Origin: Leptothrix sp. (in: b-proteobacteria)
GTDB taxonomy: Bacteria > Pseudomonadota > Gammaproteobacteria > Burkholderiales > Burkholderiaceae_C
Length of the DNA: 64,000 nt
Assembly (NCBI GenBank): GCA_013822685.1
Contig: PNKV01000013.1
Coordinates: forward strand, 13,095-77,094
Direction: 5' to 3'
Shown here: one piece after another, positions 1 to 64,000 of the stretch
How positions within the stretch are numbered: the stretch's first letter is position 1
Layout: the number at the start of each line of letters is the position of its first letter
The notes under the pieces: model-generated
What the model was told of the DNA's origin: nothing
Seen by the model: only the letters and a program-made list of their open reading frames with translations
The model's database searches: none
Position numbers and translations under genes: made by a program

Positions 1-768
1 CGTGAGTTTGAGCTCCTGGGTCAAGGCCTCGATGGCGGCCTCATCCGAAGTCTCCCGCATCACCAGCAACCAGTTGTCGTCGCCGGTGGGTTCGTGCAGG
101 GCGAAGCTCAGGCGCCGACCACCTTGCTGCACCAGCCAGGATGGTGGCGGCTTGCCCGTGGCCATGTCGGCCAGGGCGCTGGGCGTGACCTGGCGCAGCC
201 ACACCACCAGCTCATCGGGGGCCACGGTCTCGGGCGTCTCGAAGTACTGCTGCAAGAGCTTGCGCGCCAAGGGCGTCTGCCACATCACGCGGCCATCAGA
301 AAGGCGCACCGTCATCGATGCGTGGCCAAAAGCGTCCAGGGCATTGCGGGCCTGGCGCGCCTGCCGGGCACTCGCCATGTGAGAGACGATGCGGGCCAGC
401 ACTTCCCGGGGCCGGATCGGCTTGGTGACGTAGTCCACGCCGCCAGCGTCGAAGGCGGCCACCACGTGCTCGGTCTCGGTCAGGCCCGTCATGAAGACGA
501 TGGGGATGTGGCTGGTTTCGGGCTGGGCTTTCAGGCGGCGCGCCACTTCGAAACCATCCATGCCGGGCATCAGGGCGTCGAGCAGGATGATGTCGGGCAC
601 GGACTGGCTGGCGCGCTGCAGAGCGGCTTCGCCATGCGTGGCGACCAGCACCGTGTAGCCGGCTTCGTCCAGCGCATCGTGCAAGAGCGAGAGGTTGTCG
701 GGCACGTCATCAACGATGAGCACGACGTCGGTGCGGCTGCGGTCGAGTCGGTCAAGCATCGGGATCAT
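1..768 (-). CDS. Response regulator (REC plus probable LuxR-type HTH), 3'-truncated by the window edge
   Basis: Manual translation from ATG 768: MIPMLDRLDRSRTDVVLIVDDVPDN...IILLDALMPGMDG...DYVTKP...EALTQELKLT. Start overlaps the kinase stop (ATGA). Absent from the ORF track because it has no stop in the window. The HTH itself lies beyond the edge and is inferred. Confidence 0.85.
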   Translation of the reverse strand, partial: MIPMLDRLDRSRTDVVLIVDDVPDNLSLLHDALDEAGYTVLVATHGEAALQRASQSVPDIILLDALMPGMDGFEVARRLKAQPETSHIPIVFMTGLTETEHVVAAFDAGGVDYVTKPIRPREVLARIVSHMASARQARQARNALDAFGHASMTVRLSDGRVMWQTPLARKLLQQYFETPETVAPDELVVWLRQVTPSALADMATGKPPPSWLVQQGGRRLSFALHEPTGDDNWLLVMRETSDEAAIEALTQELKLT

Positions 769-3700
769 GGCCGCGATTGTGCATGGAACTGCACCAACGC
801 CCGCTTGACGGCATCGGCCAAGGCGTCCAGCTGGAACTGCCTGGCCAGGTGGCGCATGTTTTGCACAAAGACTTCGCATTGCGGTTCGGCCGCCGCGATC
901 TGGTCCAGTGTTTTGTGCACACCGCGCACGTAGCCCGCGTCGATCAGCTCTTCCAGGCTTTGCAAGGCCTTGAGCGATGGCAGCACCTGCATGCCGTCGC
1001 CCGCCGCACTTTGCGCGACGGCGTCCAGCATGGGCTTGCCAATGGCGGGGCGCTGAGCCTCGATCCACTGCAAGGTCAGGCGCCGACCCAACCAATCCAG
1101 CAGTTCCGCCTTGCGCACGGGCTTGACGATGAAGTCTTCGAAGGTGATGCCCACGTCGTTGTCCATGCCCTTGTCAAAGGCGTTGGCCGACACGATCGCG
1201 ATCGGCGCGCGGCTCAGTCCTTCCTGCTTGATGGTGCGGATCGTGGCCCAGCCGTCGATGCCCGGCATGGCCAGGTCCATCAGCACCGCATGGGGCTCTT
1301 GCGCCTGCGGGCAACTGCGCAACAGGGCCAGGCACTCCAAACCTGACGCCAGCGGGGTGACATCAAAGCCCAAAGGCTCGAGGATGCGCACGAGCAGGCC
1401 ACGGTCGGCCTCTTCGTTGTCCACCACCCAGACCCGGCGGCGGTCGCCCACATAGCCGGTGCGCACGCCCAAGGGCACGCTGCGATCGGCGTGCGTGAGC
1501 CGCACCTGCGGCAGGAACAGGCGGATGCGGAACACCGTGCCCTGCCCCTCCACGCTGCTGACCTTCATCTCACCGCCCATCAGGTCGGTGAGCATTTTGC
1601 TGATGGTCAGCCCCAGGCCGGTGCCTGCGACGGCCGAGCCCGCCACCGATGAACCGCGCGCGAAGGGCTCGAAGACCCGCTCAAGTTCGTCAATCGGGAT
1701 GCCCGGCCCGGTGTCGATGACCTCGACCAAGGCAATCTCGCGCGCATAGCTGACGCGGAATTTCACCCCACCGTGCGCTGTGAACTTCACCGCGTTGCCC
1801 AACACATTGAACAGGATCTGACGCACGCGTCGCTCGTCGGCCCGCACCACCTCGGGCAAGGCCGCGTCCAGCTCCACGTCAAAGCTCAGGCCCTTGCTCA
1901 AGGCCTGAGGTTGCAGCATGTTGATGATCTGCTGCAGCGACTCGAACAGGCGCATGGGCTTGACGTCCAGCGTCAGCTTGCCGCTTTCTATGCGGGCGAT
2001 GTCCAGCGTGCCTTCAATCAAGGACAGCAAATGGTCGCCGCCACGCTTGATGACCTCCACCCCATGCCTGGCATGCTCGGGCAGGCGTTGATCCTCGTCC
2101 AGCAACTGCGCATAGCCCAGGATGCTGTTGAGCGGCGTGCGCAGCTCGTGGCTGATGGTCGAGATGTAGCGGCTCTTGGCCTGGTTAGCCTGCTCGGCAG
2201 TGCGCTTGGCCTGCTGCAGTTTTTCGTCAGTGCGCCGGTGCAGTTCCACCTCGCGCACCAGCAGGTGCGTCTGGCGGTTGGATTCTTCTTGCGCCACCTT
2301 GCGGCTCTTGTGCGCCAGCACCAGCCACCAACCCACCACCCCCGAGATCACCAACAGCACCGCAAACACCTTGAGGAAGCCGCTTTGCAGCGCATCGGTC
2401 AGGCCTGCTGTGGCCGGTTGGTCCAAAGCCCGCAACTCGTGGTTGAAGATCAGCGCGAACAGCAACGCCAGCGCGGGCACCAAGCCCCCCATCAACAGCA
2501 TGAAATGGCCAAGCTCGGTGTCCAGCCGTTGCCAGACAAAGGCCGGCAGCAGCTTCTTACCCACGGCCCGCCATTGCACCGACCAGCGTGCTTCAGGCTT
2601 GCACAAATCATGGCAGCGCGCATCCAGCGAACAGCACAGCGAGCAGATGAAGCCCTGGTAGGCCGGGCAATGCGCCATGTCCTCGCCTTCGTACTCGCGC
2701 TCGCACACCGTGCAGCGGTAGACGCCCTTGGTGCCTTGCCGGGACGGGCAGGTCTCGCAATTGGGTGCCTTGAGCTCGGCTTGGCGGGCGATGTAGTAAC
2801 GCCCCTGGGTGAACCAGGCGATCAGCGGCGAGGTGACCAGCGCCGTGACCAGTGCGATCAGTGCTGAGAAGGCCTGCGCCATCGGCCCCAGCCAGCCCAG
2901 GTAGGCCGTGACCGACAGGATGGACGCCGCGCTCATGGCACCCACGCCCACCGGGTTCACGTCATACAAATAAGCCCGCTTGAACTCGATGCCCTTGGGC
3001 GACCAACCCATGGGCTTGTTGATCACCAGGTCAGCCACCACGGCCATCATCCAGGCGATGGCAATGTTGGAGTACAGCCCCAGCACACGCCCCAGGGCCT
3101 GGAACACGTTCAACTCCATCAGCATCAAGGCGATCATGGTGTTGAACACCACCCAGACCACGCGCCCAGGGTGGCTGTGGGTGATGCGCGCGAAGAAGTT
3201 GGACCACGCCAGCGAGCCTGCGTAGGCGTTGGTGACATTGATCTTGAGCTGCGAGATGACCACGAACAGGCACGTGGCGGCCACCGCCCAGCTCAGGTTC
3301 GAGAACATGGACTCGTAGGCCAGCAGGTACATCTGATTGGGATCAACCGCGCGGTCGGCCGGCACCGACATACTCAGCGCCAGGTAGGCCAACACCGTGC
3401 CCCCCAGCATCTTGAGCACGCCGGGAATCACCCAGCCCGGCCCGCCCATGAACACGCTGAACCACCAGCGCGCCTTGTGCTGGGCTTGCCGCTCGGGCAT
3501 GAAGCGCAGGTAGTCGGCCTGCTCGCCCATTTGCGTGATCAGGGCCACGCCCACCGTCATGGCCGCGCCAAACGACATCAGGTTGAACCCCGGCGCCTGC
3601 CCTTGTGCACCGCCATAGCCCACCAGGTCGCTCAGCACATGCGGGTTCGCCTTGAACACGTAGATGTAAGGCAGCACCAGCATCACCAACCAGATCGGTT

Positions 3701-4328
3701 GCGTCCACACCTGCAATCGGCTGATGACGGTGACCCCGTGCGTGACCAGCGGCACCACCACCACCGCGCAAATCAAATAGCCCCAGGCGGGTGGGATGTC
3801 GAAGGCCAGCTCAAGGGCGTAGGCCATGATCGCGGCCTCCAGCGCGAAGAAGATGAAGGTGAAGGTGGCGTAGATCAGCGAGGTGATGGTGGAGCCGATG
3901 TAGCCAAAGCCCGCGCCGCGCGTCAGCAGGTCCATGTCCACGCCATGGCGCGCCGCGTACACACTGATCGGCCAACCGGCCAGGAGGATGATCAAACCCG
4001 TGGCCAGGATGGCCCACAAGGCGTTGATGAAGCCGTGCTCCACCATCAGGGTGGCGCCCACCGCTTCCAGCACCAAAAACGAGGCCGCGCCGAAGGCGGT
4101 GTTGGCCACCCGCCATTCGCTCCATTTGCGGAACGACCGGGGGGTGAAGCGCAGGGCGTAGTCTTCCAGGGTTTCGCTGCCAACCCAGGTGTTGTAGTCG
4201 CGCCGCACCTTGACGACGCGTTGCAAGGCCTGGTCTCCCAGCAAATCGGCCGAAGACGCCCCTCCGGCGGGCGGCAGCTCATCAATACGCCGTTCGGCGG
4301 CTGGACTCATTTGGCGTGTGTCTTGCAT
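765..4328 (-). CDS. Hybrid sensor histidine kinase with N-terminal NCS1/APC-like permease domain, Cys-rich linker, HisKA-HATPase and REC
   Basis: About 12 hydrophobic segments, then ISHELRTPLN (H box), NVLGNAVKFT, DTGPGI, GTGLGL and REC LMDLAMP...FIVKP. Start is 4328 or 4310 rather than the track's 4397. Confidence 0.9.
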   Translation of the reverse strand: MQDTRQMSPAAERRIDELPPAGGASSADLLGDQALQRVVKVRRDYNTWVGSETLEDYALRFTPRSFRKWSEWRVANTAFGAASFLVLEAVGATLMVEHGFINALWAILATGLIILLAGWPISVYAARHGVDMDLLTRGAGFGYIGSTITSLIYATFTFIFFALEAAIMAYALELAFDIPPAWGYLICAVVVVPLVTHGVTVISRLQVWTQPIWLVMLVLPYIYVFKANPHVLSDLVGYGGAQGQAPGFNLMSFGAAMTVGVALITQMGEQADYLRFMPERQAQHKARWWFSVFMGGPGWVIPGVLKMLGGTVLAYLALSMSVPADRAVDPNQMYLLAYESMFSNLSWAVAATCLFVVISQLKINVTNAYAGSLAWSNFFARITHSHPGRVVWVVFNTMIALMLMELNVFQALGRVLGLYSNIAIAWMMAVVADLVINKPMGWSPKGIEFKRAYLYDVNPVGVGAMSAASILSVTAYLGWLGPMAQAFSALIALVTALVTSPLIAWFTQGRYYIARQAELKAPNCETCPSRQGTKGVYRCTVCEREYEGEDMAHCPAYQGFICSLCCSLDARCHDLCKPEARWSVQWRAVGKKLLPAFVWQRLDTELGHFMLLMGGLVPALALLFALIFNHELRALDQPATAGLTDALQSGFLKVFAVLLVISGVVGWWLVLAHKSRKVAQEESNRQTHLLVREVELHRRTDEKLQQAKRTAEQANQAKSRYISTISHELRTPLNSILGYAQLLDEDQRLPEHARHGVEVIKRGGDHLLSLIEGTLDIARIESGKLTLDVKPMRLFESLQQIINMLQPQALSKGLSFDVELDAALPEVVRADERRVRQILFNVLGNAVKFTAHGGVKFRVSYAREIALVEVIDTGPGIPIDELERVFEPFARGSSVAGSAVAGTGLGLTISKMLTDLMGGEMKVSSVEGQGTVFRIRLFLPQVRLTHADRSVPLGVRTGYVGDRRRVWVVDNEEADRGLLVRILEPLGFDVTPLASGLECLALLRSCPQAQEPHAVLMDLAMPGIDGWATIRTIKQEGLSRAPIAIVSANAFDKGMDNDVGITFEDFIVKPVRKAELLDWLGRRLTLQWIEAQRPAIGKPMLDAVAQSAAGDGMQVLPSLKALQSLEELIDAGYVRGVHKTLDQIAAAEPQCEVFVQNMRHLARQFQLDALADAVKRALVQFHAQSRP
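4311..4327 (+). promoter_or_regulatory. Putative sigma54 promoter for ureA
   Basis: TTGGCGTGTGTCTTGCA, GG at 4313-14 and GC at 4325-26 (12-nt offset), about 55 nt before the ureA ATG. Confidence 0.65.
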
Positions 4329-4355
4329 AGTGGGTACTTCATCAACGGCCGTTGC

Positions 4356-4372
4356 CGCAATTTCGGTGCCGA
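4356..4372 (-). promoter_or_regulatory. Putative sigma54 promoter for the sensor kinase/response regulator operon
   Basis: Minus strand TCGGCACCGAAATTGCG, GG 4370-69 and GC 4358-57. Confidence 0.65.
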
Positions 4373-4381
4373 GAACAACAA

Positions 4382-4684
4382 ATGGAACTGACCCCACGAG
4401 AGAAAGACAAATTGCTGATCTTCACGGCCGCCCTGCTGGCCGAGCGGCGCAAGGCCCGGGGACTCAAGCTGAACTACCCGGAAGCCGTGGCCCTGATCAC
4501 CGCCGCCATCATGGAAGGGGCCCGCGACGGCAAAACCGTGGCCACCTTGATGAGCGAAGGCAAGACCGTGCTCAGCCGCCATGACGTCATGGACGGCGTG
4601 GCCGACATGGTGCCTGAAATCCAGGTGGAAGCGACCTTCCCGGATGGCACCAAATTGGTGACAGTGCACCAACCCATTGCTTGA
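4382..4684 (+). CDS. ureA: Urease subunit gamma
   Basis: [14 protein letters not shown]...KLNYPEAVA...[17 protein letters not shown]-type sequence. Confidence 0.98.
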
Positions 4685-4704
4685 GATGACTCATACATCT
4701 TGAA

Positions 4705-4723
4705 TTGCACCAATCAAGTGCAA
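4705..4723. promoter_or_regulatory. Putative NtrC-type binding site
   Basis: TTGCAC-CAATCAA-GTGCAA; TGCACCA-N3-AAGTGCA versus consensus TGCACCA-N3-TGGTGCA; lies in the AT-richer ureA-ureJ gap. Confidence 0.6.
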
Positions 4724-4759
4724 TCAAACTCATCCACGCCTCACCCTGGATTCAAGAAC

Positions 4760-5428
4760 ATGCCGAAAACCTCCTTCCGCCGCACCATCGTGGTTTGCGC
4801 TCCGTGGGCCGCCGGTCTGGCTGCGGCCACCCTGACCTCCGTGGCGCAGGCCCACGTGGGCGCCGATGGCCTGGCCCATCAGCATGGCGCCTTTGACAGC
4901 TTCACGGCGGGTGCGGCCCACCCCTTGACAGGGCTGGATCACCTGGCCGCCATGGTCAGCGTGGGCTTGTGGAGCGCCTTGAGCCTGCGCCCTCAATCAA
5001 CACCAGCCGCCAGCGCCAGGCAGCTGCTGGCCGCACCTCTGGCGTTTGCCGCCACCTTGCTGATCGGTGCCTTGATGGCGCTCAATGGCCTCACTTTGCC
5101 CGGTGTAGAACCCATGATCGCGGCCTCGCTGTTGGCCCTGGGGCTGCTGGTGGCCACGCGCACCGCATTGCCGACCGGCGTTGGCGCCGCCCTGGTGGCC
5201 GGTTTTGCCCTGTCCCACGGGTTGGCGCATGGCCAGGAGCTGGGGGGCCACGCCAGCGCCGCACTCACCGGCATGGTCCTGAGCACCATGGCCCTGCACT
5301 CCGTCGGCATCGGCTTCGGGCTGGCATTGCGCCAGCAACGCAGACGCTGGCTGCCGCGCATCGCGGGCGTCGGTGTCGCTGCCTTGGGCCTTGGCCTCTT
5401 GAGCCCCGCCATCGCTGGCGTGTTCTGA
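4760..5428 (+). CDS. ureJ: HupE/UreJ family Ni transporter/accessory protein
   Basis: Signal peptide, AH..., HPLTGLDHL and HGLAHG motifs. Confidence 0.92.
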
Positions 5429-5439
5429 GGAGCGCCACC

Positions 5440-5745
5440 ATGATCCCCGGCGAACTCCTCACCGATGGCCCCGACCACCCCCTCAACCCAGGCCGCCGCA
5501 CCACCACCCTGGTCGTTGAGAACTCGGGCGACCGCCCCATCCAGGTCGGCTCGCACTACCACTTTGCCGAGACCAATGGCGCCCTGAGCTTTGACCGCCC
5601 AGCCGCGCACGGCATGCGCCTGAACATCGCCTCCGGCACCGCCGTGCGCTTCGAGCCCGGCCAGCAGCGCACCGTCGAACTGGTCGATTACGCTGGCGAT
5701 CGCATCGTCCACGGATTCCGCGGCCTGGTTCAAGGCCCGCTCTGA
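5440..5745 (+). CDS. ureB: Urease subunit beta
   Basis: MIPGE...[17 protein letters not shown]...[18 protein letters not shown] (C-terminal part of track ORF 4969..5745). Confidence 0.97.
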
Positions 5746-5772
5746 CCACCCTTTGCCAAGGAAACCACCCAG

Positions 5773-7500
5773 ATGGCCACCATCCAACGGCGTGCCTACG
5801 CTGAAATGTTCGGCCCCACCGTGGGCGACCGCCTGCGCCTGGCCGACACCAACCTCATCATCGAAGTCGAACAAGACTTGACCCTGGCAGCTGGAGGCTA
5901 CGGAGAGGAAGTCAAGTTCGGCGGCGGCAAGACCATCCGCGACGGCATGGGCCAAAGCCAGCGCATCAATGGCCCTGGCCCGATGGAGGCCGCCGACTGC
6001 GTGTTGACCAACGCCCTCATCGTGGACCACTGGGGCATCGTCAAGGCCGACATCGGCATCAAGGCCAGCCGCATCTTCAAGATCGGCAAAGCGGGTAACC
6101 CCGATGTGCAACCCGGTGTGGACATCGTCATTGGCCCTGGCACCGAGATCATCGCGGCCGAGGGCATGATCGTGACGGCCGGCGGCATCGACACCCACAT
6201 CCACTTCATCTGCCCGCAGCAGATCGAAGAGGCGCTCAACAGTGGCGTGACAAGCATGCTGGGTGGCGGCACAGGGCCGGCCACCGGCACCTTCGCCACC
6301 ACGTGCACGCCCGGGCCGGACAACATCTCGCGCATGCTGCAAGCCGCCGAGGCCTTCCCGATGAACCTGGGCTTTCTGGGCAAGGGCAACGCCAGCCGCC
6401 CCGAGGCCTTGCGCCAGCAGGTCGAGGCCGGCGTGATCGGCTTGAAACTGCACGAGGACTGGGGCACCACGCCTTCGGCCATCGACTGTTGCCTGAGTGT
6501 GGCCGAGGAAACCGACACCCAGGTCTCGATCCACAGCGACACGCTGAACGAATCGGGCTTCGTCGAGAACACCATCGCGGCCACCAAGGACCGCACCTTG
6601 TGCGCCTTCCACACCGAAGGCGCGGGCGGTGGCCACGCGCCCGACATCATGCGCGTGGTGGGCGAGGCCAACTTCCTGCCCTCGTCCACCAACCCGACCA
6701 TGCCCTACACGGTCAACACCATTGACGAGCACCTCGACATGCTCATGGTGTGCCACCACCTTGATGCATCGATCGCCGAAGACCTGGCCTTCGCCGAAAG
6801 CCGCATCCGCCGCGAAACCATCGCCGCCGAAGACATCTTGCACGACCTGGGCGCCATCAGCATGTTCAGCTCCGACTCGCAGGCCATGGGCCGCGTCGGC
6901 GAAGTCATCATGCGCACCTGGCAGACGGCCCACAAGATGAAAGCGCAACGCGGCGCCCTGCCCGGCGACTCCGAGCGCAACGACAACACGCGGGTGAAGC
7001 GCTACGTCGCCAAGTACACGATCAACCCGGCTTTGTCGCATGGCATCGCGCACGAAGTGGGCAGCATTGAGGTGGGCAAGTGGGCCGACTTGGTGGTGTG
7101 GAAGCCCGGTTTCTTCGGCATCAAACCCAGCCTGATCCTCAAGGGCGGCTTCATTGCTTCAGCGGCCATGGGTGATCCGAGTGCGTCCATCCCCACGCCA
7201 CAGCCGGTGCATTACAGGCCCATGTTCGGCGCGTTTGGTGGTGCGCTGGCGCAGGGTTCACTGACCTTCATGAGCCAGGCTTCGATCGACGCGGGCATGC
7301 CCGGTCAATATGGTTTGAAGAAACAGGCCGTGGCCGTGCGCGGCAACCGCAGCGTGAAGAAGGCCGACATGATTCACAACCACTACCTGCCGGTGATGGA
7401 AATCGACGCGCAAACCTACCAAGTGCGCGCTGATGGGCAGTTGCTGACTTGTGAGCCAGCCACCGTGTTGCCGATGGCGCAGCGTTACTTTTTATTCTGA
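5773..7500 (+). CDS. ureC: Urease subunit alpha
   Basis: [39 protein letters not shown] and [12 protein letters not shown] all intact. Confidence 0.99.
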
Positions 7501-8265
7501 GCCGCTGAAGGACGAACTGCGTTTCAGCAGGTCCACCAGCTGCAAGGCATTGAAGGTCGCCGCGCCCAGCGCCGTGTTGTCGAAAACACACCAGACCGCT
7601 TCGAAGCGCTGGGCATCATCGTGCAGCCGGTGAGCCAGGGCTTGCAGGTAGGCCTCGTCGTAGTTGTCGTAATAGATCCGGGGCGAACCATGCAGGCGGT
7701 AGTAGGCCACCCGGGCAGAAGGCTGGTGGCCTGCGGCACCAGCCAAAGGCCAGGCCGCGCCAGCGCAAGGCGCCGGATCGGCCAGGACCAGATCGATGCG
7801 ATGCCGCGCCAGCAACGCTGCGCTTTGCTCACCAAACCAGCTTGCATGCCGGGGCTCGATCACCGCAGGCCCCTCGTGCCGTGCGCGGAGCATGCCGAAG
7901 AAACCCTCGGACCGGTCTGAATTGAAGGCCAGGCTGGGCGGCAATTGAACCAGGAGGCAGCCCAGCTTGGGGCCCAATTGCCCGGCTTCCAACAAGAAGG
8001 CCTCCAGCAGATCTTGGCAATCCGCCAGACGGCGCTCGTGCGTGATCGCCTTGGGCACCTTGACCGAGAACCGAAAATCTGCCGGCACGCTGGCCGCCCA
8101 CCGCGCGTACGTGGCCGGCTTGTGGGGCCGGTAAAAGCTGGAGTTGATCTCGACGCCTGAGAAACGGCTGGCATAGCGCTCAAGGTGGCTGCCCTCGGGC
8201 GCGAACAAATCCTGAGCCTCCTTGGGCAGGGCCCAGCCCGCACAGCCGATGCGGTATGGGCTCAT
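7492..8265 (-). CDS. DUF72 (YecE-like) protein
   Basis: [47 protein letters not shown] and CVFDN motifs; start MSPYRIG. Confidence 0.9.
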
Positions 8266-8266
8266 G

Positions 8267-9352
8267 TCAGCGCCCCTCGCCAGGCGGAAATACGATGAGG
8301 TGGTCCATCTCCAGACGCACGCCGATCGATTCGTCGAGCGCGTGGTCGTGGTGCGAAGGCACCAGCGACAGCACCTTGGCGCCGCTGGGCAACTCCAGGG
8401 TGTAGAGGATCTCGGCACCCCGGAAAGCCTTGTGCTTCACCAACGCCCGCACCGGGCTGGCATCGTCATGGACCACGTCATCGGGCCGCAATAACACCTC
8501 CACCTGGCTTCCAGGGGCACACGGTGCCAGGCTATCCGCGCGGCAAATCGGGCCGGGTGAGATCACATCCCCCAACTCGATGCTCAAGCATTGAGCATCA
8601 CGCACCTGGCCCGACACAAACACGCCCTGGCCGATGAAGTCGGCCACGAAACGACTGCGAGGCCGGTGGTACAGGTTGTAAGCCGTGTCGATCTGCTGGA
8701 TGCGCCCGTGGTCCATCACCACAATCTGATCGGCCATGGCAAAAGCCTCGTTCTGATCATGCGTGACGAACACCGCCGTGGTGCCCGTCGCTTTGAGCAC
8801 GCCACGCACCTCGGCGGCCAGTTGCTCGCGCAGGGCGACGTCCAGGTTGGAAAAAGGCTCGTCCAGCAACAGCAAGCGTGGCCGAGGGGCCAAGGCCCGC
8901 GCCAAGGCCACCCGCTGCTGCTGCCCGCCGGACAACTCATGCGGAAAGCGTTTGGCGGCCGAAGCCAAGCCCACCGTGTCCAGCCATTGCCGCGCCGTTT
9001 GAAGTGCTTCCGCCCCACCCCTCAAGCCAAAGGCCACATTGCGTTCCACGCTCAGGTGGGGAAACAAGGCGTAGTCCTGGAACACCATGCCGATGCGCCT
9101 GCGCTCAGGGGGCACATGCCGCCCCTGCCCACTGACCACATCGCCCTCGATGCTGATGGACCCCGCCGCCAGGCGCTCGAAGCCGCCCACGCACCGCAGC
9201 ACCGTGGTCTTGCCGCAGCCCGAGGGGCCCAGCAAACAGCAGATGTCTCCTGCAGCGACCGACAGGCTCAACTGCTCAATGGTGGGCCGGCCCTCATAGG
9301 CGTGCTGGATGCCCTGCAGTGCCAGCGATGGATGCGGTGGTGAATGATTCAT
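8267..9352 (-). CDS. fbpC: Fe3+-type ABC transporter ATP-binding protein
   Basis: GPSGCGKTT, LSGGQQQRVALARAL, LLLDEPFSNLD, VTHDQ, TOBE-like C-terminus. Confidence 0.9.
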   Translation of the reverse strand: MNHSPPHPSLALQGIQHAYEGRPTIEQLSLSVAAGDICCLLGPSGCGKTTVLRCVGGFERLAAGSISIEGDVVSGQGRHVPPERRRIGMVFQDYALFPHLSVERNVAFGLRGGAEALQTARQWLDTVGLASAAKRFPHELSGGQQQRVALARALAPRPRLLLLDEPFSNLDVALREQLAAEVRGVLKATGTTAVFVTHDQNEAFAMADQIVVMDHGRIQQIDTAYNLYHRPRSRFVADFIGQGVFVSGQVRDAQCLSIELGDVISPGPICRADSLAPCAPGSQVEVLLRPDDVVHDDASPVRALVKHKAFRGAEILYTLELPSGAKVLSLVPSHHDHALDESIGVRLEMDHLIVFPPGEGR

Positions 9353-9383
9353 ACAGGGCGGCACCTTACACTAGGCCGCATCC

Positions 9384-11033
9384 ATGATGTCCTCCTACTC
9401 CCACCGCATCCGACCCCGTGGGATGACCCTGTTCGCGCTGCTCATCGCTGTGGTCATGGTCATCCCGCTGCTGTCCGTGGCCACCAATGTGTTCAATGCG
9501 GGCACCACCGGCACCTGGACTCACCTGATGGACACGGTGATGCCCGACTACATCATCGCCACCGTGGTGTTGTGCCTGGGCGTGGGCATCGGCACGGCGC
9601 TGGTGGGCGTGGGCGCGGCCTGGCTGGTCACGCATTGCGAGTTTCCGGGGCGCCGCGTTTTTGAATGGGCCCTGGTGCTACCGCTGGCCATGCCGGCCTA
9701 TGTGATGGCTTATGCCTACACCGATGTCCTTCAGTTCTCCGGCCCCGTTCAAACCTGGCTTCGGGCCAGCCTGGGCTGGACCCGTGCCGACTACTGGTTC
9801 CCCGACGTCCGCACCCTGGCCGGGGCCATCTTCATGTTCATCGGGGTGCTGTACCCCTACGTGTACATGCTGACCCGAACCGCTTTTCTGGAAAGAGGCG
9901 GCGCCGTGACCGAAGCCGCCCGGTCTCTGGGCTTGAGCCCGTGGCAAAGCTTCATCAGGGTCTCGCTGCCGATTGCGCGCCCGGCCATCGCCGCCGGAAT
10001 GGCCTTGGCTTTGATGGAAACACTGGCCGACTACGGCACCGTTTCCTACTTTGCCGTTCAAACCTTCACCACCGGCATCTACCGGGCCTGGTTCTCATTG
10101 GGCGACCGCGTGGCTGCTACCCAGTTGGCGATGTGCCTGCTGGGCTTTGTGCTGGTGGTCTTGAGCATCGAGCAAAGCTCACGCGGACGGGCCCGCTTCC
10201 ACGGCACCGGCTTGCGCAAACCCTCGCGAGGCCACCGCCTGCGCCCCTGGCAATCGGGCTTGGCCGTGGTGGCCTGCCTGATCCCTCTGCTGGTCGGCTT
10301 CGTGCTGCCCGCAGGCGTGATGCTGCACATGGCCCTGACCGACGGCGATGCCCAGTTCGGCGCGCGCTTCCTGACCTTGGCGCGCAACAGTTTTATGGTC
10401 TCGGCCATGACGGCCATGCTGGCGGTGGCGCTGGCCCTCATCGTGGCTTATGCCAGGCGCCTGCACCCCACGCTTTGGACGGGCATGGCCCACAAAGCCG
10501 TGGGCATGGGCTATGCCCTGCCGGGGTCCGTGATCGCCGTGGGCGTTTTGATCCCGGTCACCCAACTGGACAACGCCCTGGTATCGGCCTTGAAGACCCA
10601 CCTGGGTTGGCAAGGCGGCTTGATCCTCACGGGCGGCATCGCCGCGCTGGTGTACGCCTGCCTGGTTCGCTTCCTGACCGCCGCCCTGCAAAACGTGGAC
10701 GCCGCCTTGCACCGGGTCACGCCCCACATGGACGACGCGGCGCGCAGCCTGGGGCTGTCCCCAGGCAAGACCTTGCTCAGGGTGCACCTGCCCCTGCTTC
10801 GGCGAGGCCTGCTGACCGCAGGGCTGCTTGTGTTCATCGATGTGATGAAGGAGTTGCCCGCCACACTGGTCATGCGGCCGTTCAACTTCGACACGCTGGC
10901 CACGCAGGTCTACAACCTGGCCTCGGACGAGCGATTGAGCGAAGCCTCCACCGCCGCCCTGGCCATCGTGGCGGTGGGCCTGGTGCCGCTCATCATCTTG
11001 TGTCGGCAGATTGCCGCCGAGCGGCAAGCTTGA
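9384..11033 (+). CDS. fbpB: Fe3+-type ABC transporter permease (two-repeat)
   Basis: LPLAMPAYVMAY, EAARSLG, LADYGTV, KELPATL.MRPFNFDTLA. Confidence 0.9.
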   Translation: MMSSYSHRIRPRGMTLFALLIAVVMVIPLLSVATNVFNAGTTGTWTHLMDTVMPDYIIATVVLCLGVGIGTALVGVGAAWLVTHCEFPGRRVFEWALVLPLAMPAYVMAYAYTDVLQFSGPVQTWLRASLGWTRADYWFPDVRTLAGAIFMFIGVLYPYVYMLTRTAFLERGGAVTEAARSLGLSPWQSFIRVSLPIARPAIAAGMALALMETLADYGTVSYFAVQTFTTGIYRAWFSLGDRVAATQLAMCLLGFVLVVLSIEQSSRGRARFHGTGLRKPSRGHRLRPWQSGLAVVACLIPLLVGFVLPAGVMLHMALTDGDAQFGARFLTLARNSFMVSAMTAMLAVALALIVAYARRLHPTLWTGMAHKAVGMGYALPGSVIAVGVLIPVTQLDNALVSALKTHLGWQGGLILTGGIAALVYACLVRFLTAALQNVDAALHRVTPHMDDAARSLGLSPGKTLLRVHLPLLRRGLLTAGLLVFIDVMKELPATLVMRPFNFDTLATQVYNLASDERLSEASTAALAIVAVGLVPLIILCRQIAAERQA

Positions 11034-11034
11034 T

Positions 11035-12060
11035 TCAGCGCCAGCCAGCGCGGTCGAACACCTTCTGAGCCAGCACCGCGTTGGCACCCAGTTGGCCCAC
11101 GGGCAGCGCATCAGCCTTGAAGGCCCCCAAGGACTCCAGCGCCGGGTTTTTGACCTTGGCCGAGCTGACCACGGGCCACTCGTTGTTGCCATCGGCAAAG
11201 TAAGCCTGGGCCTCATCGCTGCTCAGGTACTCCAGGAAACGAATGGCCGCGTCGCGGTTCGGCGCGGTCTTGATCACACCAGCGCCCGACACGTTGATAT
11301 GCGTGCCCCAGGACTTCTGGTTGGGCCAGGCCACGCCCAGGTCTTTGACCACCTGCAGATCTTCGGGCTTGCTGGAGCGCATGAGCCGCGCCAGGTAGTA
11401 GCTGTTTGAAATGGCCACGCCGCATTCGCCAGACGCCACCGCCTTGATCTGGTCGGTGTCTCCGCCCTTGGGCGAGCGGGCAAAGTTGGCCACCAGGCCC
11501 TTGGCCCAGGCTTCGGTCTTGGCCTCGCCCAGGTGAGCGATCATGGCCCCGCCGAGCGACAGGTTGTAGGGGTGCGAGCCCGAGCGCACGCAAACTTGCC
11601 CCTTCAAGCGCGGCAAGGCCAAGTCTTCATAGGTTTGAACCATGTCGGCCTTGATGGTGGCCTTGTTGTAGACGATCAAGCGGGCCCTGGTTGAAAACGC
11701 CACCCACGTCGGCGTGCGCAAAGTGGCTGGAATGCGGGCTTCCAGTACCTTGGATTGCCAGGGTTGAAACAGCCCGGCCTTGTCCGCGACCTCAAGGCGC
11801 GACGCATCCACCGTGATCAGCAGATCGGCCGGGCCATTGGCGCCCTCGTTTTTGATCCGCTCCAGCAACTCGTCTTCCTTGCCATCCAGGCGGTTGATCT
11901 TGATGCCGGTCTGCTTGGTGAAGTTGGCGTACATCGCCTCGTCGGTTTGATAGTGGCGGGCTGAGTAGATGTTGAGCACGCCGCCCGATTGAGCATGAGC
12001 ACTGACCACGGCGGCGCCTGCAAGCACCCCAGTTAAAACGGTTTTGACGAAGATGTTCAT
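11035..12060 (-). CDS. fbpA: Fe3+ ABC substrate-binding protein (FbpA/FutA type)
   Basis: Signal peptide, LNIYSARHY, ADLLITVDA, HPYNLSL, SNSYYLAR, NNEWPV. Confidence 0.9.
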   Translation of the reverse strand: MNIFVKTVLTGVLAGAAVVSAHAQSGGVLNIYSARHYQTDEAMYANFTKQTGIKINRLDGKEDELLERIKNEGANGPADLLITVDASRLEVADKAGLFQPWQSKVLEARIPATLRTPTWVAFSTRARLIVYNKATIKADMVQTYEDLALPRLKGQVCVRSGSHPYNLSLGGAMIAHLGEAKTEAWAKGLVANFARSPKGGDTDQIKAVASGECGVAISNSYYLARLMRSSKPEDLQVVKDLGVAWPNQKSWGTHINVSGAGVIKTAPNRDAAIRFLEYLSSDEAQAYFADGNNEWPVVSSAKVKNPALESLGAFKADALPVGQLGANAVLAQKVFDRAGWR

Positions 12061-12107
12061 GAGCTTTCGGCCGGTTGGCGTCCAATTTATCCTTCAAAAA
12101 TAATAAC

Positions 12108-12126
12108 AGCAATGATTCTTATTTGA
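12108..12126 (-). promoter_or_regulatory. Putative Fur box upstream of fbpA
   Basis: TCAAATAAGAATCATTGCT matches GATAATGATAATCATTATC at 11/19 including the AATCATT core; AT-rich island. Confidence 0.55.
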
Positions 12127-12166
12127 TGGCTCGTGGGTGTCACGCTTTTTGCTTACCATTGAGCCC

Positions 12167-12766
12167 ATGCTGACCGTCAATAAACTCCTCCCTCAGGGCC
12201 AAGGCCTGGCCAACGCGCTGCTCAAGCGCGCCCACACCGTTGAACTCGACTGGGACGTTCGCCAGAAAAGCCGATTCGACGCCACCGACAGCGCCGGTCG
12301 GCAACTGGGCATCTTCCTGAGCCGGGGCACCGCCGTGCGCGGTGGCGACGTGCTGGTGGCCGAAGACGGCTCGCTGATCCGCGTCACCGCCAAGCCCCAG
12401 CCCGTGCTGGTGATCACGCCCTGCGCCGAGCAGGGCAAGGCTTTCGACCTGGTCCGCGCCGCCTACCACCTGGGCAACCGCCATGTGCAGATCGAGCTGC
12501 AGCCCGATCACCTGAAGATCGAGCCCGACCATGTGCTGGCCGACATGCTGCGCGCCATGCACCTCACCGTGGTCGAAGCCCACACCACCTTTGAACCTGA
12601 AGGCGGGGCCTATGCGGCTGGTGGCGGGCACGCTCATGGCCATGAAGGCCACGGCCATGCCGCCCCAGCCGCACCCGCGCGCGGCAAGCCTGTTGGCGTC
12701 GCCGTGAAATCCGCCGCAGCGCCGCACGTTCACGGCCCCGGCTGCAACCACGGCCACGATCACTGA
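12167..12766 (+). CDS. ureE: Urease accessory protein UreE
   Basis: [29 protein letters not shown], His-rich tail. Confidence 0.96.
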
Positions 12767-13521
12767 TGCCCAAGGTCTTGGCCGCCGCCGGGCCTTTGAG
12801 CGCCGCGGCCCGACTCCAGTTGATGTGGCTGGCCTCGCCCGCCTTGCCCGTGGGCGGTTTCAGCTACTCAGAAGTATTGGAAGCCGCTGTCGAATCAGGC
12901 CGGGTGACCAACGAGGCCACCGCCGGCGCCTGGCTGCGCGATCAATTGCACCTGAGCCTGGCCCGCGCCGACCTGGCCGTGGTGGCCAAGGCCCTGCCCG
13001 CCTGGCAGCGTCACGATCTGAGCCGCATCACCGAGCTCAACGACTGGGTGGCGCACACGCGCGAAACCACCGAGTTGAAACTGCAGGCCGAACAGATGGG
13101 CCGCTCGCTGGTGGAATGGTTGCGCAACCGGGGCGCCTCCGTGGCCCCTAACGATCCGCGCCTGGCCCAATGCGCCGGCTTGAAACCCGCGCCCACGTGG
13201 CCGGTGGCCTTCGCCTTGGCGGTGGCCCAGTGCCTGCCCGACAACCCCGGCAGCACGGCCCCTCACAGCCACATCGTCAAGGACACCTTGTTGAGCTTTG
13301 CCTTTGGCTGGGCCGAGAACATGGTGCAGGCCGCCATCAAGTCCGTTCCGCTGGGCCAAAGCGCCGGCCAACGCATCTTGCAAAGCCTGATTGACGAGAT
13401 CCCCGCGGCCATTGACCACGCGTGCGCCCTGCCCGACAGCGAGCGCCAGGCCTTCACACCCATGCTGGCCATCCTGAGCAGCCAGCATGAAACCCAATAC
13501 TCACGCCTATTCCGATCATGA
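12766..13521 (+). CDS. ureF: Urease accessory protein UreF
   Basis: [34 protein letters not shown]. Confidence 0.96.
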
Positions 13522-14165
13522 GCACCAACCTGCACAACATCCCCAACCGCACCAAGAAACTGCCCCCTCTGCGCGTAGGCGTGGGCGGCCCAGTTGGCTC
13601 CGGCAAGACCACCTTGGTTGAAATGCTCTGCAAGGGCATGCGCGACACCTACGACCTGGTCGTCGTCACCAACGACATCTACACCAAGGAAGACCAGCGC
13701 CTGCTGACCGTGGCCGGCGCGCTGGAGCCCGAGCGCATCATGGGCGTGGAAACCGGCGGCTGCCCGCACACCGCCATCCGCGAAGACGCCTCCATCAACC
13801 TGGAAGCCGTTGACCGCATGCTGGCCAAGTACCCCAACGCCGACATCGTTTTCATCGAATCAGGCGGTGACAACCTGGCCGCCACCTTCAGCCCGGAGTT
13901 GAGCGACCTGACCATCTATGTGATCGACGTGGCGGCGGGCGAGAAGATCCCGCGCAAAGGTGGCCCCGGCATCACCAAGAGCGATTTGTTCGTCATCAAC
14001 AAGACCGACCTGGCACCGCACGTGGGCGCCAATCTGGAGGTGATGGAGGCCGACACCAAACGCATGCGCCCGGCACGGCCTTTTGTGATGAGCAACCTGA
14101 AGACCAAGGCAGGGCTGGATGAAGTGATCGCTTTCATCCAAACCAAAGGCTTGCTCAAGAGCTGA
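13518..14165 (+). CDS. ureG: Urease accessory GTPase UreG
   Basis: [27 protein letters not shown]. Confidence 0.98.
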
Positions 14166-14240
14166 TGGTGGCCCCAGCAGGAATCGAACCTGCATCTGCC
14201 CCTTAGGAGGGGGCTGTTCTATCCATTGAACCATGGAGCC
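14166..14240 (-). tRNA. tRNA-Arg (anticodon CCT)
   Basis: GGCTCCA/TGGGGCC acceptor stem, GCCCC-CTCCTAA-GGGGC anticodon arm, GGTTCGATTCC T arm, encoded CCA. Confidence 0.96.
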
Positions 14241-14260
14241 AAACCGACCGCAATTGTGCC

Positions 14261-15055
14261 TCAGGTCTCACGCCCAAGTTCCATGTGACGGCTTTCGTCC
14301 TTCAAGGCCACACCAGAGACACTCAAACGTCGGGCTTCGCTCAACAGATGCACCAGCTTGCGGGCGGCAGTTTCATAAGCCAGGCCTGCTGGCCGCACGT
14401 TGGAAATGCAATTGCGCTCGGCGTCGGTTCGGCCTGGACGCGGCATCCAGGTCAAATACAGGCCCATGCTGTCGGGTGAACTGAGGCCTGGCCGTTCGCC
14501 GATCAGGATCACGACCAAGCGGGCACCCAGAAGCTCACCAATTTCATCAGCCACTGCCACGCGGCCTTGCTCGACGATGACCAAGGGGGCAATTGACCAT
14601 GAGGGCTGCTCGATTTCTACGGTGGGCAGCAACTCCAGCGCCATCTGAATGACTGGCGCCGCGTGGGTGCCCACCGCCAAGGCGGACAAGCCATCGGCCA
14701 CGACGAAAGCCAGGTCGTGTTGGCGCCGTGACGCAAGGGGTGATGAGGCCATCAAGGCTTGCCGTGACGGCGCATCCAGGCACCGACCCAAGTCTGGCCT
14801 TTTCAAATAGGCATCCCGGTCCGCCGCGGCACTGTGCAACACCATGGTCTCGTGGCCCAGCGTGGCCAAAGCGGCCTGCAGCGATGGAACATCCAAGGCC
14901 AGGTGCACAGCATCCCTCGCCTTTGCATGCGCCAGCTGAAACGCCAACTGCGGCGCAGTCGGCAAACTCACACCCGCCCGCCCCAGGGCAATGCGCGCTT
15001 GGGTAAACCGGCGCAGCGCCAGCCAAGGGTTGTGGGTGACCGGAGGCTGGCTCAT
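14261..15055 (-). CDS. eutC: Ethanolamine ammonia-lyase light chain
   Basis: T.ARIALGRAG, YLKRPDLGR, VADGLSA, IGERPGLSSPDSMG.Y, RNCISN. Confidence 0.95.
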   Translation of the reverse strand: MSQPPVTHNPWLALRRFTQARIALGRAGVSLPTAPQLAFQLAHAKARDAVHLALDVPSLQAALATLGHETMVLHSAAADRDAYLKRPDLGRCLDAPSRQALMASSPLASRRQHDLAFVVADGLSALAVGTHAAPVIQMALELLPTVEIEQPSWSIAPLVIVEQGRVAVADEIGELLGARLVVILIGERPGLSSPDSMGLYLTWMPRPGRTDAERNCISNVRPAGLAYETAARKLVHLLSEARRLSVSGVALKDESRHMELGRET

Positions 15056-16413
15056 GGCGCCCCCAGCAAGGCATGCTGAAAGCCAGGCGGCAACTCGTCC
15101 AAAAGCCTGAAGCCCGCGCCCTCACCCTGCATGATCTGCATGTGCTGCAGCCAGGTCTCGAACTCGGGCGCCGGCCGCAAGCCGAGCACACGGCGCACAT
15201 ACAGCGCATCGTGGAACGAGGTGCTCTGGTAGTTGAGCATGATGTCGTCCGAGCCAGGCACCCCCATCACAAAGGTGCAGCCCGCCGTGGCCAGCAAGGT
15301 GAGCAGCACGTCCATGTCGTCCTGGTCGGCTTCGGCATGGTTGGTGTAGCAAACGTCGCAGCCCATGGGCAAGCCCAGCAATTTGCCGCAAAAGTGGTCC
15401 TCCAGCCCGGCGCGGATGATCTGCTTGCCGTCGTAGAGGTACTCGGGGCCAATGAAGCCGACCACGGTGTTCACCAGCAAGGGCTTAAAGTGCCTTGCCA
15501 CCGCGTAGGCGCGTGCTTCACAGGTTTGCTGATCGACACCGTGGTGGCCGTTGGCCGACAAGGCGCTGCCTTGGCCGGTCTCGAAGTACATGACGTTGTT
15601 GCCCACAGTGCCGCGTTTCAAGGCGAGCGCGGCCTCGCGCGCCTGGCCCAGCAAAGCCAGGTCGATGCCAAAACTGCGGTTGGTGGCTTCGGTGCCGCCA
15701 ATGGACTGGAACACCAGGTCCACCGGCGCACCACGCTCCATGGCCGCCATGGTGTTGGTGACGTGGGTGAGCACGCAGGATTGGGTGGGAATGGCGTATT
15801 GGTCAATGAGCTCGGCCATCATCGTCACCAGTTTGATGACCTGAGGCACGTTGTCGGTGGCCGGGTTGATGCCGATCACCGCATCTCCGCTGCCATACAG
15901 CAAGCCGTCGATCAAGCTGGCCGCGATGCCACTGGCGTCGTCGGTGGGGTGATTGGGCTGCAGGCGGGTGGCCAGCCGGCCCGTCAAGCCGATGGTGTTG
16001 CGAAAAGCCGTGACCACCCGGCACTTCTGGCCTACCAGGATCAGATCCTGGTTGCGCATGATCTTGCAAACGGCCGCCGCCATCTCAGGCGTGATGCCGG
16101 GCGCCACGGCAGCCAAGGTGTCGCTGTCGGTCTCGTCTTGCAACAGCCAGTTCCGGAAATCTCCCACCGTGAGGTGCGAAATCGGCGCAAAGGCCTGGGC
16201 ATCGTGGGTGTCGATGATCAGGCGCGTGACCTCGTCGTCCTCATAGGGAATCAGCGCCTGGTTCAAGAAAGTGCGCAAGGGCAAATCGACCAAGGCCATC
16301 TGCGCCACCACCCGCTCTTGTGCCGATTGCGCGGCAATGCCCGCCAAAAAGTCACCCGATCGCGCGGGTGTGGCCTTGGCCATCAGGTCCTTGAGGTCAC
16401 GAAATGCAGTCAT
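15052..16413 (-). CDS. eutB: Ethanolamine ammonia-lyase heavy chain
   Basis: RLQPNHPTDD, YFETGQGSALS, NTVVGFIGPEYL, GCDVCYTNH, MLNYQSTSFHD. Confidence 0.96.
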   Translation of the reverse strand: MTAFRDLKDLMAKATPARSGDFLAGIAAQSAQERVVAQMALVDLPLRTFLNQALIPYEDDEVTRLIIDTHDAQAFAPISHLTVGDFRNWLLQDETDSDTLAAVAPGITPEMAAAVCKIMRNQDLILVGQKCRVVTAFRNTIGLTGRLATRLQPNHPTDDASGIAASLIDGLLYGSGDAVIGINPATDNVPQVIKLVTMMAELIDQYAIPTQSCVLTHVTNTMAAMERGAPVDLVFQSIGGTEATNRSFGIDLALLGQAREAALALKRGTVGNNVMYFETGQGSALSANGHHGVDQQTCEARAYAVARHFKPLLVNTVVGFIGPEYLYDGKQIIRAGLEDHFCGKLLGLPMGCDVCYTNHAEADQDDMDVLLTLLATAGCTFVMGVPGSDDIMLNYQSTSFHDALYVRRVLGLRPAPEFETWLQHMQIMQGEGAGFRLLDELPPGFQHALLGAP

Positions 16414-16465
16414 GGCGAGACAAATTCAGCCCAGACCACCACAGTCTGCCTGATTTTGGGGAAGG

Positions 16466-16481
16466 CGGCACCCGCATTGCT
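16466..16481 (+). promoter_or_regulatory. Putative sigma54 promoter for the antiporter
   Basis: CGGCACCCGCATTGCT, GG 16467-68 and GC 16479-80, about 40 nt before ATG 16520. Confidence 0.65.
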
Positions 16482-16519
16482 GATAGGGGTGTTCCACCGA
16501 TTCATGGGTTGTATTTCAC

Positions 16520-17794
16520 ATGCACATTGCCTGGTTCGTGCTGGTGGGCGCCGTTCTGATCGCCATGGCCTTTTCAGGCCACCTGGTCAAACGGCTGCCC
16601 CTGTCCCCAGCCATCCTTTACCTGGGCGTTGGCGCGCTGATCGGGCCACTGGGCGTCCGCATGCTGGATCTGTCGCCACAAGACAGCATGCCGTGGCTTG
16701 AACTCCTCACGGAAGTGGCCGTGCTGATCACGCTGTTCACAGTGGGCTTGCGCTTGCGCGTGCCTTTTTCAATGTCAGCGTGGGCGGTGCCCTTGCGCCT
16801 GGCCACGGCGGGCATGGTCATCACCACGGCCTGCATTGCCTTGATCGGGTGGCTGCTGCTGGATTTGCCCTGGCCTGCCTTGCTGCTGCTGGGGGCCATC
16901 CTGTCGCCCACCGACCCGGTGCTGGCCTCCGAGGTGCAGATCCGCCACCCCGCTGACCGCGACGACTTGCGCTTCTCGCTGACCGCCGAAGGGGGGCTCA
17001 ACGACGGCATGGCCTTCCCTGGCGTCATGTTGGCACTGGGATTGATGGGCTTGCATGAGATCGGCGACCTGGGCTGGCGCTGGCTGGCTGTCGATGTCGT
17101 GTGGGCGGTGGCGTCCAGCCTGGTGCTGGGCTGGTTGTGCGGCTACGCTGTGGGCCGATCCGTCCACGCCTTGCGGCAAAGCGGGCATGCCCTTGACGCG
17201 GAAGAGTTCCTGGCCTGTGGGGTGATCGCCCTGGTGTACGGCGCCGCGCTGGCCATCCACGCCTATGGCTTCCTGGCCGTGTTCGCGGCGGGTGCCGCCA
17301 TGTCTTATTGCGAGCGCGCCATGCGGGCCGACAAGATTCCCCTTCCCCACCAGGATGGGGCCCATTCGTCGCGCTTGATCCACTTCAGCGCGCAGAGCGA
17401 GCACCTGGCCGAGGTGGCCATCGTGCTGATCATCGGGGCGTCGCTGGCATCGGTCGATTGGCATTGGGCCACCGTGGCGTTCGCGCTCTTGGTGATGGTG
17501 GTGGCACGCCCGGTGTCGGTTCTGGCCACGGTGCCTTTGCACCTGATCGACCGGCCACAGCGGCGGTTGGTGGCCTGGTTTGGCATCCGCGGCGTGGGAT
17601 CGGTGTACTACCTGGCCTATGCCATCAACCACGGCATCGACGGCAGCGTTGCGCACACCTTGACCAGCGCAGTCATGATCACGATATTCGCGTCGATCCT
17701 GGCCCACGGCATCAGCGCCACGCCCTTGATGAGCCGCTATATGCGCCTCAAAAGACGGCAGCCCAAACCCCACCGTGGCCAGGAACGGGGTTGA
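16520..17794 (+). CDS. CPA1 (NhaP-like) cation:proton antiporter
   Basis: About 12 TM segments, ILSPTDPVLA, EGGLNDG, RP and WFGIRGVGS motifs. Confidence 0.88.
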   Translation: MHIAWFVLVGAVLIAMAFSGHLVKRLPLSPAILYLGVGALIGPLGVRMLDLSPQDSMPWLELLTEVAVLITLFTVGLRLRVPFSMSAWAVPLRLATAGMVITTACIALIGWLLLDLPWPALLLLGAILSPTDPVLASEVQIRHPADRDDLRFSLTAEGGLNDGMAFPGVMLALGLMGLHEIGDLGWRWLAVDVVWAVASSLVLGWLCGYAVGRSVHALRQSGHALDAEEFLACGVIALVYGAALAIHAYGFLAVFAAGAAMSYCERAMRADKIPLPHQDGAHSSRLIHFSAQSEHLAEVAIVLIIGASLASVDWHWATVAFALLVMVVARPVSVLATVPLHLIDRPQRRLVAWFGIRGVGSVYYLAYAINHGIDGSVAHTLTSAVMITIFASILAHGISATPLMSRYMRLKRRQPKPHRGQERG

Positions 17795-17803
17795 TGGGCC
17801 CCC

Positions 17804-20800
17804 TCAGCGCTTGGAGGCGACCAGAGGCTCTTTTTTACGGCAACTGCCCGGGCCATCGGGCCCCTTCTCTTGCACCAGGGGCATCAGGGCCGGTGCCAGC
17901 GACTTGAGCACCTGGGTCGACAGCGCGCTGGTGAAGGTGTACTTGGCCGCGTAGGGCTCATGCACGTAGGCGGTCAAGGTGCCAAAAAATCGGTCGCCAA
18001 TCAGGAAGACGAAGGTCGCTGAGCGGTTAACCACGCGCGATGAGATGAGCCCGCCACCGGGGCCGTGGACATCGAAGCGGTGGTCGCCCGTGCCGGTTTT
18101 CCCACCCACGTCGATCGCACTGCCATCGGGCCGCGCAAACGCACCTTTGAGTCGCTTGGCTGTGCCCCCTTCCACCACGATGAGCAAAGTGCGGCGCACC
18201 ACGTCGGCCACCTCTTCGGGCAGGACGCGTTCGGCCTTGGCGGTGGTTTGTTCAAGCCGGGTTTCGAAGGGCGTGCCCGTGCCGAACTCGAGGCGCTGCA
18301 GCTTGCTGACCGGCATGCGCATGCCCCGGTTGACGATGATGCCCATCAACTCCGCCAGAGCGGCCGGGCGATCGCCCGATGCACCTAAGGCCGTGGCGTA
18401 AGACGGCGTCAAGGAGGAAAACGGGTAGCCCAAACGACGCCAGTCGCGGTTGAGGGCGGTGAAGGCGTCGCGCTCCAGCAAATTGCGGATGCGGGAATCC
18501 TGTGCGGTCTTGTGGCGGGTCTTGAACAGCCAGCCATAGACCTCCTGGCGCTGGTCGCGGCTGGCCTCCATCACCTCCGTCAGGCTGGCTTTGGGGTGGG
18601 CTTTCAGGTAGCCCACCAGCCAGAGGTCGAGCGGGTGAACGCGGGCGATGTAACCCCGGTCGGCCAGTGAGAACTTGTCGGGCGCGTAGTCGTCGTACAG
18701 GCGCTGGAGCTTGGTCTCGCCCAGGTCCTTCTGGGGCAACTGCTCTTTCATGAAGGCCGTGAACTGAACCAAGGTGGCCTGTGGATCAATACCGCGGTAC
18801 ATCGCCGCCAAACGCGAAGGGGCGGCGTTGGCACGCTTGGTGAGCAGCGCCTGCGCTTCGTCGGTCGATTTGCCTTTGTACTTCTTGTAAAAGCGGCGCA
18901 GGAACTCGCGGCCTTCGCTGTCGGCAAAACGGGCCAGGTACTCCTGGCGGCGTGGGTCGTCCGGGTCTTCCAGCAGGTCGCTGTCGGCCTTGCTGTTGTT
19001 GGCCATGTAGGTGTAGATCACATCACGCATCAGGCGGATGAACACCAGGTTGACCGAATGCCGGAAGGCCTCGCGCAGGTCCATCACGCGGCCGTCTTCT
19101 TCAGACTCGAAGTTGTTGAAGTGGTGTGCGCCGCCCCCTGTGAAGAAGGTCTCGCCCGGGCTGGCCGAGTACCGGCGGTCCATGGCAGCTTCCAGCATGG
19201 TCGCCAGGCTCTTGTCTTTGGCATCCAGCAGGTAATCGCGTGCCCAACGGCGCAGCACATCCCTGCGTTGCACGGTCACCGCGCTGAGGTCCTCTTCACT
19301 CATGGGGCTGTACTGCCCATGCAGATCGGCGATGACCTTGAGGTAGGAGATCAGTGTGCGCAGCTTGGCGGTGGAGCCCAGGTCGAGCTTGGCACCTTCG
19401 TTGATGTCGAAGGGTTGGTCCAGGTTGTCGCTTTGCACACGCAGCAGGTTGGCCTGGCCGCTGCGCTCAAACAAGGTGAAGCTCAAGGTCAGCTTGCTGG
19501 GGTCATCACCCTCTTGCAGCATGTGGTAGCCGTAGAGGCCCTGCGCCTTGGCCAGTTTGGGGTCCTTGAGGTCGCTGAGCAGGCGGGTGGCTGTGCGCTG
19601 CAGTTCGCCATCCAGCGTGCTGTTGGTCTTCAGATCCAGGCGGTCCAGGTCATACAGCCGCGGCACCTTGAGCATGGTGGACAGCGTGGAGCGCATGGCC
19701 GTGATGGCCTTGCGGTCCACGAAAGAAACGGGCCGCTCGGTGGGTTGCACGGGGTGCAGCTTGAGCTTGATGGGCAAGGCCGCATCGCGCAGCGAGATGG
19801 GGATCAGGTTGACGCTGGCCAGCAGGCGCAGGTGGCTGTCGGCCAGCCTTTGCAGGTCTTCGTGCCCATCCACCAGGTAATACGAAGGACGCCGCTGGGC
19901 AATGAACAGGGACAACACCTGCTTGTAGGCCTCGGCCTGGCGCTGCAGTTCGGGGCCGGAGGCGGCCGGCGATTTGACGGCGGCATTCAGCAAGGCATTG
20001 ACCTCGGCGAAATCGCGGCCGTACCAGGCCCACAGGCCGTCGCCCACGCCGTGCACTTCACCCACACCCGGCTTGGCTGACAAAGGCACGGAGTTGACGT
20101 AGTCAAGGACGATGCGGCGGCGGGCGCCACGGGTGTCTTCGCCATCCAGGTAGGCGCGCACAGAGGCCGAGGCCACCTGGCGCAGCTTCTCTTTCATGGA
20201 CGAAGTGCGGCCATCGGGCGAGTGCCGGTATTTTTCGATCTGCGTGGCCAAGGTGCTGCCGCCCGCCGAACCCTGTCCATCACTGACGTGCCGGGCCACC
20301 TGGGTGATCACAGCCTTGCCCAGGCGGCTCCATTCGATGGCCGGGTTGTGGGTGGGGTAAGTGGCGTCCAGCAACTCCCGGTTCTCGATGAACAGCAAGG
20401 CGTCGACCAGGGGATCGGGAATGGCCTCGAAGCGGGGATAGACCCGCTCGGGAAAACGCACCGCGTACATGGCCTGGCCACTGCAATCCAGGATCTGAAG
20501 GCCAGCTTGGGAGGGTTCGTGGTAGGCCGTGAAAATGCCCTTGTCGGTCACGCGCAGCAGGTCGGCCGACATGCGCGCCTGCGCGCTGATCTGGTAACCC
20601 TGCCCACCCAGGCGTTTCACAAAATCGGGAATGTGGCTGTAGCCGAGCCGGTCGTCATAGGGGCCTGGCTGTGGAAAACTGAGTGCGCTGCTCGGTCCGG
20701 GCTCCACTTTGTAGGTCAGGCCCTGGGCCAGACCACTCAGATAGCGGGCCTGCAAGCGCGAAGTTTGCACTTCGTCCGAAATGAAATAAGCGCCCGCCGC

Positions 20801-20875
20801 GATGACAAGCACCACGACGCCGCCAATGAGCAGCCGCGCCAGTATTCGGGGGGACTTGGGTTGGGAATCGGTCAA
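17804..20875 (-). CDS. Large GT51 transglycosylase / transpeptidase-domain protein (atypical class A PBP)
   Basis: N-terminal TM, GGSTLATQIEK, GSTAK (SxxK), HSVN (SxN), GKTGTG. Confidence 0.82.
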   Translation of the reverse strand: MTDSQPKSPRILARLLIGGVVVLVIAAGAYFISDEVQTSRLQARYLSGLAQGLTYKVEPGPSSALSFPQPGPYDDRLGYSHIPDFVKRLGGQGYQISAQARMSADLLRVTDKGIFTAYHEPSQAGLQILDCSGQAMYAVRFPERVYPRFEAIPDPLVDALLFIENRELLDATYPTHNPAIEWSRLGKAVITQVARHVSDGQGSAGGSTLATQIEKYRHSPDGRTSSMKEKLRQVASASVRAYLDGEDTRGARRRIVLDYVNSVPLSAKPGVGEVHGVGDGLWAWYGRDFAEVNALLNAAVKSPAASGPELQRQAEAYKQVLSLFIAQRRPSYYLVDGHEDLQRLADSHLRLLASVNLIPISLRDAALPIKLKLHPVQPTERPVSFVDRKAITAMRSTLSTMLKVPRLYDLDRLDLKTNSTLDGELQRTATRLLSDLKDPKLAKAQGLYGYHMLQEGDDPSKLTLSFTLFERSGQANLLRVQSDNLDQPFDINEGAKLDLGSTAKLRTLISYLKVIADLHGQYSPMSEEDLSAVTVQRRDVLRRWARDYLLDAKDKSLATMLEAAMDRRYSASPGETFFTGGGAHHFNNFESEEDGRVMDLREAFRHSVNLVFIRLMRDVIYTYMANNSKADSDLLEDPDDPRRQEYLARFADSEGREFLRRFYKKYKGKSTDEAQALLTKRANAAPSRLAAMYRGIDPQATLVQFTAFMKEQLPQKDLGETKLQRLYDDYAPDKFSLADRGYIARVHPLDLWLVGYLKAHPKASLTEVMEASRDQRQEVYGWLFKTRHKTAQDSRIRNLLERDAFTALNRDWRRLGYPFSSLTPSYATALGASGDRPAALAELMGIIVNRGMRMPVSKLQRLEFGTGTPFETRLEQTTAKAERVLPEEVADVVRRTLLIVVEGGTAKRLKGAFARPDGSAIDVGGKTGTGDHRFDVHGPGGGLISSRVVNRSATFVFLIGDRFFGTLTAYVHEPYAAKYTFTSALSTQVLKSLAPALMPLVQEKGPDGPGSCRKKEPLVASKR

Positions 20876-21042
20876 GGGTCACTCAGCTGGGAAAACAGGC
20901 CGCTGGCGAGCGGCCAATACGGGCATTTCGCGAAATCCAGCATAAAGCGGATCGGCCTTTTTCATCATTAAAAATGGCTGTGGCTTTCCCGCTTCTTTGG
21001 TGTTGCACCACACGATGTGTGTTGGGCGCAACGGCCCCTGGC

Positions 21043-22485
21043 TCAAATTACCCTCAAGCGCGCGATCCGGTAGACGGATTCGTAACGGGCGGCGCTGCCA
21101 GACCAGCCCAGCGACTGCGCCATGCCGCTCTGAACCAGTCGCTCCCAGACCGGCGGATCGCGGAAGCGGCTGAAGGCGCGCTCAATGACCGCGCTGAGTG
21201 CCTCGGCCGTGGGTGGGGCGAAGACGAAACCTGTGGCGTCATCCACCACGGAATCGGCCAGGCCGCCCGTGGCGTGCACGATGGGCGGGGTGCCGTAGAC
21301 CAGGCTGTAGAGCTGGTTCAGGCCGCACGGCTCGAACCTTGACGGCATCAGAAAACAGTCGGCGCCCGCCTCGATCAGGTGGGCCAGGCTTTCGTCAAAA
21401 CCGATGCTCACGTGGACGCGCCCGGGGTGCTGCTGGGCCATGGACCGCAGGGCATCCTCCAGATCCGTGTCGCCCTTGCCCAACATCACCAGCTGGCCGC
21501 CTTCTTGGATGAGCTGGGGCACCAGCTGCAAGATCAGGTCGCTGCCTTTTTGCTGCGTCAAGCGGCTGACGACGCCGAACAGCATCGCCCCCGGGTCAGG
21601 GTTCAGCTGGCACCGGCTTTGCAGCGCTGCCTTGTTCGCCCGCTTGCCGGCTTTCACGGTCGTGGCGTCGTAGCGCTGCGGGATGAAGGTGTCCAAGGCC
21701 GGATTCCAGACCTCGGTGTCGATGCCGTTGAGGATGCCGTGCAGCCGATCGGCGTGGTCACGCAACACACCTTGCAGGCCAAAGCCCAGCGCCTCTTCCT
21801 GGATTTCCCGGGCATAGGTGGGGCTGACGGTGGTGATCGCATCGGCGAACTGCAAGCCGCCTTTCATGAAGGACAGCTGCGACCAGTACTCCAGGCCGCT
21901 GACCGACAGCCATTCCTCCGGCAGGTCCAGCTTGGGGGCCTCATCCAGCGGGAACAGCCCTTGGAAAGCCAGGTTGTGGATGGTCATGATGCTGGCGGCC
22001 CGACCCGGCAGGCGGCTCAGGTAGGCGGGCGCCAGGCCTGTCGGCCAGTCGTTGCAATGAACGATCTCGGCTTGCCAGCCAGGCACCGGGCTGAGTTGGC
22101 TGCCCAGGCGGGCGGCCACCTGGCTGAGCCAGGCAAAGCGAACGGCGTTGGTGGCGTGGTCCTGGCTGCTGTCGTTTTGGTAGGGGCCGCCAGCCAGCTC
22201 ATACAACTCGGGGCAGTCCAGCAGCCACAGTGTGAAGCCGGCGGCCTGATTCACGGCGGGTGCCGCCTGCACCAACCGCGCTGCGGGCCACACACCCTGG
22301 GCAGGGATGTCGGCGAGCACTTGGCCGTGGTCCACCAACTGGCGCAAAGCGGTGTAGGCAGGCATCAGCACCTTGACGTCCAAACCACGTTCGGCGAGTG
22401 CCCTGGGCAATGCCGCGGACACCTCGCCCAAGCCGCCAGTCTTGACCCAGGGGGCGCATTCGGGGGTGACGAACAAGATCTTCAT
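21043..22485 (-). CDS. glgA: Glycogen synthase
   Basis: MKILFVTPECAPWVKTGGLGEV, HCNDW, TIHNLAFQG, PSRFEPCGLNQ. Confidence 0.96.
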   Translation of the reverse strand: MKILFVTPECAPWVKTGGLGEVSAALPRALAERGLDVKVLMPAYTALRQLVDHGQVLADIPAQGVWPAARLVQAAPAVNQAAGFTLWLLDCPELYELAGGPYQNDSSQDHATNAVRFAWLSQVAARLGSQLSPVPGWQAEIVHCNDWPTGLAPAYLSRLPGRAASIMTIHNLAFQGLFPLDEAPKLDLPEEWLSVSGLEYWSQLSFMKGGLQFADAITTVSPTYAREIQEEALGFGLQGVLRDHADRLHGILNGIDTEVWNPALDTFIPQRYDATTVKAGKRANKAALQSRCQLNPDPGAMLFGVVSRLTQQKGSDLILQLVPQLIQEGGQLVMLGKGDTDLEDALRSMAQQHPGRVHVSIGFDESLAHLIEAGADCFLMPSRFEPCGLNQLYSLVYGTPPIVHATGGLADSVVDDATGFVFAPPTAEALSAVIERAFSRFRDPPVWERLVQSGMAQSLGWSGSAARYESVYRIARLRVI

Positions 22486-25400
22486 GACGGGGATGACTGG
22501 GACGGCGCCTGGTCGGCCGGGACCAGCACGGCGGCTGGCCAATGGGTGAACAAATCGGCCAACGGCAGGCCGCCAGACGGCCCCTCGGCGGCCACGATGA
22601 CGCGGCCTGTGAGGACATCCCGCCACCGGACCGGGGCGTCGACCGGCAAGCCCAGGCGCGCATCGCCCCAGCATTCGGCCTGCTGCTTCAAGGCATGGAT
22701 ATCGCCCTGGGCCAATGAATACAGCAAACGGCCCACCACCGTGAGGCATTGCTGGCCCTCCAGCGCCCTGGCATAGGCCACCACGTGGGGCGCGGCCGCA
22801 CCGGCCACGGGCAATGTCTGGTAAGTGCCTCGGCTGAACAACTCCGGGTGGCGCGCCCGCAACTGCAGCAGCCGCCAAGTGAACAGCATCTTGGGACCAC
22901 CGTCGCGCCAGTTCTCACGCAGGTCGTTCAGGGCACGCTCATCGGCCTGGCCGCCGGCGAACAGCGATTGCACCTGGGCATGCCGGGCTTTCAAGGCTTT
23001 GAAGTCCACGGGGCGGCGGTTGTCGGGGTCCACCAGGCTGAAGTTCCAGGTTTCACAGCCCTGGTAGATGTCTGGCACACCCGGCGCAGTCAATTTCAAG
23101 GTCACGAGGCCCAGGCTGTTCAGCGCGCCAAACGGGGTGATCCGGTCCACCAGGGATTGCAGGTCCTTCAAGAAGGGATTGGGTTCGAGCTGCCCCAGCA
23201 GCGCGTCGATGAAACGCGTCAGGGCCGCTTCGTACGCCTCGTTGGGATTGATCCAGCTGGTCTGCTCCTTGGCCTCGCGCACGGCTTTGAGCATGTAGGC
23301 CTGCACGCGCTGGCACAAGTCAGCCAGCGACTCGCGCGTGAGGGGTTCCAGGGGCCACATGCCCACCAGCGTCTGGTACAGCAGGTACTCATCGTTGCGT
23401 GTGGGAGCGAGCACGCCGTCGACGCGGGCCGTGCGCTTGTGGTTCATGGCCTGCCACCGTTCAATGGCGCCTTGCCACACCTCGGGCATTTCAGACAGCA
23501 CATCAATGCGCGTGCGCACGTCTTCGGACCGCTTGGTGTCGTGGGTCGAGGTGGCCAGCATGTTGTGCGGCGTGAAGCGGGCGCGGTACTGGTTGGCCGC
23601 GTGGAAGGCGCTGACCGACAGGCCAAAGTGGCGCGGGTCACCCCCCACATCGTTGAGCGAGGCCAGCCGGTGGTAGCGGTAAAACGCGGTGTCCTCCATG
23701 GACTTCGCCATGACCGGCGCGGTGAACTGCTGCCACCGGTAGACCAGGTTCAGCATGGCTTGCCGGCGATCCGGGTCTGGTTCGGTGGGCGCGCCCAGCA
23801 TGACGTCCCGCAGGTAGTCGATGACGCTGACCTCCGAAGCCCGGCTGCGGCGCTTGGCAGCGGCCGTGGCCCAGTCGATGTGCTGGCGATCGGCATCGCT
23901 GAAGCCGCGCTCGCCAATGTAGGTGCGGTAAACAGGAAAGGCCGCCGCGACGGCGCGCAAGGCCACGCGCAATCGGTTGCGAGTGAAGTCGCATGTGCGG
24001 CGGTCGCCCAGCGCGATGCGGTGCAGTGCCTCGGTCAGCACTTCCAGGTCACTGGACAAGGAGGTGGCGATGATGTCGAGTTTGGCCTGGTACAGAACCT
24101 CATCGAACACCAGCTTGTGGCCGATGAAATCGGTGTACAGGCGGTCGAAATCTTCTTCGTGCTCGCCATCCACGAACAGGCCGTTGACCAGGTTGGAGAA
24201 GCGGTAGCCCGTGCCACCATGCACGGGCCAATCAGTCGGCAAACGCTCATGGTCGGCCAGGATTTTTTCCACGGCCAGGAACAAGGCCCGGGGCGCCTCA
24301 TCCGGGTCATCGGCGGCCCTCATGGTGCTGAGGTAGCGCGATTGCAGCCGCGCGAAATAGCCTTGCGGGTCGCACAGGCCGTCCGGATGGTCAATGCGCA
24401 GGCCCGCCACCTTGCGTGCCTGTAACCACTGGAAGATGGTGTGGTGCGTGGCCTCGAACACGGCTTCGCGCTCCATGCGCACGGCGGCCAGCGTGTTGAT
24501 GTCGAAGAAGCGGCGGTAGTTGATGTCATCACCCGCCACCCGCCAGAAGGCCAGCCGGTAGGCCTGCTTCTGGATCAGCGCATCCAGGGCGTCGAAACTG
24601 GCGGCATCACCCGGCGTGCCGTTGATGACGGCCAGGCACGCCTCTGCCCAAGGCGCCAGCCAATTGAAGCGGCCAGCCAGCTGGGCCAATCGCTTCTTGT
24701 GGATGCTCTTGTCGCGGTGCCGCACCGCCCGTTGCGACGGCGTCAGATCGTCTCGTGGGGGCAGGCTGGCCAGCGCGTGCAAGAGCGACTGAACAATCTG
24801 GACTTCCTCGCTGGCCGACTCGTCAGTGGGCGCTGGGGCGGGTGCCCTGGCCATGATGTCGGCATAGTGGCGCGGGTCGATGGGGAAGCGGTGGTCGTGG
24901 TAATGGATCCAGAACTCGCCAGCCGTGGCATCGAACGAGAGCTTGAGCTCGCCCGCCTCCAGCACCTTGCCATAGTGATCACCCAACACCGGCAGCAGCA
25001 CCTGGCCTGAGAGCTCGGGCGCGGGCGGTTTCCACTCGATGTCGAAGGTCTCGGCATGCACGGAGGCCGGGCCGCTTTCCAGCACGTCCAGCCACCAGGC
25101 GTTGTCGGCCTGAAGCACGCCCATGTGGTTGGGCACGATGTCGATCAGCTGGTGCATGCCGTGGCGGGCCAGGCAGGCGCACAGTTGCTCAAAATCGGCT
25201 TCGTCGCCAATCTCGGGGTTGAGCGCGCTGTGGTCGATGATGTCGTAGCCATGCGTGCTGCCTGCCCTGGCCCGCAGGTAGGGCGAGGTGTAGAGGTGGC
25301 TGATGCCCAGGGCATCCAGGTAAGGCACGATGTCCGTGGCGTCGCTGAAGCGAAAGTCCTTGTGCAATTGCACCCGGTAAGTGGCGCGGGGGATCACCGC

Positions 25401-27650
25401 GGTCGACATCGGCGGCAGTTCGTCCTGCAGGCCGTGAGGCGCCACATCGCTGGGCCGCGCCTTCCGCAGCGCCTCGCTGACCGACTGCAGGCGGGGATCG
25501 CTGGCCAACGTCTCTAGGGAGACGGCCAGCTTGCGCCGCCAGTTGGGGAACTGCGATTCGCTGGTGCCCGGGATGTTGACCTGGATGAGCTGCTGGGTGA
25601 CGTCTTCCAGCTGCACGCCCACCAGTTGAGCGGGCGTGCAGCCCAGGAAACTGTAGACCGCGTCGGTGAATGCCGGCGAGGTGTCGTCCGTCATGGAGGG
25701 ATGCACGCTGCCATCCTCGGGGATGAGGCCTTCTTGTTCCAGGGCCAACAGCAATTGGGCCCGGTCCTGCGCGCGGCCCACCACCTGCTGGGCCCTCACC
25801 TCGTCATTGGGAAACAGGCCCAGCTCGGTCCGCAGGTCCACATCCTTGCCGTTCCAGAAGCCACGCAGTGTGGGCAAGTCATGGGTGCTGACCACGGCCA
25901 GGGCATGGGGCGACCACTCCTCGGGCCGCTTGAAACGACCATCGTGCGTGCGCTCGAAGAACAGGGGACAGTACGACAGCAGGTACTGCTCGCGCATGGC
26001 CTCGCGCATGCGGGGTGGCACGGTGCCCAAGTCTTCGCCAATCACCAGGCATTGGTGGCGATGGCTTTCCAGCGCCAGGATGCCCATCATCTCGTCGACG
26101 GGATAGTTCATGTAGGCGCCTGACTTGGCGCCGTCTTCCGGATGGATCCAGAACAGCCGCATCAAGGCCATCACGTGGTCGATGCGCAAGGCACCCGCAC
26201 AGCGCATGTTGGCGCGCAGGGTGTCGATGAAAGGCTGAAAATCCTGCTCGCGCAAACGCGATGGGATCATGGGCGGCAAGCCCCAATCCTGGCCGGCCAG
26301 GTTGTACTCTTCAGGCGGTGCACCCACGTGCAGCTCCATGGCATACAGGCTGCGCCGGGACCAGGTTTCCGCTCCACCCTCGTTCACGCCCACGGCCAGG
26401 TCCCGGTACAGGCCGATGGCCATGCCCAGCGACTCGGCCCGCGCCTGGGCAGACTGCAGCTGCACCTCGGCCTGCCATTGCAGGTACTCGAAGAACTCGA
26501 CGCGCACCTCGTGTTCGCGCTCGAACTCGGCCACCTCTGGCGAGCTGGGATCGCGGTAGGCTGGCGGCCACAAAGACCAGCCCCACACCGACGAGTCTTG
26601 CGCGTGAAAGTGCGCTTGCAAGGTTTCGAACAAGGCTTGGCGCCGCAGCTCACCACCGCGCTCTTTCTGGTAAGCCCTGAAGGCACGGCCGCGGCGCGTG
26701 TCGCCCGACAAATGGCGCAAATGGAAGTGCTTGAACAGCATCTCCAGCACCTCGAGCTTGGCCGTGGCCACGGCCTGGTAGTTGACGATCTCGGGCTCGC
26801 GGAAAGCCTGCAAGCGCTGCTGAAACGCCACGCTGTTGACCAGGTCGCTGGCGAATCGGCACTCGGCATAGTCAGGCACGGCCGTCACGTCGATGTACAG
26901 CACGTTCATCGCGTTACGGCTGGACGGGCTGTAGGGGCTGGCCCGCTCTGGCTCGTGGGGGAACAAGGCGTGCAAGGGGTTCAACCCCACAAAGGATGCG
27001 CCCTGCCCGGCCACGATCTCCAGCAGCCGTTTCAGGTCGGAGAAATCGCCAATCCCCCAGTTGTCGTTCGACCGCAGTGCGTAAAGCTGGATGCTCGGCC
27101 CCCACAGGCGCTCGCCCTGCTTCAGCACCTTGGGCTCGTGGCACCGGGGTGGGCACACGATGACCCGCGTGCGTGCCAATTCGCCCGACGCTTGCGCGGC
27201 CGACCGCAGGGTGAGTTGGTGGTAGCCCAAGGGCAGCGTTCGCGGCAGGTCAATCTGCAGATGGATCGCCTCGGGATGGTCATCGGCGGAGGCGAACATC
27301 AAGCCGCCGAAGCGTTCGGCGTTCTCGCATTCCAGCGACCAGGTGTAGCGCTTGTCCGCGTTGCCAAATTGGGGCTGACTTGACAGCATGACCGCGATGC
27401 TGACGGGCTGGCCCTGGCGCAGCACCAGGGCCGAGGGCAGGATGCGCTGTTCCTCGCGGGCCTTCAGCTTGAGCAAGGTATTGTGCGCCGCTTCGTCGCT
27501 GTCGACCTCCAGGCCCATGGCCTTCAACAGTTTGCGCAGGGACGCTTCGGGCACCTGGCGCGCCTGCCCCCAGAAATCGTCGTAGCAGGTGGCCAACCCG
27601 ACATGTGCGCACAGCGACTCAAGGCCTGTGGAGATTGACGCGTTGTCCAT
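22482..27650 (-). CDS. malQ-treY: Fusion of 4-alpha-glucanotransferase (MalQ) and malto-oligosyltrehalose synthase (TreY), about 1722 aa
   Basis: N-half LYALRS...WGIGDF, LRIDHVMAL, GEDLG, STHDLPTL; C-half PRATYRVQ, STHGYD, DIVPNHMG, GLRIDHPDGL, STHDTKRSED, GVPDIYQG; no stop between the halves. Confidence 0.93.
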   Translation of the reverse strand: MDNASISTGLESLCAHVGLATCYDDFWGQARQVPEASLRKLLKAMGLEVDSDEAAHNTLLKLKAREEQRILPSALVLRQGQPVSIAVMLSSQPQFGNADKRYTWSLECENAERFGGLMFASADDHPEAIHLQIDLPRTLPLGYHQLTLRSAAQASGELARTRVIVCPPRCHEPKVLKQGERLWGPSIQLYALRSNDNWGIGDFSDLKRLLEIVAGQGASFVGLNPLHALFPHEPERASPYSPSSRNAMNVLYIDVTAVPDYAECRFASDLVNSVAFQQRLQAFREPEIVNYQAVATAKLEVLEMLFKHFHLRHLSGDTRRGRAFRAYQKERGGELRRQALFETLQAHFHAQDSSVWGWSLWPPAYRDPSSPEVAEFEREHEVRVEFFEYLQWQAEVQLQSAQARAESLGMAIGLYRDLAVGVNEGGAETWSRRSLYAMELHVGAPPEEYNLAGQDWGLPPMIPSRLREQDFQPFIDTLRANMRCAGALRIDHVMALMRLFWIHPEDGAKSGAYMNYPVDEMMGILALESHRHQCLVIGEDLGTVPPRMREAMREQYLLSYCPLFFERTHDGRFKRPEEWSPHALAVVSTHDLPTLRGFWNGKDVDLRTELGLFPNDEVRAQQVVGRAQDRAQLLLALEQEGLIPEDGSVHPSMTDDTSPAFTDAVYSFLGCTPAQLVGVQLEDVTQQLIQVNIPGTSESQFPNWRRKLAVSLETLASDPRLQSVSEALRKARPSDVAPHGLQDELPPMSTAVIPRATYRVQLHKDFRFSDATDIVPYLDALGISHLYTSPYLRARAGSTHGYDIIDHSALNPEIGDEADFEQLCACLARHGMHQLIDIVPNHMGVLQADNAWWLDVLESGPASVHAETFDIEWKPPAPELSGQVLLPVLGDHYGKVLEAGELKLSFDATAGEFWIHYHDHRFPIDPRHYADIMARAPAPAPTDESASEEVQIVQSLLHALASLPPRDDLTPSQRAVRHRDKSIHKKRLAQLAGRFNWLAPWAEACLAVINGTPGDAASFDALDALIQKQAYRLAFWRVAGDDINYRRFFDINTLAAVRMEREAVFEATHHTIFQWLQARKVAGLRIDHPDGLCDPQGYFARLQSRYLSTMRAADDPDEAPRALFLAVEKILADHERLPTDWPVHGGTGYRFSNLVNGLFVDGEHEEDFDRLYTDFIGHKLVFDEVLYQAKLDIIATSLSSDLEVLTEALHRIALGDRRTCDFTRNRLRVALRAVAAAFPVYRTYIGERGFSDADRQHIDWATAAAKRRSRASEVSVIDYLRDVMLGAPTEPDPDRRQAMLNLVYRWQQFTAPVMAKSMEDTAFYRYHRLASLNDVGGDPRHFGLSVSAFHAANQYRARFTPHNMLATSTHDTKRSEDVRTRIDVLSEMPEVWQGAIERWQAMNHKRTARVDGVLAPTRNDEYLLYQTLVGMWPLEPLTRESLADLCQRVQAYMLKAVREAKEQTSWINPNEAYEAALTRFIDALLGQLEPNPFLKDLQSLVDRITPFGALNSLGLVTLKLTAPGVPDIYQGCETWNFSLVDPDNRRPVDFKALKARHAQVQSLFAGGQADERALNDLRENWRDGGPKMLFTWRLLQLRARHPELFSRGTYQTLPVAGAAAPHVVAYARALEGQQCLTVVGRLLYSLAQGDIHALKQQAECWGDARLGLPVDAPVRWRDVLTGRVIVAAEGPSGGLPLADLFTHWPAAVLVPADQAPSQSSPS

Positions 27651-29524
27651 CAGTTTGCGGTCCGATCGATCCACCAAACACCCGCCCATGGTCCAAGCCC
27701 ACGGGCAGACACTTCGCCCTCCACCACCGCACCAGACGCCGGCAAGGCGGGCGCGGCACCACGCCAGCTCAGTGCCTGCTCGGACAGGTTGACCACCATG
27801 CGCAGCGCAGACCCATCCCCCAGCGCCCACCACACTGAAAGCGCCCGCTCACCGATGCGCTCGGCATGGTGCTCGCCTGTCCGCAGCGTGCTCAGGTGAG
27901 GCGCGACATGGAGGCGGCGCCAAGCCAGCAGCTCGCGGTAAAAGCTTCGCCAGCGCTGGCCTGGCGGCTGGCCCGCAGCGGCCCAGTCCAGCTTGCTGCG
28001 TTGAAAGGTGCCCTCATCGCAGGGATCGGGGATCAAGGCCTGCGTTTGCGCGTCCGAGAACTGGGGGAACTGCGCGAACTCCCTGCGACGGCCTTCGGTC
28101 ACGGCCTGGCGCAGTTCGCCACTCCAATCGCTGAAATACAGAAACGGCGTGGCCGCGCCAAACTCTTCGCCCATGAACAACAAGGGGGGCGCGGGCATGA
28201 GCAAGTGCATGGCAGTGATGAGGCGCAAGGCCGGCTCACTGACCAACTGGCCGAGGCGATCGCCCATGGCCCGGTTGCCCACCTGGTCGTGGTTCTGCAA
28301 AAAATTGACCATGTTCAGCAGGGGTTGGGGCGAGGTCGTTCGCCGCCTGGGCTGGGCGTGCTCCCAGTTGTGGGGGCCGCCCTGCCAGACCAGGCCGTCT
28401 GTCAGGCTGGTGGCCAGTTGGCCCAGGGTGTCGTCCGTGTATTCAGCGTAATAGCCATCCTTCTCGCCGGTCAACAGCACGTGCACGGGGTGGTGAAAAT
28501 CACCGTTCCACTGCCCCTCGAACAGGCCAGGTGTGCCGGGCTTGTCCAGGCGCGAGGCATCGTTGCTGTCGTTCTCAAGAACCAGGTGAATGTGGCGCTG
28601 CGGAAAGGCCTGGCGCACCCTCACCGACATGGCAGCCATGATGTCCAGCCGAGAGTCGTCCAGCATGGCGTGCACGGCATCAAAACGCAGCCCGTCGAAG
28701 CGGTACTCTTCCAGCCAGTACAGGGCGTTGTCGATGAAGAAGTCGCGCACCGTGGCGCTGCCCGGCCCATCGAAGTTGATGGCCGCGCCCCAAGCCGTGT
28801 GGTGCCGCTCAGAGAAAAAACCGGGCGCGTAACGCGACAGGTAGTTGCCATCCGGACCAAAGTGGTTGTAGACCACGTCCAGCATCACCATCAAGCCCAG
28901 GCCGTGGGCTGCGTCGATGAAGCGCTTGAGGTCGTCGGGGCTGCCATGGCTGCATTGCGGCGCGAACAACAGCACGCCGTCGTAGCCCCAGCCAAAGCGC
29001 CCGGGGTAACTGGCCTGCGGCATCAACTGCACGGTGGTGATGCCCAGTTGGGCCAGTTCAGGCAAGCGCGCCTGGGCCGCCGCATAAGTGCCTTCGGGCG
29101 TGAAGGCGCCCACATGCATCTCGTACATCACGGCCTCGTTCCAGGGCACGCCTTGCCAGCCCTGCGAGTGGGCCCACTCAAAGCTCAGCGGATCAACGAC
29201 CTCGCTGAAGTCATGCACGCCATCGGGGTTGTTGCGCGAGGCTGGGTCTGGCACATCCAGCTCACCATCAATGCGCCAACGGTAACGGCTGCCTGCCGTG
29301 GCCTCGGGCACATACAGCTCGTACCACTCGCGGGCGGGATCTTCATCGCCTTGGCAGGCATTGCCATGGGCCTCGATGAAGCGCGCCTCGTCGCCTTCGG
29401 CCACCAGGATTTTCAGGACCAGTTCGACCCGCTTGGCACCGGGTGCCCACAGGCGAAAGTCCACGCCGCCCCCTTCGCGCACCTGGGCGCCAAAGCGCAT
29501 GGCATGGGCGTGGCGGGTGCTCAT
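27650..29524 (-). CDS. treZ: Malto-oligosyltrehalose trehalohydrolase
   Basis: FRLWAP, YEMHVGAFT, WGYDGV, DVVYNHFGPDGNYL, GLRFDAVH, NHDQVGNRA.G.RL. Confidence 0.94.
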   Translation of the reverse strand: MSTRHAHAMRFGAQVREGGGVDFRLWAPGAKRVELVLKILVAEGDEARFIEAHGNACQGDEDPAREWYELYVPEATAGSRYRWRIDGELDVPDPASRNNPDGVHDFSEVVDPLSFEWAHSQGWQGVPWNEAVMYEMHVGAFTPEGTYAAAQARLPELAQLGITTVQLMPQASYPGRFGWGYDGVLLFAPQCSHGSPDDLKRFIDAAHGLGLMVMLDVVYNHFGPDGNYLSRYAPGFFSERHHTAWGAAINFDGPGSATVRDFFIDNALYWLEEYRFDGLRFDAVHAMLDDSRLDIMAAMSVRVRQAFPQRHIHLVLENDSNDASRLDKPGTPGLFEGQWNGDFHHPVHVLLTGEKDGYYAEYTDDTLGQLATSLTDGLVWQGGPHNWEHAQPRRRTTSPQPLLNMVNFLQNHDQVGNRAMGDRLGQLVSEPALRLITAMHLLMPAPPLLFMGEEFGAATPFLYFSDWSGELRQAVTEGRRREFAQFPQFSDAQTQALIPDPCDEGTFQRSKLDWAAAGQPPGQRWRSFYRELLAWRRLHVAPHLSTLRTGEHHAERIGERALSVWWALGDGSALRMVVNLSEQALSWRGAAPALPASGAVVEGEVSARGLGPWAGVWWIDRTAN

Positions 29525-31677
29525 CCCGGCTCCTGCGTGAACACGACCATGGACCGGGCTGCCAAGGGATAGGTCTCGCCCGCACGCCAGGCCAGCTGGT
29601 CCGGTTGCCCGCTGTCGTGGCTGGTGTCAAAGCGCGCGGTCCAGTCCTTTTGCTCGTAGTGCGCGGGCAGGATGAAGGGCACATCTTCGTGGTGCCCGTT
29701 GATCAGCATCAACAGCGTTTCGGCATTGGCGCGCCGGCCGTGTTCATCGTATTCACCGGTGTGGCGGCCGCAGAACATGGACGCCACGGTGCGCGCCTCG
29801 GGCTGTTGCCAGGCTTCGGTGGTCATCTCCCGGCCCTCGGCATCGAACCAGGTGACGTCGCGGTGGCCGTCTTCGTCAATGTGCCCGTCCAGGAAATCGG
29901 TGCGGCGCAAGCCGGGCTGGGCCTTGCGGAACTCGATCAGGCGCTGCACGTAGGACAGCAGGTCTTGTTGCTCTGGCGTGAGGTTCCAGTCAAACCAGCT
30001 GATCTCGCTGTCTTGGCAATAACCGTTGTTGTTACCCCCTTGCGAGCGCCCGATTTCATCGCCCCCCAGCAGCAAGGGCGTGCCTTGCGAGAGGAACAAG
30101 GTGGTCAGCAGGTTGCGTTGCTGTTGCAGGCGCAGGGCGCGAACCGCTTCATCGTCGGTGTCACCCTCAGCACCGCAATTCCAGCTGCGGTTGTGGCTTT
30201 CGCCATCGCGGTTGTCCTCGCCATTGGCCTCGTTGTGCTTGTCGTTGTAGCTGACCAGGTCGCGCAGGGTGAAGCCATCGTGCACGGTGATCAGGTTGAC
30301 GCTGTCGGTGGGGCAGCGGCCCCGGTGCTCGTACAGGTCACTGGAGCCACACATGCGGCGCGAGAGTTCGGCCACGGTGTGCTCCTGGCCACGCCAGAAA
30401 TCGCGCACGGCATCGCGGTACAGTCCGTTCCACTCGACCCAGCCCGGCGGGAATCCGCCCACCTGGTAGCCGTTGTCACCCAGATCCCAGGGCTCGGCGA
30501 TCAGCTTGACGCGCGACAGCACCGGGTCTTGCGCCAGGGCCGCGAAGAAGCTGCTGTGGTGGTCAAAAGCCGATGCACTGCGCCCCAGCGTGGTCGCCAG
30601 GTCAAACCGGAAGCCATCCACGTGCATCTGCGTCACCCAATAGCGCAGGCTGTCCATGATCAGGCGCAACACCACCGGGTGATGGCTGTTGAGGGTGTTG
30701 CCGGTGCCGGTGTAGTCCACGTAATAGCGCGGATCCTCGGGGCTGAGGCGGTAGTAGGTCGCGTTGTCGATGCCCTTGAAGCACAGCGTGGGGCCCAGGT
30801 GATTGCCTTCGGCCGTGTGGTTGTAGACCACGTCCAGGATCACCTCCAGGCCCGCCGCGTGCAGGTCCTTGACCATCTGCTTGAACTCGTTGATGGAGCC
30901 GGTGGCGCTGTAGCGCATCTCGGGCGCGAAAAACCCGATGGTGTTGTAGCCCCAATAGTTGCGCAGGCCGGACTCGACCAGGCGCTGGTCGTCGATGAAG
31001 GCGTGCACTGGCAGCAACTCGATCGACGTCACGCCCAGCTTCTTCAAGTGGTCAATCACCGCGGGTGATGACAGGCCGGCGTAGGTGCCCCGATGGGCCT
31101 CGGGCACATCGGGGTGGCGCTGGCTCAGGCCCTTGACGTGAACCTCATAGAAGATGGTGTCACGCCAAGGCACTTGCGGCGATCGGTCATCACCCCAGTC
31201 GAACGATTCGTCCACCACTTGCGACTTGGGCATGCCTGGCGCGCTGTCATCGTTGTTTTGCGCCAGGTCTTCATCGACCGCATCCAGTTCGTAGTCGTAG
31301 TGGGCCGGCGACCAATTCACCGGCCCGACGATCGCCTTCGCATAAGGATCGATCAGCAACTTGCTGGGGTTGAAGCGCAGCCCCTCTTCAGGCCGGTGCG
31401 GCCCATGCACGCGGTAACCATACAGGGTGCCGGCAGGGCAACCGCGCACATAGCCGTGCCACACGTGGTGCAGCTTGCGCGTCAGCTCAAAGCGCTGGAT
31501 CTCGTGGCCATCAGGCGCGTAGAAACACAGCTCGATCCTGTCGGCCGTGCTGGCGTAGATCGCGAAGTTGGTGCCACTGCCATCGAAGGTGGCCCCCAGC
31601 GGATAGGCCTGGCCGGCCTCCAGGTGCCACGCATGCGCCGCCTTGGCCGCCTTCTTGTCTCCCAAGGATTTTTTCAT
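29521..31677 (-). CDS. glgX: Glycogen debranching enzyme
   Basis: NYWGYNT, DVVYNHTAEG, VDGFRFDLA, HDGFTL.DLVSYN.KHN. Confidence 0.96.
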   Translation of the reverse strand: MKKSLGDKKAAKAAHAWHLEAGQAYPLGATFDGSGTNFAIYASTADRIELCFYAPDGHEIQRFELTRKLHHVWHGYVRGCPAGTLYGYRVHGPHRPEEGLRFNPSKLLIDPYAKAIVGPVNWSPAHYDYELDAVDEDLAQNNDDSAPGMPKSQVVDESFDWGDDRSPQVPWRDTIFYEVHVKGLSQRHPDVPEAHRGTYAGLSSPAVIDHLKKLGVTSIELLPVHAFIDDQRLVESGLRNYWGYNTIGFFAPEMRYSATGSINEFKQMVKDLHAAGLEVILDVVYNHTAEGNHLGPTLCFKGIDNATYYRLSPEDPRYYVDYTGTGNTLNSHHPVVLRLIMDSLRYWVTQMHVDGFRFDLATTLGRSASAFDHHSSFFAALAQDPVLSRVKLIAEPWDLGDNGYQVGGFPPGWVEWNGLYRDAVRDFWRGQEHTVAELSRRMCGSSDLYEHRGRCPTDSVNLITVHDGFTLRDLVSYNDKHNEANGEDNRDGESHNRSWNCGAEGDTDDEAVRALRLQQQRNLLTTLFLSQGTPLLLGGDEIGRSQGGNNNGYCQDSEISWFDWNLTPEQQDLLSYVQRLIEFRKAQPGLRRTDFLDGHIDEDGHRDVTWFDAEGREMTTEAWQQPEARTVASMFCGRHTGEYDEHGRRANAETLLMLINGHHEDVPFILPAHYEQKDWTARFDTSHDSGQPDQLAWRAGETYPLAARSMVVFTQEPG

Positions 31678-31680
31678 TGC

Positions 31681-32934
31681 TCAGGCGTGCCGGCTGGTGA
31701 GTTCACGCTCCACGGGCACCGTGCCCGAAAAGTACCCTCGGGGCACCACCACCACCCCGCCCTCACTGACGTGAAAGCGCTGGCGGTCTTTTTCCAGGTC
31801 ATACCCGATCAACTCGCCGGGAGGAATGTGGTTGTTCTGGTCGATGATCGCGCGCCTGATGCGGGCGCCGGCGCTGATCACCGAGCGCTCCATCACGATG
31901 CAATGCTCTAGCTGCGCATCGGGTTCGACGATCACCGAACGGCGCAGCATGGCGTGGTCAAGCCGGGCCCCGTTGATCACACTGCCTGATCCCACCACCG
32001 ACCGGTTGATCATGCCGCTCTCGATCTGGGCCGATTCAGCGGAATCGTTGCTTGAATAAATCGGCCAATGGGGGTTGCTCATGCGAAAGCGTGGCTTGGC
32101 ACCCAGCGTGTCGAAGTGCGCTTCGAAGTACGCGTCGATGGTGCCCACGTCTCGCCAATAGGCGGTCTCTTCGTAAGGCTGCGTGCCAGGGATCTCGTTG
32201 GTGGCAAAGTCGTAGGCCACCAGCTTGTGCGTCTTCATCATCCGCGGCAGAATGTGCTTGCCAAAATCGCTTTCGCCCAGCTCCTTGGCGCGCTTCAACT
32301 CTTTCAGCAACACATCGGCTTTGAAGATGTAGTTGCCCATTGAGGCCAATGCATGCCCGGGGCGGCCCGGCATGGGCTTGGCGGTCGGCGGCTTTTCAAT
32401 GAAGTCCACCACGCGGTGCTGGTCATCGGCTTCGACAATGCCAAACGACGGGCTTTGCGACAAGGGCACGGGCAAGGTCGCCACGCTCACGTCGGCCTGG
32501 GTCTTGAGGTGGAACTCCACCATCTGGCGCACATCCATGCGGTAGATGTGGTCGGCCCCAAACACCGCCACCAGGTCGGGCTGGGCACTTTCAATCAGGT
32601 GGATGTTTTGAAAGATGGCGTCGGCCGTGCCCTGAAACCATTCCTTGCCCGAATGCATTTGGGGCGGCACCACAGTGATGAAATGATTGGGGATGAACCG
32701 GCTCATGGTCCACGACTGGCGCACGTGCTCGATCAGCGACTGCGATTTGTACTGCACCAGCAGGTACACCGAATAGATCTCGGAGTTGACCAGGTTGCTG
32801 AGCACAAAATCAACGATTCGATGCTTGCCGTTGAACGGCACGGAGGGCTTGCACCGATCAGCGGTGAGCGAGTGCAGACGTGTGCCCTCCCCGCCTGCCA
32901 TGACGAAAGCCAGCACGTTTTTGCCGGCAATCAT
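31681..32934 (-). CDS. glgC: Glucose-1-phosphate adenylyltransferase
   Basis: [44 protein letters not shown]. Confidence 0.96.
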
Positions 32935-33006
32935 GGCAGCCTCCGCCGAGTCAGGTAAGGGTTTGCAGTCATGGCCAAAAGTCCTTGTAGATCGATGACC
33001 TACAAG

Positions 33007-33023
33007 GGCAATTGGCGTGCCCA
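33007..33023 (-). promoter_or_regulatory. Putative sigma54 promoter for the glgC-glgX-treZ-malQ/treY-glgA operon
   Basis: Minus strand TGGGCACGCCAATTGCC, GG 33021-20 and GC 33009-08. Confidence 0.7.
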
Positions 33024-33100
33024 TTTATTCCACGGCGTAAAACTGGAAACCCCGGGGCTCTCGCGTGTAATCCTGTCGAGAGCGCTGTAAAAGCTGCGCG

Positions 33101-34525
33101 TCAGGGCTTGGGCGGCTCGGGCCGCGTATTCACGGGCCAGCAAAGCGCTGCCGTCATCAAGGCCAAGACCACGTGGATGATGTAAACCGGCTGGAAGTCG
33201 GCATGCTGAGCACTGCCATGGCCGATCAACACCACCGTGATCGCAACCCCCAACACCGAACCAATCTGGCGCGTGGCCTGGTTGACAGCGCTGCCCACCG
33301 CATAGTGCTGCGGTGGCAGCTTGTTCACGGCCGCGGCCGACAAGGAAGGCAGCACCATGCCCACCCCCACGCCGCTGAGCAGCAAGCCGGGCAACCAGTC
33401 GCGCAGGTAGTTCACCTCGGCCCCCGGCACCAGCAAGAACCACAGGCCGCTGGCCGCGTAGACCAAGCCACCGCCCACCAAAAAAGGCCGGTGCCCCAGG
33501 CGCCCTGCCAGCCGCCCGGTGATGATCGCCACTGGCATGACCAGCAAAGGCCCCGGGGTGATGGCCAGACCCGCGCGTGGCAAGGTGTAGTGCCACACGC
33601 CAGTCATGTAAAAAAAGAAGGCAAAGAACATCATGGAGAACGCGATGCCAAACGCCAGCGTCGCCAGGTTGACGTAGCTGTAGGTGCGGTGCCTGAACAG
33701 GCCCAGGTCCACCAAGGGCGCGGGCGTGAACCGGGCCCAGGCAATGAAGCCAATGAAAGCGATCACGCCTGTGGCGAAGGTCATCACCAAATCGGTTTGG
33801 TTCCAGTTGGGCGCATCCAACTGCACGATGCTCAAGGCAATGGTGCCCACCGCCACGATCAGCAGGCCCACGCCCACCATGTCAACGCGGCGCCGGGTGT
33901 CGGGGCGCACCGATTCGGTCAACCTGGCGGCGCCGCGCCACAAGGCGATCGCGCCCAGGGGCAGGTTCAGGTAGAAGGCCCACTGCCAACCCACGGCATC
34001 CACCACAAAGGAGCCCAAGCTGGGCCCGATGGCCGCCGCCAGGCCACCCACCGCGCCCCACAGACTGATGGCCACGGCGCGCTTGTCTTGTGGAAACGCC
34101 GCCAGCACGATGGACAAGGAGGCGGGCGTCAGCAAGGCGGCGCCAATGGCCTGCAATACACGCGCCGCGATCAGCCAGCCCACACTGCCCGACAAGCCGC
34201 AGGCCGCCGACGCTGCCAGGAACAGCACCACGCCAAACATGAACACACGCTTGCGCCCGTGAGCATCGGCCAGCCCGCCCGCAGGAATCAGCATCGCCGC
34301 GTAGACCACGGTGTAAGCATTGAGCACCCAAGACATGTCCGCGGCCGAGGCCTGCGGGAAGGCATTGCGCAGGGCGCCAAACGCCGCGAACAGCATGGTG
34401 CTGTCCAGCGAGACGAGGAACACCGCCACGCTGGCGATCCAGAAGACCGGCCATGGCGAGGCCGCCGGCGCTGAAGGGTGTGGCGGCACCACAGGGATGG
34501 CGGGTTGGCTGGCTGCTGAGCGCAT
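33101..34525 (-). CDS. MFS efflux transporter (DHA2, 14-TM type)
   Basis: LDSTM, WVLNAY, GGLADAHGRKR, ARVLQAIGAA, GPSLG, W.WAFYLNLP. Confidence 0.9.
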   Translation of the reverse strand: MRSAASQPAIPVVPPHPSAPAASPWPVFWIASVAVFLVSLDSTMLFAAFGALRNAFPQASAADMSWVLNAYTVVYAAMLIPAGGLADAHGRKRVFMFGVVLFLAASAACGLSGSVGWLIAARVLQAIGAALLTPASLSIVLAAFPQDKRAVAISLWGAVGGLAAAIGPSLGSFVVDAVGWQWAFYLNLPLGAIALWRGAARLTESVRPDTRRRVDMVGVGLLIVAVGTIALSIVQLDAPNWNQTDLVMTFATGVIAFIGFIAWARFTPAPLVDLGLFRHRTYSYVNLATLAFGIAFSMMFFAFFFYMTGVWHYTLPRAGLAITPGPLLVMPVAIITGRLAGRLGHRPFLVGGGLVYAASGLWFLLVPGAEVNYLRDWLPGLLLSGVGVGMVLPSLSAAAVNKLPPQHYAVGSAVNQATRQIGSVLGVAITVVLIGHGSAQHADFQPVYIIHVVLALMTAALCWPVNTRPEPPKP

Positions 34526-34552
34526 GGCGGTGGTCCTGTCAGGGTGGTGTGG

Positions 34553-35260
34553 TCAAGCGTCGGCCGGGGCCAGGTACACGCCAGGTTCGGCCGACAAACC
34601 TTGCTTGACCTGTTGGGTGAATTCATCGGCCAACACTTCGTCCGCACCGGCTTCCAGAGCATCGAAGGTGCGCGCCGCCACCACGCCAGGGGATGTCTTG
34701 GGCGCGTCAAAGCCGGCCGTCATGTCGGTGTCGATGAAACTTACGTGCAGGCCCAGCACCTGCGTGTTCTGCGGCCGCAACTCGTGGCGCAAGCCATTGG
34801 TCAGGCCCCAGGCTGCTGACTTGCTGGCGCTGTAAGCGCCCAACACCGGTGAGTTGATCCAGCTGAGCACGGACAGCACATTCACGATGGCGCCACCGCC
34901 ATTGGCGGCCAGAACGCCCGCGAAAGCCTGGCTCAACAGCAAGGGGCCAAAGAAATTGGTCTCCATGTGCGCGCGGGTGGACTCCACACTGTTGGCCGCC
35001 AGAAAGCCGCCCAAGTTGGCAATGCCCGCGTTGTTGACCAGCAAGGTGACGTCGCCCAATTCAGCGGCCACACGGGCCACATCGGCGGGGTTGGTCACGT
35101 CCAGCTTCACGGGGGTGACGCCAGGCAGGGTGACCGACGCGGGATCACGCGCACCGGCATACACCTTGCGGGCACCACGGGCCAGCGCCTCTTTGGCGAA
35201 TGCCAAACCCAGGCCCCGGTTGGCACCGGTGACAAGAACCACGGCGTTGTCGAGTTTCAT
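34553..35260 (-). CDS. SDR family oxidoreductase
   Basis: TGANRGLG, NNAG, YSASK. Confidence 0.93.
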   Translation of the reverse strand: MKLDNAVVLVTGANRGLGLAFAKEALARGARKVYAGARDPASVTLPGVTPVKLDVTNPADVARVAAELGDVTLLVNNAGIANLGGFLAANSVESTRAHMETNFFGPLLLSQAFAGVLAANGGGAIVNVLSVLSWINSPVLGAYSASKSAAWGLTNGLRHELRPQNTQVLGLHVSFIDTDMTAGFDAPKTSPGVVAARTFDALEAGADEVLADEFTQQVKQGLSAEPGVYLAPADA

Positions 35261-35277
35261 GCTGATGTCCTTAAATT

Positions 35278-35298
35278 TTTATGATGATCATCATATTT
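35278..35298. promoter_or_regulatory. Putative TetR operator, copy 1 (SDR promoter)
   Basis: TTTATGATGATCATCATATTT, containing a perfect 16-bp palindrome TATGATGATCATCATA. Confidence 0.8.
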
Positions 35299-35305
35299 TT
35301 GGGTT

Positions 35306-35343
35306 AAAAAAAAAGAGCCACCGGTTTATTCACCAGCCGGCTC
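35306..35343 (-). terminator. Intrinsic terminator after tetR
   Basis: GAGCCGGCTGGT-GAATAA-ACCGGTGGCTC hairpin (one bulge) followed by T9. Confidence 0.65.
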
Positions 35344-35913
35344 GTACTGCGTGATCAGGCTTTGGCGGTTGGCCTTGAGCAAGGCCTTGCCTTGGGCGTT
35401 GTCGCCCAATGCGCGGGCCATTTGCAAGGCGCCCACCATGGTGCTGGCAACCACCATGGCCGTGCTGGCCGGGGTGTTGGCGGGCAGCGCCCTTTTCACC
35501 AAGCTGACCATGCCCTGCACGCGCTGAGCCGAGGCCTCGCGCACTTCGGGCGCCTGCCGCGGCATTTCAGAGCACAAGGCCGCCACCGGGCAGCCATGCT
35601 CGGCACCGCTTAGATGCGCCTCTGACAAATAGGCTTCGACCAGGGCCCGGAACTCACTAACGCCCTGGGCTTGGCGCTCAGCCATGCGACGCCTCATGTG
35701 GGCCACGCCATCTTGGCCCGCGCGTTCAAGCGCCTCGACCAGCAAGGCGTTGCGAGAAGCGAAGTGGGCGTAGAAACCGCCGTGCGTGAGGCCGGCTTCT
35801 TTCATGATGTCGGCCACGCCCATACCCTGATAGCCCGCACGCCGGATGGCGCGCGCGGCGGTTTCGACTATGCGATCGTGGGTGGCTTCTCGGCGGCTGG
35901 GTTTCGCGTCCAT
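35326..35913 (-). CDS. TetR/AcrR family regulator
   Basis: N-terminal HTH: VADIMKEAGLTHGGFYAHF.S. Confidence 0.94.
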   Translation of the reverse strand: MDAKPSRREATHDRIVETAARAIRRAGYQGMGVADIMKEAGLTHGGFYAHFASRNALLVEALERAGQDGVAHMRRRMAERQAQGVSEFRALVEAYLSEAHLSGAEHGCPVAALCSEMPRQAPEVREASAQRVQGMVSLVKRALPANTPASTAMVVASTMVGALQMARALGDNAQGKALLKANRQSLITQYEPAGE

Positions 35914-35931
35914 GCCACCATGCTAGCACGA

Positions 35932-35952
35932 TTTATGATGATCATCATATTT
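35932..35952. promoter_or_regulatory. Putative TetR operator, copy 2 (tetR promoter)
   Basis: Identical 21-mer TTTATGATGATCATCATATTT just upstream of an extended -10 (TGcTAGCAT) placed 6 nt before the ATG. Confidence 0.8.
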
Positions 35953-35953
35953 A

Positions 35954-36358
35954 TCAGTGCATGGCCTGCTGGGGGTCAACCGGCGTCTCGGTGTGCATGA
36001 CGCATTGCCAGCCTTTGCCGTCCCGCTGAATCCACGTGGAGGTGTCGTTCATTTCCTGCCGGATAGGCTCGCCTTTGCCCCGCGGCGCAATGGCCTGCTT
36101 CACGCGGTAAGTGAGGATCGCGGTTGCATCGTTTGGGAACACGACCTCCACATCGCTCAACTCAAAAGAGGTCACCACCATCGGTGCCTGCTCGGCCATC
36201 TCGCGATAGCCGGCGTGGTCGAACTTGATGGCGCCGTGCGATGAAACCATCAGCGCGGGTTCGCTCAGCATCTCCAAGGCGGTGTCCGTGTCCTGGTTGA
36301 TCATGGACTGCCAGAACTTCGTTTCAAGGTCGATCAGTGTCTTGGCGGGGGTTGGCAT
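35954..36358 (-). CDS. NTF2-like / DUF4440 family protein
   Basis: LETKFWQSM...D.AILTY.V...DTSTW.......WQCVMHTETP; RBS AAGGAG. Confidence 0.8.
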   Translation of the reverse strand: MPTPAKTLIDLETKFWQSMINQDTDTALEMLSEPALMVSSHGAIKFDHAGYREMAEQAPMVVTSFELSDVEVVFPNDATAILTYRVKQAIAPRGKGEPIRQEMNDTSTWIQRDGKGWQCVMHTETPVDPQQAMH

Positions 36359-36370
36359 GTCAAGCTCCTT

Positions 36371-36979
36371 TCAAGCAAATGCATGTTCGTCCTGCTGCCC
36401 TGCCAGGCGCAGAACGTAGCGACGGATGTCGTCAGGCCAGGCCTGCGCCAGGTCGGCCAATCGCGCGGCGTCATTGGCGAACAAGGCGCGGCTGGCCTCT
36501 TCAAAACTGGGCAAATTGCCTGCCAAGGCAGACATCGCCCGGTAAGCGGCTTCTTGCAACTGGCGCTTGCGCTCCTGCTCAGGCAAGGCGCGCCGCGCCT
36601 CTTCCACCAGCTTGCGCAGGGCCACCGAGGCGCCGCCCCGCTGGGCGTTGAGCCATTCCCAATGGCGGGGTAGCAAAGTCACCTCGCGAGCCACCACGCC
36701 CAAACGTGGCCGCCCACGGCCACGGGGCTCCAAGGTAGCCGCGTCGTCCGCCTCCAAGGCCGGCGCGCTTGGCGCTGGTTCAAGGCGCCGCAAGACGTCC
36801 TGGTCAGAACCTCGCAGGTCCAGATCAATGGGTGCGCCTGTGGCGTCGTTGAACACGAGGATCGAATCGACGGTGTCACCCGCTGCTTTCACAGCGAGTG
36901 CAACGTCACGAAGTGGGCCGGTGGCCAGCAGGCGGTGACCCACGAAGGCGGTGGCTAAATGGTTTGATGAATGTTCCAT
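36371..36979 (-). CDS. DUF2239 family protein
   Basis: TAFVGHRLLATG, VFNDATG..IDLDLRG, RGRPRLGVVAREVTLLPRHWEWL, AG.LP.FEEA.RALFA. Confidence 0.88.
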   Translation of the reverse strand: MEHSSNHLATAFVGHRLLATGPLRDVALAVKAAGDTVDSILVFNDATGAPIDLDLRGSDQDVLRRLEPAPSAPALEADDAATLEPRGRGRPRLGVVAREVTLLPRHWEWLNAQRGGASVALRKLVEEARRALPEQERKRQLQEAAYRAMSALAGNLPSFEEASRALFANDAARLADLAQAWPDDIRRYVLRLAGQQDEHAFA

Positions 36980-36986
36980 GCAAATA

Positions 36987-37033
36987 ATATTACCCGGATA
37001 AAATGCACAAGTCAATTAAACCCGGGTAAATTT
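36987..37033 (-). promoter_or_regulatory. Leaderless sigma70 promoter of DUF2239 with two candidate operator boxes
   Basis: TTGACT (37015-10)-N17-TAATAT (36992-87)-N7-ATG; boxes ACCCGGATAAA (36992) and ACCCGGGTAAA (37020). Confidence 0.7.
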
Positions 37034-37045
37034 ATTCGGCGACCC

Positions 37046-37258
37046 TCAAGACAGCTGTGGATGGAAGCCTTGCTCCTGAATGGCCATCAGGACGGCCTTC
37101 TCGGGTTGCGTGGTGACCACGTCCACAAACCCTTGCTGCAGGTCGAACTGCACCAAGGCGGTCGGGTCTAGCCTCTGGATGGCCTGGGTCACCTTTTGCA
37201 CACATTGCGGGCCCGCGAGGTCACGGACATTCACATGGACTTCTGAACCAATGGTCAT
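37046..37258 (-). CDS. Small HMA/CopZ-like protein with degenerate metal motif
   Basis: 70 aa, RBS AAGGAG, CV..VTQAIQ.LDP.A.VQ.DL...V.V......V..AIQEQGF pattern; GPQC in place of CxxC. Confidence 0.65.
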   Translation of the reverse strand: MTIGSEVHVNVRDLAGPQCVQKVTQAIQRLDPTALVQFDLQQGFVDVVTTQPEKAVLMAIQEQGFHPQLS

Positions 37259-37423
37259 GGTCTTGCTCCTTCTGGGTTGATCTCAAGAACGCTTTTGGCG
37301 TGCTCGACTTTCCTTGTCGACCTTTTCACGCGTACCGTCAAGACAAGGCCTCACAGAGGGTTGGGCGATATCATTCCGGGCCGCTTGATTTGTCTTTCTT
37401 CAACCCAATTTCTGGACACCGCC

Positions 37424-37780
37424 ATGCCCTACATGTTGATGATCGTTGAGCCCGTTGGGCAACGGCTCACCCGCACGGAAGCCCAAGGCCGCGAAGCGTA
37501 TGCCAGCATGGTTCGCTTTGGTGCCGACTTGAAGGAGCGTGGGCTGCTGCTGGCCAGCGAATCTTTGCAATCCCAGAATGGCGCCGCGCGCGTGGCAGTG
37601 CGAGACGGCCAGCGCCGCGTGTTGGATGGCCCCTTCGCCGAAGCCAAAGAGATGATCGGCGGCTTCTTCTTGCTGGATTGCCAGACCCGTGATGAGGCCA
37701 TTGCGATTGCCGCGCAATGCCCGGCGGCCGAATGGTGCGAGATCGAAGTGCGCGCCCTCGCCCCCTGCTACGAAGACTAA
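37424..37780 (+). CDS. YciI/DGPF family protein
   Basis: VLDGPFAEAKEMIGGFF, IEVR. Confidence 0.92.
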   Translation: MPYMLMIVEPVGQRLTRTEAQGREAYASMVRFGADLKERGLLLASESLQSQNGAARVAVRDGQRRVLDGPFAEAKEMIGGFFLLDCQTRDEAIAIAAQCPAAEWCEIEVRALAPCYED

Positions 37781-37797
37781 AAATTGTGCAAGGCGGG

Positions 37798-37824
37798 TGT
37801 CGAACCCGTGTCGCCTGGTTCGTC
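37798..37824 (+). promoter_or_regulatory. Putative ECF42-type promoter
   Basis: TGTCGA-N17-CGTC upstream of the second YciI gene; resembles the ECF42 motif as I recall it. Confidence 0.55.
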
Positions 37825-37881
37825 GTGTGAATGAAGGCCTGAAGTGGCCTGAGGGATACACGGCAAATCAGGAGCATTCAG

Positions 37882-38238
37882 ATGCGATTCATGATCATGG
37901 TGAAATCGACACCCGACGGTGGCGCCGGCCTCATGCCCGATGAGGACCTGTTCGCCTCGATGGCCCAGTACCACGCGCAACTGGCCAAGGCTGGCGTGCT
38001 CCTGGACGCATCGGGTTTGCAGCCTTCGTCCACCGGCTGGCAGGTGCGCTATGGCGCCAGCGGCCAAGGCACAGTGCTTGATGGCACGCCCACCGGCCAC
38101 CAAACGCAGTTGGCTGGCTACGCGCTGATCGAGGTGCGCTCACGCGCGGAAGCACTGGAATGGTCGCGGCGGTTTCCAGCCCCGGTGGGCAATGGCATGG
38201 GGGCCGAGATCGAGGCCCGCCAGCTTCACGAACATTGA
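37882..38238 (+). CDS. Second YciI/DGPF family protein (DGTP variant)
   Basis: MRFMIMVK, AGVLLDASGLQPSS.G..VR, AGYALIEVRSRAEALEWSRRFP. Confidence 0.88.
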   Translation: MRFMIMVKSTPDGGAGLMPDEDLFASMAQYHAQLAKAGVLLDASGLQPSSTGWQVRYGASGQGTVLDGTPTGHQTQLAGYALIEVRSRAEALEWSRRFPAPVGNGMGAEIEARQLHEH

Positions 38239-38252
38239 GCAAGGAGCACAAC

Positions 38253-38783
38253 GTGGTCAAAACCATCCTCATCGTGGCCGCCGTGGGCGTGGTCGCCTTG
38301 CTGGCTTACGCCGCCAGCAAGCCCGACACCTTCACCATCCAGCGCAGCGCCAGCATCAAGGCGCCGGCCGCCAAGCTGCATCCACTCATCAACGACCTGC
38401 ACCAGTTCAACACCTGGAACCCCTACAACCTGAAGGATCCCGCCATCAAGGGCGCCTACCGCGGGCCGGCGGCAGGGCCTGGCGCGCATTACGACTTCGA
38501 GGGCAACAAGGATGTCGGCAAGGGCAGCATTGAAGTCACCGCCTCGGCGCCCGACAAGGTCTCGATGCGGCTGGACATGATCGAACCTTTCGAGGGCCAC
38601 AACCAGGTCGAGTTCACGCTGGCAACGGTGGCCGAAGGCACCCAGGTGACCTGGGCCATGCACGGCGCCGCACCATTCATGTACAAGCTGGCGGGCATCT
38701 TCATCAACATGGACCAGATGATGGGCCGCGACTTCGAAGCCGGCCTGGCCAACCTGAAAACCAAAGCGGAGCAAACATCATGA
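38253..38783 (+). CDS. SRPBCC (polyketide cyclase-like) protein
   Basis: GTG start after AAGGAG; KPDTF.IQRS..I.A, WNP, GNKDVGKG, DFEAGLANLK. Confidence 0.85.
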   Translation: MVKTILIVAAVGVVALLAYAASKPDTFTIQRSASIKAPAAKLHPLINDLHQFNTWNPYNLKDPAIKGAYRGPAAGPGAHYDFEGNKDVGKGSIEVTASAPDKVSMRLDMIEPFEGHNQVEFTLATVAEGTQVTWAMHGAAPFMYKLAGIFINMDQMMGRDFEAGLANLKTKAEQTS

Positions 38784-39193
38784 GCCGTCAGATCTTCGTC
38801 AACCTGCCCGTCCGCGACCTGGACAAGACCAAGGCATTTTTCAGCAGCCTGGGCTTTGGCTTCAACCAGCAGTTCACCAACGAGCAGGCGGCCTGCATGG
38901 TCATCTCGGAAGACCACAGCTACGTGATGCTGCTGGTCGAAGACTTCTTCAAGAGCTTCATCCGCAAGTCGTTGGCCGATGCGCACCAAAGCACCGAGGT
39001 GCTGCTGTGCTTGTCGTGCGACAGCCGCGCCGAGGTCGACGAGATGGTGGCCAAGGCCATCGCCGGTGGCGGCAAGGCCTCCAAGGAGGCGAAGGACCAC
39101 GGCTTCATGTACGAGCATGGCTTTGAAGACCTGGACGGCCACCTCTGGGAGGTGATGCACATGGACATGAGTGCCGCACCGCCCCAGTTCTGA
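38780..39193 (+). CDS. VOC/glyoxalase family protein
   Basis: IFVNLPV.DL, FEDLDGHLWE. Confidence 0.92.
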   Translation: MSRQIFVNLPVRDLDKTKAFFSSLGFGFNQQFTNEQAACMVISEDHSYVMLLVEDFFKSFIRKSLADAHQSTEVLLCLSCDSRAEVDEMVAKAIAGGGKASKEAKDHGFMYEHGFEDLDGHLWEVMHMDMSAAPPQF

Positions 39194-40485
39194 TGACATC
39201 GGCCACGCACCAAGCCATCGAGGCGGTCTGGCGCATCGAATCGGCCAAGATCATCGCGGGGGTCGCGCGCATGGTGCGCGACATCGGCCTGGCCGAAGAG
39301 CTCGCGCAAGATGCCCTGGTCACGGCACTGGAGCACTGGCCCAGTTCAGGCGTGCCCGACAACCCGGGCGCCTGGCTCATGACCACGGCCAAGAACCGGG
39401 CCCTTGACCGATTGCGGCGGGCCAAGATGATCGAGGGCAAGCTGCAAGAGCTTGGCCATGATCTGCAAGCCCAGGAGGCCTTGATCGTGCCTGATTTCGT
39501 GGACGCGCTGGATGCTGCCCGGGCCGACGAGATCGGCGACGATTTGCTGCGGCTGATCTTCACCGCCTGCCACCCGCTGTTGTCCACGCAGGCGCGTGCG
39601 GCACTCACCTTGAAGCTGCTGGGCGGGCTGACCACCGACGAGATCGCCCGGGCTTTTCTGGTGTCCGAACCCACGATCGCGCAGCGCATCGTCCGCGCCA
39701 AACGCACGCTGACGGCGGCCAAGGTGCCTTTCGAAGTGCCGCGCGGCGAAGACCTGGCGCAACGCCTGGCCTCCGTCCTGGAGGTGGTTTACCTGATCTT
39801 CAACGAGGGCTACACCGCCACCCGCGGCGAAGACTGGATGCGCCCTGCCCTGTGCGACGAAGCCCTGCGACTGGGCCGCATGCTGGCCGAGCTGGCACCC
39901 CATGAGGCCGAGGCGCATGGGCTGATCGCCTTGATGGAACTGCAGGCATCGCGGGCGGCCGCCCGGGTGGATGCATCGGGCAAGCCGGTCTTGCTGATGG
40001 ACCAGGATCGCGCCCGTTGGGACCACCTGCTGATCCGGCGTGGGCTGAACGCGCTGGCCCGTGCCGAAGCGCTGGCCGAATCAACGGGGCAAGCCCTGGG
40101 CCCCTACGCCCTTCAAGCCTCGATCGCGGCCTGCCATGGCCGGGCCCGCACCGCCGGTGAGACCGATTGGGCGCGCATTGCCGCCTTGTACGACGCCCTG
40201 GCCCAGGCCGCGCCCTCGCCGGTGGTGGAGCTGAACCGGGCGGTGGCGGTGGGCATGGCCTTCGGGCCGGCCGCAGGCCTGCAGATCGTGGATGAGTTGC
40301 GAGAGGACCCCTCACTGCAGGGCTACCAATGGCTGCCCAGCGTGCGCGGCGACTTGCTGGCCAAGCTGGGCCGCACCGCAGAAGCCTGCGCGGAGTTCGA
40401 GCGCGCGGCCGAACTGGCGGGCAATGCGCGCGAGCGTGAGTTACTGCTGGAGCGTGCCCGGGCTTTGGGGCCGGACCTGCCTTGA
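39193..40485 (+). CDS. ECF sigma factor with C-terminal TPR-like extension (ECF42-like)
   Basis: WRIES, AEELAQDA, WL.TTAKNRALD, DDLLRLIF.ACHP, GGLTT.EIARAFLV.E.TIAQRIVRAK, YQLQA-type C-terminal region; next to DGPF genes. Confidence 0.9.
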   Translation: MTSATHQAIEAVWRIESAKIIAGVARMVRDIGLAEELAQDALVTALEHWPSSGVPDNPGAWLMTTAKNRALDRLRRAKMIEGKLQELGHDLQAQEALIVPDFVDALDAARADEIGDDLLRLIFTACHPLLSTQARAALTLKLLGGLTTDEIARAFLVSEPTIAQRIVRAKRTLTAAKVPFEVPRGEDLAQRLASVLEVVYLIFNEGYTATRGEDWMRPALCDEALRLGRMLAELAPHEAEAHGLIALMELQASRAAARVDASGKPVLLMDQDRARWDHLLIRRGLNALARAEALAESTGQALGPYALQASIAACHGRARTAGETDWARIAALYDALAQAAPSPVVELNRAVAVGMAFGPAAGLQIVDELREDPSLQGYQWLPSVRGDLLAKLGRTAEACAEFERAAELAGNARERELLLERARALGPDLP

Positions 40486-42681
40486 ACTGGCCGCCAACCT
40501 TTGCCCCGGATTGGGCTTGAGCCCGGCACCGCGCACCTCGAACTTCACCTCGGCCATGGTCTGGCCCTGCGCATCAATCAGGGCCAGATGGTGCCGACCT
40601 GGCCACATGGTCCACAGCGTCGGCTTGGCGGGCCCCAGGCGCTTGCCGTCGAGGCGCCAGGCCCATTGGGTCGGCACGCCCGGTGCGGCGCTCAAAGTCA
40701 AGCGCTGCGACCGGGGCGGGATGTCGGGGTCCAGCGCGATGATGGTGCGGTCGGCCGGGGCGGTGATCAGTGAGCGGGCCGAGCCCGACAAGCTGGCCAG
40801 CTGGATGTGGCTTTGTTGCGTTCCCTGCAGGAACCACTCCTGGCGAGGAGGCTCCAGTTGCCGATCGAAGCTCACGGCGGTTTGAACCACGCTGGTAGGT
40901 GCCACCGATGGCTGGGGCGACACAGGCCCGGCCCGGCGTTGAAGCTCGTCCATCACGGTGCGCCACACCGGCGCCGCACCGGTCACGCCCGACACATCCC
41001 ACATGGGTTCGCCGCTGGCATTGCCCACCCACACGCCCACGGTGTAGCGCTTTGAAAATCCAATGCACCAGTTGTCGCGCATGTCCTTGCTGGTGCCAGT
41101 TTTGGCGGCCACCCAGTAGCGGGCGGCCAAGGCGTTGTCCAGGCCAAAGGTGGGCACACGCGCTTCGCGGTCGGCCAGGATGTCGCTGACGATGAAGCTG
41201 GCGCCGGGGTCCATCACGGCTTTCGGGGCCGCGGCTGGGTCTGTGGCGCGCAGGCGCAGTGGCGTGTGAACGCCGCCATTGGCCAGGGACCGGTAAGCGT
41301 TGCTGAGGTCGGCCAAGGTAACCTCGGCCGAGCCCAAGGCCAGGCTGTAGCCGTAGTAGTCGCCCTGGCGTTTGAGCGGCAGGCCCAGGGCTTTCAAGCG
41401 CTGCGCGAAACGTTCGGGCGTGACCATGACCAGGGTGCGCACGGCCGGCACATTGAGCGAGGCCGCCAACGCGGTGCGCACCGACACGGGCCCTTTGAAA
41501 TGGCGGTCGTAGTTTTGCGGAATGTAGAGACCACCGGGTGTCGACAGGTCCACCGGCGAGTCGTGCAGGATGGAGGCGGCTGTCATCCACCGCTGCTCCA
41601 AGGCCATCTCATACAGGAAGGGCTTGAGCGTGGAACCCGCCTGGCGCAGGGCCATCACCCCATCGACCTCGGCCGCCTGCGACAAGCCGCTGCCACTGGA
41701 GCCCACCCAGGCCAGCACATCGCCCGAGGCGTTGTCGATGACGATGACGGCGCCGTCTTCAACATGGCGCTCATGGAGGCCGGCCAGGTGCTGGCGCAAG
41801 GTGTCTCGGGTGAAACGCTGCAGGCGCGCGTCCAAAGTGCTTTGAACGGCGACTGGTTTGGCCGTGCTTGCCGTGGCGGTGTTCAAGGCCAACAGCCGGC
41901 GCGCCAGATGAGGCGCGATCTGGCGGTCGGCGTCCAGGCGTTCAGCGGGGCGGCTGGCCAGGACCTGCTCCGTGTAGGTGGACAAGAACACGCACTCTTG
42001 GGCCCGGCCTTGCGCAGTGAGGATGCTGCAAGCGCGGCTGGACACGGCCACCGGCTTGGCGTTGGGCGCGCGCACCAAGGCTGCGGCAATGGCCGCCTCC
42101 TGGGCGTTCAAGCCACTGGGGTATTTCTGGAACAAGCGTGCTGACATGGCCCCGATGCCGACCAACTCGCCCCTGAAGCCAACGAGGTTGACGTAAGCCT
42201 CCAGGATCTGATCCTTGCGCCATTGGCGTTCCAACTGCCAGGCGGTGCTGACCTGGCCAACCTTCGCGCTCAGCGACCGGCCGCCTTTGGGCGTGGCCAG
42301 TTCAGCATCCAGCAGGCCGGCCAGTTGCATGGTCACGGTCGAGGCGCCGCGTGTGCGGGTGTTCCAGAGATTGGCCCAGGCTGCTGCGCCGACGGAAGAC
42401 CAATCAACGCCCCCGTGCTCGTAAAAGCGCTTGTCTTCCGAGAACAGCAAGGCCTGCCGAAAGGCGGGCGAGACCTGCACCAAGGGCACCCAATCAGACC
42501 GCTGAGCACGTGTGTCCGCCCGCAGCTGTTGAACGGGCTCGCCATGGCGGTCCAGCAACACGGCATCCGACGACCGGTACCGGGCCTTGACCTGCTCGAA
42601 GCTGGGCAAGGCCAGCGCGGCGGTGCAGGCTGCGGCACCCACCGCCAGCACACACCATGAACGCCAGGTGCTGACCATCAT
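40441..42681 (-). CDS. pbpC: Penicillin-binding protein 1C
   Basis: EDKRFYEHGGVD, GASTVTMQL, GSTLKPF, SLN, KTGTS; follows the alpha-2-macroglobulin gene. Confidence 0.92.
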   Translation of the reverse strand: MMVSTWRSWCVLAVGAAACTAALALPSFEQVKARYRSSDAVLLDRHGEPVQQLRADTRAQRSDWVPLVQVSPAFRQALLFSEDKRFYEHGGVDWSSVGAAAWANLWNTRTRGASTVTMQLAGLLDAELATPKGGRSLSAKVGQVSTAWQLERQWRKDQILEAYVNLVGFRGELVGIGAMSARLFQKYPSGLNAQEAAIAAALVRAPNAKPVAVSSRACSILTAQGRAQECVFLSTYTEQVLASRPAERLDADRQIAPHLARRLLALNTATASTAKPVAVQSTLDARLQRFTRDTLRQHLAGLHERHVEDGAVIVIDNASGDVLAWVGSSGSGLSQAAEVDGVMALRQAGSTLKPFLYEMALEQRWMTAASILHDSPVDLSTPGGLYIPQNYDRHFKGPVSVRTALAASLNVPAVRTLVMVTPERFAQRLKALGLPLKRQGDYYGYSLALGSAEVTLADLSNAYRSLANGGVHTPLRLRATDPAAAPKAVMDPGASFIVSDILADREARVPTFGLDNALAARYWVAAKTGTSKDMRDNWCIGFSKRYTVGVWVGNASGEPMWDVSGVTGAAPVWRTVMDELQRRAGPVSPQPSVAPTSVVQTAVSFDRQLEPPRQEWFLQGTQQSHIQLASLSGSARSLITAPADRTIIALDPDIPPRSQRLTLSAAPGVPTQWAWRLDGKRLGPAKPTLWTMWPGRHHLALIDAQGQTMAEVKFEVRGAGLKPNPGQRLAASSRQVRPQSPGTLQQ

Positions 42682-42685
42682 GGCC

Positions 42686-45600
42686 TCAAGGCCCCACCGC
42701 CACGGGCGCGTTGGGGAACTCGCCGAACATCTCGGGCGCGTACATGGCCTCGACCCGCGTTTGTGGCAGTCCGAAGGTGCCAGGGTTGTTCAAACGCACG
42801 GTGTATTCCAGCACCAGCGGGCCCTTGGGCAGGTAACGGTAATACGAGCGGAAGGCCTCGAAGCTGCGCTCCTGGAACGCCAGCCAGCCACGGCTGTCCT
42901 GCCGTTCGTCGGTCGTGCTCATGGCATCGTCGCGGCCCAGGCCGGTGCCCAGCAAAGTGGCGCCACCAGGGATGGGGTCGTTGACGACCACCCAGGTCAT
43001 GTCGGCCTGCGCGTCGATCTCCAGGTGCACGCGCAGCACATCGCCCCGGCTGTATTGGCCCTTCACCTTCTGCTCCACCGGGGTGACGGTCTTGGTGATG
43101 CGGTAACCGCTGCTGAAAGGCGTGGTCAGGCGGATGGCGGCTTTGCTGGTGAAGGTGAGCCAGGGCTTGCCCGTGCCTTCATGCGTGACCTTGACGTTGC
43201 TGCCTGACGGGCCTGATGCGCTGCCGGCCACCGGCTTGGGCCAACCCAGCGCCACCTTGCCGCCATCGGGCGATTGGCCCCACGAAAAGCTTTGTGGCGC
43301 TGGCCCTGGCTCAAAGCCCACCTTCGACGTGCCTGTGACCGGATCGCGCTCAAAGCGTTTCGAGAAGGCCTCGATGGCGACCGAACCCCAGGCGTTGGAC
43401 ACCGTGGTGGACCAACGGCCGCGCTGCTGGCGTTGCAGCGTGCCGGTGACCAGGCGCGGCAGGTCGTCCTTCCACGCGGCCTTGGGCAAAGTCGTCAGGA
43501 TCATGCGCACGCTGTTGACGTCGCCATTGGCCATCAGCCACCACCAACTGTCATCGCGTTCGGTTGAAAAGCCCAGGCGCGTGCCTTGCACATTCAGGCG
43601 TGCACGCAGGATCTGTTCGGCCTCGGTCATGCGCTTGTCGCGCTCGGGGATCTCCTTCACGCGGTCCAGGACGGACAACCAGTCGATGACGGCGCTGGTG
43701 GGCCACTGGTTGGGCAGGATCTGCACCGAGTCCAGCATGCGTGCTTGCGCTTTGCCCGTGCGCGACAAGGCCTCGATCGCGGCCAGCTTGCGCACGTCCA
43801 AATCACCGTTCTTCAAAAAGGCCGGCACCCAGAAGTCGCGCTTGATGCGGCCTTCGACAAACGCGGCCAAACCGCGCTCCATGCGCAGGCGCGTGTCGTC
43901 GGGCAGGCTGAAGTCGTAGCCCAACTTGCTGGCCTCGTCGCTGATGGCGAGCAGGTAAGCGGTCAGGCTGTCGCTGCCGGTGCGGCCAGAGCTGGCCGAG
44001 GGCGGGAAGTAATGCGCCAGGCCATCGTCATCCAGGTACAGCGGGATGCGGCTGGCCAAGCTGCGCCAAGCCTCGACATCGCGCAGGCCAATGGCGATGG
44101 AAGCACGTTGCTCCAGGCAATCCCACAGGTAGCGCTCGAAGAAGTCGCGCACACCGGGCAGGCCGTCAGACAGCTTGGGCTTGAAGGCGACTTCGATGCC
44201 ACCGCGCGGCACGCCTTGCGCATCGGCCAGGGCCGTGGCCGGCATGCCGATGGGGATGCTGATGCTGCCCTTGTCCAGCTGCACCAGGGTGGCTTGCTGC
44301 ACAGTCACCGGCACGGCTTCGGCCACCTTCTGCACCACCTTCATGCGGTCACGCACGGCGCCCGATTCGGCCGACACCGTCCACTCTTGCTGCTTGACGT
44401 TGAAGGGCACGGTCACATCCCAACCCGCTTCGGCGGCGGCGTTGGGTTCGATGCGGATGCGCTGCGCGGGCATAGTCTCGGTGCCGACCTGGGCAGTGAA
44501 CGAGGCCTCCATGGCCTGGGCCGTGGTGTTGCGCAAGGTGAACATGGCGCGGTAGCGGTCACCCTCGCGCACCAGCGGCGGCACGCCCGACATGATCTGC
44601 AGATCCTGCGTGGCGGCGATGCTGGCGCGCCCGGTGCCGAACAGACCCGCGTTGGCGCTCTGTACCGCATCCGCGATGACGACGATGCGGAAGGATGTGA
44701 GCGAGTCGTTCAAGGGCACCTTGACGACCGCTTCGCCCTTGGCATCGAGCACCACGCGCGGGTTCCACAACAGCAAGGTGTCGAACAACTCGCGCGTGGG
44801 AAACTGCCCGCCCCCGCCGCCCGGTGGCGCGGCCTTCTTGCCGAAGTGACGCTTGCCGATGATCTTCATTTGCGCGGTGGCGGTGTCCACGCCATAGCCG
44901 CGCTGGCGCACCATGGCGCCCAGCAGGTCCCAGCTGTCGTTGGGGCTGAGTTCCAGCAAGGCTTCGTCCACGGCGGCCAGGGCCACCTCGGTGCCGGCGG
45001 GCACAGGCTGGCCATTCGGCAAGCTGACCTTCACCCGCACCTGGCTGATTGCGCGGATCGGGTAGCGCGCCTTGTCCGGCTGCACGTCCACCTTCAAGCG
45101 GTGGCCCGCCGTGCCCACCTCGATCTCGGCGATGCCGTATTTGAAGGCCGGCTTGGACAGGTCAACCATCGCCGTCGGCGCTTGGTAATCACGCCCATCA
45201 TCATTGAAGGCCTTCCACCATTCGGTGGGCGAGCGCCAGCCCCAGGTGAAGAAGCTGTACCACGGCACCTCGTGCACGCGGCCGCGCACAGCCAGCACGG
45301 ACACGAACACGTTGGGGCCCCACTCCGCTTTCACTTCCAGCGAAATGGTGGGGTCCTTGCCATTCAACTCAACCGTGCGGGTTTCGATGATGCCGTTGCG
45401 CTCGATGGCGACAAGCGCGGTGGCATGGCGGAAGGGGCTGCGCACCTGGAACTTCGCGGTCTGGCCCGGCTCGTAGCTGCGCTGCTCGGGGATCACGTCC
45501 ATGCGGTCCTGGTTTTCGCCACCGAACCACAATTCGCCCTGGCGTGTCACCCACACCGAGGCGGCCGAGCGCGCGGTGTTGCCAGCGGCATCGTTGGCCT

Positions 45601-48600
45601 GCGCAATCAGTTCAACCTCGCCTGCGGACTTCAGCGTGCCCTCGCACAGCACCAGGCCGCGCGCATCGCTGGTGCCGCTGCACACCTGGCCCAGGTCTTC
45701 GTCGGCGTTCTGGTTGTCATAGGCATAAAAGCCCCCTACCAGGCGCTTGCGCGTGGAGTTGGTGCGGTGGGCCACGGCGCGCACGCTGACGTTCACGCCT
45801 GCTTTAGGCTGGCCGGCGGTGTCCAGCACCACCACCTGCGTGGCCACCTTCTGCTTCACCGACACCCATTCCTCGGTGCGCACACCCATCACCAGGCCGG
45901 CGGGCCACACCGGCACGGTCTGGCTCAAGGTCTGCACCTCGCCATTGGGATCGGCATAAGTGGCCTGCACCAGCATCTCACGCGGCACCTTGGTGGCCGG
46001 CAGCTTGGGCAGCAGCACATTGCCAGCGCCATTCTTGTCCAGCGTCACGGGCAGCTTGTCGGCCACCAGCTTGGCCCGCTCTTCACGTGTGTAGACGGAC
46101 GACTCTTCATCCCCTTCGTCCACATAGTCTTCCGAGAAAAACGACTTGGCATTGGGATCACGCGGCTCGCGCGGTGGGTTGAAGCGAAAGCCAGGGTAGC
46201 GCTCGGTGCGCAACGCCGACTCCAGATTCGCATCGCGCCATTGGGCCGACACGCGCACCGGCAAACCCGCCGCGCCGCCGCCATTGCCGTAGTTGATCTG
46301 CAAACCCAGGCTCACGTCCTTGGGCTGGATCAACGCTGTTTTGGGCGGGATGATGCGGCCGGTCATCACCGGCAGGCGGAACTCTTCGACGCGGAAGCTG
46401 CCCGTGTTCACACGCTGGTCATCACTGACCAACTGGATGTTGTAGACGCCCAGCTTGGCGTCTTCGGGGATGGCGAAGCTTGATTCGGCATGCCGGCCGC
46501 GCCAACTCAGTGCTTGCGAGAACTCCTGGCCCGTGCCTTCGTGCACGATGGTCAGCGTGGGCGGTAACTCACGCGGGTCGACCAGGCCCAAGCCCGTCAG
46601 TTTCTCAAGCCGCGCGTGGTGCTGCATGGACACAGTCTGGCCAGCGCGCACCAAGGTCCGGTCCAGCACAGAGTGGTAGATGGTGGACGATGGCACGTCC
46701 GTCCAACTGGTGTTCACATGAAAGCGCCAGGGTTCGATGCCCTGGTTCCAGGTTGACCAAACGAAGGCCATGTCGGCACGGCCTTGCGCATCCGTCTTGC
46801 GGGCACTCACGAAGTAGCCCGTTTCGTTCTCGTTGCGCGAAGCGCCGCTCTGGCAATACTCCCAAGTCAGGCGCGGCAACTCCTTCTTGACCATGGCCAG
46901 GCCTAGTTTGTTCGTGCGGCCAGACCACACCACCTGGCCCTGGCAATCCGAGATCTGCACCTGCGCGGCTTCCACCGGTTTGCCTTTGTCCAGCGTCGTC
47001 ACCCACACCAGCGAGTTGTTGGTGCTGGTCTTGAAGTGCACGCCCAGGTTGGTGACCAGCACGCTGGTGCGCACGAACATGGGCGCATTGCGGTCCAGCA
47101 AAGCCTGGCCAAGCTTGGCCGATTCAACCTCCACCACGTGGAAGCCGGGCTGGTTCATGGGGATGCCAATCACCTCAAACGGCCGGGCATCAAGCTTGGC
47201 ATCGCTGGACGGCAAGCTCAGCTTCTTCGCGCCGGCTTCACGGTTAAGAAGGCTCAAGGTTCGGGTCTGCACCACATCGGGCCGATCTTCGTTGTCGTCT
47301 TGCTCGTCCTCGGGCACCGCTTCGCCATAGCGCTTGGCAGGTCGCGCCGGCTTGGCTTTCTTAGGGGGTGGCGGCAACTTGATGCCCAGTTCTGACTGAA
47401 CCTCGTCGCGAGGCAAACGCCCTTCGTTGTAGCGCTTGACCTTGGCCAGCCACGCGATGATCGATTGGTCATCGGCCAGCTTCAGATCGCGCACCGCACT
47501 GCCCGGCGTGGCCAGGCCTTTCACCTTCAGATCCCCTTCAATGCGGCGCACGGTCAAGGGCAGCATGGGCTCGGCGTTCAGCTCCAGGATGCCAAACGTA
47601 GCGGCAGGGAACTTGGCCAAGGCCGGGGCCTCAGCGGTGCGGGTCTTCAAAGGGAAGGCGCTGGCATTGCTCAACACACGGCTCGCATCGTCGCGCAGGT
47701 CGGCGGGCAGCTCGATGCGGATGTCGGCGCTTTCGGGGAACGGGCCTTTGAACTCCACGGCACTCACGCCACTGTCCGACGGGTCGGTACCCACCTCACC
47801 CTTCTTGCGGCTGAACAGGTAGAAGAACTGGCGGATGCCGTTCCGCACCACCGACAGCAGTTGCTCTTTGGTCTCGCCACGCTGCAGCTCCACCTCGGGC
47901 TTGCGCTGGCCATCGGGCGAGATCAGCACGATCCGCTCTGCCAGCTTGCGGGGCACGGGCGAAGAGAACTCGATCCGCATCGGCCTGATGGGCAGGCAAT
48001 CGGCCCGCGAACTGGTGCGCTCGCAAGTGAAGCTGGCGCTGAACGGCGGCCGCACGGTGTAGTCCAGGGTGCGATCGTTCGAATTGGGCACGCCCGATGG
48101 CGTGGCAATGCCGCGCGCCCAGATCACCTGAACCCGGGCATCGTTCGGCAATGGCCGCGCGCACTGCACAGTGACCACTCTCGCCTGCTGCGGCAGCAGG
48201 TCAACCGCCTTGATGATCGCGTCGCGCACGGCACCCGTCACCACTTTCAAGGGCAGTTGTTCGCCCAGGCCCGCGACCTCGCAGCGGCCATGCCGCTCAA
48301 TGCTGGCTGCGGTGGCGGCACCGGTGAGCAGCAGCGCAAACACCTGTTCTTCCTCGATCCGGCTGCCCTCGCCCGCGACTGGGTAAGCCCGAACGATCGT
48401 TGGCCCACCGGTGCTGAAGTCGTAGGCCGCCGGGCCTTGCACCGCATCACCAGCCAAGGTTTTCAAGCCCGCCTTCAACTTGAAGCTGCACTTGGTGCCT
48501 GCCGGCACGTCCTGCGTGAAGTCATGCACCCAGGTCTTGTCATCCACCCAACGGCCCGAGCCCGCTGGCGGCGTGCTGTTGGCACAAGCCAGGTCAAACG

Positions 48601-48793
48601 GCGAAGGCAACTTGGGGTCGCCAAAACGCACCATCGATTCCGTGAACGTGGCCCGCGCCTGCCGCACCTTGGCCACCTCGCCCTGCGGCGAAAAGGTCTG
48701 CACCGTGGCTGCGGACAACACCCCCGTGGTCAAGGCCAACGCCGTCCAGGCCAGTGCCTTGGGCATGCTGCGGCGAAACCAATGTTGACTCAT
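42686..48793 (-). CDS. Bacterial alpha-2-macroglobulin (2035 aa)
   Basis: MG domains, F.VEEFRLP, RELFDTLLLWNP, CLEQ thioester motif, YAPE C-terminus; RBS GAGGA. Confidence 0.93.
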   Translation of the reverse strand: MSQHWFRRSMPKALAWTALALTTGVLSAATVQTFSPQGEVAKVRQARATFTESMVRFGDPKLPSPFDLACANSTPPAGSGRWVDDKTWVHDFTQDVPAGTKCSFKLKAGLKTLAGDAVQGPAAYDFSTGGPTIVRAYPVAGEGSRIEEEQVFALLLTGAATAASIERHGRCEVAGLGEQLPLKVVTGAVRDAIIKAVDLLPQQARVVTVQCARPLPNDARVQVIWARGIATPSGVPNSNDRTLDYTVRPPFSASFTCERTSSRADCLPIRPMRIEFSSPVPRKLAERIVLISPDGQRKPEVELQRGETKEQLLSVVRNGIRQFFYLFSRKKGEVGTDPSDSGVSAVEFKGPFPESADIRIELPADLRDDASRVLSNASAFPLKTRTAEAPALAKFPAATFGILELNAEPMLPLTVRRIEGDLKVKGLATPGSAVRDLKLADDQSIIAWLAKVKRYNEGRLPRDEVQSELGIKLPPPPKKAKPARPAKRYGEAVPEDEQDDNEDRPDVVQTRTLSLLNREAGAKKLSLPSSDAKLDARPFEVIGIPMNQPGFHVVEVESAKLGQALLDRNAPMFVRTSVLVTNLGVHFKTSTNNSLVWVTTLDKGKPVEAAQVQISDCQGQVVWSGRTNKLGLAMVKKELPRLTWEYCQSGASRNENETGYFVSARKTDAQGRADMAFVWSTWNQGIEPWRFHVNTSWTDVPSSTIYHSVLDRTLVRAGQTVSMQHHARLEKLTGLGLVDPRELPPTLTIVHEGTGQEFSQALSWRGRHAESSFAIPEDAKLGVYNIQLVSDDQRVNTGSFRVEEFRLPVMTGRIIPPKTALIQPKDVSLGLQINYGNGGGAAGLPVRVSAQWRDANLESALRTERYPGFRFNPPREPRDPNAKSFFSEDYVDEGDEESSVYTREERAKLVADKLPVTLDKNGAGNVLLPKLPATKVPREMLVQATYADPNGEVQTLSQTVPVWPAGLVMGVRTEEWVSVKQKVATQVVVLDTAGQPKAGVNVSVRAVAHRTNSTRKRLVGGFYAYDNQNADEDLGQVCSGTSDARGLVLCEGTLKSAGEVELIAQANDAAGNTARSAASVWVTRQGELWFGGENQDRMDVIPEQRSYEPGQTAKFQVRSPFRHATALVAIERNGIIETRTVELNGKDPTISLEVKAEWGPNVFVSVLAVRGRVHEVPWYSFFTWGWRSPTEWWKAFNDDGRDYQAPTAMVDLSKPAFKYGIAEIEVGTAGHRLKVDVQPDKARYPIRAISQVRVKVSLPNGQPVPAGTEVALAAVDEALLELSPNDSWDLLGAMVRQRGYGVDTATAQMKIIGKRHFGKKAAPPGGGGGQFPTRELFDTLLLWNPRVVLDAKGEAVVKVPLNDSLTSFRIVVIADAVQSANAGLFGTGRASIAATQDLQIMSGVPPLVREGDRYRAMFTLRNTTAQAMEASFTAQVGTETMPAQRIRIEPNAAAEAGWDVTVPFNVKQQEWTVSAESGAVRDRMKVVQKVAEAVPVTVQQATLVQLDKGSISIPIGMPATALADAQGVPRGGIEVAFKPKLSDGLPGVRDFFERYLWDCLEQRASIAIGLRDVEAWRSLASRIPLYLDDDGLAHYFPPSASSGRTGSDSLTAYLLAISDEASKLGYDFSLPDDTRLRMERGLAAFVEGRIKRDFWVPAFLKNGDLDVRKLAAIEALSRTGKAQARMLDSVQILPNQWPTSAVIDWLSVLDRVKEIPERDKRMTEAEQILRARLNVQGTRLGFSTERDDSWWWLMANGDVNSVRMILTTLPKAAWKDDLPRLVTGTLQRQQRGRWSTTVSNAWGSVAIEAFSKRFERDPVTGTSKVGFEPGPAPQSFSWGQSPDGGKVALGWPKPVAGSASGPSGSNVKVTHEGTGKPWLTFTSKAAIRLTTPFSSGYRITKTVTPVEQKVKGQYSRGDVLRVHLEIDAQADMTWVVVNDPIPGGATLLGTGLGRDDAMSTTDERQDSRGWLAFQERSFEAFRSYYRYLPKGPLVLEYTVRLNNPGTFGLPQTRVEAMYAPEMFGEFPNAPVAVGP

Positions 48794-48832
48794 GGGGGCG
48801 TCCTCTGCTGTGTTGTCGTGGCAGGCACGATA

Positions 48833-49771
48833 TCAGCCTTCGGACCAGGCCAGCGGCCACCCTCCTTCATGCAGGCGGCCTTGTGTGACCCGGATGCGCC
48901 AAAGGCGCAGCGCACCGGCATGCTCGGCTTGCTCCGGGCTGTCATGCTCAACCTGCGCCAAACCCTGCAGCCACAACAAGGCGCCACTGGCAAAGTCAAT
49001 GAACAGCAAGCCGACCCTGGGGTTGCTCACGATGTTGCCCAGCGTGTTGAACATCAAGTTCCCAGTGTAATCGGGCACCGTCAGCACCGTGCCATCCGTG
49101 GCCCCTCGCAACTTCACGAAACCAGACAGGCCACCTCGGTGTGAAACATCCACCCCTTCGCTTCGGGGCACATCACCGCCTTGTGCATGGGCCGACGCCG
49201 AGGCCACGAAAAACGTGTCGGCTTGCTCGATGATGGCCCGCGCCTTGGCCGACAGGTGCGCATCCTCGTCCAGCACCTGCCCCACGCCGCCCGCCCCTTC
49301 GGGCTGCCAAACCGCTTCCCGAGGCTGGATGTACTTGGGGCAGTTTCCAAAACTTTGCCGCACCGCCACCGAGGCGCCCCCCTCGTCCACCGCCGTCAAC
49401 ACGCCATTCATGCGATTGCGCCGGCGCGTGTGTGGCTGGATGCCCAGCAAGCCCACCTGCGCACCGGCTTGCCAGCTGCCAGCCAGTGGGTCTTCGGCCA
49501 ACAAGCCGCCCCGCAAGTGCAACACCTGGGGATCGGGCGAAACCATGAACCCTGGCGGCCCGGCCATCATCGAAGCCCAAGGCCAGCCTTGCTCATCCAA
49601 GGCCCCCACGATGAGGAAGGGCAAGGTGGCAAAGAAGTCGCGGTGCTGTTGGGGCATGTGGTCACGGATGAACTGGCGCCCCCTGGACTCCATCACCTCG
49701 CGCACGCCGGCCAGGGTTTGCATGTGCTGCTCGCCAGCATGGAAGGGCGAGTCGGCCTCGGCCGCGTTCAT
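48833..49771 (-). CDS. Pyridoxamine 5'-phosphate oxidase-like FMN-binding protein (two-domain)
   Basis: SPFHAGE, RNRMNG, FGNCPKYIQ, DVSHRGG..GF, PDY.GN..FNTLGN, GLLFIDF. Confidence 0.88.
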   Translation of the reverse strand: MNAAEADSPFHAGEQHMQTLAGVREVMESRGRQFIRDHMPQQHRDFFATLPFLIVGALDEQGWPWASMMAGPPGFMVSPDPQVLHLRGGLLAEDPLAGSWQAGAQVGLLGIQPHTRRRNRMNGVLTAVDEGGASVAVRQSFGNCPKYIQPREAVWQPEGAGGVGQVLDEDAHLSAKARAIIEQADTFFVASASAHAQGGDVPRSEGVDVSHRGGLSGFVKLRGATDGTVLTVPDYTGNLMFNTLGNIVSNPRVGLLFIDFASGALLWLQGLAQVEHDSPEQAEHAGALRLWRIRVTQGRLHEGGWPLAWSEG

Positions 49772-50394
49772 GCTGCAGGCTTGCCAAAGGGCTGGGTGGA
49801 TGGCATGGGCGCAAAGCCTGGCAAGGCCTCCACCTCGGCCAACCACCGTTGCACATGAGGATAGTCTTCCAGCGCAATGCCACCTTCGGGCACGCGGGCG
49901 GTGTAGCTGTACAGGGCCACATCGGCCACCGTCGGGTGCTGCTCGGAGGCCAAAAAGCGTTGGCCGCCCAAGTGCTGGTCCATCACCAGCAGCAACTGCC
50001 TGGTGGTGTCCAGCACGGCCTTGTCCGGGGTGCCGCCCATCAGCGTGGTCCAACGCGCCTTGGCCGCACCATTGGCCAAAGGGCCCGCGGCCGCGCTCAG
50101 CCACCGCTGAACCTCGGCGATCTGCGCTGGCGCCTCGGGCCACCATTGCCGCTGGGGGTCGTACTTCAAGGCCAGGTAGGTAATGATCGCGTTGCTGTCG
50201 GCCAAGGTCAGCGGGCCGTCTTCCAGCACGGGCACCTGGCCAAAAGGATTCTTGCTCAAGAAGGCCGCGCTTTTGTGTTCGCCCCCACGCAGATCGACAG
50301 GCACCTCCTCGAACGGCAAACCCAGCAAGGACAGAAACAAGCGCACGCGGTGGGCGTGGCCCGAGAGGGCGAAATCATGCAGGCGGATGGACAT
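49768..50394 (-). CDS. Glutathione S-transferase family protein
   Basis: LSGHAHRV, NPFGQVPVL, LADSNAI, PTVAD. Confidence 0.93.
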   Translation of the reverse strand: MSIRLHDFALSGHAHRVRLFLSLLGLPFEEVPVDLRGGEHKSAAFLSKNPFGQVPVLEDGPLTLADSNAIITYLALKYDPQRQWWPEAPAQIAEVQRWLSAAAGPLANGAAKARWTTLMGGTPDKAVLDTTRQLLLVMDQHLGGQRFLASEQHPTVADVALYSYTARVPEGGIALEDYPHVQRWLAEVEALPGFAPMPSTQPFGKPAA

Positions 50395-50476
50395 GTGAGG
50401 GCTCCTTGTTTGAACAGTGCCTTCAGCTTATGAGCAGGGGCCTGCAATGTGAATCCGCGCGGCAGACAAGTCATCA

Positions 50477-50491
50477 TTGCAAATTGCGCAA
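50477..50491. promoter_or_regulatory. Putative LysR-type binding site
   Basis: TTGC-N7-GCAA (T-N11-A) in the divergent GST/LysR gap. Confidence 0.55.
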
Positions 50492-50500
50492 CAATGGGCC

Positions 50501-51442
50501 ATGGACCAGCTTGATTCAATGCGCGTATTCGTGGCCGTGGCCGATGCCCAAAGCTTCGCAGGCGCCGCCCGTTCGCTCAAATGCTCGCCAGCCGCCGTGA
50601 CCCGAGCGGTGGCCGCGTTGGAGCAGCACCTGGGCGCACGTTTGCTGCACAGAACCACCCGCAGCCTGCGCCTGAGCGAAGCCGGTGAGCGCTACGTGGC
50701 CGATTGCCGCCGCATCCTCGCCGAGCTGGACGAAGCCGACGCCGTGGCCAGCGGCGCCCACGTCGATCCGCAGGGCGAGCTCAAGATTACCGCGCCGGTG
50801 CTGTTTGGCCGCATCCACATGGCCCCCTTGCTGCTTGATTTTCTGAAAGAGCACCCGCGTCTGAGCGCCCGCGCCATGTTCGTGGACCGCCTGGTGCATC
50901 TGATTGACGAAGGCGTGGACGTGGCCCTGCGCATCGCGCATCTGCCAGATTCATCCCTCACCGCCCTGAAGGTCGGCACCGTGCGCCGCGTGATCGTGGC
51001 TTCGCCCCACTACCTTGCGCGCCAAGGCGAGCCCCTGTCGCCCGACGACCTGGCGCAGCACGATGCGATCGGCATCTCCACCTCAGGCGGCTCATCCACG
51101 CCTTGGCAGTTCGCACGACCGGGCGCGGCCCACCGCGATCTCCACCCGGCGCCCGCCCCCCGCGTGCAGTTGACGGTCAACGCCAGCGAGGTGGCCATCC
51201 TGGCGGCCAAGTCGGGTCATGGCCTGATACGGACCCTGTCTTACCAGGTGGCTGAAGATGTGGCCCGTGGACACCTGCGCATCGTGCTCGCCGATTTTGA
51301 ACCAACGCCCGTGCCTGTGCACCTGGTGCATCCCGAAGGCAGGCACGCCGCCGCCAAGGTCCGAGCCTTCCTGGACTTTGCGGCGGCAAGGCTACGCGCC
51401 CACCCTGCTCTCAACGATGTTGATCCACCACGGGCACAGTGA
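50501..51442 (+). CDS. LysR family regulator
   Basis: SFAGAAR.L..SPAAVTR.V..LE..LG.RLL.RTTR HTH. Confidence 0.95.
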   Translation: MDQLDSMRVFVAVADAQSFAGAARSLKCSPAAVTRAVAALEQHLGARLLHRTTRSLRLSEAGERYVADCRRILAELDEADAVASGAHVDPQGELKITAPVLFGRIHMAPLLLDFLKEHPRLSARAMFVDRLVHLIDEGVDVALRIAHLPDSSLTALKVGTVRRVIVASPHYLARQGEPLSPDDLAQHDAIGISTSGGSSTPWQFARPGAAHRDLHPAPAPRVQLTVNASEVAILAAKSGHGLIRTLSYQVAEDVARGHLRIVLADFEPTPVPVHLVHPEGRHAAAKVRAFLDFAAARLRAHPALNDVDPPRAQ

Positions 51443-51447
51443 TTGCA
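51431..51447 (+). promoter_or_regulatory. Putative sigma54 promoter for the 83-aa ORF
   Basis: CGGGCACAGTGATTGCA, GG 51433-34 and GC 51445-46, overlapping the LysR gene end. Confidence 0.65.
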
Positions 51448-51498
51448 GCTGAAGCTTCAGCTGGCCATTCCGGCCATGCCCTCAGCAGGAGACTTGCC

Positions 51499-51750
51499 AT
51501 GGCAACGACAGTGCCCGACTCAGCAACGCCCGAGATCCAGACCATCTATCGCCAGCTTGAAAAGGGCCTTGGCCACGAACTGGTCAACGACGACAACGTC
51601 TTCGCCCTGATTGACCTGGCCAAGCAACATGGCCACCAATTGCTGGAACGTGAGCTGCGTGAATGGCAAGCCCCCTGCTCCACACCCGACGACCGCCCGC
51701 GCACCATCGCGCCCACTGGCGGCTTCAACAAGGAACACGTCAGGCACTGA
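51499..51750 (+). CDS. Hypothetical protein, 83 aa
   Basis: RBS AGGAGA, GC-skewed codon usage, soluble helical-looking sequence; family not recognised. Confidence 0.75.
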   Translation: MATTVPDSATPEIQTIYRQLEKGLGHELVNDDNVFALIDLAKQHGHQLLERELREWQAPCSTPDDRPRTIAPTGGFNKEHVRH

Positions 51751-52534
51751 ACCCGGTGATGCCGGCATAGGCCACCTTGACCTCTTCAACCCCGTGCGTG
51801 CGCTCCAGTCGCCGCACGATGAAGTGGCCGCGGGCCATGCGCTGGAAGTGCTCCATGAACAAGGTGTTGATCACTGCCCCGCCCACCGCGCCCACAATGG
51901 GCACGGCCTGGGCCATCACCTTTTCAGACACGTTCACCGAAAAGCGCGAAGCAACCTGCGCGATGAACTGCACCAAGGCGGTTCCCTTGCGCTGAACCAG
52001 CCCCTTTTGCGCCACTTGCCGTGCGGCCTCCGACACGGCCTGGGCCATGGCCGCACGGGCCGCAAAGTAGCCAGCCTCGGACGCGTCGTCCTGGCTCGAA
52101 CGGCCACCCAGCGCCAGCACCTGCACGCATTCCAGCTGTGATTCTGGCGAGCTCAGATCCTCGCCCTCGCTGCGCGCCACATCGGCAATCGAGCGCAGCA
52201 TGATCGTCGTCGACACCGGCAATTCGATCAGCAAGGTGGACAAGCCAAAAGCGCCGCCCAAAGCGCCCGACGCCCCCACCGCCAGCTTGTGCCATCCGTT
52301 GGACGAATGGCTGGCGGGCAAGCTGTTCATGGTGCTCAGGGCCACGTCCATGGCCTTGGCAATGGCCTTGCTGGCCGCCTCGTTGATCACTGAAGCCCAT
52401 TTCTTGGGCAGCATGCCGTAACCCTTTTCCAGGGGCGTGCCCAGCACATCGCTGATCCTGGCCACCAGGCCGGGGTTTTCAAGCAAGGCCTTCGCTTGGC
52501 GCAGATCGCCCAAGTCGGCTGAAGAAAGTGGCAT
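51740..52534 (-). CDS. EcsC family protein
   Basis: LIELPVSTTIMLRSIA..A..EG, VPIVGAVGGA..N..F...FQ..A.GHF..RRLER; RBS AAGGA. Confidence 0.88.
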   Translation of the reverse strand: MPLSSADLGDLRQAKALLENPGLVARISDVLGTPLEKGYGMLPKKWASVINEAASKAIAKAMDVALSTMNSLPASHSSNGWHKLAVGASGALGGAFGLSTLLIELPVSTTIMLRSIADVARSEGEDLSSPESQLECVQVLALGGRSSQDDASEAGYFAARAAMAQAVSEAARQVAQKGLVQRKGTALVQFIAQVASRFSVNVSEKVMAQAVPIVGAVGGAVINTLFMEHFQRMARGHFIVRRLERTHGVEEVKVAYAGITGFSA

Positions 52535-52563
52535 GGTCAGATCCTTTGGTTGCATGCTTGGCT

Positions 52564-52580
52564 AGCAAATGATGCGCCCG
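52564..52580 (-). promoter_or_regulatory. Putative sigma54 promoter for ecsC
   Basis: Minus strand CGGGCGCATCATTTGCT, GG 52578-77 and GC 52566-65. Confidence 0.6.
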
Positions 52581-52656
52581 CAAACACTCACTGCGCCACC
52601 AAATCAACAAAACCCTGTCTGGCTTGCAATTTCGCGGCAAAGGTATCCTGTGCACC

Positions 52657-53022
52657 ATGCATCACGCGCGCGTTCTCAGTTTTCTTCGCCGCCTTTTCAT
52701 GGTGGCCGCCCTCGCGGTCGGGCACTGCACGCCCGCCATGGCCGAGTCGCTGCGCTGCAACGGCAACATCGCCTCCGAGGGCGATTCCCGCATGTCTGTT
52801 CTGTACAAGTGCGGCCAACCGGTGCTGGCCGACAGCTTTTGCGCCCCGGTGTACTACGCCCCCACGTTGATGCCCGTGCCCCAACCGTTTGCCAGCGTGG
52901 TGATCCCTTGCCAACAGGTGGAGGAATGGCTCTATGACCGCGGCGAGGGCAACCTGATGGCCACGGTGCGCTTCAGGGCCGGCGTGGTGCAGACCATCAG
53001 CTACGGCCGAAGCCCACGTTAA
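52657..53022 (+). CDS. DUF2845-like secreted small protein
   Basis: Signal peptide, SLRC.G.I.SEGD....V..KCG.P, VEEW.Y..G; TATCCT-N7-ATG upstream. Confidence 0.8.
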   Translation: MHHARVLSFLRRLFMVAALAVGHCTPAMAESLRCNGNIASEGDSRMSVLYKCGQPVLADSFCAPVYYAPTLMPVPQPFASVVIPCQQVEEWLYDRGEGNLMATVRFRAGVVQTISYGRSPR

Positions 53023-54532
53023 GCCTCACCGCCAAGCGGTGAAAGTTGCTGCGGTCCATGCCCGCCTCGCGTGCAGCCGCCGCCATGGCACCTCCATGCT
53101 TGGCCAAGGCCGCCTCAATCCACTGCCGTTGAAAGGCATCGGTGGCGGCGCGCAGCCCTTCGCCATCCAGCACCACAACTGGCGGTGCCTCATGCCCTGG
53201 TGCTTTCAGCGCAAGCTCGGCCTGGGCCTCTTCACCCAGGTTGAGGTGAACCGGGTCAATGGCCACCCACCTTGCAGACCGCCCTTGCTCGGACAGGGCA
53301 CGCAGCGCGGCGCGGTTGATCAGGTGCTCCAGCTCGCGAACATTGCCCGGCCAGTCATAAGCCAGCAAGGCAGTTTTGGCTTGGGGTGACAAACGCAGAT
53401 TGCGTGCCCCCAGGCGGTGCTGATTTTCTTCCAGAAACCCGCCTGCCAGGCTCAGCACATCACGGCCGCGCTCTCGCAGGGGCGGCACATGCAGCGGATA
53501 CACCGACAAGCGGTGGTACAGGTCGGCGCGAAAACGCCCTTGCGCCACCTCTTGCTTCAGATCGCGGTTGGTCGCGGCCACCACCCTCACGTCCACCCGC
53601 AACGCCTTGTCGCTGCCCGGCCGCTGCAGCTCGCCGCTTTGTAGCACCCGCAGCAACTTGGCCTGCACCGCCGGTGACAGCTCGCCCACCTCGTCCAGGA
53701 ACAAGGTGCCACCATCGGCCAGCTCGAACTTGCCGACCCGGTCCTGAACCGCCCCGGTGAACGCGCCTCGCTTGTGACCGAACAGCTCGCTGTCGGCCAG
53801 GGTGTCGGGCAAGGCAGCGCAGTTGAGCTGGATGAGTGGCCGATCGTGCCGGGCGGATTGCGCGTGCAGTTGCTGGGCCACCAATTCCTTGCCAACGCCG
53901 GTTTCGCCCAGGATCAGCACCGTCAGGTCCGAAGACGCCACAATGTTGATCTCGCTCAGCAATTGCTGCAGCGGCGCACTGTGCCCCAACAAGCGCCGCG
54001 GCTGCTGGCCCGTTTGCAGCAAGGCCCGCGACACGGCCTGCTCACGCTCGGCGCGCTCGGCTAGCGCGCCAATGGTGTCCTGCTTTTCTATGCCGTCTTC
54101 CAGCAAGGCCGTCAACGCCCGCAATTGGTCGGGCGACACATCGGCCAAGCCGCCGGGCGTCAAGGCATCAAGGGTGACCAAACCCCACAAGCGCTCGCCC
54201 ACCATCAACGGTGCGCCCATGCAGTCATGCACCGGCAGGATGTGCGGGTGCCCCGCCACCAAGCCATCGTAGGGATCGGGCAGAGTGCAATCAGGGGGAA
54301 ATCGCAAGCCCTGGCCGCTGGACAACAACTGCGCCAGCCGAGGGTGTTGAGACACGGCAAACCGCCGGCCCAGCGTGTCTTCGCTCAAGCCATCGATGGC
54401 CATGGGCACCAGCACATCGCCCTCCAGCCGCAACAGGGCCGCCGCATCGCACTTCACCAGCGCCCGCGCGGAGGAGAGAAGCCGCTGGCAGGGCGTCAAC
54501 GCGCCATCTTTGGTCAATTCGACAACATTCAT
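52997..54532 (-). CDS. norR: NO-responsive sigma54 activator NorR (GAF-AAA-HTH)
   Basis: HPRL, PDPYDGL, HDCMG, TLD Fe-ligand motifs; GETGVGKE, GAFTGA, RFRADLYHRL. Confidence 0.95.
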   Translation of the reverse strand: MNVVELTKDGALTPCQRLLSSARALVKCDAAALLRLEGDVLVPMAIDGLSEDTLGRRFAVSQHPRLAQLLSSGQGLRFPPDCTLPDPYDGLVAGHPHILPVHDCMGAPLMVGERLWGLVTLDALTPGGLADVSPDQLRALTALLEDGIEKQDTIGALAERAEREQAVSRALLQTGQQPRRLLGHSAPLQQLLSEINIVASSDLTVLILGETGVGKELVAQQLHAQSARHDRPLIQLNCAALPDTLADSELFGHKRGAFTGAVQDRVGKFELADGGTLFLDEVGELSPAVQAKLLRVLQSGELQRPGSDKALRVDVRVVAATNRDLKQEVAQGRFRADLYHRLSVYPLHVPPLRERGRDVLSLAGGFLEENQHRLGARNLRLSPQAKTALLAYDWPGNVRELEHLINRAALRALSEQGRSARWVAIDPVHLNLGEEAQAELALKAPGHEAPPVVVLDGEGLRAATDAFQRQWIEAALAKHGGAMAAAAREAGMDRSNFHRLAVRLNVGFGRS

Positions 54533-54569
54533 GTCATTAAGACAACAATTGCATTGCAGTCATTTTAAC
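54513..54569. promoter_or_regulatory. Three NorR enhancer sites (GT-N7-AC)
   Basis: GTCAATTCGAC 54513-23, GTCATTAAGAC 54533-43, GTCATTTTAAC 54559-69. Confidence 0.8.
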
Positions 54570-54619
54570 AACACGCTTGCCAGTGTGTGATAAATCAAGC
54601 ACTTGCAAGCGCCCTGGAT

Positions 54620-54636
54620 TTGGCACGGAATTTGGA
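54620..54636 (+). promoter_or_regulatory. sigma54 promoter of hmp with variant -12
   Basis: TTGGCACGGAATTTGGA, perfect -24 but GG instead of GC at -12. Confidence 0.65.
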
Positions 54637-54678
54637 TTGAATACGGCAAACGTTCAAACCACCTCCAGGAGCCCAAGC

Positions 54679-55854
54679 ATGTTTTCCGCCCAGACCATCG
54701 CCCTCATCAAGGCCACCGTGCCCGTGCTCCAACAGCACGGCGAAGCCATCACCACGCACTTCTACCAATTGATGCTGCGCGAGCACCCGGAGCTCAAGGC
54801 CTTCTTCAACGAAGCCCACCAGGCACAAGGCACCCAGGCTCGGGCCCTGGCGGGCGCCGTGCTGGCCTACGCTGCCAACATCGACCGCCTGGAAGCCTTG
54901 GCAGGCGCCCTGCCCCGCATCATTCAGAAGCACGTGTCTTTGGGCGTTGAGCCTCAGCACTACCCCATCGTGGGCCAATGCCTGCTGCGCGCCATCAAGG
55001 AGGTGTTGGGCGATGCCGCCACCGACGACATCATCGCCGCCTGGGGTGAGGCCTACACGGCCCTGGCCGACTTGCTGATTGATGCCGAAGAACAGGTTTA
55101 CCAGGCCAATGCCGCCAAGCTGGGCGGATGGCGTGGCACCCGCGCCTTCAAGGTGGCGCGCAAGGAAGCCGAAAGCGAGCTGATCACCTCCTTCTACCTG
55201 GAGCCCAGCGATGGCGGCGCCCTGCCGGCCTTCCAGCCCGGCCAGTACCTGACCTTGGTGCTCAAGGTCCATGGGCAGGAGCTGCGCCGCAACTATTCCT
55301 TGTCAGACGCGCCCGGCAAGCCCTGGCTGCGCATCAGCGTCAAACGCGAAGCGGGTGGGCTGGCCTCCAACTGGTTGCATGACGAGGTCCAACTTGGGCA
55401 TGAACTGCAGGTGCAGGCGCCCAGCGGCGACTTTGTGCTGGACGAAGCCACCCGGCCCTTGGTGCTGGTCACGGGCGGCGTGGGCATCACACCGGCCATG
55501 AGCATGCTCGAAGCGCATGCCGGTTCAGGCCGCCCCATCCACTTCATCCACGCTGCGCGGCATGGTGGTGTGCACGCCTTCCGTGCACGGGTGGATGAGC
55601 TGGCCGCGCAGCATCCGAACGTGCACGCCACGTACGTCTACGAAGAGCCGCGTGGCACTGAAGTGCCCCACACCATCGGCCGGGTCAGCCAAGATCTGCT
55701 CAGCCGGCATTTGCCGGAAGACCGTGACGTCGATGTCTACTTCATCGGCCCCAAGCCCTTCATGCAGGCCATCTACCAATTTGGCAAAGACCTGGGCGTG
55801 CAGGCCAATCGGCTGCGCTTCGAGTTCTTCGGGCCCACCGAAGCCCTGGCATGA
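54679..55854 (+). CDS. hmp: Flavohemoglobin (NO dioxygenase)
   Basis: Globin (KATVPVL, HYPIVG), FAD domain (PGQYL, RNYSLS), NAD domain (GGVGITP); RBS AGGAG. Confidence 0.97.
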   Translation: MFSAQTIALIKATVPVLQQHGEAITTHFYQLMLREHPELKAFFNEAHQAQGTQARALAGAVLAYAANIDRLEALAGALPRIIQKHVSLGVEPQHYPIVGQCLLRAIKEVLGDAATDDIIAAWGEAYTALADLLIDAEEQVYQANAAKLGGWRGTRAFKVARKEAESELITSFYLEPSDGGALPAFQPGQYLTLVLKVHGQELRRNYSLSDAPGKPWLRISVKREAGGLASNWLHDEVQLGHELQVQAPSGDFVLDEATRPLVLVTGGVGITPAMSMLEAHAGSGRPIHFIHAARHGGVHAFRARVDELAAQHPNVHATYVYEEPRGTEVPHTIGRVSQDLLSRHLPEDRDVDVYFIGPKPFMQAIYQFGKDLGVQANRLRFEFFGPTEALA

Positions 55855-56030
55855 ACCACTAAGCGGGGTCGTGAGTGACCTCCCTGTTCATACGCTGGCA
55901 TAAAGCATGCATCCGAGGTTGGCTCGGGAGACATGTCGTGACCAGCCAACTTGAACGGCGCTTGCAGCCCCGCTCTCTGCCAGACACCTTCACCCGGATT
56001 GAAATTACCCGGGTGAATGCACGCGTGCCC

Positions 56031-56156
56031 ATGAACCGTGCGGAGCAACGCCTCGCCTTGCTCATCTGGGTTTGCTCCATTTGCATTGCCTTGCTGGCGC
56101 TGTCTGAAGTCATTGAACTGGCATGTCGGCTTTTCAACGCTTTTGCCCAGCAATGA
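56031..56156 (+). CDS. Possible 41-aa single-TM peptide (longer form would start at 55875)
   Basis: MNRAEQRLALLIWVCSICIALLALSEVIELACRLFNAFAQQ; no clear RBS. Confidence 0.3.
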   Translation: MNRAEQRLALLIWVCSICIALLALSEVIELACRLFNAFAQQ

Positions 56157-56178
56157 ACGATGGAGGACGTGAATGCTG

Positions 56179-56219
56179 AAAAAGAAAAACCCCCTAAGAG
56201 AACCAGTCTCATAGGGGGT
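56179..56219 (-). terminator. Intrinsic terminator after tRNA-Ser
   Basis: ACCCCCTA/TAGGGGGT stem with inner GAGA/TCTC, then TTTTCTTTTT on the minus strand. Confidence 0.75.
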
Positions 56220-56229
56220 GTTCTGTTTT

Positions 56230-56320
56230 TGGCGGAGATGGAGGGATTCGAACCCTCGATACGCTTTTGGCGTATGCTCCCTTAGCAGGGGAGTACCTTC
56301 GACCACTCGGCCACATCTCC
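56230..56320 (-). tRNA. tRNA-Ser (anticodon GCT)
   Basis: GGAGATG acceptor, CTCCC-CTGCTAA-GGGAG anticodon arm, long variable arm ATACGCCAAAAGCGTAT, GGTTCGAATCC, CCA; TATAAT upstream at 56338-33. Confidence 0.97.
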
Positions 56321-56414
56321 AGCACAACTAGCATTATAGCCGCGAAACCGCGCCAGCCTTGATGCTGCTCTTAAAAACAGCCCTCAAAACAACGGCGCGT
56401 TCACCGCCTTGGCA

Positions 56415-57674
56415 TCAAGCCGCGCGAGCTTCTTCCAGGCCAAAGGCCTTGTGCAAGGCACGCACCGCCAGCTCCATGTACTTCTCGTCAATCACGACCG
56501 AGGTCTTGATCTCGCTGGTGGTGATCATCTGGATGTTGATGCTCTCTTCTGACAGGCAGCGGAACATCGTGCTGGCGATGCCCACGTGGCTGCGCATGCC
56601 GATGCCCACGATGCTGACCTTGCAGATCTTGGGGTCGCCCACCACTTGCTGCGCGCCCAAAGCCGGCACCACCTTGGTTTCCAGCAACTCCATCGTGCGC
56701 GCGTAATCGTTGCGGTGCACGGTGAACGAGAAGTCGGTCTTGCCATCGTGCGACACGTTCTGGATGATCACGTCCACGTCGATGTTGGCCTCGGCCACTT
56801 TGCCCAGGATCTGGTAGGCGATGCCGGGGGTGTCGGGCACGCCGACCACGGTGATTTTGGCTTCGTCGCGATTGAAAGCGATGCCAGAGACAACGGCTTG
56901 TTCCATTTTTTCATCTTCCTCAAAACTGATCAGCGTGCCCGATGCGGCTTCCACATCGAGGTCAATGTCCCAGGGGGTGAAGCTGGACAAAACGCGAAGC
57001 GGCACGCGGTACTTGCCGGCAAACTCAACGGAACGGATCTGCAGCACCTTGGAGCCCAGGCTGGCCATCTCCAGCATCTCTTCAAAGCTGATGCTGTTCA
57101 GGCGGCGCGCCTCAGGGACCACGCGCGGGTCAGTGGTGTACACACCGTCCACGTCCGTGTAGATCAGGCATTCGTCGGCCTTCATGGCAGCGGCAATTGC
57201 CACAGCCGATGTGTCCGAACCACCCCGACCCAGCGTCGTGATGTGGCCGTTGGGATCGACACCCTGGAAGCCAGTGATGACCACCACTTTACCCGCGGCC
57301 AAGTCGGCGCGCACGCGAACATCGTCGATGCTTTCGATGCGGGCCTTGCCGAAGGACGAATCGGTTTTGATGGGCACCTGCCAACCAGCGTAGCTCACCG
57401 ACTCCAGGCCTTCGGCCTGCAGCGCGATGGCCAGCAAGCCCACGGACACCTGTTCGCCCGTGGAGGCGATCATGTCGAGTTCGCGGGGGCTGGCGCGGTC
57501 GGAGATTTCCTTGGCCAGGCCGAGCAGGCGATTGGTGTCGCCGCTCATGGCCGAGGGCACGACCACCAGTTGGTGGCCAGCACGCACCCACTTGGCCACG
57601 CGCTTGGCGACGTTGCGGATGCGCTCCGTGGAGCCCATCGACGTGCCGCCGTATTTGTGAACGATCAGTGCCAT
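56415..57674 (-). CDS. lysC: Aspartate kinase
   Basis: VHKYGGTSMG, TTLGRGGSDTSA, DVDGVYT.DPR, two ACT domains. Confidence 0.96.
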   Translation of the reverse strand: MALIVHKYGGTSMGSTERIRNVAKRVAKWVRAGHQLVVVPSAMSGDTNRLLGLAKEISDRASPRELDMIASTGEQVSVGLLAIALQAEGLESVSYAGWQVPIKTDSSFGKARIESIDDVRVRADLAAGKVVVITGFQGVDPNGHITTLGRGGSDTSAVAIAAAMKADECLIYTDVDGVYTTDPRVVPEARRLNSISFEEMLEMASLGSKVLQIRSVEFAGKYRVPLRVLSSFTPWDIDLDVEAASGTLISFEEDEKMEQAVVSGIAFNRDEAKITVVGVPDTPGIAYQILGKVAEANIDVDVIIQNVSHDGKTDFSFTVHRNDYARTMELLETKVVPALGAQQVVGDPKICKVSIVGIGMRSHVGIASTMFRCLSEESINIQMITTSEIKTSVVIDEKYMELAVRALHKAFGLEEARAA

Positions 57675-57769
57675 GTCAGATGAAGTTGTAGGGTAACGAT
57701 TTACTCGGTCGAGCCTTCGATTTTAGCCCGTTCGGCCAGCGCAGCCCCGCCTCGCGTGATCGAGACACG

Positions 57770-59131
57770 TTAAATTGTCAGATTGGGCACCCAAATCAGG
57801 GTGACTTGGGCCTCACCAGGGCCGGCCAACGCACGCGCATCCACCCCCAAGCCCCGAGCGAACACCAATTGGTCTTGGGCAAACACCAGGGGCCCCGCGC
57901 GCTCCCACTCGGGCACGGCCTGCGACTGAAACTGCTTGCGCAAGGCCCGCGAAGGCCGGCCAGGGCCAAGCTGAAAATCTTCGCCACCTTGGCGAGCCCG
58001 GATGTCGACCTGTGCCAGGCGTGACAAGGCCACGCCGCCTTGATCGACCACCGACACCACCAACTCACCGCCCCACTGCGGCAAGGCATACCGCGCGGGC
58101 CCATCAATGTTCAGCAGCACCGTGGGGCACGCCTCGTCACCAGACGACGGCCGGGCCAGCACGGCCGGGCGGCAAATCAACACCCCTCGGTACAGGCAGA
58201 CATCGAAAGCGCCCGCCCGCCATTGGATGGACCGGCCGGTGTCCACCAATGCCGGCAACTCCTGGGTCAGGCGCGCCACCGAACTGGCTGGCAGATGCCG
58301 ATCGGTGCACGTGGTGAACCAGTGCCGCAGCAACTCCCGCTGGTGCGGCAAAGGCAAGGCCAGCAAGGCTGGTGCGCTCAAGGCATCTCTTTGGCCTGAC
58401 ACCAACAAGGGGGCCAAGGACTGCGCCAGCCAGTCATCCAGGCAAGCGCGGGCATCGGCAGCCCTGGCGGCAGACTGCGCCAAAGACACTTCGGCTTGCT
58501 CGAACGCAGAGGCCAAGGCCGGCCAGACCGTTAACCGGACGCGGTTGCGGGCGAAGCGTGGATCGGCATTGCTGTCGTCTTCCACATGGCTGAGGCCATG
58601 CTGCGCCACATAGGCTTCGATGGCACGCCTTGGGTGCGCCAGCCATGGCCGCGCCCAGCAAATGCCATGGCGATCAACCGTTGCAGGCATGGCCGACAAA
58701 CCGGCAATCCCCGCCCCACGAAGCGCTTGCAGCAAAAAGGTTTCGGCCTGATCACGGCGGTGGTGGGCCAACAGCACGGTGTCCGCACCCACCTCGTTGG
58801 CCATCTCGGCCAGGGCCTGGTAGCGCCCTTCACGCGCCAAGGCTTCAACGCTGTCACCCGGGTTCTGATCCAGCTTGAGCCGGCGCCACGCCAGGCTGAC
58901 TGGAAGGCCTTGCCTCGCCCAGGCCTCGCATTGCGCCTGGGCATGCGCCAGCCACTCGTCAGCGTGCGCGCTCAAGCCGTGGTGCACATGCAGGGCCACC
59001 ACCCGCAAGCCGGGTTGCTCAAGGGCGGCCACGGCGGTGGCGTGCAGCAAGGCCGTGGAATCGCGGCCGCCGCTGTAAGCCACGGCAATGGCATGGCCGC
59101 CGTGCTCGTCAACGGCGCCCATGGCGCTCAA
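57770..59131 (-). CDS. tilS: tRNA(Ile)-lysidine synthetase
   Basis: [30 protein letters not shown]. Confidence 0.94.
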
Positions 59132-60099
59132 TGCTCTTTGGTGTCGTTGTAGCGGCCGTAGCTTTGCAGGCGGTCATACCGTTGCTGCAACAGCTCTTTG
59201 ACCTTCAGGTCGCTGAGTTGGCGCATGGCATCGTTCAAGGCACGCTTGAGGTTGGCCGCCGCCTGCTTGTGATCGCGGTGTGCGCCGCCCACCGGCTCGC
59301 TGACGATCTTGTCGACCAGGCCCAAGGCCTTCAGGCGGTGTGCCGTGATGCCCAGTGCCTCGGCCGCTTCTTCGGCGCGGTCAGAGGTCTTCCACAAGAT
59401 GGAGGCGCAGCCCTCGGGCGAGATCACCGAGTACACCGAGTACTGCAGCATCAACACCTGGTCGGCCACGCTGATGGCCAATGCGCCGCCCGAACCACCT
59501 TCACCGATGATGGTGGTGATGATGGGCACCTCCAAGCGAGCCATCTCGAAGATGTTGCGCCCAATGGCTTCAGACTGGTTGCGCTCTTCAGCGCCAATAC
59601 CGGGATAAGCGCCCGGCGTGTCAACGAACGTGAACACCGGCAGGCTGAACTTTTCGGCCACTTGCATCAGGCGCAAGGCCTTGCGGTAGCCCTCGGGGCG
59701 CGACATGCCAAAGTTGCGCATGGCACGCTCTTTGGTATCACGGCCCTTTTGGTGGCCCAGCACCATGCAGGCCTGGCCGTTGAAACGCGCCAGACCGCCC
59801 ACGATGGACAGGTCGTCCGCGTAGTGGCGGTCACCGTGCAACTCCTGAAAATCGGTGAACAGTTCGTTGACGTAGTCCAACGTGTAAGGCCGCTGCGGGT
59901 GCCGCGCGATCTGGGTCACCTGCCAAGGCGTCAGGCTGGAATACACGTCCTTGGTCAGCTGCAGGCTTTTCTTGCTCAGCCGCTCGATCTCTTCGGAGAT
60001 GTCCACGGCTGATTCGCTTTGCACGTAGCGCAGCTCTTCGATCTTGCTTTCAAGCTCCGCGATCGGTTGCTCGAATTCCAGAAAATGTCGTTTGCTCAT
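59128..60099 (-). CDS. accA: Acetyl-CoA carboxylase carboxyltransferase alpha subunit
   Basis: [43 protein letters not shown]. Confidence 0.98.
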
Positions 60100-60132
60100 G
60101 GCAGGTTGTCCTCGGTCACGCGCAACAGGTTT

Positions 60133-60837
60133 TTATGACGCTGCAGGCAGCGGGTCAAGGCTGCGCCACAGATACCACGTTCCCACTGTGCGATAGGGGG
60201 CCCAGGCTTCCGCGATGTCACGCGCTTCTGCACGCGACACGGGTTCGCCGCTGAAATAGCTCTGGCTGATCGCCTTGATCAGGATGGTGTCGTCCAGCGG
60301 CAGCACATTGGGCCGCATGAGGTGAAAAATCAGGAACATTTCGGCGGTCCAGCGGCCAATGCCGCGGATGTCCACCAGTTCCTCGATGATGGTCTCGTCT
60401 TCCATGCGCTCCCAATGGCTCACATGGACGCGGCCTTCGGCGAAGTGCTTCGCCAGGTCTTGCAGGTATTCGGCCTTGCGGGCCGACAATCCCGCCGTGC
60501 GAAGCTGGTCAACGCCCATGGCCAGCACTGCCTGCACCGACAAAGGGGCGCGCGATTCGGGCGGCTGCTGCCCCATCAAGGTCAACAAACGCTCCCAGAC
60601 CAACTGCGCCGACTTGGGCGAAATCTGCTGCCCCACGATGGAGCGCGCCAGGGTGGTGAAGGCATCGCGCCGGCTGTAAAGGCGGCCCTCGCCATAGTCG
60701 GCCACCAGTTTGCGCATGACGCGGTCGCGCTTGGACAGGTGCTTGCAGGCCTCATCCCAGTAGGGGGGCGTGACCAAAGCGGCTGGCAGCGGCACGGAGG
60801 TGGCATCCACCGCCGAAAAAGAAGCTGAGGACGGCAT
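60133..60837 (-). CDS. alkA: DNA-3-methyladenine glycosylase II family (HhH-GPD)
   Basis: IVGQQIS, GLSARK, IRGIGRWTAEMFL.F, W.PYRT; TGATG coupling with cysS. Confidence 0.88.
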   Translation of the reverse strand: MPSSASFSAVDATSVPLPAALVTPPYWDEACKHLSKRDRVMRKLVADYGEGRLYSRRDAFTTLARSIVGQQISPKSAQLVWERLLTLMGQQPPESRAPLSVQAVLAMGVDQLRTAGLSARKAEYLQDLAKHFAEGRVHVSHWERMEDETIIEELVDIRGIGRWTAEMFLIFHLMRPNVLPLDDTILIKAISQSYFSGEPVSRAEARDIAEAWAPYRTVGTWYLWRSLDPLPAAS

Positions 60838-62240
60838 CAGGCTTTCACCCATGTCGTGCCCTGTGGGCTGTCTTTCAACACAATGCCTTGCTGGGCAAGC
60901 TCGTCCCGGATGCGGTCGGATTCTGCAAAGTTCCGGGCTTGTTTGGCGGCTGTGCGGGCCTCGATCAAGGCCTCGATGGCCGAGGCCTCCAGGCCACCCG
61001 ATTCGCCGCCGCCCTGCATGTACGCTTGGGGCGATTGCTGAAGCAAGCCCAGCACGCCGCCCAGGGCTTTGAGCAAGGACGCGGCTTCAACCGAGCCCGA
61101 ACGATTCACTTCCGCCGCCAGATCGAACAGCACCGCCACCGCGATGGGGGTGGTGAAGTCCTCGTCCATCGCCGCTTTGAAACGCGCGGCCTGGGGATGG
61201 GCCCAATCGATGTCGATGGCGGGCACATCGGCCACGGTGCCCAACGCGGTGTACAGGCGACGCAAGCCATTGCGGGCGTCGTCCAGGCCGGCATCGCTGT
61301 AATTGAAGGGGCTGCGGTAATGCGTGCGCAGCATGAAGAAGCGCACCGTTTCGCCGTCGAAGCTCTTGAGCACGTCGCGGATGGTGAAGAAGTTGCCCAG
61401 CGACTTGGACATCTTCTCGTTGTCCACGTTCAAGAAGCCGTTGTGCATCCAGTAATTGACAAACTGTTTGCCATTGGCACCTTCGCTTTGCGCGATCTCG
61501 TTCTCATGGTGGGGGAACTGCAAATCCAGCCCACCACCATGGATGTCGAATTGCTCACCCAGCAGCGAGCACGCCATGGCCGAGCACTCGATGTGCCAAC
61601 CCGGGCGGCCGGCGCCATAAGACGACTCGTACTTCGCATCCTGCGGCTCGTCAGGCTTGGCGGCTTTCCAAAGAACGAAGTCCAGCGGATCAAGTTTGCC
61701 ATCGGCGGCGCGGTTGCCAGCACCGTTCAACTCGCGTTCGCCCGCGCGCAGCTGGTCCAGCGATTTGCCCGACAGCTTGCCGTAGCCTTCGAACTTGCGC
61801 ACCGCGTAGTTCACATCGCCATTGATGGCTTGATAAGCCAGGCCATTGGCCTGCAGTTTGCCAATCATGTCGAGCATTTGCGGCACATACTGGGTGGCAC
61901 GCGGCTCATGGGTGGGCGGCTCAATGCCCAGGGCACCGATGTCCTGGTGCATGGCCACCGTCATCTCGTCGGTCAACTGGCGGATCGTGATGCCACGCTC
62001 CACCGCCCGGCGGATGATCTTGTCATCAATGTCCGTGATGTTGCGCACGTAGGTGACCGACAGGCCCGAGGCCCGAAGCCACCGTTGCACCACGTCGAAA
62101 GACATCATCATGCGGGCATGGCCCACGTGACACAGGTCATAAATGGTCATGCCGCACACGTACAAGCCGACCCGGCCCGGAACCAGGGGGACAAACGACT
62201 CGACCTGCCGCGACAGGCTGTTGAAAATACGCAAGCTCAT
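60837..62240 (-). CDS. cysS: Cysteine--tRNA ligase
   Basis: [40 protein letters not shown]. Confidence 0.98.
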
Positions 62241-62524
62241 GGAGACAAATTCTGGTCAAGCGCCCAAGGCCGCATCCGGTGTCGGGCGACACGGGGCATG
62301 CGGCACTTGCGGCAAAGCAACAAGTGCGCGGGGCATGCACGGGCCCCGTCAAACTTGCAACGCTCAGATACAATCCAACGAGTATAGCGGCCCGCCCGCC
62401 ACCCAGGATGACAGTCACTTTTGCACGCCATGGTCGGCTGGTATCCTCGAAAAATGGCAGGCTCTCTCTTGCCGCTTTGTGCGCCCGACACAACCCACAC
62501 AAACCCATCGGATAAATACCACTC

Positions 62525-63586
62525 ATGCAAGCTGTTGCGCCTAAGTTTGGAATCCGCTTCACGGCCACGGCCGCCAAGTGCCTGGCCATTGCCGCCCTGA
62601 CCATGACCGCCGTGGCGGTTCGTGCTGATGAAGTCGGCGATGTTCAAAAACTGCTCTCGGCCGGCAAAAACACCGAAGCCTTGCAGCGTGCCGACCAGTT
62701 CCTGGCCGCCCGGCCGCGTGACCCTATGATGCGTTTCCTGCGGGCCATCAGCCTGTCGCAGGCTGGCCGCATCCCCGAGTCCATCACAGCGTTCACCAAG
62801 CTGACTGAAGACTACCCAGAGCTGCCCGAGCCGTTCAACAACCTCGCCGTGCTTTATGCCCAGCAAGGTCAGTATGACAAGTCGCGCAACGCCCTGGAAA
62901 TGGCGATCCGCACCAATCCCAGCTACGCCACCGCCTACGAAAACCTGGGCGATGTCTATGCCAAGCTGGCCAGCCAGGCTTACTCCAAGGCCCTGCAGAT
63001 CGACACCCGCTCCGCCGTGGCGCCCAAGCTGGCGATGATCCGCGACCTGTTCCCCAAAGAACGTGGTGGCACGGCCGTGGCTGGATTGACCAACAGCAGC
63101 GCCCCTTCGACGACACCCGCCCCCGCGCCGGCCCCTCTGCCTGCGCCAACACCCACCACCAACAAGCCAGCGCCAACGCCCGCACCCGCCCCTGTTGCAG
63201 TCAGCAAGCCCACGCCGCCTGCCCCCGCGCCTGCGGAAGCCAAGGCGGAAGCGGCAGAGCGCGAGGTCGAGTCCGCGCTGCAAGCCTGGGCAACAGCCTG
63301 GAGCAAGAAAGACCTCAACGCCTACTTCGCCGCTTACAGCCGCGATTTCAACGGTGGCAAGTCACGCAAGGCCTGGGAGCAAGAGCGGCGCGAGCGCATC
63401 CAGGGCAAGCGCAACATCTCGGTCAAGCTCTCAAAGATTGACGTGTCCATCAACGGCAACAAGGCCACCGCCCGTTTCCGACAGGATTACAAGGCCGACA
63501 GCCTGGACATCAGCAGCGGCAAACGCGTTGAACTCGTGCGCACCGGCGGTGAATGGGTGATCGTGAAGGAAAGCACCGGTTCGTGA
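62525..63586 (+). CDS. Exported TPR protein with Pro/Ala/Thr linker and C-terminal NTF2-like domain
   Basis: Signal peptide, PELPEPFNNLAVLYA, YATAYENLGDVY, WA.AWS..D...Y. Confidence 0.88.
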   Translation: MQAVAPKFGIRFTATAAKCLAIAALTMTAVAVRADEVGDVQKLLSAGKNTEALQRADQFLAARPRDPMMRFLRAISLSQAGRIPESITAFTKLTEDYPELPEPFNNLAVLYAQQGQYDKSRNALEMAIRTNPSYATAYENLGDVYAKLASQAYSKALQIDTRSAVAPKLAMIRDLFPKERGGTAVAGLTNSSAPSTTPAPAPAPLPAPTPTTNKPAPTPAPAPVAVSKPTPPAPAPAEAKAEAAEREVESALQAWATAWSKKDLNAYFAAYSRDFNGGKSRKAWEQERRERIQGKRNISVKLSKIDVSINGNKATARFRQDYKADSLDISSGKRVELVRTGGEWVIVKESTGS

Positions 63587-64000
63587 TGATTGGTTATTTG
63601 GGCCGACTGCCGCTGCCAGCGGCAAGTCGGCGTTTGTCCATGCTCGTCAAGGGCATGCTGCTGGTGAGCACGATCGCTCTGAGCCTTGCTGGCGCAGGGC
63701 CTGCCCATGCCCTCAAGCCCAAGCCAGCAAACCAGCCCGCCGAAGCGCGCCTGCTTGAGATTTACCGCCTGATCGGCACCGGACAAGGCAAGCTGGCCCT
63801 GAAAAAGGCCCAGACGCTGGTCGAAGAGGTGCCCAATTTCCAGTTGGCCCAACTGGTTTACGGCGACCTGCTTCTGGCCCAAACGGCGCCCCTCAAGGTC
63901 ATGGGCAGCGCGCCTGCCGACCTGACTGAGCGCGCGCCCCAACGCATCGAACAACTGCGCACTGAAGCCGAACGCCGACTCTTCGCCCTTCGCGAGCGTC
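63586..64000 (+). CDS. Probable L,D-transpeptidase family protein, 3'-truncated
   Basis: Open from ATG 63586 (or 63640); EARLLEIYRLI...PNFQLAQLVYGDLL resembles the N-terminus of YkuD-type proteins usually found after this TPR gene; catalytic domain is outside the window. Confidence 0.65.
   Translation, partial: MIGYLGRLPLPAASRRLSMLVKGMLLVSTIALSLAGAGPAHALKPKPANQPAEARLLEIYRLIGTGQGKLALKKAQTLVEEVPNFQLAQLVYGDLLLAQTAPLKVMGSAPADLTERAPQRIEQLRTEAERRLFALRER

What the first reader, a model, noticed from the sequence alone, without database searches (positions are those of the whole stretch)
1..4328. Transporter-fused ('transceptor') hybrid kinase and response regulator wired head-to-head with urease
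Seen: a roughly 500-aa permease-like domain (NCS1/APC style) fused to a Cys-rich linker, two further TM helices, HisKA/HATPase and REC. It is translationally coupled (ATGA) to a REC-containing regulator and is divergent from ureA. Known: permease-kinase fusions (CbrA/CrbS-type) sense transported solutes. Inference: this pair senses urea or a related amide/purine catabolite and controls nitrogen scavenging. I know of no characterised ligand or regulon for this architecture.
Basis: partly seen in the sequence, partly recalled or inferred. Interest (0 to 1): 0.68.

Follow-up and report, generated by a model that had tools for sequence, protein, structure and literature searches.

The report
Transporter-like urea/amide sensor kinase pair
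A bacterial signalling kinase uses a whole nucleobase-transporter-like membrane domain plus an eight-cysteine module as its sensor. It sits back-to-back with the urease genes, and with its DNA-binding partner it most likely detects urea and switches on the urea-uptake operon, which makes an unstudied, widespread sensor family directly testable.

Summary
Window 765-4328 (-) encodes a 1187-aa hybrid histidine kinase. Its parts are a ~490-aa 12-helix membrane domain, a Cys-rich module with 8 invariant Cys, a 2-TM hairpin, HisKA, HATPase, REC and an unassigned tail. It overlaps by ATGA a REC-X-GerE (LuxR-type) regulator that runs off the window, and it is divergent from ureA-ureJ-ureBC.

No Pfam, NCBIfam or PDB sequence model hits the membrane domain. 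An AlphaFold model (pLDDT 85.5) matches the NCS1 carriers Mhp1 and CodB best.

The family is large, and I found no paper that studies it. In Pseudomonadota it sits beside urtABCDE-urease or beside an amide ABC importer plus formamidase. This genome holds one copy of each kind. The ureA-divergent copies form one clade of Comamonadaceae/Sphaerotilaceae.

The regulator's likely operator, ATACGCCA-N2-TGGCGTAT, lies upstream of urtA, left of the window, not in the urease promoter. It is found upstream of urtA in 7 of 7 sensor-bearing relatives and in 0 of 4 sensor-less ones. ureA and the kinase gene are driven by conserved face-to-face sigma-54 promoters, probably under NtrC control.

My reading is a urea-sensing two-component system that adds substrate control to nitrogen-limitation control. 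The ligand and the regulon are inferred, not shown. I rate it a new variant of a known kind (transporter-fused sensor kinases).

The parts
1..768 (-). Response regulator gene, cut by the window edge. The whole gene is at window -191..768 (319 aa): REC, an unassigned ~115-aa middle part, and a GerE/LuxR HTH.
   Evidence: Response_reg 8.5e-29; GerE 2.7e-14; ATGA overlap with the kinase stop
765..4328 (-). Hybrid sensor histidine kinase gene, 1187 aa from the ATG at 4328
2763..4220 (-). Sensor membrane domain (residues ~60-545): 12 helices, LeuT fold, closest to the NCS1 carriers Mhp1 and CodB. No curated HMM covers it.
   Evidence: no HMM hit; model and fold search; invariant polar residues such as GEQxDYLRF and SQxKINVTNAYxGSLAWSNFF
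2598..2762 (-). Cys-rich cytoplasmic module (residues 546-600). Eight invariant Cys: C562, C565, C577, C585, C588, C589, C595, C599. Small beta-rich fold in the model; probably binds two metal ions.
   Evidence: weak, non-significant resemblance to a FYVE finger; no Pfam hit
2301..2516 (-). Two further transmembrane helices (residues 628-699) that lead into the coiled coil before HisKA
1980..2180 (-). HisKA dimerisation/phospho-acceptor domain (H-box SHELRTPLN)
   Evidence: 3e-18
1512..1838 (-). HATPase_c catalytic domain
   Evidence: 2.1e-26
1095..1433 (-). Receiver (REC) domain of the hybrid kinase
   Evidence: 6.2e-15
768..1094 (-). C-terminal ~110-aa tail of unknown type. It is not an Hpt by HMM, and its His is not conserved in distant homologues.
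   Evidence: 28-61% identity among orthologues
4312..4327 (+). Sigma-54 -24/-12 element TGGCGTGTGTCTTGCA pointing at ureA. Its -12 TTGCAT overlaps the kinase start codon.
   Evidence: It is conserved at the DNA level in other Aquabacterium species and in most of 63 gaps; chance gives a score of 10 or more in 1.7% of 200-nt windows.
4356..4371 (-). Sigma-54 -24/-12 element CGGCACCGAAATTGCG pointing at the kinase gene
4646..4722 (.). Three NtrC-like half-palindromes: 4646 GGCACCAAATTGGTGAC, 4665 TGCACCAACCCATTGCT and 4706 TGCACCAATCAAGTGCA. The last has 1 mismatch to TGCACC-N5-GGTGCA. Candidate enhancer for the sigma-54 promoters.
   Evidence: consensus from my own knowledge of NtrC sites; conservation in relatives not tested
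4285..4302 (.). Weak copy (12 of 14) of the operator palindrome, ATACGCCGTTCGGCGGCT, inside the kinase 5' coding region. It is conserved only in the three nearest relatives, so its function is doubtful.
4382..7500 (+). Divergent urease operon: ureA 4382-4684, ureJ/hupE 4700-5428, ureB 5437-5745, ureC 5773-7500

Best explanation
This is the urea branch of a widespread, uncharacterised two-component family.

**Sensor.** The sensing unit is a LeuT-fold, NCS1-like 12-helix membrane domain welded to a cytoplasmic eight-cysteine (probably two-metal) module and a 2-TM hairpin.

**Proposed mechanism.**
1. Urea binds in the polar central pocket of the transporter-like domain. It may or may not be translocated.
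2. The resulting carrier-type conformational change passes through helix 12, the Cys8 module and the hairpin to the HisKA dimer.
3. The phosphoryl group goes to the REC-X-GerE regulator. The kinase's own REC domain acts as a relay or sink, since there is no Hpt.
4. The phosphorylated regulator binds the palindrome ATACGCCA-N2-TGGCGTAT about 55-80 bp upstream of urtA. This switches on the high-affinity urea ABC importer.
5. The urease operon and the kinase/regulator operon themselves start from two face-to-face sigma-54 promoters in the 53-bp gap. These are most likely fired by NtrC under nitrogen limitation.

The locus would therefore combine 'nitrogen is scarce' with 'urea is there'.

**Shown:** the domain anatomy, the fold similarity, the conserved synteny, the conserved promoters and palindrome, and the co-occurrence of the palindrome with the sensor.

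**Inferred:** the ligand, the sign of regulation, the pairing of regulator with operator, the role of NtrC, and whether the domain transports.
For: **Anatomy.**

**Fold.** The AF2 model has pLDDT 85.5. Foldseek's top five hits are Mhp1 and CodB.

**Portable sensor module.** The membrane domain and the Cys8 motif always occur together (67 representatives). They are fused to different outputs: of 41 representatives, 33 are kinases, 5 carry GGDEF-EAL and 3 carry SpoIIE.

**Synteny.**
- 62 of 80 loci have ureA divergent from the sensor, and 70 of 80 have the regulator after it.
- 43 of 401 Pseudomonadota genomes carry the module.
- 13 of 20 extended loci lie beside an SBP-ABC-formamidase operon, and 6 of 20 beside urt-ure.
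- The own genome has a second copy beside a formamidase operon, with its own regulator.
- The ureA-divergent sensors form one 100/100 clade.

**Operator.**
- The only perfect genome-wide hit is at window -2727, upstream of urtA.
- Of 41 stringent hits in 1.72 Mb of loci, 25 lie within 400 bp upstream of urtA/SBP (19), fmdA (2) or the sensor gene (4). Most of the rest lie at the extrapolated SBP start or where the locus ends before urtA.
- The urea type reads ATACGCC, the formamidase type ATACGTC.
- Upstream of urtA the palindrome scores 12 of 14 or better in 7 of 7 sensor-bearing relatives, even where urtA lies megabases from the sensor. It scores 9-10 of 14, which is background, in 4 of 4 sensor-less relatives.

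**Sigma-54 motifs.** They occur on both strands in most of 63 gaps, against 1.7% expected by chance.
Against: - No experiment exists and no ligand was tested.
- The membrane domain fails every curated NCS1 HMM, so a binding pocket cannot be transferred from Mhp1 or CodB.
- Residues that separate the urease-linked clade from the formamidase-linked clade are few and conservative. The urt-ure-linked sensors of other classes carry the formamidase-type residues, so sequence does not show urea specificity.
- Members outside Pseudomonadota (cyanobacteria, Polyangium, an actinomycete MAG) are orphans without urea or amide genes nearby.
- The urease promoter next to the sensor has no conserved operator in this lineage.
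- The kinase lacks an Hpt, so the phosphotransfer route is uncertain.
Confidence: 0.62

Rival explanations
1. The membrane domain is a working urea/amide permease as well as a sensor (a true transceptor). The kinase would then read transport flux rather than simple occupancy.
For: - The domain is a complete LeuT-fold carrier.
- It is at least as conserved as the catalytic core: 77-83% against 57-70% for HATPase.
- Kinase-less forms of 545-560 aa with the same Cys8 tail exist. Earlier scan notes report one inside a formamidase operon; I did not check that.
Against: - Each locus already has a high-affinity ABC importer for the same substrates.
- No Na+/H+ site could be assessed.
- The genomic context of the one kinase-less form I looked up (P0328) is uninformative.
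Confidence: 0.3
2. The sensor detects something other than the substrate. Candidates are the shared product ammonium, pH, a cyclic ureide or nucleobase as in true NCS1 carriers, or nickel/redox through the Cys8 module. It would tune nitrogen scavenging in general.
For: - Both enzyme systems beside the family release ammonia.
- The closest structural relatives carry hydantoins and cytosine.
- The eight invariant Cys could bind a metal, and urease needs Ni; ureJ/hupE is next door.
Against: - Two paralogues in one genome, each with its own regulator and its own operator variant next to a different hydrolase, argue for substrate-specific signals rather than a shared product.
- The Cys8 module is equally invariant in formamidase-linked copies and in orphan copies, which have no nickel enzyme nearby.
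- No allantoin or nucleobase genes are linked in any locus examined.
Confidence: 0.15
3. The head-to-head position with ureA is only a neighbourhood effect. The pair controls urtABCDE, and urease is controlled solely by NtrC/sigma-54.
For: - The conserved operator lies at urtA, not in the ureA gap in Aquabacterium.
- Sigma-54 promoters serve ureA and the kinase gene.
Against: - The divergent ureA arrangement is kept throughout a whole clade (62 of 80 loci, one 100/100 clade).
- Some lineages (Polaromonas and others) do carry 11-12 of 14 palindrome matches in the ureA gap: 10 of 63 against 15 of 1260 in background windows.
Confidence: 0.45

Closest known systems
CrbS/CrbR (MxtR/ErdR) and CbrA/CbrB: SLC5-fused sensor kinases of Vibrio and Pseudomonas
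   Same: A complete secondary-transporter-like membrane domain serves as the input of a histidine kinase. CrbS is likewise a hybrid kinase (HisKA-HATPase-REC, no Hpt) paired with a LuxR-type REC-HTH regulator that switches on genes for using a small carbon/nitrogen compound. This comparison rests on my own knowledge of the family.
   Different: The membrane domain here is NCS1-like, not SLC5/SSS: no PF00474 hit and no STAC hit. It is followed by an invariant Cys8 module and an extra 2-TM hairpin, which those kinases lack. It is linked to urea and amide genes rather than to acetate or histidine.
NCS1 carriers Mhp1 (hydantoin) and CodB (cytosine), Pfam PF02133
   Same: They are the best structural matches (Foldseek E 2e-9 to 6e-8, TM-score on target 0.68-0.76). 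They share the 12-helix LeuT fold with a broken helix 1. A DYLRF motif recalls the NCS1 D-[YF]-S-R-[YF] signature (my recollection, not tested).
   Different: Identity is only 16-18%. PF02133 does not hit at any threshold, and a profile search of PDB sequences finds nothing. The domain is fused to signalling outputs. Its likely ligands are acyclic urea and formamide.
Known urea/amide regulators: UreR (AraC type, Proteus/Providencia), AmiC/AmiR (Pseudomonas amidase), FmdB (Methylophilus), NtrC/NAC control of urease
   Same: They share the physiological job of switching on urea or short-amide use. The NtrC/sigma-54 layer seems to be present here too.
   Different: The protein kinds are unrelated. 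None of them is a membrane two-component sensor. Here the signal would be read at the membrane by a carrier-like domain.

Membership tests
NCS1 nucleobase:cation symporter family (Pfam PF02133 Transp_cyt_pur) | Sequence match to the family HMM above its gathering score | tested here: not met
   No Pfam hit for the domain at E up to 10. PF02133 finds nothing in this genome or in 12 relatives, although control genomes ring. None of 41 diverse homologues hits any transporter family.
NCS1 nucleobase:cation symporter family (Pfam PF02133 Transp_cyt_pur) | 12-helix LeuT fold closest to solved NCS1 structures | tested here: met
   AF2 model pLDDT 85.5. Foldseek's top five are Mhp1 (2jln, 4d1a, 2x79) and CodB (7qoa), ahead of Nramp, SSS, APC and NSS carriers.
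NCS1 nucleobase:cation symporter family (Pfam PF02133 Transp_cyt_pur) | Cation-coupled transport of a nucleobase or ureide; conserved substrate and Na+ site residues | not testable with these tools
Transport needs an assay.
SLC5/STAC transporter-fused sensor kinases (CbrA, CrbS/MxtR) | SSS (PF00474) membrane domain followed by a STAC domain | tested here: not met
   Pfam gives only HisKA, HATPase_c and Response_reg. The fold search ranks SSS carriers well below NCS1.
SLC5/STAC transporter-fused sensor kinases (CbrA, CrbS/MxtR) | Transporter-like input + HisKA/HATPase (+REC) with a cognate regulator encoded next to it | tested here: met
Hybrid histidine kinase (HisKA type) | HisKA with H-box, HATPase_c and a receiver domain with its acceptor Asp, all above curated cut-offs | tested here: met
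   H-box SHELRTPLN, REC motifs VVDN...LMDLAMPGIDG...VKPV are read. No Hpt.
NarL/FixJ-type response regulator | REC domain plus C-terminal GerE/LuxR helix-turn-helix | tested here: met
   (Response_reg 100 bits, GerE 53 bits). An extra ~115-aa middle part has no family.
Sigma-54 (RpoN) dependent promoter | GG-N10-GC with TGGCAC/TTGCW flanks at the right distance from the gene, conserved in orthologous regions | tested here: met
   Dependence on RpoN or NtrC itself was not tested.

The most novel reading that the evidence does not exclude
The NCS1-like domain plus the Cys8 finger is a dedicated, portable membrane receptor for urea and the smallest amides. It would be the missing urea sensor of many Proteobacteria, and evolution has plugged it into kinases, c-di-GMP enzymes and PP2C phosphatases. 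This clade reads urea, its sister paralogue in the same cell reads formamide, and each has its own operator variant (ATACGCC versus ATACGTC).
Probability: 0.4. Interest if true: 0.8.

Novelty: new variant of a known kind. Interest (0 to 1): 0.6.

Why it matters
Urea is a major nitrogen source in soil, water and hosts. Apart from UreR in a few enterics and general NtrC/NAC control, how free-living Proteobacteria detect it is not known. This family is present in about a tenth of sampled Pseudomonadota genomes, and also in cyanobacteria and myxobacteria.

It offers a concrete candidate receptor, a cognate regulator and a predicted operator, so the question can be tested with simple genetics and binding assays. 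It would also add a second, structurally different class (NCS1-like plus a metal finger) to the transporter-derived sensor kinases. And it would give Pfam/InterPro at least two unmodelled domains: the membrane module and the Cys8 module.

Tried and rejected
1. **HMM and sequence searches of the membrane domain.** Pfam, NCBIfam, PDB by single sequence and PDB by profile gave nothing.
2. **Single-sequence AlphaFold run.** It was useless (pLDDT 42) and cost one of two jobs. The alignment-based run worked.
3. **'N-domain far more conserved than the kinase'.** I drew this, but it was an artefact of my coverage filter. Per-domain global alignments show 77-83% for the N-domain, against 74-91% for HisKA, 57-70% for HATPase and 59-79% for REC.
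4. **Specificity-determining residues.** Comparing the urease-linked and formamidase-linked clades gave 11 positions, all conservative, and they are not shared by urt-ure-linked sensors of other classes. The result is inconclusive.
5. **Genome-wide pattern count of the palindrome with 1 mismatch.** Control counts were similar, so it was too noisy. I replaced it with a targeted scan upstream of urtA orthologues.
6. **Operator in the ureA gap.** It is not conserved in Aquabacterium. The 12-of-14 site at 4285 is kept only in near-identical relatives.
7. **Context of cyanobacterial, myxobacterial, actinomycete and kinase-less members.** It was uninformative.
8. **Literature.** Seven searches found only genome papers that list the gene pair next to urt or fmd genes without study (D. 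aromatica, PMC2907700; E. guguanensis, PMC13296017).

Full report
**What is there.** The window comes from an Aquabacterium genome. It maps to contig C13:13095-77094 and is 99% identical to Aquabacterium sp. CECT 9606. On the minus strand, 765-4328 encodes a 1187-aa protein. The ORF is open from 4397, and the ATG at 4328 is the likely start.

Pfam finds HisKA (residues 740-806), HATPase_c (854-962) and a receiver domain (989-1101), all above curated cut-offs. Ahead of them lie four further parts:
- a ~490-aa polytopic region;
- ten cysteines between residues 547 and 599;
- two more hydrophobic helices at 628-699;
- a ~110-aa C-terminal tail with no family match.

The stop codon overlaps the next start as ATGA. 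That next gene runs off the window. Read from the genome, it is a 319-aa response regulator made of REC, an unassigned middle part and a GerE/LuxR HTH. On the plus strand, 53 bp from the kinase start, lie ureA, ureJ/hupE, ureB and ureC. To the left of the window, on the same strand as the kinase, come a FapA/DUF342 gene and then urtABCDE. One plus-strand gene lies between them.

**Is the membrane domain a permease?** No curated model says so. Pfam and NCBIfam give nothing at E up to 10. PDB sequences give nothing with the single sequence or with a 16-sequence profile. PF02133, the NCS1 model, finds nothing in this genome. Public annotations nevertheless call fragments of it 'purine-cytosine permease family'.

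A single-sequence AlphaFold run failed (pLDDT 42). A run on 127 homologues gave pLDDT 85.5 and pTM 0.84, with a broken first helix and 12 core helices. Foldseek against the PDB ranks Mhp1 (three conformations) and CodB first, at E 2e-9 to 6e-8, TM-score on target 0.68-0.76 and 16-18% identity. Nramp, SSS, APC and NSS carriers follow. By sequence the domain is a separate, unmodelled family.

**The sensor is a module.** In 67 of 150 50%-identity representatives that cover the end of the domain, the same motif follows with fixed spacing: CxxC-x11-C-x7-CxxCC-x5-C-x3-C. All eight Cys are invariant in alignments of 16, 41 and 127 sequences. The model shows this motif as a small beta-rich unit. It has no Pfam family, and its resemblance to a FYVE finger is not significant.

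The pair of domains is joined to different outputs. Among 41 diverse representatives, 33 have a kinase ATPase domain, 28 have REC, 5 have GGDEF-EAL, 3 have a SpoIIE phosphatase and 5 have Hpt. Kinase-less forms of about 550 aa also exist. The module is common:
- about 5,500-6,100 hits among the candidates scored in two searches;
- 1,715 representatives;
- 43 of 401 sampled Pseudomonadota genomes;
- many cyanobacteria, a Polyangium and an actinomycete MAG.

**Gene neighbourhood.** Among 80 Burkholderiales loci, ureA lies divergently next to the sensor in 62 and the regulator follows in 70. Many of the misses are short contigs. I then examined 20 extended loci across Pseudomonadota:

| Neighbourhood | Loci |
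|---|---|
| UrtA/FmdD-like binding protein, two permeases, two ATPases and a formamidase | 13 |
| urtABCDE-ureABCEFG | 6 |
| Contig end | 1 |

All 19 loci that are not cut by a contig end carry a REC-GerE regulator after the kinase.

This genome holds a second copy at C1:320153-323623. That copy has its own 205-aa REC-GerE regulator and is divergent from exactly such a formamidase operon.

A maximum-likelihood tree puts all ureA-divergent sensors in one 100/100 clade of Sphaerotilaceae/Comamonadaceae. Its sister is the Burkholderiales formamidase-type clade, which contains the paralogue. The urt-ure-linked sensors of other classes are interleaved with formamidase-linked ones. Outside Pseudomonadota the members I looked up are orphans.

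**What does the regulator bind?** The gaps between sensor and binding-protein genes share a palindrome. Formamidase-type loci have ATACGTCA-N2/3-TGACGTAT, and urea-type loci have ATACGCCA-N2-TGGCGTAT.
- In this genome the only perfect copy is at window -2727, about 55-80 bp upstream of urtA.
- A stringent scan of 1.72 Mb of loci gave 41 hits. Of these, 25 lie within 400 bp upstream of urtA/SBP (19), fmdA (2) or the sensor gene (4). Most of the rest lie at the extrapolated SBP start or where the locus ends before urtA.
- A noisy genome-wide count was replaced by a targeted test. Upstream of urtA orthologues the best palindrome scores 12-14 of 14 in 7 of 7 sensor-bearing genomes of the family, including one where urtA lies 3 Mb from the sensor. 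It scores 9-10 of 14 in 4 of 4 sensor-less ones. Random windows give 8-10.

The ureA gap of Aquabacterium has no conserved copy. The 12-of-14 site at 4285-4302 is kept only in near-identical relatives. Some other genera have 11-12 of 14 there.

**Promoters of the gap.** On the plus strand TGGCGTGTGTCTTGCA (4312-4327) points at ureA. On the minus strand CGGCACCGAAATTGCG (4356-4371) points at the kinase gene. GG-N10-GC elements of this quality occur on both strands in most of 63 orthologous gaps across genera, against 1.7% of random 200-nt windows at score 10 or more.

The first codons of the kinase (ATGCAAGAC...) are conserved at the DNA level among Aquabacterium species because they form the -12 region of the ureA promoter. 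Three NtrC-like sites lie at 4646-4722, the best being TGCACCAATCAAGTGCA. A LuxR-type regulator cannot activate sigma-54, so these promoters most likely answer to NtrC. That is an inference.

**Mechanism proposed.** Nitrogen limitation, acting through NtrC and sigma-54, turns on urease and the sensor pair. Urea is bound, and perhaps carried, by the NCS1-like domain. That changes the domain's conformation, and the change passes through the Cys8 module and the hairpin to the kinase. The phosphorylated regulator binds the urtA operator and induces high-affinity uptake. The paralogue does the same for formamide.

The ligand, the sign of regulation and the phosphotransfer route (there is no Hpt) are inferred. 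Clade-specific residues are few and conservative, and they do not settle specificity.

**Comparison and novelty.** Functionally the closest systems are the SLC5-fused kinases CrbS/CrbR and CbrA. The membrane fold, the Cys8 module and the extra hairpin differ, and the SSS/STAC features are absent. Structurally the closest are Mhp1 and CodB, but HMM membership fails.

Seven literature searches found no study of the family. Two genome papers list the gene pair beside urt or fmd genes (PMC2907700; PMC13296017).

Earlier notes of this scan on other genomes reach the same reading. I read them only after finding the paralogue and the palindrome, and I do not count them as independent evidence.

I rate it a new variant of a known kind, with moderate to high interest.

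Noticed in passing
G000 contig C1:319561-330062 (outside the window): Paralogous system: a 1156-aa sensor kinase with the same membrane+Cys8 module and a 205-aa REC-GerE regulator. It is divergent from an UrtA/FmdD-like binding protein, two permeases, two ATPases and a 409-aa formamidase. The gap holds GAATACGTCATTCAACGTAGG.
   Followed up: yes
window -2727..-2710 (C13:10367-10384), left of the window: Perfect palindrome ATACGCCATGTGGCGTAT between urtA and a divergent spermidine-synthase-like gene. It is the only perfect copy in the genome and the candidate operator of the regulator.
   Followed up: yes
window -1927..-326 (left of the window): A 533-aa FapA/DUF342 protein (FapA_N + FapA beta-solenoid) is encoded directly after the regulator. 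It is found there in only 5 of 80 related loci, and its role is unknown.
   Followed up: partly
window 7492-12060 and 12137-14165: The urease cluster is split. ureABC(J) and ureEFG are separated by a DUF72 gene and an Fe(3+)-type ABC transporter. ureD is on another contig (C2:2806-3426).
   Followed up: partly
window 768-1094 (kinase tail) and regulator residues ~130-250: Two further segments without any Pfam family: the ~110-aa tail after the kinase REC domain (28-61% identity among orthologues, His not conserved, so not an Hpt), and the ~115-aa insert between REC and GerE of the regulator. The paralogue's regulator lacks this insert.
   Followed up: partly
window 14261-16413: The ethanolamine ammonia-lyase genes eutC and eutB (read from the translations only) lie just beyond ureG on the minus strand. 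This is another nitrogen-scavenging function in the neighbourhood.
   Followed up: no
L016 (Aquabacterium MAG), kinase ORF: The orthologous kinase frame ends after 753 aa in this MAG. It is either a frameshift/assembly error or a truncated copy.
   Followed up: no
G159 C1:1656940 and 1662774; G055 C8:63939: ATACGCCAGATGGTGTAT occurs twice within 6 kb in one sensor-less Burkholderiales genome and once in another, near REC-domain genes. It may be an operator of a related LuxR-type regulator.
   Followed up: no

Follow-up and report, generated by a model that had tools for sequence, protein, structure and literature searches.

To our knowledge, sensor kinases fused to a transporter ("transceptors") are few, and a structure exists only for the SLC5/STAC pair of CbrA. 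In CbrA, a partly disordered linker of 30 residues leads from the SLC5 domain to the STAC domain, which docks in a pocket beneath the transporter and has been proposed to relay transporter motions (PMC13022988). We analysed a sensor kinase of Leptothrix sp. in which a small cysteine-rich module takes a comparable position: as in the STAC proteins CbrA and CrbS/MxtR, it comes after a LeuT-fold transporter-like sensor and a partly disordered linker of ~30 residues, ahead of the kinase. The STAC domain is a metal-free four-helix bundle, whereas the module is predicted to be a Cys8 knob made of a beta-hairpin and a short helix; the transporter is of the SLC5 type in CbrA and NCS1-like in the present family; and the module is followed by a transmembrane (TM) hairpin, which CbrA does not have at this place. 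With four short strands and one six-residue helix in the AF2 models, and beside an NCS1-like transporter domain, the module does not belong to the STAC domains. By analogy of position, the STAC domain of CbrA is its closest functional analogue, with an unrelated fold, and the relay of transporter conformation, which the earlier note on this DNA had suggested, appears to be the most plausible role of the module (PMC13022988).

The window, that is, the whole stretch of 64,000 nucleotides that was analysed, carries on its minus strand an open reading frame (765..4397) whose translation is a hybrid sensor histidine kinase of 1210 amino acids. This class assignment follows from Pfam matches to HisKA (DHp; residues 740-806, positions 1980..2180, minus strand, E 3e-18), to the HATPase_c catalytic domain (residues 854-962, 1512..1838, minus strand, E 2e-26) and to a receiver domain, REC (residues 989-1101, 1095..1433, minus strand, E 6e-15). 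Pfam gave no match within the first 700 residues, and the ~110 residues after REC (residues 1102-1210, window positions 768-1094, minus strand) matched no Pfam or NCBIfam family; this helical-looking tail might be HPt-like or partner-binding. The nearest database protein, from Aquabacterium sp. CECT 9606 (P0002, 99% identical over the region searched), has 1181 amino acids, so the true start is probably the ATG of M30 at nt 4310 and not the GTG at 4397; the residue numbering of the 1210-aa protein is kept here. A start at nt 4310 would leave 4311-4397 as the promoter region.

The N-terminal part of the protein is a permease-like sensor domain with 12 TM helices (residues ~60-530, 2808..4220, minus strand). 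AF2 modelling of residues 60-720 (661 aa, with an alignment of 63 sequences) gave a mean pLDDT of 89.5 and a pTM of 0.90, with a pLDDT of ~90 in the permease-like domain. Through Foldseek searches, we found that the best neighbours of this domain were CodB (7qoa; E 7e-10, TMt 0.75-0.79) and Mhp1 (2jln; E 1.5e-9, TMt 0.70), at 16-17% identity, and that the predicted fold and the number of TM helices matched those of both proteins. The domain can thus be assigned to the NCS1 fold, as a 12-TM LeuT-type structure closest to CodB and Mhp1. Neither Pfam (E <= 10, Transp_cyt_pur included) nor NCBIfam (E <= 1) gave a matching family, no PDB sequence was matched, and the term permease-like is justified at the level of the predicted fold only. 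Unlike CodB and Mhp1, the permease-like domain of this family invariably carried the module and a signalling output behind it; stand-alone permeases of the subfamily were not seen in intact form, the short matches on long contigs being frameshifted or located at contig ends.

A hydropathy scan placed 12 TM segments at residues ~101-527, followed by a 104-aa loop with 14 K+R, two further TM segments (632-650 and 677-695) and the kinase, and the AF2 helices agreed with this assignment. Since two TM segments separate the loop from the kinase, the loop and its cysteines lie in the cytoplasm, as the kinase does; the earlier note had also called the module cytoplasmic. Its statement that the module comes directly after the last permease helix has to be corrected, because a variable linker of ~30 residues follows TM12 (residues 531-558, 2724..2807, minus strand). 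This linker opens with a conserved GRYY[IL]AR motif, contains indels among homologues, and was modelled by AF2 with a pLDDT of 52-56 and stretches below 50; in an alignment of 26 loci, its length and sequence varied freely. On the other side of the module, TM13 and TM14 form a two-helix membrane hairpin (residues ~628-695, 2313..2516, minus strand; hydropathy and AF2 helices H569-598 and H605-660 in model numbering), which brings the chain back to the cytoplasmic side and runs on as a signalling helix into the DHp domain.

Translation confirmed that the ten-cysteine pattern CETC-x11-CTVC-x11-C-x7-CSLCC-x5-C-x3-C, reported in the earlier note at 2601-2759 between permease and kinase, maps exactly to residues 547-599 (nt 2759-2601, minus strand). 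Ten of the 15 cysteines of the protein thus fall within 53 residues; when 15 cysteines were placed at random 200,000 times, at least eight in one 53-aa window were obtained in a fraction of ~1e-5. The conserved unit is smaller, consisting of the eight cysteines C562-x2-C565-x11-C577-x7-C585-S-L-C588-C589-x5-C595-x3-C599 (residues 562-599, 2601..2714, minus strand; delimited by the alignments and by an AF2 pLDDT of 83-91). None of the eight varied among 109 full-length homologues, which were >=53% identical over the region searched; C547 and C550 were in nearly every case replaced by another residue or a gap. Solid matches were found in ~45 of 401 genomes searched across the phylum, all in open frames of ~890-1255 aa, and 26 of these loci, which were aligned and come from across Pseudomonadota, had the eight cysteines at identical spacing with zero indels. 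Other positions were also invariant or nearly so, namely Y/F569, E570, D573, P578, Y580, I584, S586, L587, L591, R594, D597 and K600.

We then compared a profile of the module with 1.84 billion representatives of 50%-identity clusters and obtained 411 proteins at E <= 1e-3. Among the best 150 of these 411, 136 contained all eight cysteines, the remainder being truncated or showing single deviations in fragments. Scanning 185,579 species genomes for the pattern showed that relatives of the module are encoded in at least 598 of them, and the eight-cysteine core was intact in all 80 named species genomes examined among these. Twelve of the 80 named species carried a ninth cysteine right after the CC pair (CSLCCC), a recurrent variant (loci L073-L152). 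Homologues that lack cysteines in pairs or quartets, which would group the residues into sites, were absent from the best 150 of the 411 representatives and from the 80 genomes. One locus (L076, CALRRO020000010.1) is labelled as a Chitinophaga pinensis MAG, and its module is 66% identical to this betaproteobacterial copy; mis-binning of the contig is the probable explanation, rather than membership in Bacteroidota.

The extra CxxC upstream of the core (C547 and C550, 2748..2759, minus strand) lies inside the variable linker, in a stretch with an AF2 pLDDT below 50. It was found in one of the 80 named genomes and in ~10 of 391 proteins compared, and is limited to the closest Aquabacterium-like relatives. 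The extra CxxC of the Aquabacterium lineage was added recently, within a disordered linker, and is dispensable for the conserved function. We therefore rejected the ten-cysteine unit in favour of the eight-cysteine unit, as C547 and C550 are not conserved in the 109 homologues or the 80 genomes. The earlier note had named a lack of cysteine conservation among homologues as grounds for giving up its idea: the eight cysteines of residues 562-599 passed this test and the first CxxC failed it.

The module was modelled with AF2 both in isolation (83 aa, 26 sequences) and within the 661-aa model. The isolated module reached a pLDDT of 87-90 for residues 557-586 and 63-74 beyond, and the whole core reached 83-91 in the 661-aa model, a gain that is not creditable to the context alone because the alignment of the latter was deeper (63 versus 26 sequences). 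The same secondary structure was predicted in both models: a beta-strand at 559-561, a turn with C562 and C565, a strand at 568-570, a strand at 574-577 ending in C577, a strand at 582-585 ending in C585, and a helix at 586-591 that contains C588 and C589, with C595 and C599 in the next loop. In these models, the CxxC knuckle, the hairpin and the two ligands at the helix start form the layout of a treble-clef zinc finger. Foldseek and VIA-align gave weak matches to known structures (E >= 0.28, Z <= 3.7), and binuclear zinc fingers (RING, PHD, FYVE, ZZ, B-box, LIM and C1) made up almost all of the neighbours found with these weak scores. The suggestion of a two-metal zinc finger in the earlier note fits the eight invariant cysteines, the predicted treble clef and these low-scoring fold neighbours.

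Searches of Pfam, NCBIfam and PDB sequences gave nothing significant for the module, and no zinc-finger HMM was significant. The sole recurring Pfam hint was Prok-RING_1 (PF14446), which appeared in 4 of 26 members with a best E of 0.074; none of the 26 module sequences came near the gathering score of this family. TRASH, zf-FCS and YHS gave no Pfam match at E <= 10. The ESM Atlas returned one unnamed cluster at 0.79, which was uninformative.

With the cross-brace fingers (RING, PHD, FYVE, ZZ and Prok-RING_1), the module has in common eight putative metal ligands within ~40 residues and the predicted succession of CxxC knuckle, hairpin and short helix; the proposed order of its ligands is likewise interleaved. 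Its spacing, C-x2-C-x11-C-x7-C-x2-C-C-x5-C-x3-C, matches no canonical cross-brace signature and contains no His ligand, and its context is a membrane sensor kinase, whereas that of the cross-brace fingers is the ubiquitin or chromatin machinery. The single-zinc treble clefs of the TRASH, FCS and L24e type have the signature CxxC-x19-22-(F)CSxxC, which the C562-x2-C565-x19-C585-S-L-C588 part of the module resembles, but the four further invariant cysteines imply a second site that is absent from those families. Full-text literature searches found no study of the permease-Cys8 family or of the module, which is widespread and undescribed and probably a variant of a known theme, namely a coupling domain in a transporter-fused sensor.

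The position of the module was fixed throughout the family. It always came between the permease-like domain and the TM hairpin, around residue 470-560, whether the output was a kinase, a PAS-kinase or a PAS-GAF-GGDEF-EAL assembly. In a metagenomic representative of 1554 aa (P0263), the permease-like domain, the eight-cysteine module and the TM hairpin are followed by PAS-GAF-PAS-GGDEF-EAL, which may represent an amide or urea input into c-di-GMP signalling, and two other representatives have PAS domains inserted ahead of HisKA. As the module is kept after the permease-like domain with any output, it belongs to the sensor/transducer cassette and forms a unit with the sensor and the TM hairpin rather than with the kinase. 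Other protein contexts were absent from the best 150 of the 411 matches, which comprised only the permease-Cys8 family and its fragments. Recurring matches with the module at position 40 were considered as another context and rejected, because they start at an internal Met in TM11 and derive from cut or frameshifted genes.

Downstream of the kinase gene, a response regulator with REC and an unassigned C-terminal part is encoded on the same strand (1..768, minus strand), its ATG overlapping the kinase stop codon (ATGA) and its other end running off the window; the ORF scan of the whole window gave no match for it. Divergent from the kinase gene are the genes for UreJ/HupE (4700-5428, plus strand) and UreC (5773-7500, plus strand), and these divergent urease genes (4700..7500, plus strand) are the probable regulatory target of this kinase copy. 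A neighbourhood survey of 40 homologous loci (~±10 kb each) showed that homologues of the downstream REC regulator (38-66% identical) follow the kinase in most of them, and that a LuxR-type regulator replaces or accompanies it in some. A ureC gene was nearby in 8 of the 40 loci, and FmdA together with amide/urea-type ABC genes in ~27; a few loci had only a more distant Urt-like ABC system, and two lay on contigs too short to judge. The same genome also encodes a paralogue of 1156 aa (L003:8154-11624, minus strand), whose module is 57% identical with the eight cysteines invariant. It is followed by a LuxR/FixJ-type regulator (L003:7562-8179, minus strand), and divergent from it are genes for a Peripla_BP_5 binding protein, an ABC transporter and an FmdA/AmdA formamidase (L003:11758-18063, plus strand). 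Since the paralogue adjoins formamidase and the present copy urease, the organism has separate urease-linked and formamidase-linked copies. Judged by these neighbours, the family appears to sense urea and short-chain amides.

We consider it somewhat probable that the module is a structural two-zinc domain that links the NCS1-fold sensor mechanically with the hairpin of TM13 and TM14 and with the signalling helix. We infer that this cytoplasmic mini-domain of ~45 residues binds two structural Zn(II) in an interleaved, cross-brace-like treble clef. Site 1 would be formed by the C562/C565 knuckle together with C585 and C588 at the start of the short helix, and site 2 by C577, C589, C595 and C599. 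The metal would turn a segment that is too small to fold alone into a rigid knob, which would pack beneath the NCS1-fold sensor domain on its cytoplasmic face and pass the ligand-dependent conformational state of this domain on to the signalling helix and the kinase, by way of the amphipathic helices that come next and of TM13-TM14. Urea or a short-chain amide is the most likely ligand. The eight cysteines could also hold one Zn and one [4Fe-4S] cluster, a combination found in the CysA/CysB motifs of eukaryotic B-family DNA polymerases.

Other readings of the same cysteines were weighed against this coupling domain. Kinases with Fe-S or Zn-thiolate sensors exist (NreB, AirS and CZB domains), and some or all of the eight invariant cytoplasmic cysteines may likewise form an Fe-S cluster labile to oxygen or oxidants, or a zinc-thiolate redox switch, through which the kinase would integrate the redox or oxygen state of the cytoplasm with external amide. 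Sequence alone cannot separate Zn from Fe-S, and C577-x7-C585-x2-C588-x6-C595 loosely resembles Wbl-type motifs (C-xn-C-x2-C-x5-C). However, the predicted knuckle, hairpin and helix and the fold neighbours are of the structural zinc-finger type, Fe-S family HMMs gave no match to the module even at E <= 10, there is no obvious reason to redox-gate urea or formamide catabolism, and the module is kept with every kind of output domain. We regard this redox reading as unlikely. Similarly unlikely is its elaboration into a labile metal-thiolate or Fe-S switch that would act as an AND gate of the external nitrogen source and the cytoplasmic redox, oxygen or metal status; in the Aquabacterium lineage, the extra CxxC of two protomers might additionally form an inter-subunit zinc site.

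The knob might instead recruit a partner, such as the cognate response regulator, a PII-type nitrogen signal protein or the ATPase of the ABC transporter encoded nearby, without contacting the permease domain. Folds like RING, PHD, FYVE, LIM and ZZ typically serve in protein interactions, several invariant charged residues of surface type lie in and around the core, and a surface for sensing or for binding a partner could equally be what the invariant E570, D573, D592, R594, D597 and K600 indicate. The partner genes, however, vary by locus (LuxR-type or other REC regulators, urease or formamidase/ABC genes) with the module invariant regardless, and it is also kept in the GGDEF-EAL variant, where a response regulator is not required. 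We consider this reading unlikely too. That the present copy adjoins ureJ/hupE and ureC, together with the ability of Cys-rich sites to bind Ni, speaks for a regulatory metal sensor in which reversible binding of Ni (or another metal) gates urease induction on cofactor supply. This reading was rejected on the gene neighbourhood of the 40 loci, and we give it hardly any credence: in ~27 of the 40 and beside the paralogue of the same genome, the place of urease is taken by amide/urea ABC genes and an FmdA-type formamidase, and the module stays invariant there; the c-di-GMP variant (PAS-GAF-GGDEF-EAL) retains it too. As the module is unchanged with or without a nickel-enzyme neighbour, these observations argue against the link to nickel and urease drawn in the earlier note. 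All-Cys tetrahedral treble-clef sites are, moreover, typical of tightly bound structural Zn.

A two-zinc coupling domain would not be surprising in kind, given that zinc-stabilised linkers are common. How a transporter fold reports its bound ligand to a kinase is a standing question, and the combination of an NCS1 fold, a knob with probably two zinc ions and a membrane hairpin would be a second solution to it, unrelated to that of SLC5 and STAC. The permease-Cys8 family also offers a compact system for studies of transporter-to-kinase coupling. Its signature occurs in at least ~600 species genomes, and the loci examined adjoin genes for urea, formamide and amide uptake, which are important in nitrogen cycling.

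Follow-up and report, generated by a model that had tools for sequence, protein, structure and literature searches.

The control region between the urease operon and a divergent sensor kinase operon carries two sigma-54 type promoter motifs that point at each other, a layout that appears to be unusual and that was found throughout Aquabacterium. From comparative evidence, we estimate a probability of roughly two in three that both are genuine sigma-54 promoters, with motif U serving ureAJBC and motif K serving the kinase/regulator operon, and that they are probably activated by NtrC and fire only alternately. Their dependence on RpoN and NtrC, their start sites and their mutual exclusion are all features that we infer.

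Flanking genes and register of the two motifs

At the left of the window (the whole stretch of DNA analysed, 64,000 nt), the minus strand contains a gene for a LuxR-type response regulator with REC and GerE domains (positions 1–768), which runs past the left end of the window (G000:C13:12903-13862), and the gene for a hybrid sensor histidine kinase of 1187 aa (765–4328, minus strand). The kinase has a conserved start (MQ...) at 4328, followed by a multi-pass membrane region of ~700 aa without a Pfam hit and then by HisKA, HATPase_c and receiver domains. The start of the regulator gene overlaps the kinase stop codon by 4 nt, suggesting that both genes are co-transcribed; beyond the regulator there is a FapA-like gene and, further on, urtABCDE. 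On the plus strand, ureA (4382–4684), coding for the urease gamma subunit, is the first gene of ureA-ureJ-ureB-ureC and is separated by a gap of 76 bp from ureJ, a ureJ/hupE-type nickel transporter gene (4761–5428, plus strand) with its real ATG at 4761.

Motif U, TGGCGTGTGTCTTGCA, is directed to ureA and spans positions 4312–4327 of the plus strand; in a wider frame it reads TTGGCGTGTGTCTTGCA (4311–4327, plus strand), with the GG at 4313/4314 and the GC at 4325/4326. Motif K, CGGCACCGAAATTGCG, is directed to the kinase gene and spans positions 4371–4356 of the minus strand; its wider frame, TCGGCACCGAAATTGCG, is the reverse complement of 4356–4372, with the GG at 4370/4369 and the GC at 4358/4357. 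Each strand therefore has one sigma-54 type -24/-12 motif in exact GG-N10-GC register, and the two facing motifs with exact spacing announced in the original prediction are indeed present. When +1 is set 12 nt past the C of the GC, the predicted starts fall at 4338 (plus strand) for U and at 4345 (minus strand) for K, which are the positions proposed earlier (~4338 and ~4345), and the overlap of a few nucleotides that had been expected between the transcripts amounts to ~8 nt at their predicted 5′ ends (4338–4345). The two motifs point at each other with their -12 elements ~31 bp apart, and the spacer between these elements (4328–4355) contains both predicted starts and the transcript overlap. 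Each predicted start lies beyond the other, that of K on the ureA side and that of U on the kinase side.

Both motifs had been assigned to a divergent gap of 54 bp. The gap from the kinase ATG (4328) to the ureA ATG (4382) is of 53 bp and contains K, as proposed, but no other motif, whereas U is wholly within codons 1–6 of the kinase, whose start codon is inside the TTGCAT of U. From the start predicted for K, the kinase leader would have 17 nt to the ATG at 4328, with no Shine-Dalgarno sequence. We found no sigma-70-like promoters or terminators in positions 3900–4900, and no known RNA families (Rfam) in the gap between the kinase gene and ureA. The only Rfam match nearby is to the 5_ureB_sRNA model, within ureC, and is most likely a match to coding sequence.

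The motifs were scored with a sigma-54 matrix that is our own approximation of the published consensus (TGGCAC-N5-TTGCW). With this approximate matrix, U scores 14.4 bits, a level of 14 bits or more being reached at 105 of the 8.4 million genome positions, and K scores only 10.3 bits, with 936 to 1,765 genome positions scoring as high or higher; K departs from the consensus by a C at -26 and a G at -11. High-scoring sites are enriched upstream of genes across the genome, in statistics that rest on crude gene calls. Facing pairs of at least 9.5 bits and 32–150 bp apart showed no enrichment genome-wide, with 43 found versus ~41 expected. Pairs of such a score are then as frequent in the genome as chance alone would give, which would agree with U and K being matches without function, and for this reason the case for the pair rests on comparative evidence.

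Conservation of U and K in Aquabacterium

A DNA search of 60 relatives, together with a protein-seeded scan of GTDB genomes, yielded about 110 loci, and the footprint alignment comprised 38 distinct Aquabacterium-type sequences. The GG and TTGC of both U and K are invariant in 38/38 of these sequences. U is conserved as TGGTCTGGNTCTTGCA, with the GG and the complete TTGCA invariant. The mean information per position is 1.66 bits for U and 1.53 bits for K, 0.64 bits for the spacer and less than 0.4 bits beyond K. Neither the spacer (24–30 bp) nor the flanks are conserved in sequence among the 38 sequences; the length of the spacer is held, with a distance of 27–33 bp from -12 to -12 in 23/23 face-to-face loci. 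That the eight key bases of either motif never vary among the 38 sequences, in DNA that is otherwise unconserved, is strong evidence that lifts the U/K pair above chance, and effectively refutes a reading of the motifs as fortuitous.

The location of U opposite the first codons of the kinase suggests another explanation, in which only K is active, U is conserved merely as the N-terminus and translation start of the kinase, and ureA is read from another promoter. Under that explanation the constraint should follow the protein, but the kinase residues encoded by codons 3, 4 and 6 vary, unlike the promoter-critical bases of U, which are held by rare codons. At codon 4, 37/38 sequences have the rare ACA or CCA, while the amino acid varies (ACA represents 5.6 % of the Thr codons of the genome and CCA 10 % of the Pro codons); likewise, codon 2 is CAA in 38/38, though CAA accounts for 35 % of the Gln codons of the genome. 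U is constrained at the DNA level, beyond kinase coding, by rare synonymous codons. Additionally, two Aquabacterium genomes (L023 and L025) lack the kinase gene and have a NUDIX gene preceding ureA instead, and both keep U, as TGGTCTG(C/G)CT(C/T)TTGCA, ~30 nt upstream of ureA. Since U persists before ureA without the kinase, and the search of 3900–4900 did not reveal the alternative promoter, we consider it very improbable that K is the only active one.

K is absent from these two kinase-less genomes. Among the loci, K lies 8 to ~100 nt from the ureA ATG but at fixed distances from U and from the kinase start, indicating that K is placed relative to the kinase and U, and not to ureA. This bears on the converse possibility that only U is active, with K being a conserved site for the sigma-54 holoenzyme in the ureA leader, either a brake or a polymerase reservoir, and the kinase being transcribed from elsewhere. 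Samuels et al. discuss promoter-adjacent sigma-54 sites as repressors or reservoirs, and overlapping sites as repressors (PMC3844500); the low score of K (10.3 bits) and the lack of a ribosome-binding site in the kinase leader predicted from it would also agree with such a role. Nevertheless, K accompanies the kinase and is lost where the kinase is lost, it keeps its distance to the kinase start and not to ureA, and other genera have clear sigma-54 motifs in the corresponding position before the kinase. The search of 3900–4900 gave no other promoter-like sequence from which the kinase could be transcribed, and a reading with U as the sole promoter appears improbable. Both motifs behave as conserved sigma-54 type promoters on this comparative evidence, which, together with rpoN in the genome, partly supports the nitrogen/sigma-54 control originally proposed for both units.

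Back-to-back relatives and origin of the layout

The divergent kinase/ureA pair is also present in Rhizobacter, Rubrivivax, Polaromonas, Rhodoferax, Variovorax, Hydrogenophaga, Ramlibacter and others. Both genes carry sigma-54 motifs in those genera, usually closer to the consensus (13–18 bits) and arranged back-to-back with a variable spacing, as exemplified by TGGCATGGAATCTGCA for the kinase and TGGCACCATTCTTGCA for ureA. By architecture, 36 loci are back-to-back, 23 are face-to-face and seven are unclear. K is apparently orthologous to the stronger kinase motifs (TGGCAYGGAAWCTGCA, 13–18 bits) of other Burkholderiales genera, and looks orthologous across the face-to-face and back-to-back classes (GGCAYGGAAWYTGC). 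The presence of two strong sigma-54 motifs in the 36 loci from other genera suggests that sigma-54 control of both units is ancestral.

In a kinase phylogeny obtained by a quick maximum-likelihood search with IQ-TREE, 22 of the 23 face-to-face loci belong to a single clade (SH-aLRT 96), which corresponds to Aquabacterium and has back-to-back loci of Rhizobacter and Rubrivivax as its sister; the remaining one is from one unplaced MAG. As judged from this topology, the face-to-face order is derived and has persisted across one genus. A simple inversion of a back-to-back cassette was rejected as its origin, because inverting both promoters again yields a back-to-back pair; the origin of the facing layout would instead need the order of the promoters to be swapped or U to arise anew.

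Such an origin could have been neutral. Both motifs would then be real sigma-54 promoters, and their layout a side effect of the shortening of the intergenic region in the ancestor of Aquabacterium, during which ureA would have lost the promoter that it once had next to K and gained another at the kinase start, with firing too rare for the two to interfere; the lost promoter would have stood between K and ureA. In E. coli, a sigma-54 holoenzyme bound within a gene was no roadblock to transcription (PMC4591121), so closed complexes may hinder each other little and the geometry could be neutral. In the closest cases only 8–10 nt separate K from the ureA ATG, too little for a promoter to fit there, and the variation of ~6 bp in the spacer (27–33 bp from -12 to -12) implies that there is no strict helical phasing. 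However, the geometry is kept genus-wide despite a freely diverging spacer sequence and, going by the footprints of these complexes, an open complex would hardly avoid an opposing -12 element at 31 bp. These considerations make a neutral layout unlikely and favour our preferred reading of two promoters that fire alternately.

Activators, candidate enhancer and proposed mode of action

The genome contains two copies of rpoN and eight full-length activators of sigma-54 promoters (bEBPs), including an NtrC equivalog (TIGR01818, 681.8 bits vs. a cut-off of 558.6). The copy number of rpoN is 1 or 2 within the genus, and the face-to-face genomes G033 and G036 (99 % completeness) have only one. The existence of these single-rpoN genomes led us to reject, as a general explanation, that each motif flavour is read by its own RpoN paralogue. 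A local activator gene was likewise rejected, because the regulator co-transcribed with the kinase is of the LuxR type and the sole bEBP gene in the window is ~49 kb away.

An NtrC-like palindrome, TGCACCAATCAAGTGCA (4706–4722), is situated in the gap between ureA and ureJ and is a candidate enhancer. It matches the TGCACC-N5-GGTGCA type in 11 of 12 positions, and GCACY-N5-RGTGC has only 34 matches in the genome, this one included; a like motif type is found in the same genome 88 bp upstream of the sigma-54 promoter of glnK (16.2 bits). The palindrome is 345 bp upstream of the -24 element of K and 376 bp downstream of the predicted U start, being a single strong NtrC-like site at 345–376 bp from the promoters. 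Given this glnK-type palindrome and its distances to both, it is plausible that U and K share one NtrC enhancer. In most face-to-face loci, an NtrC-like sequence with 10/12 or more matching positions lies +314 to +336 from the ureA ATG, whereas the NtrC-like sites of back-to-back loci precede the ureA promoter, at -130 to -170. The palindrome after ureA is absent in L023 and L025, which keep U, and U may consequently use another activator site.

A weaker NtrC-like match, TGCACCAACCCATTGCT (9/12, 4665–4681), overlaps the last ureA codons (VHQPIA), 41 bp from the palindrome, and could be a second NtrC site or simply coding sequence. As an independent second site, the ureA 3′-end match TGCACCAACCCATTGCA was given little weight, because it follows the conserved VHQPIA and is present in every architecture; its occurrence in loci of other architectures suggests that its conservation may be coding-driven. 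The candidate enhancer is distant, and downstream of the predicted start of U. NtrC-type enhancers reportedly act at such distances and from downstream, as in the 1986 work of Reitzer and Magasanik, and in Caulobacter the ftr elements are natural activator sites that act downstream of the start site.

At sigma-54 promoters, unusually, the polymerase stays on the DNA as a stable closed complex and depends on remodelling by an ATPase activator to proceed; in published footprints, the DNA covered extends from about -34 to -5 in closed complexes and to ~+20 in open ones. In the mechanism that we propose, U would drive the urease operon ureAJBC and K the operon of the transporter-like hybrid sensor kinase and the LuxR-type response regulator, and under nitrogen limitation NtrC~P bound near 4714 would loop the DNA to either poised sigma-54 holoenzyme. 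Two closed complexes at U and K need not overlap on the DNA, but an open complex at either would cover the -12 element of the opposing promoter, and a polymerase clearing U would have to traverse K, and vice versa. From this overlap of the open complexes and the passage of polymerase through the partner promoter, it would follow that U and K fire only alternately per DNA copy. The better-matched U would be expected to hold expression from the weak K low, which would suit a cell that requires plenty of urease but only small amounts of the sensor kinase. That U and K constitute a "compact switch" is plausible, although we advance it tentatively. With similar caution, it is possible, rather than probable, that the poised complexes are mutually exclusive at the open-complex step and compete for one remote NtrC enhancer past ureA. 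If true, each chromosome copy would fire either urease or a putative urea/amide-sensing two-component system, never both; the region would by itself set the ratio of the two or act as a toggle, something so far undescribed for sigma-54, and the back-to-back arrangement of the sister genera would be its natural control.

Control of beta-proteobacterial urease by sigma-54 and NtrC is already established (PMC5491218, PMC12316311): the urease and urt genes of Burkholderia cenocepacia H111 are NtrC- and sigma-54-dependent (PMC5491218), and surveys with promoter matrices place urease genes of alpha- and beta-proteobacteria under predicted sigma-54 control (PMC12316311). The region described here resembles those systems in having a -24/-12 promoter before the urease operon, an NtrC equivalog, rpoN and a nearby NtrC-like palindrome, and the scheme proposed for it would share the logic of induction by nitrogen limitation with the urease genes of the B. 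cenocepacia type. It differs in that the putative ureA promoter is inside the first codons of the divergent gene and faces a second sigma-54 type promoter, and in that the candidate enhancer is downstream of ureA and not upstream of the promoter.

Divergent sigma-54 promoters that are back-to-back are ordinary; besides the kinase/ureA loci of the other genera, classical pairs are nifHDK/nifJ of Klebsiella, zraP/zraSR of E. coli and flaN/flbG of Caulobacter. As in those pairs, a single short control region would here contain the sigma-54 promoters of two divergent operons, probably with common activator sites. In those pairs the promoters point away from each other and can be occupied and fired independently; here the order of the promoters is swapped and their predicted start regions overlap.

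Facing promoters are known for sigma-70. The Ecl18kI restriction-modification system has divergent genes with facing, competing sigma-70 promoters (PMC2760811), and the convergent promoters pR and pL of phage 186, along with "sitting duck" interference, are further cases (Shearwin et al. 2005, as cited in PMC4591121). The arrangement of U and K is like that of Ecl18kI in its divergent genes and facing promoters, with one start opposite the start codon of the other gene, and the direct competition between promoter complexes seen in Ecl18kI and phage 186 is also what we propose for U and K. Sigma-70 promoters isomerise spontaneously, whereas sigma-54 closed complexes await an ATPase activator; unlike in the sigma-70 cases, two poised complexes would compete here, perhaps for a single enhancer. 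To our knowledge, work on promoter interference has used sigma-70 promoters almost exclusively, and in the literature searched there was no description of a conserved pair of convergent, overlapping sigma-54 promoters serving two divergent operons. A genus-wide facing sigma-54 pair at a separation of 31 bp would thus offer a natural system in which to ask if two poised complexes can coexist, how one enhancer chooses between two targets, and whether "sitting duck" interference sets the ratio of urease to sensor, with the sister genera, where like genes are back-to-back, as a comparison.

U is also comparable to the intragenic sigma-54 sites of E. coli and Salmonella (PMC4591121, PMC3844500), in that an antisense sigma-54 site within a coding region would drive a neighbouring gene. 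It differs from those sites in being only 1–17 nt into the gene, in its conservation throughout a genus and in being paired with what appears to be the gene's own sigma-54 promoter. For annotation, the consequence is that the predicted ureA promoter falls inside the first codons of the neighbouring gene, and scans restricted to intergenic sequences would miss a promoter of this kind.

The kinase family and the kinase leader

The hybrid sensor histidine kinase encoded divergently from ureA (765–4328, minus strand) belongs to a large Burkholderiales family, characterized by a Cys-rich linker and a transporter-like N-terminal region. Every Aquabacterium genome searched contains a paralogue of this gene at another site, situated at C1:~323389 in the Leptothrix sp. 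genome itself (G000), and in these genomes the kinase gene and its paralogue share 72–79 % DNA identity across the N-terminal segment.

The predicted leader of the kinase gene (4310–4345, minus strand) contains an out-of-frame mini-ORF of 11 codons, with its ATG at 4342, that is limited to this species group. The mini-ORF ends in a TGA that shares bases with the kinase gene's second in-frame ATG (4310), giving ATGA, an arrangement that could reflect translational coupling or coincidence.

Sequences within and around the urease genes

The AT-rich gap between ureA and ureJ contains an NtrC-like palindrome, TGCACCAATCAAGTGCA (4706–4722), which is kept 3′ of ureA in most Aquabacterium loci; the glnK sigma-54 promoter (G000:C1:420488) is preceded, at a distance of 88 bp, by a site of the same type. 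Within the coding region of ureC, the Rfam model 5_ureB_sRNA matches positions 5934–6232 (minus strand) with 103.7 bits, most likely reflecting conserved urease coding sequence rather than being evidence of an antisense sRNA.

Control regions at other loci

The region upstream of ureA differs in one Aquabacterium genome (G020, locus L030), which has a sigma-54-like motif, TGGCTTGCACTTTGCA, overlapping an NtrC-like palindrome, TGCACTTTGCATGTGCA, ca. 110 nt upstream of ureA. In some loci with the back-to-back layout from other genera (L075, L076, and L104), both −24 elements adjoin, with 0 bases between them (...TGCAAATCCCGTGCCG|TGGCATGAAACGTGCA...), and this arrangement is another extreme of the same control region.

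This betaproteobacterial kinase/ureA locus also occurs in one contig (L087) that bears the label of an Akkermansia muciniphila MAG. This locus nests among Comamonadaceae in the tree and the contig is therefore probably a binning contaminant.

Another facing pair of sigma-54-like sites, with 13.8 and 13.4 bits and 67 bp apart, is situated in the window at 51432–51499 (G000:C13:64526–64593), ca. 2 kb from a gene for a bEBP, an activator of sigma-54 promoters (53492–53989).

Follow-up and report, generated by a model that had tools for sequence, protein, structure and literature searches.

Three paradigms of sigma switching are known in general stress responses, namely RpoS, SigB, and EcfG. In E. 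coli and other Gamma- and Betaproteobacteria, the cargo of RpoS comprises katE, otsA and trehalose synthesis, glycogen genes, the CsbD-family gene yjbJ, ribosome hibernation, and protection against osmotic and oxidative stress. RpoS is a factor of the sigma-70 family, which acts at -10/-35 promoters and needs no ATPase activator. The alphaproteobacterial sigma-EcfG/NepR/PhyR response is a lineage-specific replacement of RpoS under phosphorelay control (PMC3892343). Its sigma factor belongs to the ECF type, its promoter is GGAAC-N16/17-CGTT, and it works by partner switching.

Paralogous sigma-54 factors have been described in several bacteria. In Rhodobacter (Cereibacter) sphaeroides, as cited in PMC12316311, RpoN1 serves nif and RpoN2 serves flagella. 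The modules of this organism are devoted to nitrogen fixation and motility rather than to survival under stress, and the idea of a promoter dialect belongs to later work. The megaplasmid of Ralstonia solanacearum GMI1000 carries rpoN2 (RSp1671) and the enhancer-binding proteins RSp1667 and RSp1668; RpoN1 and RpoN2 of Ralstonia are not interchangeable, and the rpoN2 mutant showed no phenotype in the conditions tried, with no role in metabolism or virulence observed (Lundgren et al. 2015, PMC4676750). RpoN2 of Burkholderia pseudomallei, also a second sigma-54, has no role in nitrogen use and is needed for the stationary-phase catalase KatE; expression of katE is lost when rpoN2 is mutated, and an RpoN box is present upstream of the gene (Diep et al. 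2015, PMC4745423).

The 4.2-Mb Aquabacterium genome searched here, a 64-kb stretch of which is referred to as the window, resembles these systems in different respects. As in Ralstonia, there is a second sigma-54 gene in a member of the Burkholderiales, with linked GSFTGA activators and predicted RpoN promoters before both the activator and rpoN2, a likeness drawn from shared features. Unlike Ralstonia, for which no regulon or function was found, about 50–70 stress and storage promoters are predicted here, in a genus without RpoS. The katE gene carries the motif, and to judge from these common features the RpoN2-katE logic of B. pseudomallei appears to extend in this organism to a whole stress and storage programme, whereas B. 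pseudomallei has one documented target gene and also possesses RpoS. The coexistence of sigma-54 paralogues, each with its own gene set, recalls R. sphaeroides, although the activators here have another loop variant and the genes served are others. The physiological cargo matches that of the RpoS regulon and overlaps with that of the sigma-EcfG system (CsbD, Ku, catalase, and small hydrophilic proteins), whereas the promoter element here is a 14-nt GG-N10-GC sequence and the would-be switch is an AAA+ activator.

Four promoter motifs in the window

The original prediction had placed four -24/-12 motifs in the window, upstream of an antiporter gene, the glgC operon, a gene for an 83-aa protein, and ecsC. 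All four were found at the positions given and in the correct orientation, 30–73 nt before the corrected ATG codons, and the GG and GC dinucleotides are exactly 10 bases apart at 4/4 sites (Table 1). Sites 1 and 4 fall between divergent genes, site 1 in the 106 nt that separate eutB from the antiporter gene and site 4 in the 122 nt that separate ecsC from the gene of a probable small secreted protein. Site 2 predicts a transcription start near 32996, and site 3 overlaps the stop codon of a LysR gene. GGCAC and TTGC are present at the window sites, except for GGCGC at ecsC. None of the four (0/4) has T at -26, and the base at -11 is T, C, A, and T, respectively.

Table 1. Coordinates of the promoter motifs and genes discussed (positions without a contig name are those of the window)
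Feature	Location	Strand	Details
Site 1	16467-16480	+	GGCACCCGCATTGC; 39 nt 5' of antiporter ATG 16520
Site 2	33008-33021	-	GGCACGCCAATTGC, context aatgGGCACGCCAATTGCcctt; 73 nt 5' of glgC ATG 32934; exact match
Site 3	51433-51446	+	GGCACAGTGATTGC; 52 nt 5' of 83-aa gene ATG 51499
Site 4	52565-52578	-	GGCGCATCATTTGC; 30 nt 5' of ecsC ATG 52534
Antiporter gene	16520-17794	+	Cation/proton antiporter, Na_H_Exchanger family; Pfam PF00999, 127.9 bits
Storage operon	21043-32934	-	Five genes behind site 2; stops and starts overlap or abut, as read from the sequence
glgA	21043-22485	-	NCBIfam GlgA, 556 bits
malQ-treY fusion	22482-27650	-	NCBIfam MalQ-TreY (PRK14507), 2322 bits
treZ	27650-29524	-	NCBIfam TreZ, 649 bits
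glgX	29521-31677	-	NCBIfam GlgX, 1036 bits
glgC	31681-32934	-	NCBIfam GlgC, 563 bits
uORF in glgC leader	32931-32972	-	13 codons; TGA stop overlaps glgC ATG (ATGA)
LysR gene	50477-51442		Stop codon overlapped by site 3
83-aa gene	51499-51750	+	Small-protein family conserved within the genus
ecsC	51740-52534	-	Pfam EcsC, 110.8 bits
Probable small secreted-protein gene	52657-53022	+	Divergent from ecsC
norR	52997-54532	-	GAFTGA loop; NCBIfam NorR, 695 bits (cut-off 476)
hmp	54679-55854	opposite to norR	Divergent from norR; 550 bits
Candidate activator	C1:21548-22954		NtrC-family response-regulator bEBP; loop ...HEKGSFTGAD...
rpoN2	C1:31733-33193		NCBIfam subfamily NF009118, 552 bits

The glgC start at ATG 33024 in the list of open reading frames is spurious. 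A uORF similar to that in the glgC leader is found in the leader of the close relative G009 (MTANTKLTGRRLP). The corrected start of ecsC is preceded by an AAAGGA ribosome-binding site and is kept in the alignment with G009. The best NCBIfam matches of the antiporter are models of K+/H+ antiporters, every one of them under its cut-off. The 83-aa protein matched no Pfam or NCBIfam family; its own family displays the pattern …EIYRxLxxGxGHxxVxDxNVxALI…LREWxAPC…, and its homologues (44–63% identity) occur in five other genomes, all five of which have RpoN2.

The sites differ in strength. Scored with a position weight matrix, the glgC site is the top match of the genome (23.9 bits with the full matrix and 22.8 bits held-out, that is, with a matrix trained on contigs other than that of the scored site), followed among the four by the 83-aa gene site (18.8 and 18.3 bits). 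The ecsC site (15.2 and 14.9 bits) and the antiporter site (14.9 bits and below 11 bits) are weaker, the latter being the weakest of the four by sequence; scores of 13–16 bits are partly circular because the matrix was trained on this genome.

Each of the four motifs is found again in front of orthologous genes in other species of the genus. The glgC site is kept in G009 (GGCACGCTGATTGC) and also, between unrelated flanks, in G008 (GGTACGGCAATTGC). The ecsC gene of G009 carries GGCGCACCAATTGC (17.2 bits) at an equal distance to the start within strongly diverged flanks, and the antiporter core is identical in G009 at 14/14 positions, with a diverged downstream sequence. Homologues of the antiporter with about 50% identity in G012 and G022 have upstream matches of 14.0 and 15.7 bits. 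GG-N10-GC motifs also precede 83-aa homologues in G012, G022, G008, and G002 (13.3, 12.8, 12.5, and 9.4 bits, respectively), and the genomic contexts of these genes are unrelated.

It had further been claimed that no cognate activator sits beside the motifs. This needs correction, since the gene of a sigma-54 activator, norR, is found in the window near ecsC; NorR pairs with hmp and not with ecsC. NorR-type GT-N7-AC boxes (GTCATTAAGAC and GTCATTTTAAC) and the sequence TTGGCAC-N5-TTTGG precede hmp, whereas no such boxes were found in the 122-nt gap before ecsC. Because of the absence of these boxes and the presence of an opposite-strand gene between norR and ecsC, NorR was ruled out as the activator of ecsC, and norR is outside the stress regulon.

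The motif and its genes in the whole genome

All four motifs of the window are genuine and conserved promoters of the sigma-54 type and form part of a set of about 50–70 across the genome; their control by sigma-54 in vivo is presumed. The loose pattern GGC(A/G)C-N5-TTGC has 13 matches in the window, against a genome-wide mean of 5.7 per 64 kb; dinucleotide-shuffled versions of the window gave 5.8 +/- 2.3, and 0/100 shuffles reached 13. The stricter GGCAC-N5-TTGC occurs 93 times in the genome, with 52 matches intergenic, intergenic and coding assignments being approximate because the gene calls came from our own crude caller (retrained; it missed glgA and treZ), which left 13.5% of the genome uncovered. 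Thirty-eight matches stand in promoter orientation no more than 150 nt before a start codon, and 6 are anti-oriented. By comparison, 360 composition-matched permuted patterns gave means of 7.7 intergenic and 1.5 promoter-oriented matches, and the runner-up among them (9 promoter-oriented matches) is a shifted version of the motif itself. When the spacer was varied from N2 to N9, enrichment was seen at N5 only (52 intergenic matches; 7–17 for the others). The distance from the -12 element to the start codon has a median of 41 nt (IQR 34–51). Two-fold cross-validation showed an enrichment over coding sequence of 11-fold at 14.5–16 bits and >40-fold above 16 bits. The frequency of the motif is thus far above background, in a manner specific for both spacing and orientation.

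Over the whole motif class, T occupies -26 in 23% of the sites, and C (45%) or T (31%) occupies -11. The two positions are correlated. The 53 regex matches examined divide into 13 with T at -26 and 40 with another base there, and C at -11 was found in 2/13 and 23/40, respectively (Fisher p = 0.011). We read the deviation from TGGCAC-N5-TTGCW as a probable promoter dialect rather than a failed consensus.

The regulon is much larger than the four promoters of the window. Among the genes bearing the motif, Pfam and NCBIfam searches confirmed GT20 OtsA, GlgB, the long catalase KatE, Ku, S30AE/HPF, and two CsbD proteins, as well as Usp, DUF3606, DUF4142, Host_attach, and PLD. The motif lies 41 nt before the start of katE, and it is found at 7/8 katE copies in RpoN2-positive genomes. 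No rpoS was detected at the cut-off of TIGR02394 in this genome or in 24/24 sampled genomes of the genus; the best match here (279 bits against a cut-off of 378.7) is RpoD. Eight of 16 other families of the order possess rpoS. The motif statistics, the conservation of the sites, the absence of rpoS, and the downstream gene content together support the idea in the original prediction that sigma-54 and an enhancer-binding protein run the stress and storage programme. For that protein, left unnamed there, a strong candidate is now available in the response-regulator bEBP with a GSFTGA loop that is linked to rpoN2.

RpoN2 and the candidate activator

Two rpoN genes were found in the genome, along with eight true Sigma54_activat proteins. 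RpoN2 is 43% identical to RpoN1 (contig C26), and its gene is distinct from the lptB-linked housekeeping copy. The rpoN2 island on contig C1 encodes hybrid kinases, CsbD, a GSP26-like protein, and the bEBP, and it includes 14 motif matches within 22 kb. The loop of the other activators in this genome is GAFTGA. A sigma-54-type sequence, GGCACGGGTGTTGC, stands 39 nt before rpoN2.

The comparison extended to 76 rpoN2 loci, which came from Aquabacterium, Rubrivivax, Piscinibacter, Rhizobacter, Ideonella, Ramlibacter, and Propionivibrio. A GGCA[CT]..TTGC site is present 5' of rpoN2 in nearly all of the 67 loci scanned, and the motif density at the 76 loci is 0.198 per kb, against a genome average of 0.038 per kb. 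An orthologue of the bEBP is encoded within 10 kb of rpoN2 in 49/76 loci, many of which are truncated, and the loop of the linked orthologues is GSFTGA in 45/45 scorable cases. The RpoN box reads ARRTVTKYR in 68/75 RpoN2 loci and ARRTVAKYR in RpoN1.

Of the 24 genomes sampled from the genus, 12 have RpoN2; the same 12, and no others, have the bEBP orthologue, which in every case shares a contig with rpoN2. These are raw genome counts that ignore phylogeny, and the RpoN2-positive genomes might constitute a single clade. Homologues of glgC, the 83-aa gene, the antiporter gene, and ecsC in the genus, and likewise close orthologues of katE, are restricted to the RpoN2-positive genomes. The ratio of pattern to control counts has a median of 2.5 in RpoN2-positive and 1.85 in RpoN2-negative genomes (Mann-Whitney p = 0.001), a modest signal because matches in coding sequences dominate the raw counts per genome. 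The paralogue RpoN2 is the most likely sigma factor of the regulon, and the GSFTGA bEBP is a strong candidate for its activator.

Proposed mechanism and alternative explanations

We consider it probable that the four motifs are working promoters of one general-stress, dormancy, and storage regulon of about 50–70 promoters, run by RpoN2 and the GSFTGA activator. Its cargo would comprise glycogen and trehalose synthesis, HPII catalase, CsbD, Ku, Usp, a ribosome hibernation factor, the antiporter, EcsC, and many small uncharacterised proteins. In the proposed scheme, sensor kinases of the C1 island would phosphorylate the NtrC-family response regulator, whose contact loop is GSFTGA instead of GAFTGA, and the activator would then remodel closed complexes of RNA polymerase and RpoN2. 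Since a sigma-54-type promoter precedes rpoN2, positive feedback on this gene may be expected. RpoN2, with its clade-specific RpoN box, appears to read the dialect with usually a base other than T at -26 and C or T at -11, while the housekeeping RpoN1 would serve classical TGGCAC...TTGCA promoters adjoining GAFTGA activators (prpR, ntrC, and norR). The RpoN2 system would thereby fill the role that RpoS has in other proteobacteria.

Alternatively, the stress and storage promoters might be served by RpoN1 together with the GSFTGA activator or several activators, RpoN2 being redundant or having a narrower job. The core DNA-binding determinants are indeed kept in both sigma-54 proteins, and the plasmid-borne rpoN2 of R. 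solanacearum and B. pseudomallei complements an E. coli rpoN mutant and therefore reads canonical promoters. In addition, T is found at -26 in about one in five stress-class sites, and the promoter of rpoN2 itself ends TTGC[A/G], nearer the classical form. We nevertheless regard this explanation as unlikely, given that the genes of the regulon share their gains and losses in the genus with rpoN2 and the GSFTGA activator while RpoN1 is present in all but one incomplete genome, that the motif density is highest around rpoN2 in many genera, and that the covariation of -26 and -11 is accompanied by a clade-specific substitution in the RpoN box. Somewhat more doubtful is the view that only the glgC and 83-aa gene sites are functional, the antiporter and ecsC sites being chance or decayed matches. 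The low scores of these two sites, the held-out result for the antiporter, and the GGCGC of ecsC would fit such a view, as would the background share at 14.5–16 bits (about 1 in 10 promoter-positioned matches expected) and the close relationship of the main comparator, G009. On the other hand, both cores are kept in G009 despite diverged flanking or downstream sequence, distant antiporter homologues in G012 and G022 are also preceded by matches, and both genes are confined within the genus to RpoN2-positive genomes.

The 14-nt element might also be the site of another factor, either a dimeric regulator reading GGCA-N7-TGCC or a sigma factor of another type. GGCA...TGCC is a 4+4 inverted repeat, which C at -11 completes in 57% of the non-T-class sites; the T at -26 typical of sigma-54 is mostly missing; and an enhancer was not found in k-mer and dyad tests. 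The strong orientation bias (38 vs 6), the fixed distance to start codons, the nearly invariant TT at -15/-14, which has no symmetric partner, and the strict GG-N10-GC spacing make this explanation very improbable. Moreover, in dozens of genomes the element is enriched close to the genes of a sigma-54 factor and its activator, and its length of 14 nt does not suit ECF-type spacings. A palindromic transcription-factor site was rejected on the basis of the orientation bias and the asymmetry of the motif.

Returning to the reading in which RpoN2 and the GSFTGA activator run the regulon, we tentatively propose, at slightly less than even confidence, that these two proteins and the promoter dialect constitute an orthogonal sigma-54 system, a fourth general-stress paradigm that replaces RpoS in RpoS-less Burkholderiales and commands glycogen and trehalose storage directly, with an activator that may act without a fixed enhancer in Aquabacterium. 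If this is true, a sigma-54 paralogue with a dedicated ATPase activator would provide a mechanistically different general stress response; sigma-54 promoters are silent without an activator, and the response would therefore be switched tightly between off and on, at the cost of ATP. Under the proposal, the RpoN2 proteins of Ralstonia, Burkholderia, and many environmental Burkholderiales, long unexplained, would acquire a function, and the entry into dormancy of freshwater and soil betaproteobacteria that lack RpoS would be accounted for. A concrete regulon of the size given above is predicted, in which many small uncharacterised proteins are included.

The search for a shared enhancer covered 150–300 nt upstream of 60–63 promoter-like sites, and k-mer and dyad tests of these regions found no shared upstream activating sequence. 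In the enrichment test of 6- to 8-mers, the best k-mer was GATACC (p 5e-5 over 1864 tests), a signal caused by back-to-back divergent promoters, and palindromic 4-mer dyads with gaps of 2–14 upstream of the promoters gave nothing. GTAA-N3-TTAC has 0 exact copies genome-wide, and its one-mismatch copies precede only 4/63 promoters. TTTAC half-sites showed a marginal difference from composition-matched intergenic DNA (p about 0.02–0.05, uncorrected). The free intergenic space 5' of the motif has a median of 79 nt. The public runs with this DNA, all of them metagenomic or host-associated libraries, yielded no transcript ends, only 8-kb contigs of a related strain with about 93% identity.

Motif frequency and the four sites in the window

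The original prediction placed four -24/-12 motifs upstream of the antiporter gene, the glgC operon, the 83-aa gene and ecsC, and all four were found there on the right strand. The loose pattern used at that stage gave 13 matches in the window, compared with 5.8 ± 2.3 in dinucleotide shuffles, none of the 100 of which reached 13; across the genome, 64 kb contains 5.7 matches on average (Poisson P = 0.006 for the window count). The whole assembly (4.21 Mb, 63% G+C, 29 contigs) was then searched with a stricter pattern picked without training, GGCAC-N5-TTGC. This search found 93 matches, 52 of which were intergenic according to a crude, self-trained gene call that left 13.5% of the genome uncovered by genes. 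Thirty-eight matches were promoter-oriented within 150 nt of a start codon, versus 6 in the opposite orientation. For 360 permuted half-site patterns of equal base composition, the mean numbers were 7.7 intergenic and 1.5 promoter-oriented matches, and the runner-up, with 9 promoter-oriented matches, was the same motif offset by one base. When the spacer was changed within N2-N9, intergenic matches numbered 7-17, compared with 52 for N5. The motif frequency thus exceeds that of both permuted patterns and shuffles, and is specific to N5 and to orientation. The median distance from motif to start codon was 41 nt (interquartile range 34-51). Such strict GG-N10-GC spacing, strong direction and fixed start distance are as predicted by a -24/-12 promoter; a symmetric operator, the alternative considered, does not predict these three features.

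A 22-nt position weight matrix (PWM) trained iteratively on the promoter-positioned matches gave 80 matches of at least 16 bits, 65 of them intergenic. In 2-fold cross-validation, matches in the half held out were enriched 11-fold relative to coding sequence at 14.5-16 bits and more than 40-fold above 16 bits. The glgC site was the top match of the genome (23.9 bits with the full PWM, 22.8 held-out), followed among the four by the 83-aa gene site (18.8 and 18.3 bits), which overlaps the stop codon of the LysR gene upstream, and the ecsC site (15.2 and 14.9 bits). The antiporter site scored 14.9 bits with the full PWM and below 11 once its own contig was held out. Judged by sequence alone, two of the sites are strong and the other two marginal.

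Features of the window, of other contigs of the source genome (C1 to C23) and of two comparison genomes
Feature	Position (strand)	Description
Motif pair	4312-4371	Two further -24/-12-like motifs, facing, between a 1187-aa kinase-like gene (GGCACCGAAATTGC, 13.7 bits) and the urease gene cluster
Storage operon	21043-32934	glgC-glgX-treZ-malQ/treY fusion-glgA behind the glgC promoter; five tightly packed genes, stops and starts overlapping
Classical consensus within glgA	21608-21623 (+)	Perfect match, TGGCACCGGCTTTGCA, on the antisense strand; nearest same-strand gene far off
glgC leader uORF	32931-32972 (-)	13 codons, stop overlapping the glgC ATG (ATGA); similar peptide MTANTKLTGRRLP in G009
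glgC start	32934	ATG; the ATG at 33024 given by the ORF lister is wrong
glgC motif	33008-33021 (-)	73 nt upstream of the ATG, within the 166-nt gap behind an MFS transporter gene
Palindrome	51446-51463 (+)	Perfect, 18 bp, GCAGCTGAAGCTTCAGCTG-like; right after the -12 element of the 83-aa gene promoter, spanning the predicted start site
ecsC start	52534	Most likely ATG; AAAGGA ribosome-binding site; start kept in the closest relative
121-aa gene	52657-53022 (+)	Probable secreted or lipoprotein gene, divergent from ecsC; 3' end overlaps the norR 3' end by about 25 nt (convergent)
norR	52997-54532	695 bits
norR-hmp control region	54533-54680	NorR-type boxes GTCATTAAGAC and GTCATTTTAAC; promoter TTGGCACGGAATTTGG, with GG instead of GC in the -12 element, 43 nt before the hmp ATG (54679)
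hmp	54679-55854
GSFTGA activator	C1:21548-22954	NtrC-family response regulator claimed by no NCBIfam equivalog
rpoN2	C1:31733-33193	Within an island of about 25 kb
Divergent promoter pairs	C16:101255-101298, C1:25774-25817, C23:59748-59794, C8:19377-19466, C21:24844-24919	Back-to-back stress-class promoters, 0-50 nt apart
rpoN2 region of G022	C1:780000-872000 of that genome	12 exact pattern matches clustered over about 90 kb that include rpoN2, the activator and the 83-aa homologue
rpoN2 region of G030	C5:130000-180000 of that genome	Second rpoN (45% identity), GSFTGA-type activator orthologue (62%) and two glgC homologues within 50 kb

The uORF of the glgC leader, with its overlapping stop and the similar peptide in G009, suggests translational coupling or leader-peptide control. 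The palindrome at the 83-aa gene may serve as an operator or form a 5' hairpin.

RpoN2, its candidate activator and the predicted regulon

No RpoS was found in the source genome, where the best match to the rpoS_proteo model was RpoD (279 bits versus a cut-off of 378.7). Not one of the 24 genomes sampled from the genus (Aquabacterium) reached this cut-off, compared with 8 of 16 further families in the order. The source genome carries two rpoN genes and eight true enhancer-binding proteins. The neighborhood of the housekeeping gene, rpoN1, looks like the usual lptB type, its neighbors being judged by size and position only. The paralogue, rpoN2, shares its island with three hybrid or PAS histidine kinases, a glutamine-rich 70-aa protein, a CsbD protein, a flavoprotein resembling general stress protein 26, a REC-only regulator, catalase-related proteins and a YihY protein, and the island contains 14 motif matches of at least 12.5 bits. 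It also encodes a response regulator whose sigma-54 contact loop reads GSFTGA, as against GAFTGA in the other activators of the genome, and whose C-terminal HTH-like tail, as read by eye, is retained.

The best promoter-positioned matches genome-wide precede genes for trehalose, glycogen and catalase functions (GT20 trehalose-6-phosphate synthase, GlgB and the HPII-type long catalase KatE), together with those for Ku, an S30AE/HPF hibernation-factor-like protein, two CsbD proteins and a Usp protein. DUF3606, DUF4142, Host_attach, PLD/cardiolipin-synthase-like and endonuclease/exonuclease/phosphatase proteins, and several small glutamine/glycine-rich or acidic proteins, are also encoded behind such matches. 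Genes of these kinds make up the cargo of general stress responses. After allowing for background, we estimate that there would be about 50-70 promoters of this stress class, whose sites mostly lack T at -26, and about a dozen more predicted classical sigma-54 promoters. In the divergent pairs, the two promoters are so close that access of activator or polymerase would have to be shared.

In R. solanacearum, RSp1667 and RSp1668 are GSFTGA activators, with RSp1668 and rpoN2 (RSp1671) as predicted targets (Lundgren et al. 2015, PMC4676750). A B. pseudomallei rpoN2 mutant was normal on nitrogen sources and lost katE expression in late stationary phase, and an RpoN box lies upstream of katE in that species (Diep et al. 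2015, PMC4745423). The source genome fits both reports and extends them to a whole program; the mechanism is a variation on sigma-54 paralogue modules already described. The literature searched yielded neither a general stress response driven by sigma-54 nor the role proposed here, that of a switch for general stress and storage in Burkholderiales lacking RpoS; this role is directly testable.

Conservation of the module and its promoters

We examined 76 rpoN2 loci of other genomes, including those of Aquabacterium, Rubrivivax, Piscinibacter, Rhizobacter, Ideonella, Albitalea, Ramlibacter, Caenimonas and Propionivibrio. The motif density around them was 0.198 per kb, versus 0.038 per kb genome-wide in the source genome, and a GGCA[CT]-N-TTGC site lay 24-120 nt before rpoN2 in nearly every locus scanned; a sigma-54-type promoter motif precedes rpoN2 in the source genome as well. 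Of the 76 loci, many of them truncated, 49 have an activator orthologue (58-99% identity) no more than 10 kb from rpoN2, and GSFTGA was present in all 45 scorable orthologues. Within the genus, RpoN2 occurred in 12 of the 24 genomes and the activator orthologue in exactly the same 12, on the rpoN2 contig; homologues of glgC, the 83-aa gene, the antiporter gene and ecsC, as well as close katE orthologues, were confined to RpoN2-positive genomes (all counts uncorrected for phylogeny). The motif preceded 7 of 8 katE copies in RpoN2-positive genomes, and the single catalase gene of an RpoN2-negative genome lacked it. The ratio of the pattern to a reversed-pattern control had a median of 2.5 in RpoN2-positive and 1.85 in RpoN2-negative genomes (p = 0.001, uncorrected for phylogeny). 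In G022, a nearly complete genome of the genus, each of three katE paralogues has a strong motif (18.2-21.6 bits). The cluster in G030, a member of another family, implies that the link between the module and glycogen genes may reach beyond the genus.

The source organism is an Aquabacterium, its RpoN2 sharing 99% identity with the protein of Aquabacterium sp. CECT 9606. All four sites are conserved in orthologous promoters. The glgC motif is kept in G009 (protein 96% identical) with changed spacer bases, and in G008 (74% identity) as GGTACGGCAATTGCC within an otherwise unrelated upstream region; in G020 and G021, glgC directly follows glgB and has no promoter of its own. In G009, the antiporter motif core is identical at 14 of 14 positions with diverged sequence downstream, and the ecsC motif (GGCGCACCAATTGC, 17.2 bits) is equally far from the start, within DNA that has otherwise diverged. 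The 83-aa gene belongs to a small genus-specific family, in which a GG-N10-GC motif precedes 4 of 5 other-species copies in differing genomic contexts (13.3, 12.8, 12.5 and 9.4 bits), the fifth being inside an operon. Antiporter homologues about 50% identical in G012 and G022 have motifs of 14.0 and 15.7 bits. The -12 elements of these two (loci L124 and L125) end only about 13 nt before the ATG, so that transcripts from the predicted promoters would be leaderless or nearly so.

These analyses support the proposed sigma-54 stress and storage program. We consider it likely that the sites are sigma-54-type promoters of one stress regulon and, with somewhat less confidence, that RpoN2 and the GSFTGA activator drive it.

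Activator recognition and two promoter types

According to the original prediction, none of the sites lies beside a cognate activator gene. Taken literally this does not hold, since norR is about 420 nt from the ecsC promoter; in substance it does, as NorR pairs with hmp. The norR and hmp genes diverge in textbook fashion from a shared region that contains two GT-N7-AC boxes and TTGGCAC-N5-TTTGG. As an activator of ecsC, NorR was rejected: a gene on the opposite strand lies between norR and ecsC, and NorR boxes are missing upstream of ecsC. K-mer and palindromic-dyad tests found no shared upstream activating sequence upstream of the promoters, and the paired site GTAA-N3-TTAC has no exact copy in the whole genome. 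The median length of free intergenic DNA preceding the motif is only 79 nt. The Aquabacterium activator either recognizes a degenerate site that escaped detection, or binds inside upstream genes, or acts largely from solution.

Among 53 regex matches examined, 13 had T at -26 and 40 had another base; C at -11 occurred in 2 of the former versus 23 of the latter (Fisher p = 0.011). The matches with T at -26 include promoters beside GAFTGA activators (prpR/prpB, a GlrR-like gene and ntrC), and their -11 base is mostly A or T. The norR/hmp promoter also has T at -26 and, having a deviant -12 element, is not among the regex matches. RpoN2 carries the RpoN box ARRTVTKYR in 68 of 75 loci, compared with the canonical ARRTVAKYR in RpoN1, and the helix-turn-helix region differs as well. 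We infer that these protein differences may cause the promoter differences. The classical consensus inside glgA could be a chance match or an antisense promoter. The motif pair near the urease genes probably represents nitrogen-type sigma-54 promoters outside the stress class.
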